A program made the position numbers and the translations under genes. The notes under the pieces are model-generated. The model saw only the letters and a program-made list of their open reading frames with translations. It was not told the DNA's origin and did not search any database. A stretch of 64,000 nt of DNA, from the NCBI GenBank assembly GCA_963829055.1, contig CAWHHI010000009.1, positions 148,206 to 212,205 of the forward strand. The letters are read 5' to 3'. Position 1 is the stretch's first letter, and each line of letters starts with the position of its first letter. This stretch comes from an uncultured Gemmatimonadaceae bacterium (lineage in GTDB: Bacteria > Gemmatimonadota > Gemmatimonadetes > Gemmatimonadales > Gemmatimonadaceae). Below are positions 1 through 64,000 of this stretch, piece after piece.

Positions 1-681
1 CTCACGGTGGCCACCGCGGCCAACCGGGCCGAGTTGCGGAGCGCGGCGTTAGGCGGCCGGGCCAGGGTGAAGCTCATGCTCGGCGATTTCGCCGGGGCGC
101 GCGCCGACGCACAGCAGGTCCCGGTGGGCTTCGTGCTCCGCGCACTGTACGGCAATAACACGCGCGAGAACAATGCGGTGGCGATCAATGCCACCACGCT
201 GATTCGCCGGGAGGCCGGCGTGAACCCGCGTTTCTACAAGGGCGATCCGCGTTACAAGACGGACCCGCGCACGTCGTTCCGCGACAAGGGCGATACGGCG
301 AAGGGTCCCGATCCGACGCGACAGTTCGTGGAGCAGCTCAAGTACCCGGCCCGGGATACGCCGATTCCGGTGTTCACATGGCAGGAGGCGCGCTTGATCG
401 AGGCCGAGGCGGAGATCCGGTTGAACAACCCGACGCGCGCGGTGACGTTGATCAACCTGGTGCGCGCCGCGGCGAACCTTCCGGCGTACACGGGGCCGGC
501 GACCCAACAGGCGGTGCTGGACCAGCTCATCTACGAGCGATCAGCGGAGCTGTGGCTTCAGGCGCAGAGTCTCAACGACTGGCGGAGGTTCAATCTCACG
601 TTCACGCCGCAGCCGAGAGACAAGTGCTTCGAGATCGGCCAGTCGGAGTGGGAGACCAACCCGAACCTCGGCGCGAAGTAG
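1..681 (+). CDS. RagB/SusD family nutrient-uptake outer membrane lipoprotein, C-terminal part (5' end outside window)
   Basis: SusD C-terminal motifs 'WQEARLIEAEAE', 'AVTLINLVRAAA', 'ERSAELWLQ..LNDWRR', 'SEWETNPN'. Confidence 0.85.
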   Translation, partial: LTVATAANRAELRSAALGGRARVKLMLGDFAGARADAQQVPVGFVLRALYGNNTRENNAVAINATTLIRREAGVNPRFYKGDPRYKTDPRTSFRDKGDTAKGPDPTRQFVEQLKYPARDTPIPVFTWQEARLIEAEAEIRLNNPTRAVTLINLVRAAANLPAYTGPATQQAVLDQLIYERSAELWLQAQSLNDWRRFNLTFTPQPRDKCFEIGQSEWETNPNLGAK

Positions 682-694
682 CCGCTGCGACGGG

Positions 695-726
695 AATTGG
701 GGTCAGACTCGAGTCTGACCCCAATT
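695..726. repeat. Perfect 32-bp palindrome AATTGGGGTCAGACTCGAGTCTGACCCCAATT (REP-like, copy 1)
   Basis: Self-complementary around CTCGAG; starts 13 bp after the susD stop. Confidence 0.9.
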
Positions 727-750
727 ACGTAGCAACAGAATGATACAGAC

Positions 751-774
751 GGGGTCAGACTCGAGTCTGACCCC
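751..774. repeat. 24-bp palindrome GGGGTCAGACTCGAGTCTGACCCC (REP-like, copy 2)
   Basis: Identical to the core of 695-726. Confidence 0.9.
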
Positions 775-982
775 AACTCGCACGGTCTCCTCGGCACATA
801 CCATAGGGCGCGGTCCGCGGCGGCCGACGCCTAACGTTTGGCGCCGGGCCGCTGGCCGGGCGTGAGCACAGCCGCCCGCAGGGTCGGCGGGGACCAGTGA
901 CGTCCGATGCGCGAGGGCGTCGGAGACAGTATGTTCTCGTCTCCGACGCCCCACCGCCATCGATGATGCCAGGACACCCGCC

Positions 983-3900
983 ATGAGCGCCGTACTGCCG
1001 ACCCAACTGCAGAAGACGCTCGGCGACGCGTACCGACTGGAGCGCGAGCTCGGGGGCGGCGGCATGAGCCGCGTCTTCGTCGCGGAAGAGGTGCGGCTCG
1101 AGCGAAAGGTCGTGGTAAAAGTGCTGTCGCCGGATCTGGCGCAGGGGCTGAGCGCCGAGCGGTTCGAGCGCGAGATCAGAACGGTCGCGGGCCTCCAGCA
1201 GGCGAACATCGTCCCGGTGCTCACCGCGGGCGAGACGGACGGGCTCCCGTTCTACACGATGCCGTTCGTCGAAGGCGAATCGCTCCGCGCGCACCTCGCC
1301 CGGGGTCCGCTCGCCATCGGCGAGGTCGTCAGCGTGCTGAAGGACGTGACGAAGGCGCTCGCGTACGCGCACCAGCGCGGCGTGGTCCACCGCGACATCA
1401 AGCCCGACAACGTGCTGCTCTCGGGCGGCACGGCGGTCGTGACCGATTTCGGAATTGCCAAGGCGATCGCGCCGCGAAGCAAGGCGTTGGTCCTGACGGG
1501 ACTCCCGACGGGCGTACTGACGCAGCTCGGCACATCGATCGGCACGCCGGCGTACATGGCGCCGGAGCAGGCCGCGGGTGACGCCGAACGTCGATCATCG
1601 CGCCGACATCTACGCACTCGGCGCGATGGCGTACGAGCTCCTCTCGGGCCATCTCGTTTTTCCTGACCGAACGCCGCAGCGCATGCTCGCCGCCCACATG
1701 AGCGAGCAGCCGCGCGCCGATCGCGACGCTCCGCGCCGACGTGCCCGCGCCGCTCGCGGAGCTCGTGATGCGCTGCCTGGCCAAGGATCCGTCGGACCGG
1801 CCGCAGTCGGCGAGCGACATCGTGCGTGCGCTGGACGACGATGTCGAGCGGAGGCGGGACGCAGGCGATGCCGCCGATCCTGCTCGGCGGTCCGGGAATG
1901 TTTGCGAAGGCGCTCGCGATCTACGCGGCGGCGTTCGTGGTGGTGGCCGATCGTCGCGAAGGCGGCGATCGTCGGTATCGGACTGCCCGACTGGGTGTTC
2001 CCCGGCTCGCTCTTCGTGATGGCGCTCGGACTGCCCGTGGTGCTGTGGACCGGGTACGTGCAGCGGGTCACGCGACGCGCGATGACGGCGACGCCGACGT
2101 ACACGCCGGGCGGTACGCCGTCGACGACGCACGGCACGATGGCGAACATCGCGCTCAAGGCCGCGCCGCACGTGAGCTGGTACCGCACGGCGCGGGGCGG
2201 GATGTACGCGGTGGGCGCGTTCGTCCTGATGATCGCCGCGTTCATGATACTGCGCGCGTTAGGCATCGGGCCGTTCGGCTCACTGCTCGCGGCGGGCCGG
2301 CTGAACCGGCGCGATCGGATTCTGCTCACCGACTTCCGCACGACGAACGTCGACTCCGCGCTCGGTCGCGTGGTGAGCGACGCGGTTCGCGCCGGGCTCG
2401 TCGGGATCGTCCGCGTTCACGCTCGTGCAGCCCGCGCAGATCGTGTCGGCGCTCACGCTCATGAAGCGTGCGCCGGGCACGCGCGTCGACTCCGGCGTCG
2501 CTCGGGAGATCGCCCAGCGCGAGGGGATGAAGGCCATCATCGATGGCGACGTCACGGGCGTGCCGGGCGGCTACATCGTCGCGATCCGCCTCGTGCGCGC
2601 CGATTCCGGCATCGAGCTCGCGTCGTTTCGCGAAACGGGCGACGGGCCGCGAGGGCTGATCGACGCGGCCGACAAGCTCGCGCGCGCGCTGCGGAGCAAG
2701 GCGGGTGAGTCGCTGCGCGCCGTGAACGCGACGCCATCACTCGCCGCAGGCCACCACGAGCTCTCTCGACGCGCTCCGAAAGTACAGTGAGGCCGTGAGG
2801 CTCAACTCCCTCGGCGACGTCGCGAGCGGTCGCGGTCGCGCGCGAGGCCGTCGCGCTCGATTCCACGTTCGCGTCGGCGTGGAGCCTGCTCGGCGCGACG
2901 TTGTCGAACAACGGGCGCAGCCCGCTCGTCCATCGACTCGGCGCTCACACAGGCGTATCGGTACCGGGAGCGACTTCCAGCCGGCGAGCGCGACAGGGTC
3001 ACCGCGCGGTACTTCGCTCTGGGCCCTGGGCGAGACCGCGCGAAGGCGATCGCCGCCTACGAGGCCATCCTCCAGCGCGGCGACAGCAATCCGGGCGTGA
3101 TGGTCAACCTCGGCGAGCAGCTTCGAAGCCGCCGGGAGTACGCGCGCGCGGAGTCGCTGAACATCGCCGCTGCGAGTCGCGATCCGGGCTCTGCGAGCGC
3201 GCTCGGGAACGCCATCGAATTGCAGATCGACCAGGGGAAGTTCGACGACGCCGCAGCGACGATCGCCCGGCTCGAGCAATTATCGCGGGGGTATGGCGTA
3301 GCCCGCCGGATGTCCCTGGCGTTCGCGCGAGGAGACTACCGGACATTTCGATCGCTCACCGATAGCACGATGGGCGCAGGGCCCGAGGCGCGAGCGCGCA
3401 TCGGGTTGGGCGGAGCCCGGTCCCTGGCGCGCCTCGAGGGACGGCTACGCGACTATGCGGTGCTCACGAAGGAAGACAGCGCCGGTTGGCGGAGCGCACG
3501 AGCCGGATGGGAAGGTTCGCGAGATCTCGATCGAGATGGTGATCAAGGGCCCATCGGCCGCCGGGGTCGCGGGGCTCGACAGCGCAATCGCGCGCGTGCC
3601 GTTTCGCGAGCTGCCGATGATCGACCGTCCGTATCTCTCGTCGGCGACCGCGCTCGCGCGCGCCGGCAACGCGGCCAAGGCGCGCGCAATGCTCGCCCGC
3701 TATCGAACCGAGATGACGGACACGTCGATCCGCCGCGAGCAGGAGCCGGAGCTGCATCGCACGCTGGCCGAGATCGCGCTCGCCGAGGGGAAGCCGCGCG
3801 ACGCATTGGATGAGTTTCGACGCGGCGACGTGACGTACGACGGAGCGCCCGCGGACGAATGCGGCGCGTGCCTGGCGCTCGACCTCGCGCGCGCCTACGA

Positions 3901-4183
3901 CGCCGCGGGAAAACCTGACTCCGCGGCCGCGTATTTCGAGAAGTATCTGGCGACGCCGTACTGGCTCAAGGCGGACCCGGACATGGATCCGGTCCGGCTG
4001 CCGGCGATTCGCGAGCGGCTGGGCCAGTTGTACGAGTCGCTGGGCAATACGCAGAAGGCGGCCGATGAGTACCGCGCATTCATCGAGCTCTGGAAGAACG
4101 CGGACCCGGAGCTTCAGCCGCGCGTCGCCGATGCACGGCAGCGGCTTGCGAAGCTGACGCCGGTAGAGAAGCCGCGGCCCTGA
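983..4183 (+). CDS. Ser/Thr protein kinase with TM segments and TPR C-terminus (split by several frameshifts)
   Basis: GGGGMS loop, HRDIKPDN, DFG, GTPAYMAPEQ; continues through ORFs 1578, 1741, 1826, 2425, 3097, 3455; ends 'LWKNADPELQPRV'. Confidence 0.85.
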
Positions 4184-4219
4184 TCAGGTGCTCAGTCAGA
4201 ACCGAGGAGCGCAAACGAA

Positions 4220-5140
4220 ATGACGACGCGCAGAGAAGCCATTGGCATCCTTGGATCGATCTCGGTCGGATCGCTGTTGGCAGTACCGAAGCTCGGACTC
4301 GCGTCATTGATCGCGCCGCAATCGGGCGCGTCATCGTTACAGCGCGATTCCACGCCGCCGCTCGCGCCGGGCGCGCCGACGTCCCCGGAGCGGCTCGCGC
4401 TCATCGACGCCTTCAAGAAGTCGTCTGACGGAATCCCGCAGAAGTTCGAGGCGCGAACTCACAAGAGCGAGTGGACGATGCCGTACCGCCTGTTCCGGCC
4501 TAACGTGACCGGCAAGCTGCCGCTCGTGCTGTATCTGCACGGCAGCGGCGGATCCGGCGACGACAACCAGAAGCAGCTGGGACTCGGCAACATCTTCGGC
4601 ACGCGCGTGTGGGCGCTTCCGGAAAACCAGAAGACGTTCCCGTGCTACGTCGTCGCCCCGCAGACCGACCGGGGCTGGATGAACTACGGCCCACCCAGCC
4701 CCGGCGACTCGGTGGCGAGGCTCATCCCCGGGTTGGGCGACGGCGCCCGCGTCGCGTTCGAGCTCGTGGACGCGCTGCGCAGGGAGCTCGACATCGACGA
4801 GCGGCGCATCTACATCACCGGACAGTCGATGGGCGGCGGCGGTGTGTGGCACATGACCGCGCATCGCCCGCGCTTTTTCGCCGCGGCGGTCACCTGCTGC
4901 GGCAGTGCGACGCGCGAGGACGCCACGCAATCAGCCGCGACGCCGGTGTGGAACTTCCACGGCGACGCCGACAAGACCGTTCCTCTCGCCGTGTCGCGCG
5001 ACCGCATCGCCGCACTGAAGAAGGCGGGCAGCCACCCACTGCACACGGAGTACGCCGGCGTCGGCCACAACTCCTGGGAGTGGGCGTACACCGAGCCAGC
5101 GCTGGTCAGATGGATGTTCTCCAACCGCCGGCCAGCCTGA
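4220..5140 (+). CDS. Tat-exported alpha/beta-hydrolase (predicted peptidase/carboxylesterase, COG4099-like)
   Basis: 'TTRREAIG' twin-arginine signal, LYLHGSG, GQSMGG nucleophile elbow, FHGDADKTV, GVGHNSW. Confidence 0.85.
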   Translation: MTTRREAIGILGSISVGSLLAVPKLGLASLIAPQSGASSLQRDSTPPLAPGAPTSPERLALIDAFKKSSDGIPQKFEARTHKSEWTMPYRLFRPNVTGKLPLVLYLHGSGGSGDDNQKQLGLGNIFGTRVWALPENQKTFPCYVVAPQTDRGWMNYGPPSPGDSVARLIPGLGDGARVAFELVDALRRELDIDERRIYITGQSMGGGGVWHMTAHRPRFFAAAVTCCGSATREDATQSAATPVWNFHGDADKTVPLAVSRDRIAALKKAGSHPLHTEYAGVGHNSWEWAYTEPALVRWMFSNRRPA

Positions 5141-5201
5141 TCGCGCGACGAGCATAACGCGCGATCGGCGTCGCGTGCGATCGGCCGAACGCAGGCCATG
5201 C

Positions 5202-6053
5202 CTAACGCGGACGACGCTCCGCCACGACGATCCGCATGATTCGCCCCGCTCGCGTGTTCACCGTGCCCGTCGCGTAACGCCTCGCCCAATCCTCGACGCC
5301 GGAATCATCGGCCACCTGGAACCCGGCGGCGCGGAGGTCCGCCGCCATCTCCTCGGCTGACCACTTGCTCTTCGCCGGCTCGCCCAGCAGACGCAGCAGC
5401 AATGCCGCGAAGCCCCGCCGCATTTCCGTATGGTAGTTCACGATCAGCGTCGACCCCTCGGCGCTTCGCGACGCGACATTGGCGAGCGTCGACTTCATCG
5501 CGTCGTGCGTGAGATACATGACGACGCCTTCCCAGATCCAGCACGTTGGACGCGCCGCATCGTGGCCGGCACGCGCGAGCGCGGTGTCCAGCGACTCACG
5601 CTCGAAGTCCACCGGCACGAACGTCACCTCGGCGATCGCGTGCGGAAGCCTGTCGAGATGCGCGCGCTTCACCGCCTGCGTCGCGGGGTGATCGACCTCG
5701 AACACGCGGACGCCCGCGAGCTCGCTCATACGCCAGGCACGCCCGTCCAATCCCGCGCCGAGGATGACCAGCTGCGCCGTACCGCGTGTAACTGCCGCCT
5801 GCACGGCTGCATCAATGGTTGCCGTCCGCAGGGCCATCATGTCCGCCGATACACGCGCGGCCGCGAGCGTCACGCTCTCGCGACCGCTCCGTACCTGCTG
5901 CTCGATCTTCTCCAGTCGCCTTAGCCACTTCGCGTTCAGAAAGACCCGCGCGGTGGGATCGCGGAAATCGCGCACGTGCGACGCGCCCACATCCGCGACG
6001 GCGCGCATGTAGGCGACCATCATCGCAGTCCTGCTGGCGCGCTCCGCGATCAC
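5202..6053 (-). CDS. SAM-dependent methyltransferase (LCM/TIGR00027-like)
   Basis: QLVILGAGLDGRAWR, FEVDHPATQ, WEGVVMYL; likely GTG start at 6053. Confidence 0.9.
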   Translation of the reverse strand: MIAERASRTAMMVAYMRAVADVGASHVRDFRDPTARVFLNAKWLRRLEKIEQQVRSGRESVTLAAARVSADMMALRTATIDAAVQAAVTRGTAQLVILGAGLDGRAWRMSELAGVRVFEVDHPATQAVKRAHLDRLPHAIAEVTFVPVDFERESLDTALARAGHDAARPTCWIWEGVVMYLTHDAMKSTLANVASRSAEGSTLIVNYHTEMRRGFAALLLRLLGEPAKSKWSAEEMAADLRAAGFQVADDSGVEDWARRYATGTVNTRAGRIMRIVVAERRPR

Positions 6054-6060
6054 GGTCGGA

Positions 6061-7359
6061 TCACTGCTCAGCCTCCGGAGCGGCCGTGACCACACTTGGT
6101 CCGCGCATCGTGGCCGATGAGAACACGAACAACGCGGCGGCCGAGAGTCCGAGGACGAACATCGTCGTCCATGTCGTTGGCGCCCCGACGCGGTCGAGCA
6201 GGAACGCGCCGAGCCACGGGCCGACGATCAGCGCCAACGACATGGAGCTGCTGAACATGCCCATGTACTCGCCCGTCTTTCCGGGCGGCGCCAGCGCGGC
6301 CACGTAGGCGACGCTCGTCGGGAAGAAGATCATCTCCCCGAACGTCCAGATGATGACGGTGATCGCGATCGGGATCGTGGTGGTGGCTATCGCGAGTCCG
6401 CCGAATCCGACGGCGAACAGTCCCGTCGCGAGCGCGATGGCGATGCGCGTCGTCCAGTGCGACATCGCGATGTTGAGCGGAACCTCGATCGCGACGATGA
6501 CGAGCGTGTTCAGCACGAACAGCCCGCCGTAAAACGACTCGCGGTAGTGCAGGTCGCGCACGAGGTACAGCGGCATCGCGCCCTGGTGCTGCGAGAACAC
6601 GATGTTCACCAGAAACGCCGTCGCGAAGAACAGCATCGCGGTGCGGTCGTGCCAGACGAGCGATGGCGCGAAGCGACCCTGTTTATTCGTCGGATGCTCG
6701 GCGCTGTGCGCACGCGGTGGGGCGAGCAGGTGGCGGTTCCTCGAGAGCAGCACCGTGAGAACGGTGGCCGCGGCCAGGGACGTGAGCCCGTCCACGACGA
6801 AGAGCAGCGGGAACGACACGACGGCGAGAAACCCGCCCACGGCCGGTCCGATGCTCATGCCGAGATTGACCGCGAGTCGATTCACGGCGATCGCGGCCTT
6901 TCGGCGATCGGGCGTCGTCGATCCGGTAAGAATGGACATCGTCGCCGGACGAGCGGCATCGGCGACCACCGCCCAGAGAAACGTGAGTCCGACGACGACG
7001 ATGAAGTCCTTCGCGAGCGGTATGATGAGCAGGACGACGCCTGTGAGCGCGAGCGACGCCCGGAGGACGACGAAGGGCCCCACGCGGTCCGCGAGCCGCC
7101 CGGCGATCGGCGCGGTGACGAGTCCGCCGACGCCGTACGCGCTGACGGCGAGCCCGGCGACCGATGCGGAGATCCCCAGGTATCTCGTGAGATAGAGCAC
7201 GAGAAACGGCACGGCCATCATCCCCGCGCGATTGACGAACGTCGTCGCGGCAATGATCCAGACTTCGGCCGGGAGTCCGCGAAGACCGCGGTACGGATTC
7301 GGGAGTGCCAGGGTCAGCCTAACGCCGTGAGTCCGGAAGGAGTGTGCCCACGCCATCAC
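6061..7359 (-). CDS. MFS transporter
   Basis: 12-TM pattern, motif A 'GRLADRVG'. Confidence 0.9.
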   Translation of the reverse strand: MMAWAHSFRTHGVRLTLALPNPYRGLRGLPAEVWIIAATTFVNRAGMMAVPFLVLYLTRYLGISASVAGLAVSAYGVGGLVTAPIAGRLADRVGPFVVLRASLALTGVVLLIIPLAKDFIVVVGLTFLWAVVADAARPATMSILTGSTTPDRRKAAIAVNRLAVNLGMSIGPAVGGFLAVVSFPLLFVVDGLTSLAAATVLTVLLSRNRHLLAPPRAHSAEHPTNKQGRFAPSLVWHDRTAMLFFATAFLVNIVFSQHQGAMPLYLVRDLHYRESFYGGLFVLNTLVIVAIEVPLNIAMSHWTTRIAIALATGLFAVGFGGLAIATTTIPIAITVIIWTFGEMIFFPTSVAYVAALAPPGKTGEYMGMFSSSMSLALIVGPWLGAFLLDRVGAPTTWTTMFVLGLSAAALFVFSSATMRGPSVVTAAPEAEQ

Positions 7360-7465
7360 TCGCTGCCGGCGACGGGAGGCCGAGACTCGTCGTTGGTCTC
7401 AACGTCCAAGATCTCGATGGTGCTGCTGGCAATCAAGCGTGGCGAATCACTCCACCACGCCGCCA

Positions 7466-10144
7466 CTACTCCGTGGCGAGGGCACGCGCGGGCGTCACGC
7501 GCATCGCGCGCCGCGCCGGAACGAAGGTGGCGACCAACGCGACGCCAAGCAACGTCGCCACGACCATCAACAGGGTCGCCGGGTCCTGCGTCGCCACGCC
7601 GTACAGCTGATCGCGCAGGAGGCGCGCGGTCCCCAGCGAGAGCAGGCTCCCCACCAGCGCGCCCCACACGATCGGCCTCAGCCCTCGGCTCAGCACGAGG
7701 CGCCAGATGTCGCCCGGTGTTGCCCCGAGTGCCATCCGGACGCCGATCTCTCGAGTCCGTTGGCTCACGAAATAGCCGACCACGCTGTAGACCCCGACGC
7801 TCGCCAGCGCTAGCGCCAGCACACCGAGCGTCGTGAGCAACAGCGTGTTGAACCGCGTGGTTGCCACGGATTTCGAGAGCACGTCTTCCATCGTGCTCTG
7901 GTCGACGAGCGGGAGCGACGGGTCGATTCGCATCACGGCCGCCTGCAGCGCGCGCGTCAGAGTCTCTGGCGGTGGCACTGTTCGCGCGACGAGGACCAGC
8001 GAGCGCGATGTCGCGCGCCACATGCCTGGCGAGGTCTGCGTGAACGGCATGTACAGTGTTGGTGTCGCGGCCAGGTTCAACCCCGCGCTGTGCACGTCCG
8101 CCACCACGCCGACGACTGTCATCCAGTTCGGCGTGTTGCGGTCGTCGCGCATGGCGTCGAACCGCTTGCCGACGGCTCGCTGGCCGGGCCACAGTGCCCG
8201 CGCCAGTGACGTGCTCACGATCGCGACCGGAATGGCGCCGGCGTCGTCCGTGCGCGCGAAGTCGCGTCCATCGAGGAGCGACATGCCCATCACCGCGAAG
8301 TAGTCCGGCGACGCGTACCGGATGTCCACGTCCACCTGTTCGTCCGGTAGTTGCTTCCCGTCCGGCAGGATGCGCGTGGAGAGGATGCCACCCGCCAGCG
8401 GCACCGCCGACACCAGCGCCGCGCGCTGAACGCCCGGGACTTCCGCAGCCGCGTCCCGGATCTGCTGGTACGTCTGCGTCGTGCGCGCCGCGTCGGCGTA
8501 GCGCACCGCGGGCAACACGAGACGTCCCGTCATGACGTGCGACGCCGTGAACCCTGGATCGACACGCTGCAGGTGCCACGCGGTCCGGATCAGGAGACCG
8601 GATCCAACGAGCAGCGTCATGGCCAGCGCCACCTCGGCCGCCACGAGCAGGGCGCGGAGCCCCTCGCGCGCCGCGCCGGCACTCGAACCGCGGGCGCCGT
8701 CACGCAGCGCTGATTGCAGCGCGGGGCTCGCGCTGCGGACCGCCGGCACGAGCCCGACGAGCACGCTGCTCACGAGCGCCACGCCTAACGTGAACAGCAG
8801 GACGACGCCGTTCACCCGCGCCTGATCGACGCGCGGCACGTCCTCCGGCGCGAGCGCGACGAGCCCTTTCACCAGACCGAACGCGACGATCACACCGAGC
8901 ACGGCGCCGCCGAGTGCGAGGACGAGACTCTCGACGAGCAGTTGACGGACGATGCGGCCGCGCCCGGCACCTAACGCCGCACGGATCGCCAGCTCGCGCG
9001 ACCGGACGGTGCCGCGCGCCAGCAGGAGATTCGCGACGTTCACGCAGGCGATGAGCAGCACGAACCCCACGGCGCCGGACAGCACGAGCAGTCGTTCGCG
9101 GAAGCCGCCCACCACGCCGTCGATGTAGCGTCGCACCACGGCGCCCATCGCGGGCGAGGCGCCGGGCGTCCGCGCCGCCACGAGCTGAATGGCGGCGCGT
9201 GCCGCGTCGGTGGCCTGGGCGAGCGTCACGCCTGGCGCCAGGCGCGCCGTCAGGCGCAGCCAACGCCCGCCTTCCGTGGTCAACTGCTGGGTGGTCAGCC
9301 GTCTCGGCGCCCACAGATCGTTGTCGGTACCCGTCGCGTCGAACGCCGCGGGCATCACGCCGATCACCGTGTACTGCTCGTCATTGAGTCGGATCGTGCG
9401 TCCGACGACGGACGTGTCCGAGTTGAAGTGACGTGTCCAGAGCCGGTGGCTCATGAGCACGACATGCGGCGCCCCCGGCACATCGTCGCTCGGAAGGAAG
9501 CCGCGACCGAGCACCGGAGGGACGCCAATCACGCGAAAGAAGTCGCCGGTGACGAGAACGCCATTGACGAGCTGCGGCGCTCCCATCCCGGTGAGCGTGA
9601 ACCCTCCACCGCCACTGGCGGCGGCGACGTACGCGAACGCGTCGCGCCGATCACGGAGCGCCGCGAACTCCGCGCCTGACGCGATCTCTTCGATTACGCC
9701 GCGCCGCGTCGGCTGCACCTGAACGACGCGATCCGCGTCGGCGAACGGCAGCGGATGCAGCACGACGGCGTAGAGCACACTGAACACCGCCGCCGTGGCC
9801 CCAATGCCAAGTGCCAGCGTGAGCGTTGCGGTGGCGGTGAAGCCGCGCGCACGGCGAAGCTGACGCAGCGCGAACGTGAAATCCTGCTTCAACTCGCTGA
9901 GGTACTCCGCGCGTGACCGGTTGCGGTCGCGTTGCCGCCCATAGTGACGGCACTCCGCAGCGACGACGGCGAAGTCGCCGAAGCGTCGAACGGCCTCGGC
10001 CCGAGCATCGTTAGGCGCCATGCCGTCGGCGATCAGCATCTGGATCACCATGTCGACGTGGAACGCGAGCTCCGTGTCGACCTCCTCCTCGAGGCGCGGG
10101 CGCTTGAGGAAGGACCATGGCGAGCGGCGAGGGGCGCGGCTCAT
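7466..10144 (-). CDS. ADOP-family duplicated ABC permease (MacB_PCD/FtsX)
   Basis: 'EEEVDTELAFH', '[13 protein letters not shown]', '[15 protein letters not shown]', 'REIGVRMALGA'. Confidence 0.92.
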   Translation of the reverse strand: MSRAPRRSPWSFLKRPRLEEEVDTELAFHVDMVIQMLIADGMAPNDARAEAVRRFGDFAVVAAECRHYGRQRDRNRSRAEYLSELKQDFTFALRQLRRARGFTATATLTLALGIGATAAVFSVLYAVVLHPLPFADADRVVQVQPTRRGVIEEIASGAEFAALRDRRDAFAYVAAASGGGGFTLTGMGAPQLVNGVLVTGDFFRVIGVPPVLGRGFLPSDDVPGAPHVVLMSHRLWTRHFNSDTSVVGRTIRLNDEQYTVIGVMPAAFDATGTDNDLWAPRRLTTQQLTTEGGRWLRLTARLAPGVTLAQATDAARAAIQLVAARTPGASPAMGAVVRRYIDGVVGGFRERLLVLSGAVGFVLLIACVNVANLLLARGTVRSRELAIRAALGAGRGRIVRQLLVESLVLALGGAVLGVIVAFGLVKGLVALAPEDVPRVDQARVNGVVLLFTLGVALVSSVLVGLVPAVRSASPALQSALRDGARGSSAGAAREGLRALLVAAEVALAMTLLVGSGLLIRTAWHLQRVDPGFTASHVMTGRLVLPAVRYADAARTTQTYQQIRDAAAEVPGVQRAALVSAVPLAGGILSTRILPDGKQLPDEQVDVDIRYASPDYFAVMGMSLLDGRDFARTDDAGAIPVAIVSTSLARALWPGQRAVGKRFDAMRDDRNTPNWMTVVGVVADVHSAGLNLAATPTLYMPFTQTSPGMWRATSRSLVLVARTVPPPETLTRALQAAVMRIDPSLPLVDQSTMEDVLSKSVATTRFNTLLLTTLGVLALALASVGVYSVVGYFVSQRTREIGVRMALGATPGDIWRLVLSRGLRPIVWGALVGSLLSLGTARLLRDQLYGVATQDPATLLMVVATLLGVALVATFVPARRAMRVTPARALATE

Positions 10145-10153
10145 AGCGCTTCC

Positions 10154-10480
10154 TTACGCGGGGAGCAGCACGGGCGTAATCGCGGCGATGAACGTCGCGA
10201 GCTCGCGCGTCTCGGCGGTGAGATGTCTCCGTCCCTTGGGCGTGATCGCGTAGAACTTCGCGCGGCGCCCCTGGTCGGTGACGCCCCACTCGGCGTCGAT
10301 CCACCCGTCGCGCTCCATACGGTAGAGGGCGGGGTAGAGCGAGCCTTCCTCGACGCGGACGACGTCGTCGGTCCGCTCGGCGATCCACCGCAGGATGCCG
10401 AACCCGTGGCGCGGGGCGAGCGTCAGCGACTTGAGCACGAGTGCGTCGAGCGTGCCGTGCAAGCGGTCGGTAGCGGGCAT
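10154..10480 (-). CDS. PadR-family transcriptional regulator (Acidobacterial type, upstream of ADOP)
   Basis: 'GTLDALVLKSL', 'HGFGI', 'VEEGSLYPALYRME', 'RRAKFYAIT'; ATG at 10480. Confidence 0.92.
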   Translation of the reverse strand: MPATDRLHGTLDALVLKSLTLAPRHGFGILRWIAERTDDVVRVEEGSLYPALYRMERDGWIDAEWGVTDQGRRAKFYAITPKGRRHLTAETRELATFIAAITPVLLPA

Positions 10481-10493
10481 TGATGGCAACTGT

Positions 10494-10507
10494 CCTAGAT
10501 GTCTAGG
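10494..10507. promoter_or_regulatory. Putative PadR operator CCTAGATGTCTAGG
   Basis: Dyad just upstream of the padR start; a similar TAGA-Nx-TCTA dyad precedes the second padR. Confidence 0.6.
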
Positions 10508-10560
10508 GTAGAGTTGCCTGCGCGCACGCTGCCTGTCAAGAGAATCACGCTGTTGACCAT

Positions 10561-10816
10561 CCTGATGCCTGATACCTCGTACTGACGCGACTGAGTGCTG
10601 AACGACTGGCCATGCCGTGCATCCACTCGGCGGCCTGGCCAGTACCAAGTGCGTCAGCCACTGCTCAGTAGCGAGTTGTCAGGCATCAGGTCCCGTATCC
10701 GCCGGCTTGGGTCGCGCGCTTGGCGTCGCGCTTGAGTCGCGGCGGACTCCCGACTGGGCTCGGAGACTGATGCCTGACACCTCGTACTCAACGCTGGCGT
10801 GCTGAGTCACTGGCCA
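10561..10816. repeat. Three ~50-55 bp repeat units (forward 10561-10612, inverted 10636-10690, forward 10767-10816)
   Basis: Shared CTGATGCCTGAyAcCTCGTACT...ACTGGCCA; the middle copy is reverse-complemented. Confidence 0.75.
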
Positions 10817-10845
10817 AGCCCTGCATCGGACTTTCTGAGCATCGC

Positions 10846-10871
10846 GCAAACCAAACAGCCGGGAGTCCGTT
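10846..10871 (+). promoter_or_regulatory. Putative ECF promoter (GCAAA-N14-GTCCGTT) upstream of the sigma gene
   Basis: Same GTCCGTT element at 11662 and 15323. Confidence 0.45.
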
Positions 10872-10901
10872 CAATAGGTGGATATTCCGTAGCCCAGTCA
10901 T

Positions 10902-11630
10902 ATGTTCAGCCGGCCGAGCAGCTCGTCCGGCGCAGTGAAGGTCCGCGTTCTCGCGACCGACAACCCCAGGGTGCTTCCTCCGGAACTCCAGGCCCTACTG
11001 GATGGCACCGACGCCGCGTCTCGAGACGCGGCGTGGGCCGCGCTCGTGCGGTCACATAACGGCCTGCTCCTTCACGCCGTGCGTTCGGTCTTCCCGCAGC
11101 ACGACGCCGCGATGGACGCGTACACGCTCGTGCTCGAACGACTGCGTGAGAACGACTTCCGCAGGCTGCGCACCTACGTCGCCGATGGCAGGAGCGCGTT
11201 CAGTACGTGGCTCGTGGTCGTCGCGCGCCGGTTGTGCCTCGACCACCACCGCCAACGCTACGGCCGCACGCCGCGCGGCGAACACGACGTTGCTGCCGCC
11301 GAGCAGCAGCGAGCTGCGCGACGACGCCTTCTCGATCTCACCGCGTCTCCGCTCGACGCGGCGGACATCGTCGACGACGCCAGCGGCTTGGCAGACCGCG
11401 AGCTGAGATCGGCCGAGCTTCGTCACGCGCTCGACGTCGCACTTGCCGACCTGACGCCCGCCGACCGCGTCCTCCTCAGGATGCGTTTCGAGGACGAGCT
11501 CTCCGCGCAGGAGATCGCGACGGCGCTGGGCTGGCCAACGCCGTTTCATGTGTATCGCCACCTCAACGCGCTTTACGCGGAGCTGCGCTGCCGACTCGTC
11601 GCGCGCGGCGTGATGAGCAGCGCACCGTGA
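10902..11630 (+). CDS. ECF-type RNA polymerase sigma-70 factor
   Basis: Region 2 'FSTWLVVVARRLCLD'; region 4 'LTPADRVLLRMRFEDELSAQEIATALG'. Confidence 0.88.
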   Translation: MFSRPSSSSGAVKVRVLATDNPRVLPPELQALLDGTDAASRDAAWAALVRSHNGLLLHAVRSVFPQHDAAMDAYTLVLERLRENDFRRLRTYVADGRSAFSTWLVVVARRLCLDHHRQRYGRTPRGEHDVAAAEQQRAARRRLLDLTASPLDAADIVDDASGLADRELRSAELRHALDVALADLTPADRVLLRMRFEDELSAQEIATALGWPTPFHVYRHLNALYAELRCRLVARGVMSSAP

Positions 11631-11644
11631 GCGCGCGCGATCCT

Positions 11645-11668
11645 GCAAGAGGTGCTGGCGGGTCCGTT
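11645..11668 (+). promoter_or_regulatory. Putative ECF promoter (GCAAG-N12-GTCCGTT) upstream of the anti-sigma/CHAT genes
   Basis: Matches 15306-15329 in motif and spacing. Confidence 0.55.
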
Positions 11669-11697
11669 TCACAAAGCATCGAAACGGAGGTCCGCCG

Positions 11698-12340
11698 ATG
11701 ACGGAGGTCCCAATGCCAGACGAGGACACAAACATCGCACATCTCAGCGCCGAGCGGCTGGCGTCGTACATCGACGGCAACCTGACCCCGGCCGAGCATA
11801 ACGCGGCGCTCGCGCACTTCGACGACTGCGCGGACTGCCGGCGCGAGATGACCGATGCGCGTCGCGTCATTGCCCTCGCACCTCCGGCGCGTGTCGGAAC
11901 CTGCGCGAGCCCCGACGGCCTCGCGGCGCGTGCGAGTCTGGGTCGCCGCAGCGCTCGCGGCGGTGGTCGTCTTCGCCGTCGTCCCGACTGTGCTGCGCAA
12001 CAGGAGTGGCCCTGACGGCGCCACTCGCGGACCGGATCGCCTTCCTCAATCGGAGACTGTTTCCCAGTTGGCGACTGTAGCTCCGGTGGACGACGGTGCC
12101 ATTACACCGGCAAGCGACTCGTTCGTGTGGCGGGCGGCGAGCGCGGACGCGGAATATCGGTTGCGGATCATGGACGCGACGGGCGGGATCGTGTGGAGCA
12201 CGAGCACGGTCGACACTTCCGCTACGCTGCCCGCGAATCTGCGCCTGCCACAGGGGAGCGAGTACTTCTGGTCCGTGGACGCACTCCTCGCTGACGGTCA
12301 CTCGACGACGACGCGCGTTCATCACTTCACCATCCGGTGA
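11698..12340 (+). CDS. zf-HC2 (ZAS) anti-sigma factor with TM helix and extracytoplasmic beta domain (one frameshift near 11880)
   Basis: 'HLSAERLASYIDG...HFDDCADC' HxxxCxxC motif; second frame gives TM 'VWVAAALAAVVVFAVV' and a C-terminal domain. Confidence 0.82.
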
Positions 12341-15331
12341 TGCGCGCACTCTCGGCGAGTCTCGTGGCGAACGCTCTGACAGGCGTTCTACTGGTCGCCG
12401 CGTGTGCGGCCCCGCCCGATGCCACGACCACCGCGCCGGTCGGGACCACACCAGCGGTGAGTGGGCAGGGCGTGCCGGTCGCACTTCCTTCCGGCGTCGA
12501 TTCGTTGCTGCGACATGCCGACTCGGTCTACCTGCGCGCGCCCGACAGCTCGACGGCGTTGTTCCAGATCGCGCTCGATCGCGCGAGCGCGTCGCGCGAT
12601 TCGGCCGGCATCGCGCGAAGCCTCACCGGGCTGGGACAGGCGGCACGACACGCCGGAGACTTCCGCGCGTCGCGCGACCTGAGCGAGCGTGCGCTCGCGC
12701 TGAAGCTGCGACTCGGCATGCGCGCTGATCTCTTCCGATCCTACAACGCGCTCGGCCTGCTCGCGCGCGATGAGGAAAGGCTCAGCGACGCATCCGCGAT
12801 TCTTCCGAAAGCGGCTGAGGCGGCCCGGACCATCAACGATTCCGTAGGCCTGGCCAAGGTGCAGGTCAACACCGGGCTCGTGCTGAGCGACCTCGGAGAT
12901 TTCGACGGGGCGCGCGCGGCGTCGCTCGCTGGACGCGATGGGGCGCGAGCGGTGGGCGACACGGTCACGTTAGGGAGGGCGCTGACCAATCTCGCGGCCC
13001 TCGACATCACACTTGGCAATCCACTCCCGGCGGTTGCCACGCTCGACGCGGCGCGGCGTCTCTTCCGTGCAGCTGGCGACTCGATCGGCTGAAGTGAATG
13101 CCCTGGGTCAGGTCGCTGCAGCGTACGACGCGTTGGGCGACCCGCAGCGCGCATTCGCGGCGCTGGATAGTGCGTTAGGCATGGCGCGCCGGCTGGCGAT
13201 GCGGGTCGAGGAGGCGGCCGATCTCAGGATCCTCGCCGACCTGTACCGGGATGCCGGGTATTACCAGCACGCGCTCGACGTGTACGCACGCGCCGCCGCG
13301 CTGAACGACTCGCTCGGCAAGCCCGAGGAGCGCGGTGATCTCCTCCGCAGCGAGGCGCAGGTGTACTTCGCCCTCGGCGGAACGGCGCGCGCTCGTGGAC
13401 GGGCGTCGGAGGCGTTAGGCGTTCATCAGAAGGGCGGCTTTCGCTACCCGGAGCTCGTCGACCATCTGCTGCTGGCGGAGCTGGCGCAGCACGAGGCGCG
13501 ATCATCCGAAGCAGAGGCGCATCTGCGGTCGGCGCGCGCCTTGTCCGCGGCGCTCGCGGCCAGCACCGCGAGCGCGCAGGTGGCCCTGTCTGAGGCGCGC
13601 GTTGCCGACGACGCGGGTCAGTCCGAGCGTGTGCTGCGCGTGCTCGAGCAGTCTCGGGGCGTCCTCGCCCAGGCGGGGAGCGGAGCCGAGGCGGAAGCGT
13701 CGGCGCTTGCCGCGCGCGCGTATGCGCGACTCGGACAGCTCGACGCGGCGGCAGTCGCGGGGCGTCAGGCGGTCGATGCCGTCGAGCGCGTGCGCAAGAA
13801 TTATGGATCGGGCGAGCTCAGGGCATCGTACGCGTCAGGCAGGGCGTCCGTGTACGCGGACCTCGTCGTCGTCCTGCTCAAGCTCGGCCGAACCGCCGAA
13901 GCCTTCGAGGTTGCCGACGCTGCGCGCGGTCGCGGGCTGCTGGAGCATCTGGCGACGTCGCGCACCGACGCTCGAACGGCGAGTGGTGCAGCGCAAACGC
14001 TCGCCGAATCCGAGCTGCTTCTGCGGCGCATCGACGAACTGATGGCCAAGCTGCAGGTGCGCGAGCAGACGGTCCCGCGAGAGCGCACGCCAGGGTACGT
14101 GGCGACCACGAAGGACCTCAACGACCGCCTTCGCCGGGCGCGCACCGAGTACGAGGAGATCCTCGCCCGACGCACGCCGGACGTGGCGGCGGCCAGGGCG
14201 CTGATCGGCGGCGGGCGTGCCGATGTTCGCGCCGTGCAGGCGAGCCTCGAGCCGGGTGAGCTCCTGCTCGAGTACTTCGTGACGCCGGCGCGGCTGTACA
14301 TCTTCGCCGTCACGCGCACGGGCCTGACGAGTCTGACGAATGAGGTGACCGCGGACGGTCTCGCGGCGCGCGTGCGTGTCGCGCGCGACCTCATGGGGGA
14401 CCGCGCCGCCGATGACGCGCGAACCCGTCGCGTGCTCGGCGCGCTTCACGCGATTCTGCTCGGGCCCGTCGCGGCATCGGGTGCGTTGCGCGACGTCCGC
14501 CGGATCATCGTCGTGTCGCACTCCGTGTTGACCTACCTCCCGTTCGCGGCCCTGGTGGATACCGCCACCGGCCGCTACGTGACGGAGGACTATGCGGTGG
14601 CGCACGTGCCGTCGGCGGCGGCGCTCCCGGTGCTTCGCGCGTCGGGGTCACGCGCAGTGCGCACGGTGGCAGCGCCGGCCGAGGTGTTCGCGCCGTTTCC
14701 CGATGCGCTGCCGGCAACGCCGGCGGAGGCGCGGACCTTCCGGCGGTCGGTGCCCGGAGCAGTGGCGCACGTGGGGAGTGCGGCGACGGAGGGTCGGCTG
14801 CGCAGCGCGCTCGCGTCGGGCGCCGTCGTGCACGTGGCGACGCACGGGGTGATGAATGCACTCAACCCGCTGTTCTCGCGGCTCGAGCTGGCGACGAACG
14901 AGGCCGGTGCCAGCGACGACAACGGCCGGCTCGAGGTGCACGAGCTGCTCGAGCTTCACTTCGAGAGTCCGCTCGTCTTCCTCTCCGGCTGCGAGACCGG
15001 GCTCGGCGCGTCGTGGTCGACGCAGTTCGAGACGGGGCAGGATTACACGACGATCGCGCAGGCGCTGCTCTTCGCCGGCGCGCGCAACGTGGTGGCAACG
15101 CTCTGGCGCATCGACGACGAAGGCGCCGCGGAGTTCGCGAGGAAGTTCTATGCTGCGCGGCAGACGCTCGGAGCGCCCGAGGCACTCGCGCGGGCGCAGC
15201 GCGAGATGATCACCGATCCGCGCTGGCGAAGTCCGTACCTGTGGGCGGCGTACGAGGTCAGTGGTGGAGGTCTCGAGGGGTTCCGTCCGTCACAGGCGTC
15301 AAAGATCAAAGTCTCGTTAGGAGTCCGTTGA
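12340..15331 (+). CDS. TPR-CHAT domain (caspase-like) protease with lipoprotein-type signal (one frameshift near 13085)
   Basis: N-terminal 'LLVAAC' lipobox; TPR repeats; CHAT motifs 'VHVATHG' (His) and 'LSGCETG' (Cys), 'VVATLWRIDD', 'SPYLWAAY'. Confidence 0.88.
15306..15329 (+). promoter_or_regulatory. Putative ECF promoter (TCAAA-N12-GTCCGTT) upstream of the lipoprotein gene
   Basis: Matches 11645-11668. Confidence 0.55.
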
Positions 15332-15408
15332 ACCGAGGTGATCGCGACTCGACCGAGTTGACTCGACGCACCCGAACCGACACACCAACGCACACGAGGG
15401 AGTGCATC

Positions 15409-16473
15409 ATGCCCCGCAGATCGGACGGTTTCGCTTCACCTCATGTCAGGCCGGGTGTCGTTTCCGCTCGGCGGGATGCTGTTGCTGTGCGTGATGGCTG
15501 CGTGCGTTGCCGATGAGCCTACGGCGTCGCGGCCGACTCCGGGTGTGAGCCTCGGGAAAGCGCCGCCACCGTCTGTCACCGTCACGTCCACCGACCCGAC
15601 GTACGCCTTTCAGGGCGACTCGGTGCTGACGGTGCACGTGAAGGGAATCGGGATTTACCGCGGGCGCACATACGTCGTGGCCGGTCAACGGCGATACGAC
15701 GCACGTGCACGAGATCAGCACGACGTACGTGAGCCCGACGGAGGTCGTCTCGACGATCAAGGTGGACCTCAACGCGCCGACGGCGCTGTACGATGTCGTG
15801 GTGACGCTCGTTGGTGGGAAGAAGGGAGTGGGCGCGGAGCTGTTTGCCGTCAAGTCAGTGAACGAGCGCCAGCAGTTGCCGATCCCGATCGCGGTGACCG
15901 TGGACGACGCGGGCGCGCTCGGAGCCGTACAGGATTCGGAGCGACGGATTGGGTGAGTATGTCGACGGACAGCCGGGATGACGGCGTTTATCGACCAATT
16001 CGGGAATCTGCAGATCTCGCCTAACAACGGCCAAGCGACGACGCCGGCACAGCGCAGCCTGGTCTTCGACTTCAGCGTGCCGGCCGACCCGCTCAACACG
16101 TATCGCCCCGATGTGTCGGGTCAGACCAACTTCAAGATCCTGACGAACAATGTCGGGCTACCCGAGGATTCAGGACCTCGGGGTGAATGGCATTCCGTCT
16201 TCGGGGTGCTATCGCCTGACGTTCTCGTTCCGGAACGTTACGACGCACTATCCAGCGTCGATTTCAACACGAGCATCAACGCGCAGGCTGCTTTCGTGCT
16301 CATCACGCGAACCAGCGCTTCGACGTGGACTGTCGTGCCAGGATGCGTCGTGCGGCGCGCATCCGACCTGGGGCGCGTTCAGGAGCCAGGATCTTCACGA
16401 GCAAGAACGCGCCGGTCGTAGCCCCGTGGGAACTACAGCCTGCCGTTCTCGATACGGATTCGCGAAGTTGTAG
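15409..16473 (+). CDS. Secreted lipoprotein of unknown function with IPT/Ig-like beta domains (several frameshifts)
   Basis: SD GAGGGAG before ATG 15409; lipobox 'MAAC'; consecutive ORF pieces 15443, 15705, 15978, 16150. Confidence 0.6.
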
Positions 16474-16498
16474 CGGCTCGCGGTCGAAGCACCTGGGA

Positions 16499-16531
16499 AA
16501 CGCGCGGCACCGAAAGACGGTGTCGCGCGTT
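16499..16531. terminator. Intrinsic terminator-like hairpin between convergent genes
   Basis: AACGCGCGGCACCG-aaaga-CGGTGTCGCGCGTT followed by CTTCGTT. Confidence 0.65.
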
Positions 16532-16544
16532 CTTCGTTAGGCGC

Positions 16545-17497
16545 CGGCGGCTGAGGATCCGTGATTCCCGCCTTCACGAGCGCGAGGCCGAACGCCCATT
16601 GCCCGTCCGCCGTCGCAATGCTCAGCGCGCCCGCCCGCATTTGCTGGTAGATCTCACAGGAGCGAGAGCGTCGAGTCGAGCGTCTCCGCTCCGGTTGCAC
16701 CGCCGTGCCCGCCCTGTCGCGCCAGGTGCATGAATGCCGCGCCGCAGAGCACTCCCACCACACGCCGGTCGTACACGAACCGCGCGGGAAGCGCAGCGAA
16801 CGAATTGCCAGCGTATGCCGAGAGCAGCTCGACGGCAGGTTGCTTCATCCATGCGGAGGAACAGCGAAGCGGCCGCGAGATCGTAGTACGGATCGTTAGG
16901 CCCCGCGGTATCCCAGTCGAGCAGCACGAGATGCTCGCCGTCGTACACGAGGTTCGTCGGATTGACGTCGTTGTGGCTCAGCACCGGCGCGCGGTCGCTC
17001 GGCGTCGGGTCCTCCTCGAGCACGCGTCGCACGGCGTCGCTGAAGAACGCAGGCACGGCGAAGCCCGCCAGCGGTCCGTGCCAGATAGTCGCGAGAAACT
17101 CTCGCGGGTCCAGCGCATCCGCGTCGAGCGGCAACGGGATGTCGTGAATGCGGCGCACCGTCTGGCCAAGCAGCGCGATGGCCGCGTCGTGCGTGCGTGG
17201 GTCCCAGTAGTACGCCGGAAACGATCGGTCCGCGACGAACGCGCTCAGCACGGCGCGCCGATCCTCGTCGACGTGGATGATGCGCGGCGCCACGCCCGCG
17301 TCCGCGGCGAGTCGCTGGATGTGAAGCTTGCGACTCCATGCCGCGAGTGGTTCACCCTCGCGCGCGACCTTCATCACGAACGTCTGTCCGCTGGCGTCAA
17401 CGCGATACACGCCCGCGCCGGAGAGTCCCGCGGCAATCTTCGTGATCGTGGTGGTGTCGCCGCGGAGTTCGGCGGGCAGGCAGGCTTCGAGGGTCAC
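16545..17497 (-). CDS. Aminoglycoside/choline-kinase-like phosphotransferase (frameshifted 3' part; 3' end approximate)
   Basis: 'AGLSGAGVYRV', Brenner motif 'HNDVNPTNL', 'LLDWD', 'NDPYYDLA'. Confidence 0.8.
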
Positions 17498-17619
17498 GAT
17501 TGACTCTGGCGCATGGTTGCGGTCAGCGGGCGTGGGTGCCTCATCCGTCGGAGGCAGACCTAGCTCGCCCGCGTTAGGACGAGGAGCGGTTTCAGGGCGT
17601 GCGCCGGGCTAGCGAAGAG

Positions 17620-17847
17620 CTACGCCGCCGGGTCGGCGATCAACCGACGTTCGCGGTCTGCCGCGAACGCGAGCGCAGCCCGGATGTCCTCGCGCTCAAG
17701 ATCGGGAAAGTCGGCGAGGATCTGGTCCTCGCTCATGCCAGCAGCGAGGTAATCCAGGATGTCGTAGACAGTAATGCGAAGACCGCGGATGCAGGGTTTT
17801 CCGCTCCGCTTTCCCGGCTCTATCGTAATTCGCTCGCGGTAGTCCAT
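17620..17847 (-). CDS. DUF433 domain protein (antitoxin-like)
   Basis: 'PGKRSGKPCIRGLRITVYDILDYLAAGMSEDQILADFPDLEREDIRAAL' is the DUF433 pattern. Confidence 0.92.
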   Translation of the reverse strand: MDYRERITIEPGKRSGKPCIRGLRITVYDILDYLAAGMSEDQILADFPDLEREDIRAALAFAADRERRLIADPAA

Positions 17848-17903
17848 TCCTGAGAGTACGGCCGTCGGAGGACGCAGGCAAGAACGGGCGCCCTTGGCTC
17901 CGC

Positions 17904-18075
17904 GTCATTCCGAGCGGAGGCTTGTCATTCCGAGCGAGCGGAGCGAGTCGAGGAATCGCGATCGTCCCGATAGAGGGCCCTCTACCGGGACGAGTCGCGA
18001 TTCCTCGACTCGCCGCTTCGCGGCCTTCGCTCGGAATGACATGGTTCCTCGCCTGCGGCCTCCGCTCGGAATGAC
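17904..18075. repeat. Nested palindromic REP/MITE-like element (GTCATTCCGAGCG...CGCTCGGAATGAC)
   Basis: Outer arms 17904-17920/18059-18075, inner arms 17923-17936/18028-18041, further internal stem and central TAGAGGGCCCTCTA. Confidence 0.85.
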
Positions 18076-18111
18076 ACTGCTCCTTCCTATGGCCTCCTTC
18101 CTGAGGCCTCG

Positions 18112-18997
18112 TTAGGCCTCGTTGCCGATTGCCAGCGGATCGACATCGAGCGTGCCGTGACTCACCGGCCAGACCTCGCCCCTAACGAGAAGATTCCCAT
18201 CACCATCCTGGACGACCGTGAGCTTGCTTGGCCGTCCGGCGAACCGCCCCTGCGCAATCTCGATCGGAACGCCTGCCTCAGCGAGACCGCGTGCTACCAG
18301 ATACGCCGCGGCGGGACCGGCGGCGCTGCCCGTCGCGACGTCTTCCACGAGCCCGAGGTTGTCCCACGTTCTCATCTCACGACCATCGACGGCGAGAACC
18401 AGTGGAAACTTTGCGCCTAACGTTTCGAGCTGCGATTCGAAATCGGTCCCGCGGATTTTCGCTCTCCCCAACGCCGCCGGCGAGAGAGGGACGATCAGAT
18501 ACGGTAAGCCAGTGGAGATGACCTGGGCGTCCATTCCACTGGCCACATCGCTTTCGTCGAGCCCGAGCCGCGACAGGATCGGCGCCAACGCGCGGCTCGA
18601 AATGGGAGCCCCAACGACCGGCTTCCCCTGATTCATCTCGCACACGTAATGCGTGCCCACCTTCGTCGTCGTGACCGCAAGGTCGCCGTGCGGAACCGAG
18701 ATCACCCACGAGCAGAACTTCTTCACCGGGGCCTGAGTGCGGTGCAGTACCGCCGCTGCTCCGAGCACAGGGTGCCCCGCGAACGGCAACTCTTCCTCCA
18801 CCGTGAAGATCCGCGCCTTCGCTCCCATAGCCGAGATGCTCGAGAGGAATATGGATTCGAATTGCTTGGTCTCCTGCGTCAGCCGTTGCATGACTGACGC
18901 CGGCCAACGCTCCGTGTTCAGGAACACGGTCAGTCCGTTTCCGGTGAGCGGGCCTGTCGCGAACACATTCGACGTGGAACAGCGTCGGAGATGGCAT
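18112..18997 (-). CDS. PhzF-family isomerase/epimerase (frameshift near the 5' end)
   Basis: 'VFATGPLTGN', 'EELPFAGHP', 'STGLPYL', 'EDVATGSA', 'QGRFAGRPS'. Confidence 0.88.
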
Positions 18998-19030
18998 GGT
19001 GATGGTTATGGCCGCGAAGGCGGGGCCGAG

Positions 19031-19495
19031 TTATGCGCCGACGGTGGGCGACGCCGGAATCGCGCCGATTTGCTGCAGCAGCGACAGCACATCGAGGTGA
19101 TGGTGGATCTCGCGGGCGCGACCATCGGCGATGGTGTGCCAGAGCGTCCCTCGTACGCGGATTCGCTTCCCCGACGGCGGCACCACGCCGCCGGGCGTCG
19201 CGAGCGGACCGCGGTGTGTCCCCTCCCAGAGGATCTCCTGCGCCACACGCTGCCCGCTGGCGACCGTCGCCTGAACGGTGCCGCGTGCGTCGGGCAGGGT
19301 CTCCTTCCATCCCTGGCAGAGGCGGACGTACTCGTCCGCGCCATCGACACGGCGCTGCGTCCCGGTCTCCTCGTACACGACATCGGGGTGCAGCGTCGCG
19401 CGCAGACGCTCCCAGTTGCCGACGTTGAACGCCTCCACTAACTCGGTGGCGACGGCGGTGGTGTCACCGGACTGCTTGGATTGCGTGGTCGTCAT
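19031..19495 (-). CDS. SnoaL-like ester cyclase / NTF2-fold protein
   Basis: 'VEAFNVGNWE', 'WEGTHRGPL..PPSGKRIRV', 'LSLLQQIG'; SD AGGAGG before ATG 19495. Confidence 0.88.
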   Translation of the reverse strand: MTTTQSKQSGDTTAVATELVEAFNVGNWERLRATLHPDVVYEETGTQRRVDGADEYVRLCQGWKETLPDARGTVQATVASGQRVAQEILWEGTHRGPLATPGGVVPPSGKRIRVRGTLWHTIADGRAREIHHHLDVLSLLQQIGAIPASPTVGA

Positions 19496-19523
19496 GGCTC
19501 CCTCCTGTTGATTCGTGGCCACG

Positions 19524-19539
19524 AACGCCCGCAAAACGC
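19524..19539. promoter_or_regulatory. AACGC direct repeat with 11-bp period (putative SARP site)
   Basis: AACGC at 19524 and 19535, upstream of the cyclase and next to a SARP gene. Confidence 0.4.
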
Positions 19540-19731
19540 GGGTGAAACAGCATGTGATTTCTCGCTGGACGCGGCAAGGGACACGCGCCCCGGGCGGCCT
19601 GAGCCGCGCCAACCGGAACCGCCCGCGTCCGCCGTGATGTGGCGCAGGAGTGCCCGAGATGGAGCCGTGACCGAGCGTGGCCACGAGCGATGCGCCCGCG
19701 CCGGCGGCCAATACCGGGATGGTGATCATTG

Positions 19732-22074
19732 CTACCCCTTCGGACGCAGCAGCTCGCGGAACGACGGCTGCCCACCGAGCAGTGCAAGGTCAATGTCGGT
19801 GTGCAGGTCGATGCCATAGCAATGGCCTCGCGCGAATGCGCCGCGGAGCGCGGAGATCGCCTGATCCGAGTCGCCGAGGATGGCGAGCACCCGGGCACTG
19901 CACACTAACTGGAGCCCGAACCGGAACCGCCCCTTTTTCGACTGCAGCGTCTGCAGCGTGCCCCTCGCCGTCACGTCGTCGCCGAGGCGGGCGGCGATCG
20001 TACCCGTTAGGCCGATGATCTCGAGGTCCTCCGGCAACTCGGCGGCGAGCTCGCGCGCCACCCTCGCGGCATTGGTCCACTGGCCGGCTTCGCAGTAGGC
20101 ATGTGCGAGGGCGTGGCGATCACGGGCGCCGGGACGCCCGCCTGGTCGCTGCTGCTGGTCGGCGTACCATGCGATCGCTCGCTGCGCCAACGCGATCGCT
20201 TCGGCCGCGTGACCATGCGCGCGCAGTTCCCGGGTCGCATCGAGCATGACGTCCCCAGCGTCCGCGAATCGATCCGGTGGAAACGCGCACGCCTCGTCGA
20301 TGCAGCGACTCACGGCCTCGAGGTTCCCGACGGCCGCGTAGGCGCGGGTCTCGTACAGCACCGCGCTGATTGCTTCCGGGTGATGCGCGCGCCCACGCTG
20401 CGCGGCCTCGAGCTCGCGATCGTGCTCGCCCAGCATGTGATAGGCTTCGGTCAGCCGACGCCAGTGCGGAGTCCAGGAGGGAATCCACCCCTGGCCGGGG
20501 TCGAGCCGCGTTAGGGCTTCGACCGCCGCCTGCGGATGATTGCAGAAGAGCGCCTGCCGGCCGAGTTGCGAGAGCACCTCCGAGTTGGGCACCTGCGCCG
20601 CCGCGAGCCGCACGATTCTGAGCGCCGCGCCTTGCTGGCCGTCGAGACACGCCGTGTAGTACTCGCACGCGAGCTTCTCCAATGTCGAGAGGTTCCCTCC
20701 ACGGGAACGCGCGGTCAGCTCGGTCAGGATCGCCTCCGCCTGCTCCCATTCGCCGAGGTTGCAGCTCGCCTGCATCGCCCACAGCGCCGCGAACGTGAAG
20801 CCTTCGCGGGCGCGTGCGGCGCGGAGCAGGTGCGGAATTGCCGTGCGGAAGTCGCCGCGGAGATGGAGCTCGACGCCTAACGCCAGCTCGAGGTGCGCAT
20901 CGACGTCCGGCGCCTGCGCGACGGCGTCAGCCAGCGACGCGAATCGCGGATCGAAGCGCCCTGCCAGCGCGCCGCAGACGCGCCGGCGCAGCTCGTCGGC
21001 CGCGTCCCACGGCTGCAGGCGCGGCGCGGCCACGTCGCCCACGGTGTCGAGCACGCGGCCGCCGGGGTCGCTGACCTTCGCCTGGAAGCACCACGAGTCC
21101 CCGCGGAGGAAGTATGAACCGGTAACGACGAAGCCAGCGTTTGGCAGCGTGGCGCCCAACCCGCTCGCGTGGTCCGTCGTCACGACGGCGACCGTCCGAC
21201 TCCGGACGAGCCCCTCAGCGATGGCGTCGCACACCAGGCGCCCGACGTAGTCCGACGACGGATCGCCGCCGAGGTTCACCAGCGGCGCGATGGTCACGCG
21301 CGGTGGATCCGGCGCGGCGGCGACCTCACTGGCAGCGTGATGAACGCCTGGGCGGGCCCGCGTGCGGATCGCCTCGATCAGCGCTTTCGTATCGCTCGCG
21401 GGCTCATCCCCCGTCGCGCGCTCGAGACGCTGCGCGAAGGCAGTGTAGGCCTCCAGCGCGGCCGCCGTGTCGCCCACGCGGTCCAGCAGCGTGACCAGCT
21501 GACGCAGTCCCGCCTCGTCGTCGATGCCTAACGACGTAGCCCAGCGGGCGCTCTCGACTGCGCCCGCCGCGTCGCCTGCGCGCTCGCGTCGGTCGGCGAG
21601 CGCCCAGGCCGCCCGCGTAGCGCGTCGGCGAAGGAACACGCGCATGTCCTCGAGCCACCGATCGAACTCCGGCGCGCCCTCGAGGGCGAATCCGGGAAGC
21701 AGGTCGCCGCCATAGAGCGCCATCGCCTCGTCGAGCGCGCCGCGCGAGAGCGCCGCCTCGAACGCACGGGCGTCGCACCACAGGCGAGATTCGTCCGCAG
21801 CCAGCATGTCCGTGCCGCGCGACAGCACGACATCCGCGCCGAGCGCCCGCCGCAGCTGGTGTACCGCCTGACGCAACGCATTGCGAGCGCCCGACTCGGT
21901 AAGCTCAGGCCAGAAGAGCGGAAGCAGGAGGTCGCGCCGCTGGAAGCCGGTCGTACCCGTCATCGCCAGGTAGGCGAGTAGCGCGAGTCGCTTGGGCTGT
22001 ACGAGGACAGCCGTGACTTCGCACCCGTGGGGATCGCGCAGGTCCATCTGGCCGAGCACGCGCAGACGGAACAT
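19732..22074 (-). CDS. SARP/BTAD-domain transcriptional activator with TolB-N-like and TPR regions
   Basis: 'LRVLGQMDL', 'QPKRLALLAYLA', 'RRDLLLPLFWPE', 'LYGGDLLPGF..EFDRWLE'. Confidence 0.88.
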   Translation of the reverse strand: MFRLRVLGQMDLRDPHGCEVTAVLVQPKRLALLAYLAMTGTTGFQRRDLLLPLFWPELTESGARNALRQAVHQLRRALGADVVLSRGTDMLAADESRLWCDARAFEAALSRGALDEAMALYGGDLLPGFALEGAPEFDRWLEDMRVFLRRRATRAAWALADRRERAGDAAGAVESARWATSLGIDDEAGLRQLVTLLDRVGDTAAALEAYTAFAQRLERATGDEPASDTKALIEAIRTRARPGVHHAASEVAAAPDPPRVTIAPLVNLGGDPSSDYVGRLVCDAIAEGLVRSRTVAVVTTDHASGLGATLPNAGFVVTGSYFLRGDSWCFQAKVSDPGGRVLDTVGDVAAPRLQPWDAADELRRRVCGALAGRFDPRFASLADAVAQAPDVDAHLELALGVELHLRGDFRTAIPHLLRAARAREGFTFAALWAMQASCNLGEWEQAEAILTELTARSRGGNLSTLEKLACEYYTACLDGQQGAALRIVRLAAAQVPNSEVLSQLGRQALFCNHPQAAVEALTRLDPGQGWIPSWTPHWRRLTEAYHMLGEHDRELEAAQRGRAHHPEAISAVLYETRAYAAVGNLEAVSRCIDEACAFPPDRFADAGDVMLDATRELRAHGHAAEAIALAQRAIAWYADQQQRPGGRPGARDRHALAHAYCEAGQWTNAARVARELAAELPEDLEIIGLTGTIAARLGDDVTARGTLQTLQSKKGRFRFGLQLVCSARVLAILGDSDQAISALRGAFARGHCYGIDLHTDIDLALLGGQPSFRELLRPKG

Positions 22075-22245
22075 GGACGCCTCGCGAGATGACGGTCTCG
22101 AAACGTGCGGTTGACGCCGCCCGGCGCATGGCGTGTGGCGAACATACGAGTGCCTACACCCCCGTGCAACTTCGCTGCGATGATAGAAGACGGACGGCGT
22201 GACTGAGTTCCGCCACGCCGCCCGTGTGATCGTCGGCCTTCCGAT

Positions 22246-23499
22246 CTACTGTCGTTCGGCGATCACTTCGCCGCGCGAGATCGCGAGATGGTAGGTCACG
22301 TTCAGTGACTTCGCGGCTTCACGAGCGAGGATCTGGTGGCCCGCCGCGCTCGGGTGAACGCCATCGAGCGAGATGAACGGACCGAACGGCTCGTCCGACG
22401 TCAGCAGCGTCGTCGCGCTGAACGGCGACTTCAGGCCACGCTGCCCGTACAGCGGCTCGAGGTCGAAGAAGGCAAAGCCATTCTCGGCCGCGACGTCCCG
22501 GATATGCGCGTTCATCTCGACCAGCTGCGCTTCCAGCGCGCTGACATCCGCCGGGGTCAGCACGTAGTCCTGCGTGCCCGGGACGTCGGCACAGCTCAGC
22601 GTGACGGCCGGCTGTCCCGCGATCGCTGCCGCGTACGCGCCGACGACTTTCGCGGGAACGTAGATGAGGTTCTCGCTCCCGCTCCCGGCGCAGTCCGCAC
22701 TCACGAAAATGCCGAACTGGGCGAGCTCCGCTCGATTGGCGTCGAGCTCCGCGCCACGCCGCAAGCTCGGGAAGTTCCCGACGTCGGATAGCAGTCCGAC
22801 GAGGAGCACCTTCGCGCCCGCGGTCTTCACGCCAGCGATGAGCTGGTCGTACGCGGGCCGCCACGCAGCCGTCGGGACGATCGTTAGGCCGGGGGCCACG
22901 AGTCCGGAGCGCGCCCCGAGCACCTCGTTCACCCCGAACTCCACGGAGACGAGGTCCGGCTGCAGGGCGAGCATCGCCGTGAGCTGCGTCTGTCCGGCGC
23001 CGAGCACGCGGCTGTAGAACGCCCCGCGGAGCGGCCACGATGCCGGTGGTGGCGACTGCGGCGTGGTCGCCAGCGCGTTGGCGGTGATCGCTTCGGAGAT
23101 GGCCAGGTTCTGCGTCGGCGCGACGATTCCGTTCACGAGTGGCGTGCAGACGCTGCTGCGGACGAACGGGGATTCGCCATTCACGCGTCGGAGCGACGCG
23201 AGCGGCGATGCCAGCGGCGGCTGGCAGCCCGCTGCCTGCATCAGAGGTTGGGAGAAGGGCACACCGGCGAGCGCCGCGAGCTGCGCGGGCCAGGATTGCG
23301 CCTGATCGGCGCCAACGACGCCATTCGACATCACGCCCATGCTCAGACTGGTCCCCATGGCGACGTAGGTGCCGACGCGAGAGTGTTCGCCGAAGCTGAA
23401 GGACGGCGGCTGACGCGTTGACGCGGATGTCGGGTCGGTCGCGGCGTCGGCGCAGGCGGCGACCAGCGCCAGACACAAGAGCGGAAGTGTGCGGGTCAT
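22246..23499 (-). CDS. SGNH/GDSL hydrolase lipoprotein
   Basis: Lipobox 'LVAAC', block I 'GTSLSMG', block III 'GVNE', block V 'DGVHP'. Confidence 0.85.
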   Translation of the reverse strand: MTRTLPLLCLALVAACADAATDPTSASTRQPPSFSFGEHSRVGTYVAMGTSLSMGVMSNGVVGADQAQSWPAQLAALAGVPFSQPLMQAAGCQPPLASPLASLRRVNGESPFVRSSVCTPLVNGIVAPTQNLAISEAITANALATTPQSPPPASWPLRGAFYSRVLGAGQTQLTAMLALQPDLVSVEFGVNEVLGARSGLVAPGLTIVPTAAWRPAYDQLIAGVKTAGAKVLLVGLLSDVGNFPSLRRGAELDANRAELAQFGIFVSADCAGSGSENLIYVPAKVVGAYAAAIAGQPAVTLSCADVPGTQDYVLTPADVSALEAQLVEMNAHIRDVAAENGFAFFDLEPLYGQRGLKSPFSATTLLTSDEPFGPFISLDGVHPSAAGHQILAREAAKSLNVTYHLAISRGEVIAERQ

Positions 23500-23596
23500 G
23501 ATGTCCCATCCTTTGGCAGGAGCCGTCTGCTGCGGCGCTGGTCGGGATGGCCAGGCCGCGGGACGTCCGTAGGTGCCGAGGACAGTACGAGCGCCG

Positions 23597-23657
23597 CGTT
23601 ATCCGCCTGTGTCCCTGCCGTTATCTGGGCGATGCGAGCGTGGCCCGCGGGAGTTAT
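23597..23657. promoter_or_regulatory. GTTAT direct repeats at multiples of 11 bp (putative SARP operator)
   Basis: GTTAT at 23598, 23620 and 23653 (spacings 22 and 33). Confidence 0.45.
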
Positions 23658-23764
23658 GGAACTCCCCTCACCGGCGGTCTGCGTCGTGGAAGAGCGGCGG
23701 CGCGATGCTGTGGTCGTTAGGCGCTATGGGCCCGAACGCGCGCGGTGCGGACAGTCCTGGCAGC

Positions 23765-23989
23765 TCAGTCGCCGCGTGGTGCGACCGTCGGCCACGGGAC
23801 GCCGGCGTCCCCCAGGCGGAGCGCGTCCCTGCGGATCTGCAGCGCCCGCTCGAGTGCGCGCCGCTCGACCGTGTGCAGCTCGCTCGCGCGGACCAGGTCG
23901 CGTGTGGCCTCGAGGTCGGCCGCACTCTTCGCGGTCGCGATTGCATCGGTGAGGTGGAGAAACACGCGTGCGTCCATTGGCTGAACCAT
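23765..23989 (-). CDS. Small helical hypothetical protein (paralog A)
   Basis: Similar to 24530-24802: 'DAIA...HxxERRALERAL..R'. Confidence 0.65.
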   Translation of the reverse strand: MVQPMDARVFLHLTDAIATAKSAADLEATRDLVRASELHTVERRALERALQIRRDALRLGDAGVPWPTVAPRGD

Positions 23990-24188
23990 TCCATTGGGAC
24001 GCCAAACGCTGTGGCAGACAGCATGCCCGGACAGCCGGTCGCTACTATCAGCCCCCCACGTGGACCCTCCTCAGCCAGCAGAAGCCCGACCTGGGCTGCG
24101 GCAGGCCCGTCGGTGCGCTCACGCCATCGGCGAACGGCGCCGATGTCCGCCTCATCCGCACGGCACGGGCTCTGCTCTATGCGTGCGC

Positions 24189-24542
24189 ATGCCGAGCGAT
24201 ACGCCGTCGCCACCCGTCACCCGCCGCGGGGAGGACCCCCGGGGGTTCGCGCGCGAGCTGGTGGGTACGGCGGCTGCCGACTACGCGCGCATCCGCGCGG
24301 CGATGATCGCCGGGGTCGCCCCGGAGGGAATCAGCGCGTCAGCGTCGGCGGCCCAGGAGATGCTCCGCGCCGCGGTGGTCGACTACGCGAAGACCCTTCG
24401 CGCCACGGGCGCGCCGCCCGAGGGCGTGCTCGTCGAGGTCAGGGCGGCGGTCGACGCGGCGTTGCGGCTCGACGAGCTTGAGCGTCGCGCGTGCGTGGGC
24501 AGCGCCGTCCGCTGGGCCACCAAGGCGTACTACGACGCCTGA
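24189..24542 (+). CDS. Small hypothetical protein ('LRAAVVDYAKTLRATGAPPEGVLVEVR...VRWATKAYY')
   Basis: Coding-like codon usage; start approximate (MPSDT). Confidence 0.6.
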   Translation: MPSDTPSPPVTRRGEDPRGFARELVGTAAADYARIRAAMIAGVAPEGISASASAAQEMLRAAVVDYAKTLRATGAPPEGVLVEVRAAVDAALRLDELERRACVGSAVRWATKAYYDA

Positions 24543-24802
24543 CGGGGTGGAAGCCCAGAGCCGGCCGGTCCCTGAGCGATCGGCGGCCGCCCCAGTTCCG
24601 CCGCCGTCTGCACCGCGAGCGCGCGGGCGCGGAGCTGGCGCTCCAGGGCGAGCCGATCGAGCGGGTGCATGTCGGTGCTCGCGACGAGGGTGCGCATCGC
24701 CTTGATGTCGTCGGCCGTGCGGGTCGCGGCAATCGCGTCCACGAGGCCGTAGTACGCGCGGGCGTTCATGAATGCAGGGGGAGAGTGGGCGACGGCTACC
24801 AA
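24530..24802 (-). CDS. Small helical hypothetical protein (paralog B)
   Basis: 'MNARAYYGLVDAIAA...MHPLDRLALERQLRAR' aligns with paralog A. Confidence 0.65.
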   Translation of the reverse strand: MVAVAHSPPAFMNARAYYGLVDAIAATRTADDIKAMRTLVASTDMHPLDRLALERQLRARALAVQTAAELGRPPIAQGPAGSGLPPRQAS

Positions 24803-25145
24803 CGCAGCGCTCCCGCGTGGGATCGGCGGTCGGAATTCACCATTCCGGGCCGCGCCACCGTCACCACGGGATGCACGAGGGGAGACGCCTCGCGCGTCGC
24901 GTTAGGAAGCATGCGCCGTTCCACGCCGAATCGCTAGGGATGCCAAGCGTTCGGTGCGCGGATCGAACCGGTACGCGCCGTGGCGGCCAACGACGTGCGG
25001 CCGACGCGCGACAGTCGTTGCGCACCGGCTACAAACCGTACCGCTGGTTCCTGGTCGGCTGCGGTGGCCGGGATAAACCTGGCCGACAAGATGGACAGCG
25101 TGCGATCGAAGCCGGGCACTGTGGGCTTGACGGCGATCCGTCATA

Positions 25146-25162
25146 ACATAGAATGTCTATGT
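25146..25162. promoter_or_regulatory. Putative PadR operator ACATAGAATGTCTATGT
   Basis: Dyad ending 1 bp before the padR ATG. Confidence 0.6.
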
Positions 25163-25163
25163 C

Positions 25164-25496
25164 ATGACCGGCCGCGAACCGATTCCCCAGGGCACGCTGG
25201 ATCTGCTCGTGCTCAGCACCCTGGACCAGCGCCCCGAGCTCCACGGCTTCGAGATCTCGGAGGCGATCGGCCGGCGGTCCGGTGATGTCCTCCAGGTGGA
25301 GGAGGGTTCGCTCTATCCCGCGCTGCAGCGCCTGATGGTCAACGGCTGGATCAAAGGGAAGTGGGGCCGGACCGACGAGAATCGCCGCGCGCGCTATTAC
25401 CACATCACCGCCGAAGGCCAGCGCGAGCTGGCGCGGAAGCTCTCGAGCTACCAGCGCGTGAGCGGCGCGATTGCCGCCGTCCTCCAGCCAGCCTAA
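25164..25496 (+). CDS. PadR-family transcriptional regulator
   Basis: 'QGTLDLLVL', 'LHGFEI', 'VEEGSLYPALQRL', 'NRRARYY'. Confidence 0.92.
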   Translation: MTGREPIPQGTLDLLVLSTLDQRPELHGFEISEAIGRRSGDVLQVEEGSLYPALQRLMVNGWIKGKWGRTDENRRARYYHITAEGQRELARKLSSYQRVSGAIAAVLQPA

Positions 25497-25500
25497 CGCC

Positions 25501-28188
25501 ATGTTTCTCGCCGTCTGGTGGCGCCGCCTGTGGCTCTTCCTCAATCGCGATCGCGTCCGTCGGGAGCTCGAGGAAGAGATGCAGCTCCACCGCGATCTTC
25601 GAGCGCGCGCGATGGAACGAGGCGGCGCCGCCCCAGTGGACGCCGCCGCTGCCGCGCGCCGCCGCTTCGGGCACGAGGTCACGCTGGCCGAGCGAAGCCA
25701 GGAGAGCTGGGGATTCCAGCGCGGTGATGAGCTGCGGTGGAACGTGCGCTATGCGTTGCGCCGACTGGCGAATCGCCCGGCATACGCGGCGACGATCGTC
25801 CTGGTCATGGGCCTCGGCATCGGGGCGACGACCGCGATGTTCAGCGCGGTGGATGCGGTGATGCTTCGCGCGCTGCCGTTCCGCGAGCCGAGCCGGCTGG
25901 TATCGCTGCCAATCGTCGAGCTCCCCTTCGCTCCTGGTCCGGGTAAGCCCGCGGAAGTGCGGGCGACCGTCGATCTCGACGGCGCGGCGGCCATGCCGGA
26001 CGTGTTCTCTTCGGTAGCCGCATTCGCGGCGGGGCGGCTCAACCTCCCCGATGTCGAGCGCCCACTCCGCCTTCGAGCGGCGGTAGTGACGGACGGCTTC
26101 TTCCGAACGTTAGGCGTCGAGCCGATGGTCGGACGGACATTCGTGAAAGAGGAGACGGTTCCCGGCGCGGGGACAGTCGTGGTCCTGTCGGACGCGCTGT
26201 GGCGGAGGCAGTACGGCGCGCGAGACATGCTCGGCGAAACCATCCTGTTGGACGATCAGCGATACCAGGTCATCGGCGTCATGCCGCCGGGCTTCTCCTT
26301 TCCGCGGGAGAGCGATCTCTGGATCCCGATGTCGGTCCCACTTACGCCCGCCACGTTCGCGGCCTTCGGTGGGATGCTCAACTGGGAGGTGATGGCGCGG
26401 CTGACGCCGGGCGTAGAAATGACGGCGGCCAACAGCCGGCTCCTGCAGCGCTGGGCGCAGGCGATCGACGGTCGGGATCGGAGGGATTCACGCGAGGACA
26501 GGGAAGGGAGGCTCGCCTACCTGCGGAGCAGCGGGGCGGTGCGCCCGCTGCAGGCCTATCTCGCCGGAACGCGTGCGACGGCCCTTCTGGTGCTGCTGGG
26601 CGCGACCGGTCTCCTGCTCCTGATCGCCTGTGCCAACGTCACCAATCTCCTGCTGTCCGACGCCGCGAGCCGCACGCGGGAGATGGCGCTCCGAACGGCG
26701 CTCGGCGCCTCTCGCGCGCGAGTCTTCCGTCAGGTGCTGACCGAGAGTGTGATGCTCGCGTTAGGCGGGATCGGGGCCGGACTGCTGCTGGCGCCGGTGG
26801 TGCTCCGCGCGCTGCAGGCGCTGATGCCGCCGGAGCTCGCGGGCGTCGTCGAGCCACAAATCGACTGGCGAGTGCTGGGCTTCGCGTCGTCGCTCGGTCT
26901 CGTGACCGGGATCGGCTTCGGCCTCTGGCCGGCGCGTGCCGCCAGCCGCACCGATCCCGGAGAGACACTCAAGAGCAGCGGAACTCTGCTGGCGACTGGC
27001 CGGCGTAGCGCCCGTGGCCGGCGGATGCTGATCGTCGTCGAGGTCGCGCTGTCGCTCATGCTGCTGGTCGGATCGGGGCTCTTGCTTCGGAGCTTTTCCA
27101 AGCTGATGCGCGTCGAGCGGGGGATGGATACAGCGCACGTGGCCTCTCTCGAGCTGTCCTTCGCCGGCAAGACGCATAACGCGACCCGCCTCGCCCGCAT
27201 CGAGGCGATGCTCGAGCGGTTGCGTCGGTCTCCGGGTGTCGAGCGCGCCGCCGCGGTGAGTGAGCTGCCCCTGAGTAGCGGTGAAGGGTACGCGGAGCCT
27301 CTCGACCCCGTGGATGGCGGGGCCGCGCCGCCGAGCGGGTCCCGTGGCGCGAGATACCTGCACGTGTCGCCGAGCTACTTCGGCACTCTCGGGATCGCCT
27401 TTCGTAGTGGGCGGGACTTCACACCGCGCGACGATTCGCTCGCCCCACCGACGGTCATCATCAACGAGACGCTCGCCCGACAGTGGTTTCCGAACGTCGA
27501 TCCGGTCGGGCGCCAGCTCCTCGGGCACCCCGGTCCCGGGCGCAACGTGCATTACACCGTGGTCGGCGTGGTGGCTGACGTGCGCGAGCAGGATCTGGCC
27601 AGCGATGTGCCTCCTCAGCTCTATCACCCCATGTACCGGGTCACGCCGACAGCCTTCGCGCTGGTCGCGCGTGGCCACGCAGAACCTGCGGCGCTCTTCG
27701 CCGCGCTCCAGAACGCGGTGCGTGCGGTGGACCCGAGTCAGGCGGTGGGCCGAGCGCGGATGATGGACCAGGTGGTGCGGGAATCTGTGGCGCCGCAGCG
27801 GACGAACGCACTGCTCATCAGCCTGTTCGCCGCGTTAGCGCTAGTCCTGGCCGCGTTAGGTGTCTATTCCGTCGTGGCGCACGGCGTTGCGCAGCGTGGC
27901 CGGGAGTTCGGAATCCGCACCGCGCTCGGCGCAACGGGCGGCAACTTGCTGGTCATGGTCTCGCGGGAAATCTTCGTCGTAGTCGCGTTAGGCATCGCGA
28001 TCGGGCTTGCGGGCGCATGGGCTGGGGCGAGAGTGCTCGAGGCGTCGGTCTATGGTATCACCGTTCATGACGCCACGACGTTCGTGATCGGTCCCGCGAC
28101 GCTGGGCATCATTGCCATGACGGCGGCGGTGCTGCCGCTGCGGCGAGTCTTCCGGGTCAATCCCGTGGAGGTGATCCGGAGCGAGTAG
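25501..28188 (+). CDS. ADOP-family duplicated ABC permease
   Basis: 'ELEEEMQLH', '[11 protein letters not shown]', '[13 protein letters not shown]', 'REFGIRTALGA'. Confidence 0.92.
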   Translation: MFLAVWWRRLWLFLNRDRVRRELEEEMQLHRDLRARAMERGGAAPVDAAAAARRRFGHEVTLAERSQESWGFQRGDELRWNVRYALRRLANRPAYAATIVLVMGLGIGATTAMFSAVDAVMLRALPFREPSRLVSLPIVELPFAPGPGKPAEVRATVDLDGAAAMPDVFSSVAAFAAGRLNLPDVERPLRLRAAVVTDGFFRTLGVEPMVGRTFVKEETVPGAGTVVVLSDALWRRQYGARDMLGETILLDDQRYQVIGVMPPGFSFPRESDLWIPMSVPLTPATFAAFGGMLNWEVMARLTPGVEMTAANSRLLQRWAQAIDGRDRRDSREDREGRLAYLRSSGAVRPLQAYLAGTRATALLVLLGATGLLLLIACANVTNLLLSDAASRTREMALRTALGASRARVFRQVLTESVMLALGGIGAGLLLAPVVLRALQALMPPELAGVVEPQIDWRVLGFASSLGLVTGIGFGLWPARAASRTDPGETLKSSGTLLATGRRSARGRRMLIVVEVALSLMLLVGSGLLLRSFSKLMRVERGMDTAHVASLELSFAGKTHNATRLARIEAMLERLRRSPGVERAAAVSELPLSSGEGYAEPLDPVDGGAAPPSGSRGARYLHVSPSYFGTLGIAFRSGRDFTPRDDSLAPPTVIINETLARQWFPNVDPVGRQLLGHPGPGRNVHYTVVGVVADVREQDLASDVPPQLYHPMYRVTPTAFALVARGHAEPAALFAALQNAVRAVDPSQAVGRARMMDQVVRESVAPQRTNALLISLFAALALVLAALGVYSVVAHGVAQRGREFGIRTALGATGGNLLVMVSREIFVVVALGIAIGLAGAWAGARVLEASVYGITVHDATTFVIGPATLGIIAMTAAVLPLRRVFRVNPVEVIRSE

Positions 28189-29254
28189 CCGCGGCACGCG
28201 ACCGGGGACGCGCGCCAGCCGTTCGTGCTGCAGCTGGCCCGCGCGCGACAGGCCCGGCCGCCCGCGTCGCCTCACGCGGTGAACCGCCCCACTGGCTACT
28301 CCACGCTCGGCGAAGCTGCAATCCCGACCGGAACCCGGCCACCTCCGCCGCTCGCGTGACGCTCGCGCCGAATTCGAGAGACTGCCGCGCGCGCTCGAGG
28401 CGGATCGAGCGCAGGTAGTGCAACGGAGACACGCACGCGTGCTCGATGAAGAGCCGCAGCAGGTGACGCTCCGTCGTATTCCCGACCGACGCGAGCGACG
28501 CCATGTCCCAATCACGCTCGGGCCTCGTGATGATGGCGTCCTGCACGCGGTGTACGGTCGCATGCAGATGCCGGCGATGCATGTGAAAGGGCGACAGCTC
28601 CGGATCCCGCGGCGAGCGCCTCAGGTACACCACCATGTCCTCGGCCACACTGGCCGCGAGCGCCTCACCACACTCCTCGGCGATGAGGTGCAACGCGATG
28701 TCGATGCCGGCGGTAATGCCGGCACTGGACGCGAGCGGTCCATCGACGACGATCACGCGGTTGTCGATCACCTGCGCCTGCGGCGCGAGCGTCCGTAACG
28801 CGGACAGCAGCTCGTGATGCGTGGTGCAACGTCGTCTGCCGAGCAAGCCGGCCCGTGCCGCGAGCAGCGTGCCCGAGCAGATGGTGAGCAGACGGTGCGG
28901 CGTGTCCGCGGTACTCAAGGGGCCGCGCAGGTTCTCGTTCAGCCACTTCGCGGTGGCGACGATCGCGGGCGTCGTCTCTCGCGTATGCGCGGTCGGTTGG
29001 CCGACGACCACCACCCACGTGGGCGCGCTCAGGCGCTGTGGGAGCGGGACCAGCCCCGCGAGCGACAGTCCGACAGACGTGGACAGCGTCGCGTCGTGAC
29101 TCGCGAACCGCAAGCGAAACCGCGGCGGCTGGCCGCGCCGCTCGCGATGCTGGTTCGCCAGACGAAACGCCTCCGCCGGACCGGCGATGTCGAGCAGCAG
29201 CGAGTGCGGCACGATGACGAACAGGACGTCGATCAGATGAGCGTGTGTGATCAT
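28157..29254 (-). CDS. GlxA-family regulator (DJ-1/PfpI domain + AraC HTH)
   Basis: 'LLDIAGPAEAF', 'ICSGTLLAARAGLL..RRCTTHH', 'SSAGITAGID', C-terminal HTH. Confidence 0.88.
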   Translation of the reverse strand: MITHAHLIDVLFVIVPHSLLLDIAGPAEAFRLANQHRERRGQPPRFRLRFASHDATLSTSVGLSLAGLVPLPQRLSAPTWVVVVGQPTAHTRETTPAIVATAKWLNENLRGPLSTADTPHRLLTICSGTLLAARAGLLGRRRCTTHHELLSALRTLAPQAQVIDNRVIVVDGPLASSAGITAGIDIALHLIAEECGEALAASVAEDMVVYLRRSPRDPELSPFHMHRRHLHATVHRVQDAIITRPERDWDMASLASVGNTTERHLLRLFIEHACVSPLHYLRSIRLERARQSLEFGASVTRAAEVAGFRSGLQLRRAWSSQWGGSPREATRAAGPVARGPAAARTAGARPRSRAAATRSGSPPRD

Positions 29255-29339
29255 TGTCGGACATGGCCTGGACTCCGAACGCTACGTCACCTGTGCGGCG
29301 GACGCGATGGGTGGCACGGGCAGATGTCCGAAAATGATC
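29249..29339. promoter_or_regulatory. Inverted pair of 16-bp boxes ATGTCCGAmAATGATC in a divergent promoter region
   Basis: 29249-29264 (minus) and 29324-29339 (plus) match at 15/16. Confidence 0.55.
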
Positions 29340-29420
29340 GAAAGTCGTCGGCTGGTGATGCGCCCGATGCTTGCGACCACCCTACCTTCGCGATGCCGCG
29401 ACTCCCCGAGAGGACATTCC

Positions 29421-31540
29421 ATGCGCGTCGCCATGCTCATCGATGCATCCAGAGGCAGTATCCCCTGGCGAACGGCAGTGCACATCGCGCTCGGCTCGGC
29501 GTGCGGCGCTGGAACGTTAGGCGCGCAAGCGGCCCTCGACAAAAGAGCGTCGGTGCCCGAACGCGCGGCGCTCGAGCGTATGCAGCTCGAACGCACGGTG
29601 GATCCAACGATCAGGCCGGGCGACGACTTCTTCGCCTACGCGAACGGCGGTTGGCTCGAGGCAACGGCGATCCCACAGGGCAGGGAACGCTGGAATGCCC
29701 GCGACGAGATCAATGAGCTGACGCGCTCGCGCCTCGCGCAATTGCTCGACGCCGCGCGTAACGCGCCGCCGGGTTCGTCGGCGCGAACGGTCGCTGACTT
29801 CCGTGCGGCCTGGCTGGACGAAACGACTATCGAAGCGCGGGGCCGAGCGCCGCTGCAGTCGCAGCTCGACAGCATCGACGCCATCGCGGATAAGGCGGCG
29901 CTCACTCGCGCTGCTAGGCAGTCGGATGCGTGCGGACGTCGACCCGCTGAACTGGGGCGTCTACGAGTCATCCAGCCTGTTGGGTCTGTCGGTGGAGCCG
30001 AGCATCCACGGCGAGAAGACGTACGTCGCCTTCCTGCTCCAGGGCGGACTCGGCCTGCCAGACCGCGAACAGTACGTCAGCGCCGAGCCGCGCCTGCGCG
30101 CGCTACGCACGACGTACCGAGAGTACATCAGTGCCCTCCTGTCGTTCGGCGGCTTCGACCATGCCGACCAACGCGCCGAGGCGGTGTTGTCGCTCGAGAT
30201 CGCGATTGCAGAGAGCCATGCGACGCGCGAGCAGTCGGCGAACGATCATAACGCCGACAATCTGTGGACGCGTGCGGACTTCGCTCGTCAGGCGCCGGGC
30301 ATTGATTGGTCCGCGTTCTTTGCCGCCGCGGGACTGGGGAAACAGGAATCGTTCGTCGCCTGGCAGCCCAGCGCGATCAGCGGTGTGGCGGCGTTGATCG
30401 CGTCGCGACCGCTCGACGCGTGGAAGGATTATCTGCGCTTCCACGTCGTTGCCGACCATGCGGCCGTGTTGCCGCGCGTCGTGGCCGACCGGGCGGCGGA
30501 GCTGCGTACCGCGGCCGCGCCGAATCAATCGCCGCAGGCTCCGCGCACCCAGCGCGCGCTCGATGCCACCCAACTCGCAATGAGCGACGCCATCGGAAGG
30601 ATGTACGCCGAGCGCTATTTCCCGGCCGAGCAGAAAGCTCGCGTGCGGCGGGTCGTAGACAACGTCACTGCTGCGTTCATCGCGCGGGTCGAGGGCGTCA
30701 CGTGGATGTCGCCGGCGACGCGAGCGCTGGCGCTGGCCAAGTTGAACGCGTTGTACGTCGGCATTGGCTACCCGGAGCGGTGGCCGGACGACTCCGGCCT
30801 CGTCATCGACCCACGGGACGCCATGGGCAACGTCCGGCGCGTCGCGGATCGCAACTACCGACGTGCGTTAGGCAGGCTCGGGCAACCTGTGGACATGCAG
30901 GAGTGGTGGATCGCGCCGCAGACGGTGGGTGCCGTGCTCGTGTTTCAGCAGAACGCGTACGACTTCTCGGCTGCACTGCTCCAGGCGCCCAAGTTCGATG
31001 CGACGGCGTCGGATGCGGCAGCGTACGGCGCCATCGGCGCCATCATCGGCCACGACGTGAGTCACTTCGTCGACGTGCTGGGCGCGGAGTACGGCGTCGA
31101 TGGCGCGATGCGCCGCTGGTGGACGGCCGAGGATGCAGCGCGCTTCCAGTCGCGGGCGCAGCCGTTGGTGGAGCAGTTCTCGAGCTACCGCCCATTTCCT
31201 GACGCCGCGATCGACGGCAAGCTCACCCAGACCGAGAACGTCGCGGACCTCGCCGGCCTCGCCTCGGCCTTCGACGCCTACCGTAAGACGTTAGGCGCGA
31301 AGGCGACGGACAGGAACTACGTGCGGCAGCAGGACCGGGAGTTCTTCATCGCCTTCGCCCAGAGCTGGCGCACGAAGATGAGCGACGCTGCCGTGCGTGC
31401 GCAGCTTTCCAATGATCACGCGCCCGAGATGTACCGTGTCTCCACCGTTCGCAATCTGGATGCGTGGTACGACGCATTCGACGTGCGTCCCGGGCCAGCG
31501 GCTGTATCTCGAGCCCAGGGCGCGCGTGAGAATCTGGTAG
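29421..31540 (+). CDS. M13 (neprilysin/PepO) family metallopeptidase-like protein with HDxxH variant (two frameshifts)
   Basis: 'PGDDFFAYANGGW', 'GLGLPDRE', 'IGYPERW', 'YGAIGAIIGHDVSH', 'ENVADLAG', 'RNLDAWY'. Confidence 0.85.
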
Positions 31541-31571
31541 CGCGTCCACCCACGGGCTACCACGGAGCTCG

Positions 31572-32333
31572 ATGCGCGTCACCGTCTGTGAGCTCCCGCA
31601 TGAGACTACAGCCCTACGGTCTGCATGGGCGGCGCTGTGCGAGCACACAGTAAGGCAGTCCTCGGAGCTCGTGCTGTTGCCCGAGCTCGCGATGGTCGAA
31701 CCAGTGTGGGAATCGGAGCACGTCGACCTCGCGCGTTGGAGCGCCGCGGAGGCGCTGTGCGAGAGCTGGCTCTCTCGTCTCCTGGAGCTGCATGCGCCTA
31801 ACGTCGTGGGCACCCGTCCGATCACTATCGACGGGCGACGGTTCAACCAGGGCTACATCGCGTCCGCTGCCTACGGCGTGATGCCGTTGCGCCGCAAGTT
31901 CTTTCTGCCCAATGAGCCAGGTGGCTCTGAAGCGCGCTGGTTCGACAGAGGCGACGCCGATTTCCCAGTCTACCGGGCCGGCGCGCTCTCGTTCGGGCTC
32001 AACATTTGTACGGAGCTGTGGGCGCTGGAGACTTACGCGAACTACGCGCACGGTGGCGTCCAGGCGATCCTGTCGCCGCGAGCGACAGCACTGGCTACGG
32101 CGGCCAAGTGGGTGTCCGCGGGAGTGGTGGCGGCGGTGCGGTCAGGCGCGTTCAGTCTGTCGTCCAACCGCGTGGAGCCGACGGGCGCGTGCGGCGGTAC
32201 AGGCTGGATCATCAGCCCGGATGGCGATATTCTGGCGACGACGACGCGAGAGGTGCCGTTCGTCACGATCGATATCGATCTCAATGCGCCGGTCGCGGCG
32301 CGGGCGACGTATCCGCGCTACGTATTTGGCTGA
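31572..32333 (+). CDS. Carbon-nitrogen hydrolase (nitrilase superfamily)
   Basis: E-K-C triad: 'LLPEL', 'RKFFLP', 'ICTELW'. Confidence 0.88.
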   Translation: MRVTVCELPHETTALRSAWAALCEHTVRQSSELVLLPELAMVEPVWESEHVDLARWSAAEALCESWLSRLLELHAPNVVGTRPITIDGRRFNQGYIASAAYGVMPLRRKFFLPNEPGGSEARWFDRGDADFPVYRAGALSFGLNICTELWALETYANYAHGGVQAILSPRATALATAAKWVSAGVVAAVRSGAFSLSSNRVEPTGACGGTGWIISPDGDILATTTREVPFVTIDIDLNAPVAARATYPRYVFG

Positions 32334-32473
32334 GCTTCAGCACGCTGACTGCGAGGGTCGCCGCCGATGTCCGTTTTCGTGCGCGCGATGCGTGGTAGAC
32401 CATGGGTGGTAGACGCATGGACGCGACGCACTGCTGCGCGACGCGCCATTCACTCCTCTCAGCTTTCCGAGCC

Positions 32474-32510
32474 ATGCCCTACGTGAACGTGCGCATCATC
32501 CGAGGTGATA
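32474..32510 (+). pseudogene. 5' relic of a 4-oxalocrotonate tautomerase-family gene
   Basis: 'MPYVNVRIIRG' resembles the 4-OT N-terminus (Pro after Met); similarity stops after ~12 codons. Confidence 0.45.
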
Positions 32511-32526
32511 GGCGCGGAATTTCGAC

Positions 32527-33099
32527 GTGCGCCTTCTCGCCATTTCAGGTAGCCTCCGAGCTGGGTCGCTCAATACCGCCATCCTCGAGGCCGCGCGCCT
32601 GCTCGCGCCGCCTGGCGTGGACGTCGACCTGTACGAGGGCTTGCAGGACCTCCCCGCGTTCAACCCGGACCTCGACGAGCCCGGCACGGAGCTCCCGCCC
32701 CTGGCAAGCGCCCTGCGCCGCCGCGTGTCGGCCGCGGACGGACTCCTCATTTGCAGTCCCGAGTACGCGCACGGCATTCCGGGGTCGCTCAAGAACCTGC
32801 TCGACTGGCTGGTAGGGAGTGTGGACTTTGCTGGCAAGCAAGTGACGCTCATAGCGGCATCACACCGGTCAGTGTTCGCGCAGGCGCAGCTCGCAGAGGT
32901 GCTGCGGACGATGGCGGCGCGGCTCGTGCCCGACGAAGCGGTAGTCGTGCCGGTCCCGAGCCGAGCGCTGGACGGGCGAGCGATCGCGTCCGACCCGCAG
33001 CTCGCCGCCATTCTGAGGCACGCGATCACGGTCGCGGTGCAATCGCTCGATGGGCCACCGCCGGTCTCGCCTCGCGACCCGGCTGCTAACGGTCTCTGA
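32527..33099 (+). CDS. NADPH-dependent FMN reductase
   Basis: 'AISGSLRAGSLN', 'LPAFNPD', 'SPEYAHGIPGSLKNLLDW'. Confidence 0.92.
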   Translation: MRLLAISGSLRAGSLNTAILEAARLLAPPGVDVDLYEGLQDLPAFNPDLDEPGTELPPLASALRRRVSAADGLLICSPEYAHGIPGSLKNLLDWLVGSVDFAGKQVTLIAASHRSVFAQAQLAEVLRTMAARLVPDEAVVVPVPSRALDGRAIASDPQLAAILRHAITVAVQSLDGPPPVSPRDPAANGL

Positions 33100-33166
33100 C
33101 GGCGTGAGATGTCCACTTCTGCGTGGCGCGCCGCGTAGCGTTTGAGGATGGCGTGATGTCGCTACG

Positions 33167-34537
33167 TTGCAAGGCATGACCACGCACGCCATGTCAATCC
33201 GGCGCCCGCGGCCCTATGGCCTGTACGCCATCTGCTTCGGATTCTTCCTCGTGTTGTTCGACACGAGCGCGGTCAACGTCGCGGTCGGCGCCATGCACCG
33301 CGAGTTCGGCGTGATGAGCGACCTGCAGTGGATCGTGAACGCGTACACGATCGTGTTCGCGAGCCTCGTGCTGACCTGCGGCGCTCTCGGCGACCGGTAC
33401 GGCGCGAAGCGCCTCTACCGGCTCGGACTCGGGTTGTTCACGGCGATGTCGCTCTCCTGTGCGCTGTCGCCGAGCGTCGGGTTCCTGATCGCGATGCGAA
33501 TGATGCAGGGACTGGGCGCGGCGATGATGCTGCCGGCGTCGCTCGCGCTCCTGAGCCACGCGTACCCCGACCCGCGTGCGCGGGCGCGCGCCGTGTCGTT
33601 CTGGGCGGCGATCGTGAGCCTGGGGTTCGCGGCCGGTCCAGCGTTAGGCGGCGTGTTCACCAGCTACTTCGGATGGCGGAGCATCTTTCTGCTCAACGTG
33701 CCGATCGGCATCGTCGCGCTGCTCATGGTGACGGCGTTCACGGACGAGACCGACCGTGCAACGGCGCGGCCGCTCGACTGGGCCGGCCAGCTCACCGTCT
33801 CACTCGCGCTCTGGGCGCTGAGCTACGCATTGATCGAGGCGGGGAATGGCGGCTGGGCCGCGCCGCGCGTGCTGGCCGCGTTCGCCGCGACCATCGTGCT
33901 CGCCGGCGTGTGCGCTTTCACGGAGCGACGGAGCCGATCGCCGGTGTTTCCGCCTGCGCTCTTCTCGCGCCCCGCGTTCGTCGCGTGCGTTGCCGCCGGG
34001 GTCGTGATGAGCCTCGGCGCGTACGGCATCCTGTTCGTCGAGTCGATCTACCTGCAGAGCGTCCGCCACCTGAGCGCGCTGGCGGCGGGCGCGATGATCG
34101 TGCCGCTCACGGTGCTCCCGACCGTGACCACGCGGCTGATCGATCGCTATCGCGCGGACATGCCCTTCAAGCCGCGGCTCGTGGCGGGGCAGATCATCGG
34201 GTTGGCGGGGGCGGGAGCCATGGTGCTGTCGGTGCGATATCCAGCAACCGCAATCATCCTGATCGGGTTCGGGCTGCTCGGCGTCACGTTAGGCTTCGTG
34301 ACCCCGGCGATGACGACCGGTGTGCTCACGACGTCGCCGGCGGCGATGTCGGGGCTGGCGTCGGGGATTCTGAATGCCGGCCGTCAGGTGGGCGGCGCGA
34401 TCGGCGTGGCGCTCATGGGCACGCTCGTGCAGATGCATCAGGGCCGCGGCATGATGGTGTCGTTCAGCGTGGCGCTGGTGTTGTTCGGCGTCATTGCGGT
34501 GGGCGCGCAGCGGGCGATCCCGGAGCCGGCGTCGTAG
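33167..34537 (+). CDS. MFS transporter, DHA2 (EmrB/QacA-like)
   Basis: 'LFDTSAVNVA', 'LQWIVNAY', 'GALGDRYG', 'GPALGG..WRSIFLLNVPIG'. Confidence 0.9.
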   Translation: MQGMTTHAMSIRRPRPYGLYAICFGFFLVLFDTSAVNVAVGAMHREFGVMSDLQWIVNAYTIVFASLVLTCGALGDRYGAKRLYRLGLGLFTAMSLSCALSPSVGFLIAMRMMQGLGAAMMLPASLALLSHAYPDPRARARAVSFWAAIVSLGFAAGPALGGVFTSYFGWRSIFLLNVPIGIVALLMVTAFTDETDRATARPLDWAGQLTVSLALWALSYALIEAGNGGWAAPRVLAAFAATIVLAGVCAFTERRSRSPVFPPALFSRPAFVACVAAGVVMSLGAYGILFVESIYLQSVRHLSALAAGAMIVPLTVLPTVTTRLIDRYRADMPFKPRLVAGQIIGLAGAGAMVLSVRYPATAIILIGFGLLGVTLGFVTPAMTTGVLTTSPAAMSGLASGILNAGRQVGGAIGVALMGTLVQMHQGRGMMVSFSVALVLFGVIAVGAQRAIPEPAS

Positions 34538-34732
34538 CCGTTCGCGCGGTTCGTTGGTGGGTCGAAACCGCCACGAGCCTAACGCCAGATGACGACGGTT
34601 GATACGACCACCGACCGGTCAGTCTGCATGCTGGTCGCGCCCGTTCATGAATTGCCGTCCGGTTTGAGGTGCGTACTGCGTTACATGCGCTGATCCACAT
34701 GCGCGTCGCATCTCTCATCTCAGGAGCAATTC

Positions 34733-36353
34733 ATGCGTTGGTTTTCGTCCCAGGTCGGCACCTTGGTCCTCGCGCTCTCCGCGGTGGCGCTCGGCGCCTG
34801 CGCGGATCGCCCCAAGCCCACCGAGGCTTCGCCGCCTGCCGGACCCGACCCACTCATCATCATCGGCGGCGGTGGCGGCGACGAAGTCCCGCCGCCTCCC
34901 GCGCCCATTACCATCGGGTCGCTGACCAGCGCCGATTTCGAGGTCGCGATCGACGGACCCTCCGTACCGTACACGGCGACGCTGAACAATCCGGGACCCC
35001 AACGCCCGAACGTGGCGCTCCAGGGCTGGATCACCCAGGGAGCGACGCGCCGCGCCGCCGGCGGCCAGCTCGTCACGTGCGGTCTGTCCGCGGGCGTGAT
35101 GCCGATCGGCAACTGCACGGCCGCAGGGCCCGATCGTGGCGTCCAGCACGACTGCGGGGAGCGGGGCGTTCGTCCCCGGCAGCGCGACATTCGAGCTGCA
35201 GCTGAAACAGGATGGGGTGGTCGTGGGCTCCAAGACCGTCGGCGTCATCCTCGTGCCTAACAGGCCGAGGATCTCCGGCGTGACCCTGAGTGCCGACTCG
35301 GTCATCATCGGCGGACCGGGGATGACGTACACGACGTCGCTGCAGAGTCCGGGGCCAACCCGGTCGAACGTGCGGCTCCGCATCTATCTCGGCCAGGCGA
35401 CGACGCATACGCTCGTGAGTGACGCGCTCGTCGCGTGCGGAGGCGCGTTAGGTGACGTGCCGAAGGGCGCCTGCACGATCCGCGGCGGATTCACAACGCC
35501 CGATGCGACAATCAAGCCCGGTCAGGCGGGCGTCGAGATGCAGCTGGTCGACAACGGGACGGTGCTGGAGACGCGGACCACGTCGTGAAGTCCGTGTCGA
35601 GCACGAGGCTCGGCGTCCTGCGTCCGGGTCGTGACTCCGATCGCGCTCGGCGGCTCGAGCGTGCCGTACACGCTGACGCTCCAGAACGTGGGACAGCTCC
35701 GCTCCGGCATGTACCTCAGGACCGATATTTCTCAGGCGAACACCGAGCTCGCCCAGCACGGACCCGCGCCGTAACCTGGACATGGGTCTCGTCGATTGTG
35801 GAAGCGGACCGGCGTGTTGCCGGTCGGCGGCTGCACGGTGTCGGGCACGTTCAAGGCATCCAACACTGACCTCGGAATCTCGGGCTCGGGACATTGAAGC
35901 TGGGTCAGGCGTTCTTGACGGTGTCCCTGCTGGACTCGACCGGGTACTTCCAGGAGACGAAGTCGGTGTTCGTGACGATCATCCCGAACACGCTGACGAT
36001 CGCGGGCGTGAGCGCGAGCTCGTTCACTCCCGTCATCGACGGCGCGAGCGTTCCGTACACCGCGTCGCTCCAGAATCCCGGAGTGAGCCTCTCGAACATC
36101 TTCGTGATGGCGTCGGTCGTCCAGGGCGCAACGCGACGCGACGCCGGCGGGACGCTGGTGAACTGCGGGAGCGGGTCGGGCGTGCTGCCGACCGGCACGT
36201 GCGCGGTGCCGAGCACGTTCAGCGGCGTCCAACACGCTCGGTGGAACCGGAACGCTCGTGGCGGGTCCCGCGACGCTGCAACTGCGAGTCATGCAGGGAC
36301 TGACCACGGTGCTCTATACGATGAACCTTCCGGTGACTCTCACGACCCCGTAG
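34733..36353 (+). CDS. Lipoprotein with four tandem ~110-aa Cys-containing repeat domains (frameshifted)
   Basis: Lipobox 'LGAC'; repeated 'I(D/G)GxSVPYTxxLxNxG...LVxCG..GVLPxGxC'. Confidence 0.7.
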
Positions 36354-36546
36354 GGAGCTGTAGGGAAGAGCCCGCAGGGCGCGGCTCTACACGGGCCGAG
36401 CGGTGCCTAACGTGCGGCGGCTCGCCTCGGATCGTCGGTGATGAACCAGGGACGGTGGCTATCGGCCACCGTCCCCTGCTCGGCAAGCAGCCGAAGCACA
36501 CGCACATCGGCTGCTCCTCACCCCGACAGGCAGCCGCACCGGTCCA

Positions 36547-39225
36547 CTACTTCTGACGCTTTTCACGCATCCGCTCACGCAACTCGTACTTCCAGTCGTG
36601 GGCGACGACGATCTGATCGTTAGGCCCGACGGCCTGCAGCAGCGCGAAGGACTTGCCGTCGGGCGACACGTCGTAGTTCGCGTGTTGCGGAACGTTGAGC
36701 AGGTAGTTGCCTTCGAACATTGGCGTCCGCGCCGTCACGGCGAAGTCCGGACTCGTGCGAATCGTCGCGGCGTGGAGTCGACCGTTCGACACGTAAAAGA
36801 TGCGCTTCCCGTCGCGCGACCACACGGGCGCCATGCCTCCCGTCGGCGTGACCTGGTAGATCGCCCCGGTGGGCGGGAACGGCTGCACGTACACCTGCAG
36901 GGTACCGTCCTTGTTCGAGCCGTACGCGACCCACTTGCCGTCGGGTGAGAACTTGGGCGAGATCTCCGCCGCAGGTGTGGCCTCGATCGGCTTGCTCGTG
37001 GTGTCGCCTTCGAGCCGGCGATAGAGAATGTCCACCGGTTGCGTGGGGGTCGAGCGCCAGTACACAAGCGTGCGGCCGTCTGGGCTGATCACGCCCGCGT
37101 TGACCGTTTCCGGAGCGCGCTCGGCCAGCTCGCGGACGCCGCTGAAGTCCGAGTTCCGCCACCAGAGCGAGCTGCCTCCCGAACCGCTCGACGCGTACAG
37201 CACGCGTTTCCCGTCAGGGGTCCACTCCGGGCGCGAGTTGCGCTCACCCTCGGAAGTGAGCTTCGTCGGCGTTCCCGACGCGATGTCGTGGATCCACACG
37301 TCGCTGCCCCTGCTCGACGCGATCGCGAGCGCCAACCGCGATCCGTCGGGCGAGAACCGCGGGGCGGCGTAGTCGCGCGGTTCGGCGAGGAGGACGCGTG
37401 TCCGCCCCGTCACATCCGAGAGCACCACCTCGCTGGTCCTCGCCGCGCTCACGTACGCGAGCGATCCACTCCGTGAGACCGCCGCGCGAACCAACCCTGA
37501 TTGACTGATGTCCACCTGATCGACGACCTGAACCGGACGGCCTGTCACTCGGTGCGCCGCGACGTCGAACGCAACGGCCATGATCGCGCCGGCCGATGTC
37601 CCGTAAATGAGGTAGCCGTCGACGACACCAATGGGCGATGCGCCACCGATGTCCAACACGGTCGCCCGCCCGGTGCTCAACGACATGACACCGATGCGGG
37701 ACGTCTGCATGCTCCCGCGCCAGCTCAGATACACGACCGTCTCGCCATCATCCAGCACGCGAGGACTTCGCTGCCCGCGCTCGCCGTCAACACCCGCGCC
37801 GCGCCCGATGGGCCGGAATTGGCCACCCGCGGACGGGACGGTCATCAACCTGTCCTTCACTGATGCGATGATCACGTCGCCGGGCGCCCACGCCGCGCCC
37901 AGCACCGGAGCGCCTTCCGCGACGTCGACTGCGGGGCCGCCGGCGAGCGGCACCCTTCTCACAATACGTGCGCCCGGGTTCGAAAAGCCGAGCGATGTCC
38001 CGTCAGGCGAGAAGAACGGTCCAATCGCGGGATCCGCCTCGCGGATCACCCGCGTGGCCAGTTGCCCAACTTCGCGGATGGCGAGCCGTTGATCGCCTGC
38101 CTCGGTCCGCAACGTGAACGCGATGAACCTTCCGTCGGGCGAGATCGCGATCTGTGTGCCTGGTGCAACGTCATCGCGCGGTCCGCCAGGGGCGATCGTG
38201 AATCGCACGGTGCGTCCATCGATCTCGTCAGGCCCGCGTGTCCAGCCCCACGCGGCCAGCGCCACGCCGATCCCGGCCAGGGCGAGCGCACCGAGGACGA
38301 TGGGATCGCGCGAGCGTCGAGCCCCGGACCTCGCGCGAGTCCCTAACGCGGCGGGTAGGGAAGACGCATCCAGCCGAGCGGGATCGGCAACGAGTCTTCC
38401 CTGCAGGGCCTCGGCGAACTCACGCGCGGTCGCCCACCGATCGGCTGGCAGCTTCTCGAGCGCCCGCTCGATCGCTGTCGCGGCGTACGCGGGGACGTTA
38501 GGCCGGACGGTGCGGATGCCACGGGGCCGCTCGGTCAGCACGCGCGCGATGACCGCCTGCATCGTGCTGCCGGTGTGCGGTGGGTCGCCGGTCAGCATCT
38601 CGTACGGTCACCGCGGCGAGCGAGTAGATGTCGCTGCGCGCGTCGATCGTCTGGTCGCCCGTGGCCTGCTCGGGGCTCATGTACTGCGGCGTACCTAACG
38701 ACAGCGCCGGTCTGCGTCATCCGCGCGCCTCCGGCATTGCTCACCGCCAGCGCGATCCCGAAGTCGGCGACGACCGGCTGCCCCGCTTGCAGCAGGATGT
38801 TCTCCGGCTTGAGGTCGCGGTGGACGACGCCATGCGCGTGCGCGTAGTCGAGCGCGCCGGCGACCGCCACCGCGATGCGGACGGCCTCGTCCACCGGAAG
38901 CTGTTTCTCGCGATCGATGCGCTGCCGGAGGCTTTCCCCGTCGACGTACGGCATCACGTAGTACGAGCAGCCCGTTCGCGTCGCCGGAGTCGAACAACGG
39001 CAGGAGGTTCGGGTGCTGGAGGTTCGCGGTGACGCGGATCTCCGCGAGGAAGCGGTCGACGCCGAGGACGGCGCCGAGCTCCGGGTTGAGGAGCTTGAGC
39101 GCGACGGCGCGGCGGTGGCGGATGTCGCGCGCGAGGTACACGGTCGCCATGCCACCGCGGCCGATCTCGCGCTCGATGACGTACCGGTCCGCGACCGCCG
39201 AGGTCAGTTCGCTGGGAATGCTCAC
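36547..39225 (-). CDS. Ser/Thr kinase with C-terminal TolB/PD40 beta-propeller (frameshifts in the kinase part)
   Basis: GRGGMATV, HRDLKPEN, DFG, MSPEQ; repeated SPDG motifs. Confidence 0.88.
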
Positions 39226-39339
39226 GAAGGCGCGATCAGAGGTGACGCTCCGAATCTAACGGCCTCGGGGTAGCTTCATCGACATCTCCCGCCGCTCGCG
39301 GTATTCTCGAGGCCACGTCTCCAACCAAGGCTCCGCCCC

Positions 39340-40761
39340 GTGACGCTGCGCATCGCCTTCCTGCTGCTTTCGCTTCTCGCCACCGCGCTGCCCGCTCAGG
39401 AGCGCGACGTCGTCGTCACCGGCGGCTGGCTCTTCACGTCGACCGGCAACGATCGCATCCGCAATCCTGGCATCCTGATTCGCGGCGGCAAGATCCTGCG
39501 CGTCGGCGGCGACGTCTCGATCGCGGCGCCTAACGCCGAGCGAGTCGCGGTCGCCGATACGGAGACGGTGATACCCGGCCTGTTCGACCTCCACGCGCAC
39601 TACGCGATAGAGCTCTTCGGCGCCGGCCGTAAGGATGAAACCGCTGCGTACCCGTCGCTGTTTCTCGCGAACGGTGTCACGGCGACGTTCCCGGCGGGCG
39701 AGATGGATCCGAACGTCATGCACGACCTGCGCGTCCGGATCGAGAATGGGGCCGAGCCCGGACCGCGACTGCTCAACTCCGGTCCGTACTTCGGCACGGC
39801 GCGGCCGGGGTGGGATCGCGACATCACCGCGCAGCAGATCTACGACGAGGTGGATCACTGGGCGGAGCTCGGCGTCAAGGGATTCAAGGCGAAGGGCATC
39901 ACGCCTGAGGAACTACGCGCACTCATCGAGCGAGCGCACTTTCACGGGCTGACGGTCACCGGCCATTTGGATAGTGGCAATCGCAACAGCGTGAACCCGC
40001 GCGACGCGATTCTCATGGGGATCGACCGCATCGAGCACTTCATGGGCGGCGACGCATTCGTGGCGGACAAGTCCGCGTACGCGTCGTACGAGCACATGAC
40101 GTTCGCCACGCCGGAGTTCAAGCGCATCGCGCAGCTCTACAAGCAGGAGCACGCGTACTTCGACGCGACGCTCAGCGCGTACGGCTACTACGGAAAGAAG
40201 GATCCCGACGTCTTCACGTATTTCGTCGACGAGAAGAAGTTCCTCACGCCGTACATGCGGTCGGTCATCGACGCGCGTGCGCCGCGGCCGGTGAACGCGC
40301 AGTTCGAGAACATCTACTGGACGAAGCGGAAGGAGATCAAGGCGTTCTACGACGCCGGCGGCGGCGATCTCATCACGTTAGGCACCGATCATCCGAGCTG
40401 GGGCGAGTTCTTCACGCCGTTCTCGGTCCACCGCGAGCTCCAGTCGCTCTCACGCTCTGGTATTCCGAACGCCGCCGTGCTTCGGATCGCCACGATCAAC
40501 AGCGCACGCGCCATCGGACTCGGCGATCGGCTCGGGTCGATCGAGGTGGGGAAGTGGGCGGACCTCGTGGTCGTTCGCGGCAATCCGCTCGCGGACATTC
40601 GTCGCACGCGTCTGCCGCGTCTCGTGATCAAGGCGGGGCGAGTCTACGATCCCGCCGCTCTCATGACGTCGGTGGAAGGAAAGATCGGCCCGATGAGCGC
40701 TGCGGATACCGCCGCCTGGGCTCCGACACCGCGTCGGGGCCGCCCAGGAGCCGATCAATGA
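39340..40761 (+). CDS. Amidohydrolase-family protein (secreted)
   Basis: Signal peptide; 'IPGLFDLHAH', 'GTDHP', 'LGSIEVGKWADLVVV.GNPL'. Confidence 0.9.
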   Translation: MTLRIAFLLLSLLATALPAQERDVVVTGGWLFTSTGNDRIRNPGILIRGGKILRVGGDVSIAAPNAERVAVADTETVIPGLFDLHAHYAIELFGAGRKDETAAYPSLFLANGVTATFPAGEMDPNVMHDLRVRIENGAEPGPRLLNSGPYFGTARPGWDRDITAQQIYDEVDHWAELGVKGFKAKGITPEELRALIERAHFHGLTVTGHLDSGNRNSVNPRDAILMGIDRIEHFMGGDAFVADKSAYASYEHMTFATPEFKRIAQLYKQEHAYFDATLSAYGYYGKKDPDVFTYFVDEKKFLTPYMRSVIDARAPRPVNAQFENIYWTKRKEIKAFYDAGGGDLITLGTDHPSWGEFFTPFSVHRELQSLSRSGIPNAAVLRIATINSARAIGLGDRLGSIEVGKWADLVVVRGNPLADIRRTRLPRLVIKAGRVYDPAALMTSVEGKIGPMSAADTAAWAPTPRRGRPGADQ

Positions 40762-40802
40762 ACCGTTGGCACTCCTGGAGAAGCTGCACGTCTACCAAGT
40801 AG
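40752..40802 (+). pseudogene. 3' tail relic of a paralog of the FAD oxidoreductase at 56472-57716
   Basis: 41/47 nt identical to 57670-57716; INEPLALLEKLHVY vs IDEPLALLEKLHIY. Confidence 0.75.
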
Positions 40803-40994
40803 CCCTGCGACGCCTACACGTCCGCGCGATGGACTTCAGCGCGGCGGCGTCTCGCCGGCGGCGATCGCCTCCGCCTCGAGCCATGCATCCTCACGGGTCT
40901 TCGTCTTGTACTCATCTTTCTCGTGCATGTCGAGGCGCAAGACTGTGTTGCCGATTCGCACCAGTGCCATTCACCCTGCGCGCGCTGCGTCCAT

Positions 40995-41410
40995 CGCGTC
41001 GTTGTCGTCGACGGCAAGCCGACGAAGGCGGTGAGCCCGAACGGTCTGGCATTCAGTCCTGACGGCTCGCACTTCGCGTACGTCGAAGGTCAGAGCAACC
41101 GCGCGGTCGTCGTGGATGGTGTCCAGCGCGTGCCGGCGAATGTTTGCGCACCAGCCGGACGATGTCCCGGCCGAGTTCGTGTTCAGCCAGGATGGAAAGC
41201 ATCCCGCCTTCGCGCCGGACGCGATCGGGACGTACGACATCACCTTCACGCCCGACGGGAAGCATCTGATGTGGCTGGGCGGCCGCGGTGAAAACCGGCT
41301 GCGCGTCTACGTCGACGGAGAGCCGGTGCCCGAGTCGGATCAGCCGGCTACGTCACGACAGTCCGTGGAGACGTGGTGGAACATGGGCGCGGACGGCGTG
41401 CTCACGCCTT
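40995..41410 (+). pseudogene. Degenerate fragments of a beta-propeller (TolB/WD40-like) gene
   Basis: 'LAFSPDGSHFAYV', 'FVFSQDGKH', 'FTPDGKHL' in broken frames with no clear start. Confidence 0.55.
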
Positions 41411-41444
41411 TTTCCGATTCACTAGTCGATCGGCGGAGCCGACG

Positions 41445-41483
41445 TTATCGCACGCGTTTACCGTCGGCATCCCACACCTGGAC
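41445..41483 (-). pseudogene. 3' tail relic of an M16 peptidase gene
   Basis: 35/38 nt identical to 45089-45126; VQVWDADGKRVR* vs VEVWDAEGKRVR*. Confidence 0.75.
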
Positions 41484-41675
41484 AGGATCGAGCTCCTCGT
41501 CAACTCCGCGACTGGGAGTCCGCGCGTCGTGAACGGGCAGGAAATAAGCGCTGCGGGCCGGATCGAGTGCGAGCTCCGATTCTGGCGCCCGGTCGTGCGG
41601 CATCCCATCTTCTGCGCGGCAGGCGACCGCCATGCACCAGTAAGCTGACCGAGCGATGCGACCACCGGGCCGACG

Positions 41676-44035
41676 ATGAGCGCGCCCGCCGCCGAATTTG
41701 TACAAGCGGTCGTCGACCGCTACCGTATCGAGCGCGAGCTCGGTCACGGCGGCATGGCGACGGTCTTCTCGCCGAGGACCTCCGGCACGGCCGACCCGTC
41801 GCGATCAAGCTCCTGCACGCGGAGCTCGGCGCGTGGTTAGGCGTCGAGCGGTTCCTCTCCGAGATCCGGATCACGGCGCGGCTGCAGCATCCGAACATCC
41901 TGCCGCTACTGGATAGCGGTGACGCGAATGGGCGCCTGTACTACGTCATGCCCTACGTCCCGGGCGAGACCCTGCGAGCGCGCCTCGACCGGGAGCGTCA
42001 GCTCCCCGTGCCTCAAGCGATCCGCATCGCGAAGGACGTAGCGGCGGCGCTCGCGTACGCCCATGCCGTGGGGATCATTCACCGCGACATCAAGCCCGAG
42101 AACATCCTGTTCGGCGCACCTAACGCGGTAACGCCGCCGCCCGTCCTGCTCGCGGACTTCGGCATCGCCCGATCGACCGACGCGAATGCCGATCGGCTGA
42201 CGGGCACCGGCATGTCCGTGGGGACGGCTGCCTACATGAGCCCCGAGCAGGCGACGGGCGAGCGCGAGCTCGATGGACGCACCGACATCTACTCGTTAGG
42301 ATGCGTGCTGTACGAGATGCTCGCAGGGGAGCCGCCGTTCAGCGGCGCGAACCCACGGGTCATCCTGTCGAAGCAGCTGACCGATCCGGTGCGCCCGGTG
42401 AGCCGGCTCCGCGAGAGCGTTCCGCCGCATGTGGACGCGGCGCTGGCGATCGCCCTCTCACGCTCACCCGCCGATCGGTTCCCCGACGTCGCCGCGTTCG
42501 CTGCGGCGCTCGACCGGGCCGATTCGCGGCCGGTAGGATCCGCTAGCGCGAGTCAGGCGGCGGGGCGCCGGCGAGTCATGCGCGTTGCCGGCCTCGTTGC
42601 CGGCCTCGTTGCCGGCGTCCTTGGCGTCGCCGCCGCCGCGCGGCTCTGGATGTCGAGGCCGAGCGTGGCGTTAGGCATGCCGGTCGTTCGCATGCAGCGA
42701 TTCACGACACTCGCCGGCGATACGGCCAGCGCCTATCTCGCCGCGACCCTCGAGCAGGACGTGACGACTGCGCTCGCGGGCACAGGCGTCGCCCGCGTCT
42801 TCGTCATGAATTCCACGCTGGAGTCGGGATTCGCCGTCGCCGGGACCGCGACCCGCGTCGCGGACTCGGTCGAGTTGCGGCTCACGGTGTCGAAGGAGCC
42901 GACCGGGGAACTGGTCGGCACGAAGATCGTTAGGCAGCCGGTCGGCCGGTCGCACGAGTTACCGGAGGCCGTGACCGACTCGATTCTCTCGCTGCTCGGC
43001 CGCCGACGTCGAGTCGCGACGTCGCGTTCGATTCCCACGAAGGATCCCGTCGCGTACGATCTCTTTCTCAAGGGCCGATACCAGACCGACCGTCGTACTG
43101 AGATCGGGACCCAGCGAGGCGTGGCCCTGTTCCGTGCCGCGGTGGCGCGCGATTCGGCCTTCGCAGACGGCTGGGCCGGGCTCGCCCTGGCATTGCGGCA
43201 GGCAAATCTACGGGGGTACCGAATTCCAAGCGTTCCTCGCAGCGCCCTCATCGCGGCGATCGTCGACGCGAGCGAGCGCGCGCTCGAGGCCGACAGCACC
43301 CGCTCCTACGGCTGGATCGCCCGCGGGATGACGCTCCGGGACATCGAGCCGAGCTCGCGGCGCAATGCGATCCTCGCCTACCAGCGCGCGATCGCGCTCG
43401 ATTCGAGCAACGCCGACGCCTGGCACTTCTACGCTGTCGCGTGGGATGACAGCCTCGAGCCGGGACGCGCGCGTGTCGCGTGGCAGCGGGCGCTGCGTAT
43501 CGATCCGAGCCACCGACTGTCACTGGGGTTCCTGGGCCAGCACTTCAACTGGATGCGTCAGTTCGACAGCGCCGCTCGGTGGGCCGACAGCGGTCGGCGA
43601 ATCGACCCGACGAACCTGCTCGTGCGCCAACAGCTCGGGTTCGCGAAGCTGCACCTCGGCGACACCGCCGCCGCGGCCGAGAACTTTCGGGCGACCATCC
43701 AGATCGGGAAGGGACCGGACGAGGTAGTCGGGTGGGTCGGCCTGTCGGACGTCGCGCTTCGGGAGGGCGATCGCCGGGGTGCGGATAGCCTGTTCGCGCA
43801 TGCGCTGGCGCTCGTCGACACGCTCCACCCGACGCTCCATGACGCGGCCAACATTGCGTGGGGTTACGTCGCGTTAGGCGACACGACGCGGGCGCTTCGC
43901 ATGCTCGAGCGCTTCGACCCGAGGACGGATTCGCACTACCAGCTGCATCTCCATTGCGATGCGGGGCTGGATCCGCTGCGGGCGCTACCGAGGTTCAGGG
44001 CGCTGATCGTTCGGGCGGCGAACGTCTGCCTCTGA
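41676..44035 (+). CDS. Ser/Thr kinase with TM, TolB-N-like and TPR domains (frameshift near 41765)
   Basis: ATG 41676 'MSAPAAEFVQAVVDRYRIERELGHGGM'; HRDIKPEN, DFG, YMSPEQ; 'AYDLFLKG'. Confidence 0.88.
42583..42616 (+). repeat. 12-bp tandem repeat (CGTTGCCGGCCT, ~2.8 copies) encoding VAGL-VAGL-VAG in the TM helix
   Basis: Direct inspection. Confidence 0.8.
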
Positions 44036-44051
44036 AATCCGCCTAGGCGGC

Positions 44052-44315
44052 GTGGCCATCTTCGTCGTATGGCTCTTCGGAACGCTGGCGCTTCCCGAAC
44101 GACGATCAGGATACGTCATCATGTTGCTCGGGGGCCTGTTCGCGGCGGCCATGCCCGTCCTGCACATGAGCGGAGCGAGATACCCCACGATCGCCACGTC
44201 CGACGGCGGCTTTTTCTTCGTCTGGACTCTCCTCGTGGTTGGCACCACCGGTACCTTCTCCGTGCTTCTCTCTGCGCACGCGCTCTGGCTCTTGCGACGG
44301 GGCAAGCCGCGTTAG
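44052..44315 (+). pseudogene. Membrane protein, probably 5'-truncated
   Basis: Three hydrophobic helices starting mid-helix with no SD; stop TAG lies inside CGTTAGGC. Confidence 0.5.
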
Positions 44316-44362
44316 GCCGAGCGCCTCGTACCGCGACGCGCGCAGTCTACCGGACGCGGTCG

Positions 44363-45085
44363 TTACTGACTGCAGGCTCCGGCCGGTTTCCAGTCGGAGG
44401 GGGTGCCCCTCGGTTGAGCTGCATCATGGATGACCAGGGCGAACGCACGCCGGAGCGTCGTCCCGGTGACGTTCAGTTCCATTGGAATATTCGATCGTAC
44501 CGTCATGGTTCCTCCCGCCCGAGCTCTGTTGGCGCCATCCGGAGTCTCGAGGCACTGCTCTCCCGAGAGCACGTACCAGCCTTCGGGGCCCGCGTGTATG
44601 TGCACCCTCGAATTGTCGCCGGGCCGCATGACCGCGTACGAGAGGACCGCCGAGTAGCTCTTTGCTGCGGGAAGCTCCAGTGGTCCGACGACGGCGATGG
44701 CCTTACCTCCCTGGGGTGGAGCGTTTCGGGCCCCGAATTCGGAGAGCCACACTCGCCCGTCTTCCTCGACCACGATTCCGGTAGGACTCTTGGCCGCCTC
44801 CGCGGCCTTCCGGCTTGGAAACGCGTGCAGGTGCCAATAGACGGATGCTTGACTGAAATGAAGGCCGGTTGCCACGCCGACGTTGAAGCAGCCGAACTCC
44901 GGTCGCTTCTCACTCGGTGGCACGTCCACGCAGGCGACTTCCGTCAGGTGATCATGGCTGGCGGTGGCAGGCACCTGAGCCCGCAGGTGGCCGGTTGGAA
45001 CGAGCTGTAAGGCGACCAGAAATGGTCCGAGTAACGCACTGCACGTAGTTCTGGTCACGTCCGGGCCTCCGAGGAAGATGCTCAA
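44363..45085 (-). CDS. Secreted cupin-domain protein
   Basis: 'VHIHAGPEGWYVLSGEQCLET' cupin motif; signal-like N-terminus. Confidence 0.8.
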   Translation of the reverse strand: MSIFLGGPDVTRTTCSALLGPFLVALQLVPTGHLRAQVPATASHDHLTEVACVDVPPSEKRPEFGCFNVGVATGLHFSQASVYWHLHAFPSRKAAEAAKSPTGIVVEEDGRVWLSEFGARNAPPQGGKAIAVVGPLELPAAKSYSAVLSYAVMRPGDNSRVHIHAGPEGWYVLSGEQCLETPDGANRARAGGTMTVRSNIPMELNVTGTTLRRAFALVIHDAAQPRGTPSDWKPAGACSQ

Positions 45086-45087
45086 TG

Positions 45088-45796
45088 CTATCGCACGCGC
45101 TTACCTTCGGCATCCCACACCTCGACGTTCCCAATGTCGAGGGCACGCACCCTGGACTCTACGGTGCGCAGGTCGCCGACCACGACGACCGTGGATGGCT
45201 GGAGTTGCAGCACCCGCGCCGCCGCGGCGTGGCTGTCCACTGGACTGACCGACGCGAGCCGTTCACGATAGCTGGCGTAGAAGTCAGCGGACAGCCCCGC
45301 CGTGATCCCAGTCGCGACGCGGTCCCGGAGCCCTTGCGCCGTTTGCACCAGGCTCGGGAAGCCCGCGACGAGCGCGTTCAACGCCCGCTGGAACTCGGGC
45401 CCAGGAATCGTGTCGCGGACGATGCGGCGCCACTCGCCTAACGCTTCGACGAGCGCCGAGTCGGTGGCATCGGTGCGGACCGCGGAGCTGATCACCATAC
45501 TGCCGCTCCCCCGGCGCGCGTCGAGTCGGCTGTACGCACCGTACGTGAAGCCATGTCGCTCGCGGAGGTTCACGCTCAGGCGTGCGCTCATGGCTCCGCC
45601 GAACACGCGGTTGAGAGCGAACATCGGCAGGTAGTCCGAATCCGTCGCGGCGATGGCGATCTGTCCGATGGCGACGCCGGATTGAACCGAACCGGGTCGG
45701 TCGATGAGGATCACGCGCGTGGTCGCGGCCGAATCGAGCGCGCGTGCCGCGTCCGATGACAACGCCGTCTCGAACGACGAGCTCCGCGCGCCTAAC
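45088..45796 (-). pseudogene. C-terminal half of an M16 (pitrilysin/insulinase) peptidase; N-terminus missing
   Basis: 'LIDRPGSVQS', 'NRVFGG..SARLSVNLRERHGFTYG', 'VVVGD'; no credible start. Confidence 0.75.
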
Positions 45797-45805
45797 GTGG
45801 CCCAG

Positions 45806-46069
45806 CTACCCGGCGCGTGTTCCACCACCAGTTCGGGTCGTGAAAGTTGATCGCGCCCTGCGCCAGCATGTCGGCGCGGCCATTGAACTCGCGCATCTCA
45901 CCCACGCCTCCCGTTGCGTCACCCGCGTCTCGACGTGGTGCATGAGATCGTCGGCGCGCAACGTCATGCGGTCCACGTGCAGTGACACAATTGCGAACGC
46001 GGTATCGCCGTGGATCTCGAGGCTGTCGATCGTGAACGCGACCCGGTTCCGCTTGCGGACGCCGTTCAT
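45806..46069 (-). pseudogene. NTF2/DUF4440-like gene fragment
   Basis: 'FTIDSLEIHGDTAFAIV...HVETRVTQREAW' NTF2-like strands; incomplete. Confidence 0.45.
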
Positions 46070-46156
46070 GATCCGGTGATGTACTGCTCAATTGCGTGGC
46101 GGCGCTAACGCACCGGCAGAGTGCAGGCGCAGCGCCAATGGTTTCAGCAGTCGCCT

Positions 46157-46195
46157 ATGAGGGACTCAGGGCGATCGCCGGGCGTTAGGGATGGT
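46157..46195 (+). promoter_or_regulatory. Conserved promoter ATGAGGGACT-N11-CCGGGCGTTAGGGATGGT (copy A)
   Basis: Same blocks and spacing at 47903-47941. Confidence 0.65.
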
Positions 46196-46241
46196 CGCGT
46201 CTACGATTCCGCGTCAACGCCCCTAACCCCGGGAGCCACAC

Positions 46242-47801
46242 ATGTCACCGCACCTGCTGCGTCGAACGCCGCTGCTCGTTCCGCTGTTGCTGACAGCTCT
46301 CGCCGGCTGCACAGACACGGACACCACCGCCCCTCGGTTCGCACCGAAACCGCAGCTCGCACAAGGTGCTGGTGGCGTCTGGACGGTCAACTCCCTCGCT
46401 GATCCAGGCGGTGGCGGGTGTGACGATACCGAGTGCACGCTGCGTGAGGCGATCGGGAGCGCTGGACCAGGTCACCAAGTCGTTGTTGCGAGCGGGCTGC
46501 AGGGCACAATCACCTTGACAGCCGGCGAGATCGTGATCAACCGGAACGTCAGCGTAGATGGCGGCGGCCGAATCGCCGTGAACGCGCAGGAAACAACACG
46601 AATCTTTCACGTTGCTGGTAGCGATATCGCTACCCCAATTGTCGTAACGGTCGCAGGGCTTTCGCTCGAGCACGGACGAGAAGGTCTCGGCGATGGCGGC
46701 GGCATTCTCGTCGAAGTCGCGAACCTGACGCTCCGTGACGTGCACCTGCGATGGAATGAAGCAAATCGGGGCGGCGGCATGTTCGCAGCGGCTACGGCCG
46801 CCGTGACGATTAACAGTAGTAGCTTCGAGTCGAGCTACGGCTCGACCGGCGGGGCGCTGTACAACCTTGGGGCTGTCACGCTGGTGGGCAGCTCAGTGAT
46901 CCTCAGCGCGACGCAGTTCAAGAGCGGACAGATCGCCAATCACGGGACGCTCAGCGTGATAGCGAGCATGATTGGTGCGGCGTTCGAGCCCGGGATTGTC
47001 AATCACCCCGGCGCTACAGCGACGATCATGCGAACCACGCTGTCCGGCAATTCGGTGGTTGCCGAGGATCCGGGGTTGGGTGCGGCGATTCACAATCTCG
47101 GCACTGTCGTTATGCGGAGCAGTACGATCAGCGCGAACGCCTCGCCCACCGGCGTCGGCGGGCTCTACAACGCTGGCTCGATGACGGTATCGAACTCGAT
47201 CGTGGCGGGCAATAACGGAAATCCGGAATGCGGGGGACCAAGCCCCGTCATGTCTCTCGGATACAACCTGACTTCGGCCGGTGGCGGCTGCGCATTCTCT
47301 GCCGTCGGCGATCAGCAGGTCCCATTGCCGGTGATTTTCACGAACGTTCTCGTCGGCGGATTGGAAGACAATGGCGGACTTACCAAGACGCTCGCGTTGA
47401 CCCCGGGCGGCCTCGCAGTGGACAGGGGCTCGTGCCCAGGTGAAACGATGGATCAGCGCGGTGCTCCTCGTCCCGTGGACAATCCGTCCGTCAGCAATGC
47501 CGCCAATGGCTGTGACATCGGTGCGTTCGAACTCCAGCTGACGTCCGCGGAACAGGTAACAGCTCTCACCGTCTCCGTGTCTTCGCTCGGACTCGCGAGC
47601 GGCACGGCAAGTAGCCTGCGGGCCAAGTTGACGGCTGCGCTCAGTGCCATCGAGGCCGGGGACATCGCTGGTGCGTGCACGTCGCTCACCGGGTTCACGA
47701 ACGAGGTGCGCGCCCTGGTGGGGAAAAAGATGTCCGCCACGGATGCGTCGGCTCTGACAGCGAAGGCAGACGCGCTCAAGTCGTCGCTCGGCTGCCCGTA
47801 G
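46242..47801 (+). CDS. CSLREA-domain beta-helix lipoprotein with choice-of-anchor Q region and helical C-tail
   Basis: Lipobox 'LAGC', 'CTLREAI', GG-rich beta-helix, 'DNGG..TxAL...DQRG..RP..CDIGAFE'. Confidence 0.85.
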   Translation: MSPHLLRRTPLLVPLLLTALAGCTDTDTTAPRFAPKPQLAQGAGGVWTVNSLADPGGGGCDDTECTLREAIGSAGPGHQVVVASGLQGTITLTAGEIVINRNVSVDGGGRIAVNAQETTRIFHVAGSDIATPIVVTVAGLSLEHGREGLGDGGGILVEVANLTLRDVHLRWNEANRGGGMFAAATAAVTINSSSFESSYGSTGGALYNLGAVTLVGSSVILSATQFKSGQIANHGTLSVIASMIGAAFEPGIVNHPGATATIMRTTLSGNSVVAEDPGLGAAIHNLGTVVMRSSTISANASPTGVGGLYNAGSMTVSNSIVAGNNGNPECGGPSPVMSLGYNLTSAGGGCAFSAVGDQQVPLPVIFTNVLVGGLEDNGGLTKTLALTPGGLAVDRGSCPGETMDQRGAPRPVDNPSVSNAANGCDIGAFELQLTSAEQVTALTVSVSSLGLASGTASSLRAKLTAALSAIEAGDIAGACTSLTGFTNEVRALVGKKMSATDASALTAKADALKSSLGCP

Positions 47802-47902
47802 CCCAGCGTGGTCGTAGGGCTCGATCGACATTGTCGTTAGGCAGGTTGGCGGGAGATGGCGCCGTTCCTCTTGAACGGCGCCATCGACGCGCCGGGCTGT
47901 TG

Positions 47903-47941
47903 ATGAGGGACTTCGCGCGAGATCCGGGCGTTAGGGATGGT
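47903..47941 (+). promoter_or_regulatory. Conserved promoter (copy B)
   Basis: Matches 46157-46195. Confidence 0.65.
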
Positions 47942-47984
47942 TGCATCAACCGATCCCGAGTCAATGTCCGCCCCGGAGGCACAC

Positions 47985-49634
47985 ATGTCACCCCATCTGC
48001 TGCGTCGAACGTCGCTGCTCGTTCCGTTGTTGCTGACGGCCCTTGTTGGCTGTACCGAGACGGAAACCACCGCACCCCGTCTCGCATCGAAGCCGCATTT
48101 CGCGCAGGGAGATGGCGGTGTCTGGACAGTCAACTCGCTTGCCGACCCAGGCGATGGCGTGTGTGACGATACCAGCTGCACGCTGCGCGAAGCCATCGAG
48201 GCGGCGGCCGCGGGCGGTCAGGTTGTCATCGCGAGTGGATTGCAGGGCACCGTCACGCTGACGGTCGGAACGCTGCTCGTCCAGCGGGGAATCAGCGTCG
48301 ACGGAGGCGGCAGGATCACGGTGGATGCGCAGGGAAGTAGTCGGGTCATGACGGTGACCGTCGGTTCGTCGGTGCCGCCAGTCTCAATCAGCGGTTTCAC
48401 GTTCAAAAACGCCCATTCCTCTACAGTCGGCGGAGCGTTGGCGGTGAGTGGAGCAGCGTCACTCACGGTCCAGAACACCGTCATTTCCGGGAGCAAAGCA
48501 GACGAGGATGGCGGAGGCGTCTGGATCGATTCGAACGCTTCGCTCACGCTCATCAATAGCACCGTCTCCGGCAACACAGCGGTCCAGGGCGGTGGTGGGA
48601 TCTACAACCGCGGTAAACTCACGCTCCGAAAAAGTACGGTCTCCAGCAACGTGGCCGCCGAAGCCGGCGGTATCTATGGCGTCACCGGTACGCAGACCAC
48701 CGTGGAGCAGAGCACGATCTCTGGCAACGACGCACGAGCTATGCTTTCCGGAGCACACGGCGGTGGCATTGTCAGCGCTGGCAGCCTGGAATTGCGCAGC
48801 GCCACGATTACGAAAAATACGCAAGGCGGCGTGGTGTTGCGGGGTGCGACAATCGCCGTCCAAAACTCAATTATCGGCGGCAACGGATACTCGTGCGACG
48901 CCTTCGCCAGCATTTTCACGTCCGGCGGCTATAACCTCGTCACGACCGGTGGCGGTGCCGGCTGTACGTTCAACGGTCCAGGCGACATTGCCCTTGCTTC
49001 AGCTCAACTGTTCACGGAGGTCCTCGATCAGGAGCTGAAGGACAACGGGGGACCGACGATGACCCACGCGCTCATCGCGCGGGGCCGCGCCGTCGACGCC
49101 GGCTCGTGTCCCAGCGAAACCACGGACCAGCGCGGATTTCCCCGGCGCATCGATGAACCAACCGTGCCTAACGTCAAGGATGCCTGCGACATCGGCGCCT
49201 ACGAGGCAGGGCTGCCCCCGACGGCCGATCTCATCATCAGCCAGTCCGTCGACAAGACGAGCGTCAAACAGGGCGACCTGCTCACCTACACGGTTCGCGT
49301 TCGCAATCTCGGGCCGGAGACGTCGCCTAACGTCGTCGTCAACGACGTCCTGTCCAGCGGCGTGACGTTCGTCGAAATCCGCACCAACAAAGGAACGACC
49401 ACGGCGCCACCCAAGGGCGAGACGGGCACCGTGACCTGGAACCTCGGCGACCTCCTCGACCAGGCGAACGAAACGGCCGAGATCAAGGTGACCGTGCTGG
49501 TTCGCGGCAAGACGACCATCACGAACACCGCAACAGTCGCGGGCGACGTCCCCGATCCCAACTCCGCCAACAACTCAGCCTCGATCACAGTCAGCGTCGC
49601 CTCCGGCAGCGGCGGCGGTTCGAAGAAAGGCTGA
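47985..49634 (+). CDS. CSLREA-domain beta-helix lipoprotein with choice-of-anchor Q and C-terminal DUF11 domain
   Basis: Lipobox 'LVGC', 'CTLREAI', 'CDIGAYE', DUF11 'GDLLTYTVRVRNLGP...DPNSANNSA'. Confidence 0.85.
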   Translation: MSPHLLRRTSLLVPLLLTALVGCTETETTAPRLASKPHFAQGDGGVWTVNSLADPGDGVCDDTSCTLREAIEAAAAGGQVVIASGLQGTVTLTVGTLLVQRGISVDGGGRITVDAQGSSRVMTVTVGSSVPPVSISGFTFKNAHSSTVGGALAVSGAASLTVQNTVISGSKADEDGGGVWIDSNASLTLINSTVSGNTAVQGGGGIYNRGKLTLRKSTVSSNVAAEAGGIYGVTGTQTTVEQSTISGNDARAMLSGAHGGGIVSAGSLELRSATITKNTQGGVVLRGATIAVQNSIIGGNGYSCDAFASIFTSGGYNLVTTGGGAGCTFNGPGDIALASAQLFTEVLDQELKDNGGPTMTHALIARGRAVDAGSCPSETTDQRGFPRRIDEPTVPNVKDACDIGAYEAGLPPTADLIISQSVDKTSVKQGDLLTYTVRVRNLGPETSPNVVVNDVLSSGVTFVEIRTNKGTTTAPPKGETGTVTWNLGDLLDQANETAEIKVTVLVRGKTTITNTATVAGDVPDPNSANNSASITVSVASGSGGGSKKG

Positions 49635-49646
49635 CAACTCTCGCTG

Positions 49647-49692
49647 GCCCACCCTGCGCACCGACCATCTCGGTCAGCGCGCAGGGTGGGCA
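49647..49692. terminator. GC-rich hairpin downstream of the CSLREA gene
   Basis: GCCCACCCTGCGC ... GCGCAGGGTGGGC inverted repeat; no clear U-tract. Confidence 0.5.
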
Positions 49693-49904
49693 ATCCATGC
49701 GGAATCGCGCCAAACCTCTGAGCCCTGAAGAGTCCCGATACCGTGAGCCCGAGCGCACATCCGCCCTACTGTTTGGCGCCCAAGCAGTCTCGTCGGACCC
49801 AGCGGCACTGGGACGGCATCCCTATCCCATTGAGGAACGCCGGTACCGCGCGTACTCTCTTCACCCGACCAAGTCCTGGCCTCCTCCCCCAAGACGTCAC
49901 GGGA

Positions 49905-50489
49905 ATGACGGACAACGGTGCTGCGCAGGGTGAAGTAACGCGATGGCTGATCGACTCGGCCAAGAGTGACAAGGAAGGACTCGACCGAATGCTCCCGGTG
50001 GTATACGCGGAGCTGCATCGGTTGGCATCCCAGTACCTGACTCGCGAATCCGCCGGTCACACGCTCCAACCGACTGCCCTGGTGAACGAGGCGTATCTGC
50101 GGCTCGTCGACCAACGCCGGGTCGATTGGCGCAATCGCGCTCAGTTCGTGGCCTTGGCCGCGAACATGATGCGGCGAATCCTCGTGAATCACGCCCGTGA
50201 CCGGGTCGCGCTCAAACGTGGTGGAGACGCAGAGAAGGTCTCACTCAGCCTGCTCGAGTCTCCGTCGGGTCAGCCTGACGTGGACCTGATCGCTCTCGAG
50301 GATGCACTCGCTCAGTTGGCGGCGCTCGACGAACGAAAGAGCCGCGTCGTGGAGCTCAAGTTCTTCGGCGGCCTAACGACAGAGGAGATCGCCGAAGTAC
50401 TCCAGATTTCTGGCGCGACGGTCGAGCGGGAATGGGCGTTCGCCCGCGCCTGGCTGTTCGACACCATTGAAGGGAAGGGCGCGCGCTGA
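49905..50489 (+). CDS. ECF sigma factor, TIGR02999-like (kinase-associated)
   Basis: 'VYAELHRLA', 'HTLQPTALVNEAYLRL', 'MRRILVNHAR', 'VVELKFFGGL', 'REWAFARAWL'. Confidence 0.92.
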   Translation: MTDNGAAQGEVTRWLIDSAKSDKEGLDRMLPVVYAELHRLASQYLTRESAGHTLQPTALVNEAYLRLVDQRRVDWRNRAQFVALAANMMRRILVNHARDRVALKRGGDAEKVSLSLLESPSGQPDVDLIALEDALAQLAALDERKSRVVELKFFGGLTTEEIAEVLQISGATVEREWAFARAWLFDTIEGKGAR

Positions 50490-53400
50490 TGAGCAACGCC
50501 CGTTGGCAGCGGCTGCAGCAGTTGTTCCATCAGACACTCGAGTCGGCGCCCGAGCAGCGTACCGCGCTCCTCGACCGCGAGTGTGCACATGATGCTGAAC
50601 TGCGTGCCGACGTCGAGCGCCTGCTCTCAGCCAACGATCGCGCCGGTGGTTTCATCAGCGAGCCGGTGATTATCACTCACGACATCGCGTTCGCCGCGGA
50701 GGACGCGTCACAACTTGGTCGGAGAGTCGGCGCGTATCGTCTGATCCGGGAGCTGGGCCGCGGTGGGATGGGCGCGGTCTACCTTGCCGAGCGTGACGAC
50801 GGCGCCTTCGAGCAGCGCGTCGCGATCAAGTTGATCAAGCGTGGCATGGACACCGACCAGGTGCTGTCCCGCTTTCGCGCCGAGCGCCAGATCCTCGCCT
50901 CGCTCGACCACCCGAACATCGCGCGGTTGATGGATGGCGGGACGACCCCGGACGGGCTGCCGTACTTCGCGATGGAGTACATCGAAGGCCAGGCGATCGA
51001 CACATTCGCCGAGTCCTCGCGACTCAGTGTGGAGGATCGGCTCAGGCTCTTCCTGCAGGTGTGCGATGCCGTGGCGTACGCTCATACGCGCGGCGTGATC
51101 CACCGAGACATCAAGCCACTGAACACGTTGGTGACCGCGGCAGGTGTGCCCAAGCTGCTCGATTTCGGCATTGCCAAGGTGCTGCACGATGCGACGGAGG
51201 AGAGCACAGCGACGATAACCGGTCTTCGGCTGCTGACTCCGGACTACGCCAGCCCGGAGCAGATCGAAGGTCGACGCGCCACCGTTGCGAGCGACGTGTA
51301 CGCGTTAGGCGTGGTGCTGTACGAGCTGCTGACGGGTCGATCCCCGTACCGCGTGAGCAGCCGCTCCCCGCAGGAGATCGCGGAGGCGGTTCGCACGACC
51401 GAACCCGACCGCCCAAGCACCGTCGTGACGCAACCAGCGGAACGGGTGAAGGTACGCCGCAGCATTCCGACGACGGGCTCGCGCGCCTCCGACGACGCCA
51501 GCGCACGACAGCTCAGCCGAAGACTTCGCGGCGATCTCGACACGATTGTGCTCACAGCGCTGCGAAAGGAGCCGACACGACGGTATGCGACGGTTGCTGA
51601 CCTCACCACTGACATCCGCCGACATCTCGAGAGCCGGGCGATCGTCGCCCGGCGGCGACGAAGCTGCCTATCGAGTTGGGAAGTTGGTGCGTCGGCATCG
51701 GACGGCACTGCTCACGTCGGCCGCGGCCGTGATCGCAGCGGTTGCGACCGGAGTCGCAATCGTGAGATCACGACCTAACGATCCAACGTTGATCTCCACC
51801 AGGTCGCTCGGCCTGCGCGATCGGATCGTCGTTGCGGACTTCGTCGACCTGAGCGGTGACGCGGGGTTGGCCGCGTCGATCACGGAGGCATTGCGCACCG
51901 ACCTGTCGCAATCGCCGGTCGTACGGGTGATGACGCCGCGACAGGTTCGTAGCTCCCTCACCACGATGCAACAATCGCCCGATATCGCGCTGAACGACTC
52001 GCTCGCACGCGAGCTGGCGTTGCGCGAAGGCGTCAAGGCGATCGTGTCGGGCAATCTCTCGCGACTCGCCAGCAGTTACACGATCAGCGTGCAGCTCGTG
52101 GCCGCGCAGAGCGGCGAGGCACTGGCGGCGGTGCGTGAGACCGCAACCGATTCCACGGGGCTCATCGCCGCGGTCGACCGCGCCAGCCGAGCGCTGCGGC
52201 AACGGATTGGCGAGTCGCTTCGGGACGTCCAGAAGATGCCCAGCCTCGACCAGGCAACAACGGCATCGCTCCCCGCATTGCGCATGTACTCGGAAGCGCA
52301 GCGACTGGTTCGGGCAGGCAATCGGTCTGCGGCGGTAGAGAAATTCGAACAGGCGATCGCGCTCGACACCGGGTTCGCCAGCGCGCAGTTGGGGTTGTCC
52401 ATGGCCTACGGCTCGATAGGAGACGCGGGCCGCGCGTATGACGCCGCCGAGCGCGCGCTGGCACATGCGGAGCGACTGCCGTTCGTCGAGCGCAGCATGC
52501 TCGTGGCGAGCCGAGCGTACGGCGCGTTCGACTACGAGACGTCGATACGGGCGTACACCAACCTCCTCGCTCGCTATCCTGACAATGTCGCCGCGCTCAA
52601 CAACCTCGCGCTGGCGTACCGGGGCACCCGCCGTTTTGCGTTGGCGGAAAGCGCGTTCGTTCGAGCGATCCAGCTCGATTCGGGGGTCGCGAACTTCCTG
52701 TTTGGCCTCCACAGCATACAAATCCTTCGAGGAAAGTTTCGCGAGGCGAGCGCAACGCTCGAAACGGTCAAGCGTCGCTGGCCGGACAATCCTGTGTACC
52801 TGACCGAGTTGCTGCAGGATGCGGCTGCCCAGCAGGACTGGTCGCGCGCCGAGCGAACAGCACGATTCCAGATCGATAAGGTCGGGACGGACACGCTTCA
52901 GCTGGTGGACCCGTACGAGGCGCTCGCGCAAATCGCGATGGCGCGCGGTCGGCTCCGTGAGGCTGAACGCTTATGGGGAACGCAAGCCAAAGTGGCTCGG
53001 GCCTCAGGTGTCATGAGCAGATACCTGTTTGGCGTGCTCCAGCGCGGGTTTCTCGAGCTCCGCTATCGGGGTGACACCACCCACGCGCTCGCGCTAGTCG
53101 ATTCGGCGTTAGGCGCTACGCCGCTCGACAGCCTGCTCCGCGGCGACCGGCGCTACGACGAGGTGGCGCGTTTCTACCTGGCAGCCGGTCGCCCCGAGCG
53201 CGTCGGTCCACTGTTGGTGGCAGCCGAGAAAAACGACAGTGCCTTGCACCGCACGATACAGGGTGAGCGGCTGTGGACGCGTGGGCTGCTGGCGCTCTCG
53301 GAGGGTCGAGCAACGGCTGCGGTCGACACGTTGCAGATGGCGAACGACGGACACTCGTGCACGATCTGCGTCCTCGCGGACCTCGGCCGGGCGTATGAGC

Positions 53401-53630
53401 GCGCTGGTCGTCTCCGGGAGGCGCTGAGCGTCTACGAGCGGTACCTCACGACGCCGTGGCTCTGGCGGTACGAGCCCGACGCGGTCGAATTAGGCTGGAC
53501 CCTGCAGAGACTCGGCGACCTGGCAGAGCAACGTGGCGACACGACGCGAGCTGCTGCGGCACGGGCGCAGCTGCGCCAGTTATGGAAGGATGCCGACCCG
53601 GAGCTGTCGCGGTCCTGGCGAGTCCAGTGA
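50489..53630 (+). CDS. Ser/Thr kinase with TM and TPR region, translationally coupled to the ECF sigma (frameshift near 51650)
   Basis: GRGGMGAV, HRDIKPLN, DFG, TPDYASPEQ, 'LRGDLDTIVLTAL'; TGATG overlap with the sigma stop. Confidence 0.88.
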
Positions 53631-53965
53631 TCGCCTGCGCTCGCGCGTCTCCCGTGGTCCGACATCGCTGACGCGCGCGTTCATCTTCCGGCGTTAGGCA
53701 CGGCCGCCGCGAACGCTCGAACAGCTCCACGGGGTTCCCATCGGGGAACCAGCATCTACGATGAATGCCGGCCACTGACACCGCCACGACACGGATCCCT
53801 CAGCGCGGCCTCCGAGCGACTGCGCGATCGCGAGGATGCTTGAACGGCATTGCGCCGTCATTTCCAACGCGCTGGTCAGGAGGGAGTCGGCCTCGAGACG
53901 CAACCATTGCTGCAACGTACCCGTCTGAATACCCATATCGACTCCAGACACTCAACCCTCCAGGA

Positions 53966-56440
53966 ATGCCCGCGAACCGCGACCGCAAGTTGCTCGCCGA
54001 GGTGCGCCAGGACGTCGCGTACGCCGTGCGACAGCTCGTCCGAGCGCCGGCGTTCACGGCGGTTGCCGTGCTGACTCTCGCGTTAGGTATCGGGGCCACG
54101 ACGGCCATCTTCAGCGCCGTGCTGGAGTGTGGTGCTGCGACCGTTCCCGTTCGCGCATCCGGACCGCGTGGTCCTCGTCACGGAGCGCTGGCAGGGAAGT
54201 GACGGAGATGTCTCCGACGGCAACTTCGTCGACTGGTACGCGCGCCAGACGGCCTTCGAGCGGCTCGCCGCGGAACAGTTCACCAACTTCACGCTCGCCA
54301 ACGCGAGCTCGACCGACCGGCTCACCGGCGCCCTGGTCACGAAGGACTTCTTCGCCGTCTTCGGCGTGCGGCCCGCGTTCGGGCGCACGTTCAGTCCGGA
54401 GGAGGACGAGCCGGGCGCCGACGGCGTCGTCGTGCTCTCCGACGCGCTGTGGCGGACGCACTTCGGCGCCGACCGTCGCGTCGTTGGGCAGCAGGTGCAG
54501 CTCAACGGACGCCCGCGCACCGTGATCGGCGTGATGCCGCCGTCGTTCGACCCGACGACGTCGGGCGAGCAGCTGTGGGTGCCGGCGGCGTTCACGCCGG
54601 AGCGCAAGGCGCAGCACGACCAGCATCACAACACGCGTGGTCGGCCTGCTCGACGCCCGGCGCGTCGGCGACGCGCGCGCAGGCCGAGCTGGCCGCGGTG
54701 CAACGGGAGCTGAACGCCCGCTATCCGAATCAGAACGGCACGCGCGGCGTCAGCGTGCGGCCGTTCGCCGAGGTCGTCGTCGGCGACTACCGGCAGCGGC
54801 TGTGGGTGACGTTAGGCGCCGTCGGGTTCGTGCTGCTGATCGCGTGCGCCAACGTGGCGAACCTGCTGCTCGCCCGCGGCGCGGCGCGCGCCAAGGAGCT
54901 GGCCGTGCGCACCGCGTTAGGCGCGAGCCGAGGCCGCATCGTGCGGCAGCTGCTCACGGAGAGCCTGGTGCTCGGTCTCGCCAGCGCGGCGATCGGCCTC
55001 GTTCTCGCGTACGCGGGCATGACGGGTGCTCGTCGCGGCGGCTCCCGCGGGGATCCCGAGGCTGGGTGAGACGCGCGTCGACCTCGCGGTGCTCGCGTTC
55101 GCGGTGAGCGTGGCGCTCGTGAGCTCGGTGGTGTTCGGTCTCGTGCCGTCGCTCCGCGCGTCGAAGCAGGACGTGCAGTCGACGTTGCGCGATGGAGGAC
55201 GCGGCGCGGGTGTGGTGCGCGACCGGGTGCGTCAGGCGCTCATCGTCGCCGAGGTGGCGCTCGCGTGTACGCTGCTGGCCGGTGCTGGGCTGCTCGCGCG
55301 CAGCGCACTCTACCTCCAGCACGTGAAGACCGGCTTCGATCCGAACGGCCTGGTAACCGCGCGCGTGGCGCTGCCGGAGGTGAAGTACAAGGAGCCCGCT
55401 CGCGCACTCCAGGCGTACCACGCGCTCATGGAGCAGCTCGCGAGGCTCCCGGGCGTGCAGTCGGCATCGCTCGGCGTCGACCGCGCCACTCGTCGGTGGC
55501 GATTTCACCAATGGAATCACCGTCGAAGGGCAGCCGGCGACGGACCTCGAGCATGTCCTCCAGGCGGCGTCGCGCTTCGTCGTACCGCGGTACCTCACGA
55601 CAGTGCGCATTCCGCTCGTGCGCGGCCGCGACTTCACGTCCGCGGACGTGGCGGGAAGAGAGCGCGTGGCGATCGTGAGCGAGTCGTTCGCCGAGCGCGC
55701 GTGGCCGAACCAGGATCCGATCGGCAAGCGCTTCACGTGCTGCGATGGCAGCCCGGACGACCCGCGGTGGCGTACGGTCGTCGGCGTCGTCGGTGATGTG
55801 CGCGCGGACGGGCCGACGGCCGGACTCCAGCCGCAGTTCTACTTGCCCGTCGACCAGATGCCGGTCGAGGCGTGGGACTGGACGGGTCGCGCGATGACGG
55901 TCGTCGCGCGCGTGGACCGCGACGACGACGCGCGACGTGGCGAACGTGATGGCGGCGATCCGCGCGGCAGTGCGCACCGTGGACCCCGGGATTCCCGTGT
56001 ATCGCATGCGACCGATGCGCGACCTGGTGCGCGGCTCCACAGCGGAAGCGCGCTTCAACACGCTGCTGTTGGGCCTCCTCGGCGCCGTGGGGCTCGCGCT
56101 CGCGATGGTCGGCATCTACGGCGTCGTCGGCTATGTCGTCGCTCAGCGCACCACGGAGATCGGCATCCGCATGGCGTTAGGCGCCACGCCGGGCAACGTG
56201 GTCCGGCTGCTCGCGCTCCAGGGGACGCGTCCGATCCTGTTGGGCATTGGCGTTGGGACGGCGCTCGCGTTCGTCGCGATGCGGCTGCTGCGCACGGCGG
56301 TCTACGGCGTGAGCCTCAGCGACCCGATGTCACTCGCGGGCGCGGCCGCGATGCTGTTTCTCGCCGGCCTGACGGCGGCGCTGGTGCCGGCGCGGCGCGC
56401 AACGCGGGTCGATCCGGCGCGTACGATCATGCGGGGTTGA
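53966..56440 (+). CDS. ADOP-family ABC permease lacking the usual N-terminal extension and padR partner (several frameshifts)
   Basis: '[10 protein letters not shown]', '[13 protein letters not shown]', '[15 protein letters not shown]', '[10 protein letters not shown]'. Confidence 0.82.
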
Positions 56441-56471
56441 GGCGGACGCGTCTGAGGGCCATCCTAACCGG

Positions 56472-57716
56472 ATGCCACAACCAGCCGGTTCCACCAGCGT
56501 AGAGCCCGCTCCTTTCAGCGGGCGAGTGCACATCCTCGGCGCAGGACCAGTGGGTCTCCTGCTGACCGCATTGCTCCAGTCGATCGGACGGAGTCTCTGT
56601 CCGCCTCTATGAGAAACGACGCGAGTACTCGCGCACGCGGATGGTGCAGCTCGCGTCGTTCCTCGTGGCGGACTCGATCGACGCGTACTGTCACGATCAC
56701 ATTGATGACGAGAGCGTCGTCGCCATCTTCGACCCCCAGGAGCTGAGCGAGCGGCTGGCATTCAGGCGATCCATCCCGCCGGACCTGATGGATCTGCTTC
56801 GCGACTGGACTCTCGGTTTCTGCCCACTCAAGGCGATCGAGCGGTCACTGAGCGATCTCATCGATGCGCGCGATCGACCTCCGTCGAGCGCACGACGGCG
56901 GTCGTCACGGCGCAGGACGCGATGGCGATGCTCGAGCCGGGGGACGCGCTGATCGACTGCACGGGGAGCAAGTCGGTGCTGCGAGACCATCTCGCGCCCG
57001 GCGCAGGCGGCGTGGACGACGGTGGGAACACGCTCAAGATCCGCCTCGAATATGCGCTCGTCGTCACCTTTCTGTACGGGCAGCGCTACGATTGCAACGA
57101 GTACTGCAAGTACCTCAAGAACGCGGATAATCCGCACTACAAGTTCATTCCGATGGTGAATCGCACCCACTACGATGGGAGCGTCAGCCACGTCACGGGG
57201 ATCGTCAACATCTCGGCCGAGGACTACGAGGCGATGCCGTCGCAGTTCGACGGTGCGTGGCTGCGCGGCAACTTTCCGCGTGTCACGGAGTCGATGGATC
57301 GTTTCATCGACAAGGTCAAAGAGGAGACGCACGGCGAGCTGCTCGGCGACCTCGAGATCGTGCGCATCCCGCTGGATCTGTACCGGGCGCGCCATGCGAC
57401 CAGCCGGCAGTGGCGCACGTCGGGGCAGCGCGATCATCCCTTCGCCCGCTCGCCGGTGTTCCTCGCCGGGGATTCCGCCATCGGCTCCCCGTACTTTCAG
57501 TCGATCTCGTTAGGCTTCGAGTGCGCGATGTACCTGGCGGGGCTGCTCGCGCGGCGTGACGTGCCAATGCGGGACCTGCTCGATCGGTACGAGCTGTACA
57601 TGTACAAGCAGTGGCTTCGCGTCTACATGCGCAGCAAGATGATCAAGCACAACAAGGATCTGTTCGAGTCGATCGATGAGCCGTTGGCGCTGCTGGAGAA
57701 GCTGCACATCTACTAA
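56472..57716 (+). CDS. FAD-dependent oxidoreductase/monooxygenase-like protein (frameshifts)
   Basis: Read from ATG 56472: 'VHILGAGPVGLLL' Rossmann motif; 'LIDCTGSKS'; 'VFLAGDSA'. Confidence 0.75.
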
Positions 57717-57938
57717 CGGAATACCCCGCCGATGGCCAAGTACGGATTGCAGGCGTCCTACGGTGATGCCGAGAACGGCATGCCGGCTACTACGTGCCGA
57801 AGAACTGGACGTGGGGGATGTCCCTCCGGGACCGTTTCAGGTAGCGACGCGAGGCCGAGCCGGGCGCTCGCGATTGCATCGGCTCCGGTGGGCGCACGGC
57901 ACGAAAGCACGCTCCAATGCGCGCCTAACGCTCCGGCA

Positions 57939-59230
57939 TCATCGCGACCGCATCTTCCGCCGCAACTCCTCCGTCCCGTTCACGACCACGTATAGCTTCG
58001 ACCGTCTTGATTCCTCGAGCAGCATCAGGAATTCGCGGCCGCTCGGGAAGACGTCGTACATCGCATGGCTGATGTTGCGGAGGTACACGTCGGCGAACAG
58101 CGTGTCGCGTCGCTGTACGGCGAGCTCCGGCTGCTCCGAAATGCCGGCGGCGATCATGTGAGTGTTGCTGCGGTAGAAGATCTCTCTGCCGTCAGGAGAC
58201 CACCTCGGCTCGATGCCGCCGCCGGCCGAGACCTGTATTCGCCCGATCCCCGGTGGCAGTGGCCGTACATACACTTCCGGCCGGCCCGACTCGCTCGTGG
58301 CGTAGGCCAGCAGGCGGCCATTTGGCGAGATGGTCGGCAGCCATTCGTCGGCCGGAGTGGCGAGGAATGGCCGCGCCTTGTCGAGCGAGTCGAGCGGGGC
58401 GATCCAGAATGTCGCGCTGCGTTGCACCGGTTCCGACGCGATACGCGGCGTAGCTGTGTGGAGGGCCGAGCGCGACCTCGAGCACGTTCGTGCCTGGCCT
58501 CGCGACGACCTCGCTGGTACCGCTTCCGTCCCACGCCTGCTGCCTAACGACATTGTCCGTTCGGTCACGCCCGATGTACACGAGGTGCCGCCGGTCCGGG
58601 GACCACTCGGCGCGCTGGCCGCCGCCGTCGTGCGTCAGCGGCGTGAGCGCCTGGGAAGCGAGGTCATAGGTCCAGATATCCTGCGCGCCGGACGGCGCCA
58701 TGGTGACCGCGACGTGCCGGCCATCCGGAGAGACGCGGGGAAACTCGAACGGCCGAAGCTCCGTCCCGACGGCCCGCGCGGTGCCAGCGCGAGACACCGC
58801 CCGAAGCCTCGACTGCGGCGACTCGCCGGCGATGTACGCGAGTGTCCCGTTGTCGGCCACCGTCAGCTCGGCCGCGCCATTCGCCTTTACCGCCACGCCC
58901 TCGAGCAGGAGCACCGGCTCGCCCGTCAGACGCAAGGTGCGAAGCGATATCGGCACGGCGTACACCGTGCCGTTCGCGCGGGTAAAAATGACATACCCGC
59001 CCGAGACATACCGCGGTCCCGTGCCCGGGATGCCGAGCTCGGTCACTCGCCCTGTGGCCAGCGTGACCACGCCGAGCTCCGCCCGGTCGAGGCTCGTGCC
59101 CTTCCATATCATGATCAGTGCGGCGTTTCCGTCGGGGAGCACATCGGGCCACCCGTACGCCACGTGCCCGCGTGCCGAGTCCGGCTTCGCGATGAGGGCA
59201 GGCGCACCGCCGTCCTCGGAAATGCGCCAA
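57939..59230 (-). pseudogene. Orphan TolB/PD40 beta-propeller C-terminal half of a kinase-TolB protein (no kinase, no start)
   Basis: Paralogous to the C-terminus of 36547-38598 (SPDG repeats, 'YDVFPSG', 'VVVN..EEL'). Confidence 0.75.
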
Positions 59231-59232
59231 TA

Positions 59233-59341
59233 GCGCGTGTACGCGAACCAACAAATCCGTCGCGCCGACGGTCGGGACATCCATATCCGCAACGCTCACA
59301 GCATCATTGCTTCCGTAACGGTCAATGAGTGCGGCCCTCAC
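59233..59341 (-). pseudogene. 5' relic of an NADP-dependent (MDR/quinone) oxidoreductase fused to the TolB fragment
   Basis: 'MRAALIDRYGSNDAVSVADMDVPTVGATDLLVRVHA' is a typical MDR N-terminus, broken before the usual 'ASVNP'. Confidence 0.7.
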
Positions 59342-59667
59342 GGGGCCGCGACCGTCTGCCGGCGCGGCAGGAGCAAGAGTTGGCCAATCGTCGCGAAGGC
59401 TCCAACGACCGCCGCAACAGCGATGATACCAGATGCGGCGCGCGCGCCGGCGATGAGAGAGGCGACGGCGGCGGTTCCGGTCGCAGCGGCGAAAGCGGTT
59501 ACCGCTCTCGCAGGCGAATGGCTACTCGTGCGCAGGAGCAGCCAGGCGGCCAGGGTAGCGACGACAGCCATCGCGGCGAGGCGGAAGTCGCGTCGCGGGC
59601 TCGCGGCCGCCACGAGGGCGGCGACGAACGGCCCTGCGGAGAAGAGGACCCCGAGCGTGCGACGCAT
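59338..59667 (-). CDS. Small four-TM hypothetical membrane protein
   Basis: Hydrophobic helices; GTGA overlap with the downstream gene. Confidence 0.6.
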   Translation of the reverse strand: MRRTLGVLFSAGPFVAALVAAASPRRDFRLAAMAVVATLAAWLLLRTSSHSPARAVTAFAAATGTAAVASLIAGARAASGIIAVAAVVGAFATIGQLLLLPRRQTVAAP

Positions 59668-59964
59668 GGGCAGAAGGGAAAGAAGGCCTTCCCGGCGGAG
59701 AAGCGCGTTGGCAGGCTAACGCCAGCTTCTGCTGTGAGCGATGACATCATCGCGATCGCAGCAAGCTACGTTGGCCCGCTCGTCAGCAGCAAGCACCGTT
59801 CGGCCGCCGCGCTTTGTGCATTGGAAATGCTACGATACGCGACCTATTGGTCACGAGTCACTCAGGCCAATGCGATTGAAATTCCTAGTTACGCCCGGAA
59901 GCAGCAGCATCTGAGGCGCGGGCGCGGCGGTGAACGACGGTAGGCGTCAGCTCATCGCTCACGC

Positions 59965-60435
59965 CTAACGACTCGGGATCACGTTTGCATGGCGCACAAA
60001 CAGCCGCCAGGTGCCGTCCTCATTCTTCCAGATGTTGGTGAAGCGGCGCCTGATTGTTTGGCCCGCAACAAGCCCCGCACTGGGCGCATTGCTGAGCGGC
60101 CGCACCGTCTCGAGTCCCATGATGAAGACGAATGGGCCGTCGACGCGGATGAACTCGATCTGGCGCTCGAATATTGCAAAATTGATCACCCCCGATCGCA
60201 CGAAGGTGTCCAATACCGCGTGTTTTCCCGCGACGACCTGGTTGTTCGGCGCATTGACGCTCAGATGATCTGACCACAGGCGCTCGAGAGCGGGGATATC
60301 GCGTTTCAGTGCGGCCAACCGTTCCTCGTTGTCGAGCGCCCGCACTTGCTGTTCATCAGACATCCGGTCTTGTCCCATCACAGTCCTCCCTTGTGATACG
60401 CTGAGCAGGAAGAGTAGAGCCAGTGAACTTCTCAT
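59965..60435 (-). CDS. Secreted DUF4440/NTF2-family protein
   Basis: Signal peptide; 'ALERLWSDHL', 'RRFTNIWKNEDGTWRLFVRH'. Confidence 0.85.
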   Translation of the reverse strand: MRSSLALLFLLSVSQGRTVMGQDRMSDEQQVRALDNEERLAALKRDIPALERLWSDHLSVNAPNNQVVAGKHAVLDTFVRSGVINFAIFERQIEFIRVDGPFVFIMGLETVRPLSNAPSAGLVAGQTIRRRFTNIWKNEDGTWRLFVRHANVIPSR

Positions 60436-60575
60436 ATCGCCACTCCGTGTTGGGGCCGACCGGTCATTTGCCACGGAGGTCTCGGTGGCATACCGTCTAG
60501 TGCGCCCCATATTGGCAGGTGTCGGTGTGGATCGCTCGTCCGTGAAGGACAAAGGCGTCGACTGAGAGGGCCAGC

Positions 60576-61526
60576 ATGGTTACGATGACGACGGACAACG
60601 TTGCCCAGCGGGAGCGTGCCGAATACTGGGCTGATCTCGTCAGTCGGAACGTCAGCTCGATGCGTATCGAACCGAGTCGGCAGCTGCCTCTCCACGGCAA
60701 GATCACGGCGCGAGCAATCGGCGACGTCACCGTAGCTGAAGTTTCCGGCTGCGGAATACGCGCGCTTCACACCGCCGCCGAGGTTGCGCGTACTCGCCAT
60801 CACCTGTATGCCGCGGGTGTTACCATCGAAGGCGGGGCTCGCATCAACCTTCGAGGCAAGCAGCTCGTCCTGAAGAGAGGTGATGTCTTTGTCACCGACA
60901 GCCGGGATCAATACAGCCTCGATCTCGAACGCCCCTGGCGGCACTTGGTCGTGTCATTTCCGACAAGTCTGATTGATGACAGGTTGGTAAAGCCCGGGCA
61001 GCTTTCCGGCGGGGTCCTGCGCGATCATCCGCTCGTGCGCCTATGGGCGAGTTATCTCAGCAACGCATTTGCGCTCTCGAGCGCGTTCTCGCCGGCCGGA
61101 GACTCGCTATTTGCACGGCATTGCGTCGAGTTGCTCGCGCAGGCGCTCGATGAGCAGGATTGCGATCGGCTGACACCCTCACCGGCCTGGCGCGACGCGA
61201 TGTATCGCGACGCTTGCCGCGTAATCGAGTTCAGGTTCGGAGATTCGAACCTTGCGCCTGATCAAATTGCCCGGGAGCTACACATCTCGACGCGTTCGCT
61301 GTCGCGGCTCTTTGCCGCTCACAATGAGACTGTCATGCGACGAGTCTTCGATGTCCGAGTACGGCATGCCATGAAGCTGCTTGCGGCACCGGCAGTTCAC
61401 CGGTCAATCACCGCGATTGCGTTTGCCTGCGGATTCAATGACAGCTCGCATTTCGGCCGCGCGTTTGCCGCGCGAGTGCACCGGACACCGTCGGAGTGGC
61501 GGCGCCAGAATCAACAAGACGCCTAG
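60576..61526 (+). CDS. AraC-family regulator (FeaR-like ligand-binding domain + HTH)
   Basis: 'RERAEYWADLV', 'IARELHISTRSLSRLF', 'IAFACGFNDSSHFGRAF'. Confidence 0.92.
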   Translation: MVTMTTDNVAQRERAEYWADLVSRNVSSMRIEPSRQLPLHGKITARAIGDVTVAEVSGCGIRALHTAAEVARTRHHLYAAGVTIEGGARINLRGKQLVLKRGDVFVTDSRDQYSLDLERPWRHLVVSFPTSLIDDRLVKPGQLSGGVLRDHPLVRLWASYLSNAFALSSAFSPAGDSLFARHCVELLAQALDEQDCDRLTPSPAWRDAMYRDACRVIEFRFGDSNLAPDQIARELHISTRSLSRLFAAHNETVMRRVFDVRVRHAMKLLAAPAVHRSITAIAFACGFNDSSHFGRAFAARVHRTPSEWRRQNQQDA

Positions 61527-61535
61527 CTCGGGAAA

Positions 61536-61565
61536 CCGCTTGGCAACTGCAGCGCAACGTTAGGC
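61536..61565 (-). mobile_element. Truncated attC site (left arm only)
   Basis: Minus strand GCCTAAC-GTTGCG-CTGCAGTTGCCAAGCG, 6 bp after the cassette ORF stop; right arm absent. Confidence 0.6.
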
Positions 61566-61571
61566 GGCTCG

Positions 61572-61919
61572 CTAGCGTATCTCGAACGTCTCGTCTTTCC
61601 ACGGCCACACCAGGCGAGCGCGGTAGCCGTCGTCCTTATCGAGCGGCCAGACGTTCGCAAAGTCATCGAAGTCAGGCGGCCACTGATCGCGGTCCAGAAT
61701 CGCTGCGAGTTCAGCCACGGACAGGCGGCGGAAGTAGTAGTCGTCGTCAACCGTGTCAACGGCAACGTACCAGTGCGTGCCGCAACCGCGGCAGCGCGCC
61801 AGGCTGAGCCAAGGATTCCGAGCTCGGAGGATGTCGTAACCCGTGCGCAACAAGTCGGCGGTCTCGTAGCCGAGGTTGATTCGCACTCGATCGCCGCACT
61901 CGGAGCACTCACAGGGCAT
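61572..61919 (-). CDS. Integron-cassette hypothetical protein, Cys-rich (CxCxxC, CxxC; putative Zn-binding)
   Basis: Flanked by attC sites; 'MPCECSEC', 'RCRGCGTHWY'. Confidence 0.7.
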   Translation of the reverse strand: MPCECSECGDRVRINLGYETADLLRTGYDILRARNPWLSLARCRGCGTHWYVAVDTVDDDYYFRRLSVAELAAILDRDQWPPDFDDFANVWPLDKDDGYRARLVWPWKDETFEIR

Positions 61920-61950
61920 CGTCGTCAGAACCGCCGTGATGTTTGTGGCC

Positions 61951-62044
61951 GCCTAACGGCCGAGTAAACCTGCGAGCGAATCCAACGAGAGCGAGCGAAA
62001 CGAGCAATGCTCAGGTTGCTCGACAGGTTCAGCGATCGTTAGGC
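61951..62044 (-). mobile_element. Integron attC recombination site (94 bp)
   Basis: Minus strand R'' GCCTAAC, arm CTGAACCTG-T-CGAGC pairing with GCTCG-CAGGTT (one unpaired base), R' GTTAGGC. Confidence 0.8.
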
Positions 62045-62091
62045 AGCCTGCGGGATAGAGTCCGGGCACGTGCCTTGGCTCACCGCGCGAG

Positions 62092-62739
62092 TCACGGACG
62101 CCTGGTCAACGTGACATGCGTTGCCGCGGCGGTCGGCACATGGGTGGTGCACTCATAGCCCAGGGCCGTGAGATCGAGACCGTACAAGAGATGCTCGCCG
62201 GACCCGAGCAGCCGTGGCGCTATCGCCAGGTGCAACTCGTCGATGAGCCCCGCTTCGAGGTACTGGCGGATCGTCGCCACGCCGCCGCCGATCTGCACGT
62301 CCTTTCCCTCCGCTGCCTCCGTCGCTCGTTCCAGCGCCTCGCGGGGACCGCCCGTGACAAAGTGGAACACCGTGCCGCCTTCCATCTGGATCGGCGGGCG
62401 GGCGTGATGCGTCAACACGAACACCGGGCCGTGGTACGGCGGGTTCTTCCCCCACCAGCCACGCCAGGCGTCATCGGGCCAGGGACCACGAATCGGGCCG
62501 AACATGTTGCGCCCCATGATCCACGCGCCGACGCCCTGCCCAGAACGCGCCGCGATATCGTCATCGACGCCGGTGGTGCCGCCGGTCTTTCCAGTGATGC
62601 GCTGGAACGCGCGGGTCGGGATGAACCAGTCGTGCAGCGCTTCGCCACCGACGCCGAGGGGCACCTCGCGAGTCTGGAGCGGGCCGGCGCCGTAGCCGTC
62701 GAGCGAGATCGTAAAGTTGTGCACGCGTACACGAGTCAT
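62092..62739 (-). CDS. Dihydrofolate reductase-like (RibD C-terminal) protein
   Basis: 'FTISLDGYGAG', 'IMGRNMFGP', 'PVFVLTHH', 'IGGGVATIRQYLEAGLIDEL'. Confidence 0.9.
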   Translation of the reverse strand: MTRVRVHNFTISLDGYGAGPLQTREVPLGVGGEALHDWFIPTRAFQRITGKTGGTTGVDDDIAARSGQGVGAWIMGRNMFGPIRGPWPDDAWRGWWGKNPPYHGPVFVLTHHARPPIQMEGGTVFHFVTGGPREALERATEAAEGKDVQIGGGVATIRQYLEAGLIDELHLAIAPRLLGSGEHLLYGLDLTALGYECTTHVPTAAATHVTLTRRP

Positions 62740-63039
62740 TGTCTGCTCCAGCCGAGGATGGCGATCCGGAAAACTGCGGCTTCTACGCTCACGACGAATG
62801 AGAGGGAAGGAAATCGACAGCGCGTCCTTGCTGCGGAGGCTGCCCATGGTGCCGAGGAGCCGCCGAGCATAACACACGCGGCGTCTGGCCGCTCCTCCTT
62901 GGTGATCGATCCTCCGGCATGCCTGAGTTGACGAAGAGGTGGTTCGCCCGCTCACTGGTCCGAAGGCGAGCTGACGGTGGGTCGCCACCTAGATTCCAAT
63001 CGACGTGATCGAGAACCTCCGACCCGGCGAGCCATCCCA

Positions 63040-63958
63040 ATGAAAGCATCGGCCGTCACGACAGCGTTCCTGCTGGCCCTTTCCGCGACCGGCGCGAACG
63101 GACAGCAGCTCCAGACCCGCCCGGTCCCGACCGGCGACGTTCAGTCGTTTACGTTCCAGTCGCCGTCGATGGGCGTGCGTTTTTCCCTCAATGTCGGGAT
63201 GCCGTCGGGCTACAAGCCGGGGGACGGGAAGAAGTATCCCGCCCTGATCGTCACCGATGGCGACTTCACGTTCCCGGGCGTGAACGCGGCCGCGCGGAGC
63301 CTGAGCGGCGCGATCACGCCGCTGTTCATCATCAGCGTCGGCACGTCGATCGACGAGGGGGAGGGGGAGCACACCAGGCGGCGGATCTACGAGTTCTCCC
63401 CCCCCCGGCTGGGATCGAAAGGATCCGTTTGGCCAGGCGGTGGAGAATTACTGCCGGATGTTCAAGTCGGAGGAAGGGCGTTGCAGCGGAGGAGCCGGGA
63501 AGTTCCTCACGGCGATCGTCTCCGAGATGGTCCCGCAGCTCGCCGCACGGTTCCCGATCGACACCGCCCAGCTCGGCCTCTTCGGACTGTCGGCCGGCGG
63601 ATTCTTCGCCTCCTGGGCCATCTTCCAGCCGAACTCGCCGTTCAAGAAATATCTCATCTCGAGTCCCGCGATGGCATACGGTCGTGGTGAGATCTTCCGG
63701 CAGGAGGCGCGTTACGCGGAGAGTCACAAGGACCTTCCGGTCGGGATCTACCTCGGCGCAGGTGTCCTCGAAGCGGCGGATCCGGAGCTGGAAGGAATGG
63801 GCGAGATCGTGAGCGGGATGTCGCACTTCGCCGGCGTCCTCGCGACCCGGAAGTACCCGGGCCTCAAGGTGACGATCGAGTACCACCCGGGGATGGGACA
63901 TACCGACGTGATGGGCACGTCGGTGGTCCGGGGACTCCGAACCCTCTACGGGAAATAA
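63040..63958 (+). CDS. Secreted alpha/beta-hydrolase esterase (IroE/BesA-like); frameshift in a C9 tract
   Basis: Signal peptide; 'YPALIVTDG', 'GLSAGG', 'YLISSP'; C-run at 63398-63406. Confidence 0.82.
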
Positions 63959-64000
63959 CGGCTCCGCGATCAACGCAGCCGCCGTCATCAGGGGTGGCCA

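What the first reader, a model, noticed from the sequence alone, without database searches (positions are those of the whole stretch)
48..62044. Pervasive (C)GTTAGGC / GCCTAAC(G) motif, about 1 per kb, forced into genes through rare codons and identical to the integron attC core
Seen: my manual count is about 60 exact GTTAGGC/GCCTAAC heptamers (~37 plus, ~24 minus; e.g. 48, 2258, 4498, 10010, 13174, 13414, 20006, 26109, 31290, 42929, 50371, 54811, 57509), plus ~15 GTTAGG[A/G/T] variants. Nearly all are preceded by C. A zero-order estimate at ~68% GC gives roughly 7. The motif sits in every reading frame using codons that are otherwise rare here: TTA-GGC (Leu-Gly), CCT-AAC (Pro-Asn), GTT-AGG (Val-Arg, 42929), GGC-CTA-ACG (Gly-Leu-Thr, 50371), and stop codons. 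That argues for DNA-level rather than protein-level selection. Established: the density is like Neisseria DUS/Pasteurellaceae USS or cyanobacterial HIP1, and GTTRRRY is the IntI crossover core. Inference: an uncharacterised lineage-wide DNA signal, such as an uptake sequence, a methylation/protein-binding mark, or genome-wide IntI-type recombination targets. I know of no description of it.
Basis: partly seen in the sequence, partly recalled or inferred. Interest (0 to 1): 0.9.

Follow-up and report, generated by a model that had tools for sequence, protein, structure and literature searches.

The report
Genome-wide CGTTAGGC word in Gemmatimonadales
This soil bacterium and a patchy set of its relatives carry the exact eight-letter DNA word CGTTAGGC thousands of times, written into genes against their own codon habits, which points to an unknown protein that reads the DNA itself, most likely as a self-tag for DNA exchange.

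Summary
GTTAGGC occurs 61 times in the window against 2.5 expected, and 58 of the 61 are CGTTAGGC. The whole 7.8-Mb genome holds 5004 copies, 83 times a motif-masked Markov expectation.

- **Not a longer repeat:** the flanks are essentially free.
- **Not an assembly artefact:** the word avoids the two stop-producing frames and is as abundant in fragmented assemblies of relatives.
- **DNA-level cause:** shuffling synonymous codons leaves about 100 copies against 2596 observed. Half of all TTA codons lie in the word.
- **No polarity:** 51% lie on the G-rich strand.
- **Short-range repulsion:** copies avoid each other below about 300 bp.
- **Distribution:** enrichment is graded and patchy across three families of one order and was not found outside it.

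The word equals the core of this order's integron recombination sites. However, the integron integrase does not co-vary with enrichment, and the word's tolerated variants do not follow the integron consensus.

My best reading, at about 0.4 confidence, is an uptake or recombination self-tag like DUS/USS. No reader protein was identified.

The parts
47..54 (+). CGTTAGGC, read xCG-TTA-GGC (Leu-Gly)
829..836 (-). CGTTAGGC, frame unassigned
2257..2264 (+). CGTTAGGC, Leu-Gly reading
4498..4505 (-). CGTTAGGC, gene reads CCT-AAC (Pro-Asn)
5200..5207 (-). CGTTAGGC supplying the TAG stop of the LCM methyltransferase gene (5202..6095 -)
7317..7324 (-). CGTTAGGC, frame unassigned
8783..8790 (-). CGTTAGGC, Leu-Gly reading (MacB-like gene)
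10009..10016 (+). CGTTAGGC, gene reads Pro-Asn
13173..13180 (+). CGTTAGGC, Leu-Gly reading (CHAT-domain gene)
13413..13420 (+). CGTTAGGC, Leu-Gly reading
16019..16025 (-). GTTAGGC heptamer preceded by T (TGTTAGGC variant)
16535..16542 (+). CGTTAGGC, frame unassigned
16894..16901 (+). CGTTAGGC, frame unassigned
18110..18117 (+). CGTTAGGC whose complement GCC-TAA-CG supplies the TAA stop of the PhzF-like gene (18112..18966 -)
18415..18422 (-). CGTTAGGC, Leu-Gly reading
20005..20012 (+). CGTTAGGC, gene reads CTA-ACG (Leu-Thr)
20875..20882 (-). CGTTAGGC, Leu-Gly reading
21526..21533 (-). CGTTAGGC, Leu-Gly reading
22882..22889 (+). CGTTAGGC, gene reads Leu-Thr
23715..23722 (+). CGTTAGGC, frame unassigned
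25491..25498 (-). CGTTAGGC, frame unassigned
26108..26115 (+). CGTTAGGC, Leu-Gly reading (second MacB-like gene)
26759..26766 (+). CGTTAGGC, Leu-Gly reading
27986..27993 (+). CGTTAGGC, Leu-Gly reading
29515..29522 (+). CGTTAGGC, frame unassigned
30866..30873 (+). CGTTAGGC, Leu-Gly reading (M13 peptidase gene)
31289..31296 (+). CGTTAGGC, Leu-Gly reading
31796..31803 (-). CGTTAGGC, gene reads Pro-Asn
33642..33649 (+). CGTTAGGC, Leu-Gly reading (MFS transporter gene)
34287..34294 (+). CGTTAGGC, Leu-Gly reading
34577..34584 (-). CGTTAGGC, frame unassigned
35255..35261 (-). GTTAGGC heptamer preceded by T (TGTTAGGC variant)
36405..36412 (-). CGTTAGGC, frame unassigned
36618..36625 (+). CGTTAGGC, gene reads Pro-Asn
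38496..38503 (+). CGTTAGGC, frame unassigned
39528..39535 (-). CGTTAGGC, gene reads Pro-Asn
40376..40383 (+). CGTTAGGC, Leu-Gly reading
41836..41842 (+). GTTAGGC heptamer preceded by G (GGTTAGGC variant)
42669..42676 (+). CGTTAGGC, Leu-Gly reading (kinase-TPR gene)
42928..42935 (+). CGTTAGGC, read xxC-GTT-AGG-C (Val-Arg)
43872..43879 (+). CGTTAGGC, Leu-Gly reading
44310..44317 (+). CGTTAGGC, frame unassigned
45436..45443 (-). CGTTAGGC, Leu-Gly reading
45790..45797 (-). CGTTAGGC, frame unassigned
47835..47842 (+). CGTTAGGC, frame unassigned
49166..49173 (-). CGTTAGGC, gene reads Pro-Asn
49325..49332 (-). CGTTAGGC, gene reads Pro-Asn
50371..50378 (-).
51303..51310 (+). CGTTAGGC, Leu-Gly reading
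53107..53114 (+). CGTTAGGC, Leu-Gly reading
53692..53699 (+). CGTTAGGC, frame unassigned
54810..54817 (+). CGTTAGGC, Leu-Gly reading
54915..54922 (+). CGTTAGGC, Leu-Gly reading
56175..56182 (+). CGTTAGGC, Leu-Gly reading
57508..57515 (+). CGTTAGGC, Leu-Gly reading
57923..57930 (-). CGTTAGGC, frame unassigned
58542..58549 (-). CGTTAGGC, Val-Arg reading
59963..59970 (-). CGTTAGGC supplying the TAG stop of the DUF4440 gene (59965..60552 -)
61558..61565 (+). CGTTAGGC, frame unassigned
61951..61958 (-). CGTTAGGC, frame unassigned
62037..62044 (+). CGTTAGGC, frame unassigned

Best explanation
CGTTAGGC is a self-tag read on double-stranded DNA by a sequence-specific protein that has not been identified. 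It most likely acts in DNA uptake or in the recombination of incoming kin DNA, like the DUS of Neisseriaceae and the USS of Pasteurellaceae. In this model, fragments that carry the word are taken up or recombined preferentially. An allele that acquires the word by point mutation therefore spreads through the population (molecular drive), even though it uses the rarest codons. One word per few hundred bases is enough, so a second word close by gains nothing. Lineages in which the process is active accumulate thousands of copies, and the others stay at the very low background. SHOWN: extreme enrichment, a DNA-level cause, an exact 8-mer with graded tolerance at positions 1, 8, 6 and 4, no strand or replication polarity, short-range repulsion, patchy and graded spread of the same word within one order, turnover of individual sites between genera, and presence of a DNA import channel and a pilus-type secretin.
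For: (1) Enrichment: 5004 copies against 60 expected on a motif-masked third-order background, and by far the most over-represented 8-mer. It is present on all 20 contigs at 0.48-0.80 per kb. (2) DNA-level cause: in xCG-Leu-GGC contexts TTA is used 1065 of 2285 times (47%) against a 1.6% genome share. CTA is 54% against 1.9%, CCT 81% against 7.5%, GTT 68% against 7.5% and AGG 60% against 3.1%. 1065 of 2112 TTA codons lie in the word. Synonymous shuffles give 92-112 copies against 2596 observed. (3) Real sequence under coding constraint: only 23 + 14 of 2803 frame-assigned copies sit in the stop-producing frames. 119 of 452 TAA stops and 91 of 985 TAG stops are supplied by the word. (4) Orientation-neutral, like DUS/USS: 2547 + and 2457 -, and 1203 against 1137 on the G-rich strand, while genes are 63% co-oriented. 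(5) Diminishing returns: the pair-density ratio is 0.22 below 100 bp, 0.44 at 100-200 bp, 0.75 at 200-300 bp and about 1 beyond 500 bp, whatever the relative orientation. (6) Graded reader-like specificity: one-off variants are enriched only at position 1 (T 17x), position 8 (T 21x, G 14x), position 6 (T 9x), position 4 (C 2.9x) and position 3 (C 2.7x). They are not enriched at positions 2, 5 and 7. (7) Lineage pattern: all 7 genomes of the genus hold 2500-5100 copies. In 301 genomes of the order, 15 hold 1000 or more, 16 hold 300-999, 8 hold 100-299, and the rest mostly 10-40. It is the top 8-mer in mid-level genomes of all three families. None of 81 genomes outside the order is enriched; the highest count is 70. 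(8) Site turnover: in the rpoBC region 28 of 69 word sites are intact between rich genomes, against 20-44% for any 8-mer. The usual alternative state is CGCTCGGC (Leu CTC). (9) Machinery: ComEC is found in 31 of 31 genomes, a PilQ-like secretin in 295 of 301, and ComEA-like genes in the genomes checked. (10) Parallel: the cyanobacterial octamer HIP1 is now proposed to be an uptake signal (PMC13756078, abstract and section 13 read).
Against: There is no evidence that any of these organisms is naturally transformable. ComEC, the PilQ-like secretin and ComEA-like genes are as common in word-poor relatives, so they do not explain who is rich. No receptor was found: the ComP_DUS family gave nothing in G000, but its control rang nowhere, so that search is uninformative. 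Unlike DUS, the word does not form inverted pairs at terminators; only 13 inverted pairs lie within 60 bp. It also shows no dialects across three families. Occupancy of sites that could carry the word synonymously is 11-47% at the amino-acid level; I do not know whether uptake-driven drive can reach that. The exact identity with the integron attC core is left unexplained. The window, which is not syntenic in same-genus genomes, has a higher density (0.9 per kb) than the conserved rpoBC region (9 in 20 kb). This fits drive into weakly constrained genes but not a simple preference for core genes.
Confidence: 0.4

Rival explanations
1. Methylation-linked tag. The word is the recognition site of the order-wide conserved Type IIG-like N6-adenine methyltransferase, which is encoded in an operon with an SNF2 helicase. 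The methylated word marks self DNA, comparable to HIP1 with its methylases. This may combine with the best explanation rather than exclude it.
For: A protein of about 1000-1130 aa with Eco57I/MmeI-type methyltransferase domains is found in 31 of 31 relatives. The SAM-binding motif (DPACGSGAFL) and the catalytic motif (GNPPW) are invariant in 5 aligned genomes, both rich and poor. Its gene overlaps the start of an SNF2 helicase gene. The best library matches are a Type IIG restriction enzyme-methyltransferase (4e-48), DrmMI and DrmD, all below any curated cut-off. Enzymes of this class read asymmetric words of 6-8 bp (established knowledge, recalled). Its range (f1 51/53, f2 103/113, f3 3/3, f4 3/4, f5 1/1, and 0 of 73 in f6-f12) contains the range of the enrichment. 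A conserved reader would explain why three families share the same word.
Against: It is equally present and apparently intact in word-poor genomes, so it does not explain the gradient. Its specificity is unknown. Many order-specific genes would show the same range. Recognition sites of restriction-modification enzymes are normally avoided, not accumulated. The other methyltransferase families do not fit either: N6_N4_Mtase is in 0 of 8 rich genomes, N6_Mtase in 2 of 8, the C5 family in 0 of 8, and the Dam-like family is patchy.
Confidence: 0.15
2. Biased repair or gene conversion with no function. A mismatch-specific enzyme, analogous to very-short-patch repair, resolves heteroduplexes in favour of the word, so that the word accumulates as a by-product.
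For: Very high occupancy of possible sites. The gradient between lineages could reflect enzyme activity. Intermediates between CTC and TTA are rare.
Against: A process that acts on each site on its own predicts independent sites, but copies repel each other below 300 bp. Known repair biases give modest enrichments (recalled), not 83-fold. No candidate enzyme was looked for or found.
Confidence: 0.12
3. Binding site of an abundant chromosome-structuring protein, with roughly one site per gene.
For: It is orientation-neutral. It shows short-range exclusion of the size of a protein-DNA complex. It is spread evenly over all contigs.
Against: There is no periodicity beyond the exclusion zone. Most relatives do without it. 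Individual sites turn over quickly. No known nucleoid protein needs an exact 8-mer (recalled).
Confidence: 0.08
4. Integron-related. The copies are secondary recombination sites for the integron integrase IntI, or a reservoir for making gene cassettes.
For: The word equals the attC core plus the preceding C. In word-poor relatives the few copies cluster in one-strand arrays that end in ...GCGCCGCAGCTTAAGCGCGATCCGTTAGGC (23 of 24 on one strand in L169). G000 has its own intI with 11 of 12 copies in one orientation beside it. By my rough estimate the coincidence has a prior chance below 1%.
Against: There is no attC-like flank at the genome-wide copies: 0 matches to the attC right-end pattern and near-zero flank information. 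IntI passes its cut-off in 18 of 31 genomes without relation to richness; G002 and G004 are rich without it, while G007, G009, G016 and G019 are poor with it. The variants allowed by GTTRRRY at positions 5 and 7 (G 0.65x, A 0.40x) are not enriched, whereas T at position 6 (9x) is. Insertion targets inside genes would be harmful.
Confidence: 0.07
5. Chi-like signal for an AddAB/AdnAB-type helicase-nuclease, marking self DNA during break repair.
For: It is an 8-mer like E. coli Chi. Two adjacent PDDEXK_1 nuclease-domain genes in G000 (C15:11673-16010) suggest an AddAB-type enzyme. Redundancy of close copies could give the exclusion zone.
Against: There is no replication polarity, at 51.4% against 63% for genes. 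RecC was found in 0 of 31 genomes. An 83-fold enrichment is far above what is known for Chi (recalled).
Confidence: 0.05
6. Artefact of long-read base-calling, assembly or binning.
For: G000 has many frameshifts: rpoB is split, there are fragmented genes in the window, and there are short indels against contigs of public runs.
Against: Stop frames are avoided. No neighbouring word is depleted enough to be a source of miscalls. Same-genus assemblies of 260-1170 contigs carry 2500-5100 copies. Contigs from four studies dated 2017-2024 cover window 20-40 kb with few differences, e.g. 9 in 1468 bases.
Confidence: 0.01

Closest known systems
DNA uptake sequences: DUS of Neisseriaceae (read by the minor pilin ComP) and USS of Pasteurellaceae
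   Same: A short non-palindromic word at about 0.6-1.2 per kb. It occurs in both orientations without replication polarity, inside genes in preferred frames and at gene ends. One-off variants are enriched at tolerated positions, copies are spaced more evenly than chance at short range, and the word is confined to one lineage. The DUS/USS properties are recalled, plus the listings of PMC3630211 and PMC3868556 (titles and abstract starts only).
   Different: It is an 8-mer without informative flanks, whereas DUS has 10-12 bases and USS a 9-base core with flanks. There are no terminator pairs and no dialects. The enrichment is graded and patchy within the order. No competence, uptake bias or receptor is known, and the phylum has no reported transformable member in the papers searched.
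HIP1 (GCGATCGC) of cyanobacteria
   Same: An octamer that is hyper-abundant and written into genes, with lineages that lack it. Its function was long unknown and it is now proposed to be an uptake signal (PMC13756078, abstract and section 13; PMC5861425, abstract start only).
   Different: HIP1 is a palindrome read by two known methylases and shows quasi-periodicity. This word is asymmetric, has no periodicity, and has no identified methylase. In cyanobacteria HIP1 co-varies with pilus and competence genes; here the PilQ-like secretin and ComEC are near-universal in the genomes searched.
Integron attC core site (GTTRRRY, consensus GTTAGGC) cut by IntI
   Same: The letters are identical. The order's own cassette arrays end in CGTTAGGC.
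   Different: The genome-wide copies lack the attC hairpin context, are not arrayed, lie inside ordinary genes, do not follow the GTTRRRY degeneracy, and do not co-vary with intI.
Chi and KOPS (polar 8-mers read by translocases)
   Same: Length, and genome-wide over-representation.
   Different: There is no polarity, the enrichment is far higher, and RecC was not found in 31 genomes.

Membership tests
DUS/USS-type DNA uptake sequence | Short non-palindromic word strongly over-represented genome-wide (about 1 per kb) | tested here: met
   5004 copies in 7.78 Mb, 83x expectation
DUS/USS-type DNA uptake sequence | Both orientations, no replication or transcription polarity | tested here: met
   2547/2457; 51.4% on the G-rich strand; 1522 sense against 1281 antisense
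DUS/USS-type DNA uptake sequence | Competent cells take up word-bearing DNA preferentially | not testable with these tools
   Needs uptake or transformation assays
DUS/USS-type DNA uptake sequence | A dedicated sequence-specific receptor (ComP for DUS) | tested here: inconclusive
   ComP_DUS (PF16732) gave no match in G000, but the control rang in no genome
DUS/USS-type DNA uptake sequence | DNA import machinery present | tested here: met
   ComEC 31/31; PilQ-like secretin 295/301, none over the curated cut-off; ComEA-like genes. Equally present in word-poor genomes
DUS/USS-type DNA uptake sequence | Shared by the related lineage and absent elsewhere | tested here: met
   Enriched in genera of three families of one order, in none of 81 genomes outside it; but most genomes of the order are poor
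HIP1-type iterated palindrome | Palindromic octamer | tested here: not met
   CGTTAGGC is not its own reverse complement
HIP1-type iterated palindrome | Methylated by cognate methylases | not testable with these tools
   No methylome available. A conserved Type IIG-like methyltransferase is a candidate only
Integron attC site | Core GTTRRRY at the right end | tested here: met
   GTTAGGC fits; cassette arrays of relatives end in the same 8-mer
Integron attC site | Imperfect inverted-repeat (hairpin) context with a conserved left and right half | tested here: not met
   Flank information is at most 0.13 bit per position; 0 matches to the attC right-end pattern in G000
Integron attC site | One-strand arrays next to intI | tested here: not met
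   Neighbouring copies are ++ 1339, -- 1250, +- 1198, -+ 1197. Only about 12 copies lie beside G000's intI
Chi site | Co-orientation with replication | tested here: not met
   51.4%
Chi site | Cognate RecBCD or AddAB enzyme | tested here: inconclusive
   RecC 0/31; an AddAB-like pair of nuclease-domain genes is present
KOPS/AIMS polar motifs | Strong strand skew that switches at origin and terminus | tested here: not met
REP/MITE dispersed repeat | Conserved sequence beyond the core, usually a hairpin, mostly intergenic | tested here: not met
   Free flanks; copies lie in reading frames

The most novel reading that the evidence does not exclude
The word is a methylated self-tag read by the order-wide conserved Type IIG-like adenine methyltransferase and SNF2 helicase pair, and it gates the uptake or recombination of incoming DNA. 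Because the tag equals the attC core, every integron cassette of the order carries it by construction. The same system would then bias exchange toward kin DNA and toward gene cassettes, linking natural transformation and integrons through one DNA word.
Probability: 0.08. Interest if true: 0.9.

Novelty: new variant of a known kind. Interest (0 to 1): 0.75.

Why it matters
Sequence-specific DNA uptake is established in only two proteobacterial families, and the function of the cyanobacterial HIP1 is still debated. Here the same kind of signal appears in Gemmatimonadales, an abundant and barely cultivated group of soil bacteria. The signal is clean enough to test: an exact 8-mer, 83-fold enriched, that overrides codon bias.

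- **Natural contrasts:** the graded, patchy spread includes contrasts inside single genera, for example G152 with 66 copies against G124, G156, G212 and G280 with 3200-4100 in genus g40.
- **If it is an uptake or recombination tag:** it would show that such tags evolved at least three times and operate in soil communities.
- **If it is not:** an unknown DNA-reading process is strong enough to claim half of a genome's TTA codons.
- **Practical use:** the word is a sharp marker for binning and for spotting foreign or chimeric segments, as the three 31-50 kb deserts at contig ends show.

Tried and rejected
(1) Independent short-read confirmation through rpoB relatives failed. Scans of genome contigs and metagenome contigs returned only other genera, at 86% identity or less. 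Their loci hold 0-1 copies (L002-L011 and L081-L085), and same-genus records may have been withheld.

(2) Read laying showed that contigs of four runs cover window 20-40 kb at high identity. Only 40 of 773 differences were printed, so I could not read the state of each word site.

(3) Motif conservation could not be measured with the window itself. It is not syntenic in five same-genus genomes, and the hits were paralogous kinase domains. I used the rpoBC region instead, which gives a small sample.

(4) A 'dialect' in G014 (T before the word), suggested by 40 kb, faded with more sequence (21 of 64). I retract it.

(5) GTTGCAGT in a named MAG locus (L004) looked like another iterated word but is a local 20-bp tandem repeat.

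(6) Deserts of 10-24 kb were tested as possible islands. They hold ordinary metabolic genes plus one plasmid-type RepA, and their number fits the exponential tail (66 observed against 75 expected for 6.4-12.8 kb).

(7) ComEC, PilQ-like, ComEA-like, IntI and the four classical methyltransferase families were tested for co-variation with richness. None discriminates.

(8) ComP_DUS gave no match, with an uninformative control.

(9) The apparent depletion of one-off variants (observed/expected 0.4-0.8) was an artefact of a background inflated by the word itself. It mostly disappears with a masked background.

(10) My own gene caller reaches only 69% coding density because the assembly is frameshifted. 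Frame statistics therefore rest on a local 3-periodic Markov assignment and on the 3647 best-scoring genes.

Full report
**1. The observation**

GTTAGGC occurs 61 times in the 64-kb window (37 on +, 24 on -). One hundred dinucleotide-preserving shuffles give a mean of 2.49 and a maximum of 6. Of the 61, 58 are preceded by C, and CGTTAGGC alone is expected 1.1 times. The other three read TGTTAGGC (two) and GGTTAGGC (one). GTTAGG[A/G/T] variants number 19 against 3.7 expected. The unit is therefore the octamer CGTTAGGC. The aligned contexts show no conservation beyond it.

**2. The whole genome**

- The window is G000:C9:148206-212205 in a 7.78-Mb, 20-contig, 67% GC assembly.
- The genome holds 5004 copies (2547 + and 2457 -), at 0.48-0.80 per kb on every contig.
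- The word is by far the most over-represented 8-mer. It is 49-fold above a second-order Markov expectation and 83-fold above a third-order background from which the word itself was masked.
- Over all 5004 copies the flanks carry at most 0.13 bit per position. C is disfavoured just before the word and G is favoured just after it. The only other signal is a 3-base periodicity from coding sequence.
- It is therefore not part of a REP, MITE or other longer repeat.

**3. Who it is**

The rpoB of G000 is closest (82-86% protein identity) to named Gemmatimonadaceae and Gemmatimonadota MAGs.

**4. Artefact excluded**

The assembly has many frameshifts. rpoB is split over two frames. Kinase and MacB genes in the window are in pieces. 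There are short indels against contigs of public runs at 35.1-36.3 kb. This looks like a long-read assembly, so I tested whether the word could be a systematic error. Four results say it is not:

- A local 3-periodic Markov model could assign 2803 of the 5004 copies to a reading frame. Only 23 (CGT-TAG) and 14 (GCC-TAA) of them sit in the two frames that would make a stop. The others are 1149 xCG-TTA-GGC, 748 CCT-AAC, 519 CTA-ACG and 350 GTT-AGG. The unassigned share (2201 of 5004) equals that of random positions (2147 of 5000).
- No neighbouring word is abundant and depleted enough to be a source of miscalls.
- Six other genomes of the genus, assembled into 260-1170 contigs, carry 2500-5100 copies.
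- Contigs of four runs from four studies (2017-2024) cover window 20-40 kb with few differences, for example 9 in 1468 bases. The printed table was too short to check each word site.

**5. DNA-level cause**

These counts come from the 3647 best-scoring called genes (4.23 Mb).

| Context | Codon | Use in context | Genome-wide share |
|---|---|---|---|
| xCG-Leu-GGC | TTA | 1065 of 2285 (47%) | 1.6% of Leu codons |
| xGC-Leu-ACG | CTA | 481 of 891 (54%) | 1.9% |
| xxG-Pro-AAC-G | CCT | 704 of 866 (81%) | 7.5% |
| xxC-Val-AGG-C | GTT | 346 of 511 (68%) | 7.5% |
| xxC-GTT-Arg-C | AGG | 346 of 582 (60%) | 3.1% |

- 1065 of all 2112 TTA codons lie in the word.
- Shuffling synonymous codons within each gene leaves 92-112 copies in ten shuffles, against 2596 observed.
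- At the amino-acid level, the word occupies 24% of [APST]-L-G sites, 21% of [SGCR]-L-T, 47% of x-P-N-[GAVDE] and 11% of x-V-R-[LPHQR].
- The word supplies 119 of 452 TAA stops and 91 of 985 TAG stops. Three of these are in the window.

**6. Anatomy of the signal**

- *No polarity.* Where the GC skew is clear (absolute value at least 0.008 over 100 kb), 1203 copies lie on the G-rich strand and 1137 on the other (51.4%). Genes are 62.7% co-oriented.
- *Short-range repulsion.* The density of pairs relative to expectation is 0.22 below 100 bp, 0.44 at 100-200 bp, 0.75 at 200-300 bp, about 0.87 at 300-500 bp and about 1.0 beyond. There is no periodicity and no dependence on relative orientation. 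The nearest-neighbour gaps tell the same story.
- *No terminator pairs.* Only 13 inverted pairs lie within 60 bp.
- *Graded specificity.* One-off variants are enriched at position 1 (T 17x, A and G about 4x), position 8 (T 21x, G 14x, A 3x), position 6 (T 9x, A 2x), position 4 (C 2.9x) and position 3 (C 2.7x). They are not enriched at positions 2, 5 and 7 (0.4-1.2x). If these were simply decaying copies, all transitions should appear. The pattern looks like the tolerance profile of a reader.

**7. Distribution**

- In 31 near relatives, all seven genomes of the genus are rich, as is one other genus (G014, 6360 copies in 5.1 Mb). G010, G030 and G018 are intermediate. The rest hold fewer than 70 copies, below the reversed-word control.
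- In 301 genomes of the order that are at least 80% complete, 15 hold 1000 or more copies, 16 hold 300-999, 8 hold 100-299, and the remainder mostly 10-40.
- Rich and poor species occur inside the same genus. In g40, G152 has 66 copies while G124, G156, G212 and G280 have 3200-4100.
- Rich genomes include both near-closed assemblies (G164 with 4 contigs, G302 with 5) and fragmented ones (contig counts).
- In mid-level genomes of all three families (G150, G217, G073) the same octamer is the top 8-mer, so there is no dialect.
- None of 81 genomes from other orders and classes of the phylum is enriched; the highest count is 70.
- These tallies include five unpublished genomes flagged by the tool (G013, G089, G209, G263, G340). 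All are word-poor, and they enter only as denominators.
- Related genomes are not independent, so I make no statistical claim across them.

**8. Site dynamics**

I aligned the rpoBC region between G000, G001, G124, G014 (all rich) and G152 (poor).

- Word sites are shared in patterns that do not follow relatedness.
- Pooled over ordered pairs of rich genomes, 28 of 69 sites are intact, against 20-44% for any 8-mer in the same alignments.
- The usual alternative state is CGCTCGGC, the common Leu codon CTC. It is two changes away, and no intermediates were seen.
- G152 has none of the 9 sites.
- The sample is small. Individual sites turn over while the density is kept, which fits a continuing drive better than strong selection on each site.

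**9. The integron coincidence**

- In word-poor genomes the few copies cluster on one strand at spacings of about 550-600 bp.
- These are integron cassette arrays whose attC sites end in ...GCGCCGCAGCTTAAGCGCGATCCGTTAGGC (23 of 24 on one strand in L169; also L171-L173).
- G000 has its own integrase (C20:208041-208958, 265.7 bits against a cut-off of 265). Beside it, 11 of 12 copies lie in one orientation, among small cassette-type genes.
- Against a functional link:
  - The genome-wide copies have no attC context.
  - IntI passes its cut-off in 18 of 31 genomes without relation to richness.
  - The tolerated variants do not follow GTTRRRY.

**10. Candidate readers and machinery**

- ComEC is in 31 of 31 genomes.
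- A PilQ-like secretin is in 295 of 301 genomes, none over the curated cut-off.
- ComEA-like genes are in both rich and poor genomes.
- RecC is in 0 of 31 genomes.
- An AddAB-like pair of nuclease-domain genes is present in G000.
- ComP_DUS gave nothing, with an uninformative control.
- The classical methyltransferase families do not track richness. N6_N4_Mtase is in 0 of 8 rich and 11 of 23 other genomes, N6_Mtase in 2 of 8 rich genomes, the C5 family in 0 of 8, and the Dam-like family is patchy.
- One lead emerged: an Eco57I/MmeI-type protein of about 1000-1130 aa.
  - It has invariant SAM-binding and NPPW motifs, and its gene overlaps the start of an SNF2 helicase gene.
  - It is present in 31 of 31 relatives.
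  - It is near-universal in the order, found in two neighbouring families (f4, f5), and found in 0 of 73 genomes of f6-f12.
  - It matches Type IIG, DrmMI and DrmD models only below their cut-offs.
  - A conserved reader would explain the shared word. But it is just as present in poor genomes and its specificity is unknown. It is a lead, not a finding.

**11. Reading**

The combination fits a sequence-specific reader acting on DNA segments:

- an exact asymmetric word and extreme enrichment against codon bias;
- orientation neutrality and a graded variant tolerance;
- short-range redundancy and turnover of sites;
- restriction to one lineage.

The only known systems with this signature are the uptake sequences DUS and USS, and possibly HIP1, which a 2026 paper proposes to be an uptake signal (PMC13756078, abstract and section 13 read). 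I therefore commit to an uptake or recombination self-tag that spreads by molecular drive, at 0.4. Against it:

- nothing shows competence;
- the machinery does not discriminate rich from poor genomes;
- no receptor is known;
- the identity with the attC core is unexplained.

The rivals are a methylated tag read by the conserved Type IIG-like enzyme (0.15, possibly combined with the first), functionless biased conversion (0.12, disfavoured by the repulsion), a nucleoid-protein site (0.08), an integron link (0.07), a Chi-like role (0.05, disfavoured by the lack of polarity) and an artefact (0.01).

**12. Novelty**

- A search for the exact word, which also matches inside longer strings, found 478 papers. 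The 20 listed did not concern bacterial genome motifs.
- Searches that combined Gemmatimonadota names with uptake-sequence, octamer, HIP1 or transformation terms listed no paper connecting them.
- I saw search listings only, apart from the HIP1 paper.
- Three earlier follow-ups of this scan on other Gemmatimonadaceae genomes reached the same reading. They are AI notes, not independent evidence.
  - the order-wide graded map, with the same word in three families;
  - absence outside the order, and the within-genus contrasts;
  - the 300-bp repulsion;
  - the codon-context and stop-codon shares;
  - the variant spectrum that argues against IntI;
  - the lack of polarity;
  - the negative methyltransferase survey;
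  - the conserved Type IIG-like methyltransferase and SNF2 helicase lead.

Noticed in passing
G000:C6:5440-55037, G000:C6:591808-623330, G000:C11:1-46789 (L161-L168): Three stretches of 31-50 kb without the word, all at contig ends, with GC of 0.66-0.73. They hold housekeeping genes (FtsK, chorismate synthase, DAHP synthase, glutamine synthetase, FolD). At a mean spacing of 1.5 kb such gaps cannot be chance, so they are probably chimeric joins or foreign segments in this MAG.
   Followed up: partly
G000:C20:196001-210000 (L230); L169-L173 in G021 and G019: Chromosomal integrons are common in the order; IntI passes its cut-off in 18 of 31 genomes. In G000 the intI gene and about 11 cassette-type small genes lie on the same strand, with intI upstream, instead of the usual divergent layout.
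   Followed up: partly
G000:C8:73551-78317 (L265); G001 copy L266:3140-8595: A two-gene operon is conserved order-wide: a Type IIG-like N6-adenine methyltransferase of about 1060 aa and an SNF2 helicase of about 760 aa (DrmMI/DrmD-like, below all curated cut-offs). Vertical conservation of such a pair across an order is unusual for restriction-modification or defence genes. The G000 copy is broken by frameshifts.
   Followed up: partly
window 17906-18073; 762 copies in G000: A second dispersed repeat family, TGTCATTCCGAGCG followed by a variable GC-rich stretch that often ends in CGAGTCGAGGAATC. It looks like an intergenic REP or hairpin element. Four copies lie between the genes ending at 17497 and 18112.
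   Followed up: partly
window 983-1666, 38592-39155, 54129-56502; G000:C19:47991-52509: Frameshifted genes (kinase fragments, a MacB-type permease in three or four pieces, rpoB in two frames) and consistent 1-base indels against public contigs at 35123-36224. The assembly has indel errors, so gene calls in it are unreliable.
   Followed up: partly
whole genome G000: The most depleted 8-mers contain TTCGAA, CCTCAG/CTGAGG or GAGGCTTC (observed/expected 0.25-0.33). These may be footprints of restriction avoidance.
   Followed up: no
window 38010-39343: Contig depth in four public metagenomes jumps from about 10 to 65-1500 over this stretch, which holds a protein-kinase domain fragment. Many other organisms or paralogues evidently share it.
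   Followed up: no
window 1-64000: The window is rich in Ser/Thr kinases with TPR repeats, ECF sigma factors, MacB-type permeases and a CHAT-domain protein. It is not syntenic in five same-genus genomes. Its word density (0.9 per kb) is nevertheless above the genome mean.
   Followed up: partly
L004:13957-14057: A 20-bp tandem repeat (unit containing GTTGCAGTTGGCAGCCAAGA, at least six copies) near rpoB in a named Gemmatimonadaceae MAG.
   Followed up: no
whole proteome of G000 (3647 called genes): The dipeptide Pro-Asn is 1.39 times its expectation (Asn-Pro 1.24). This hints that the word may also have shifted amino-acid usage slightly.
   Followed up: no
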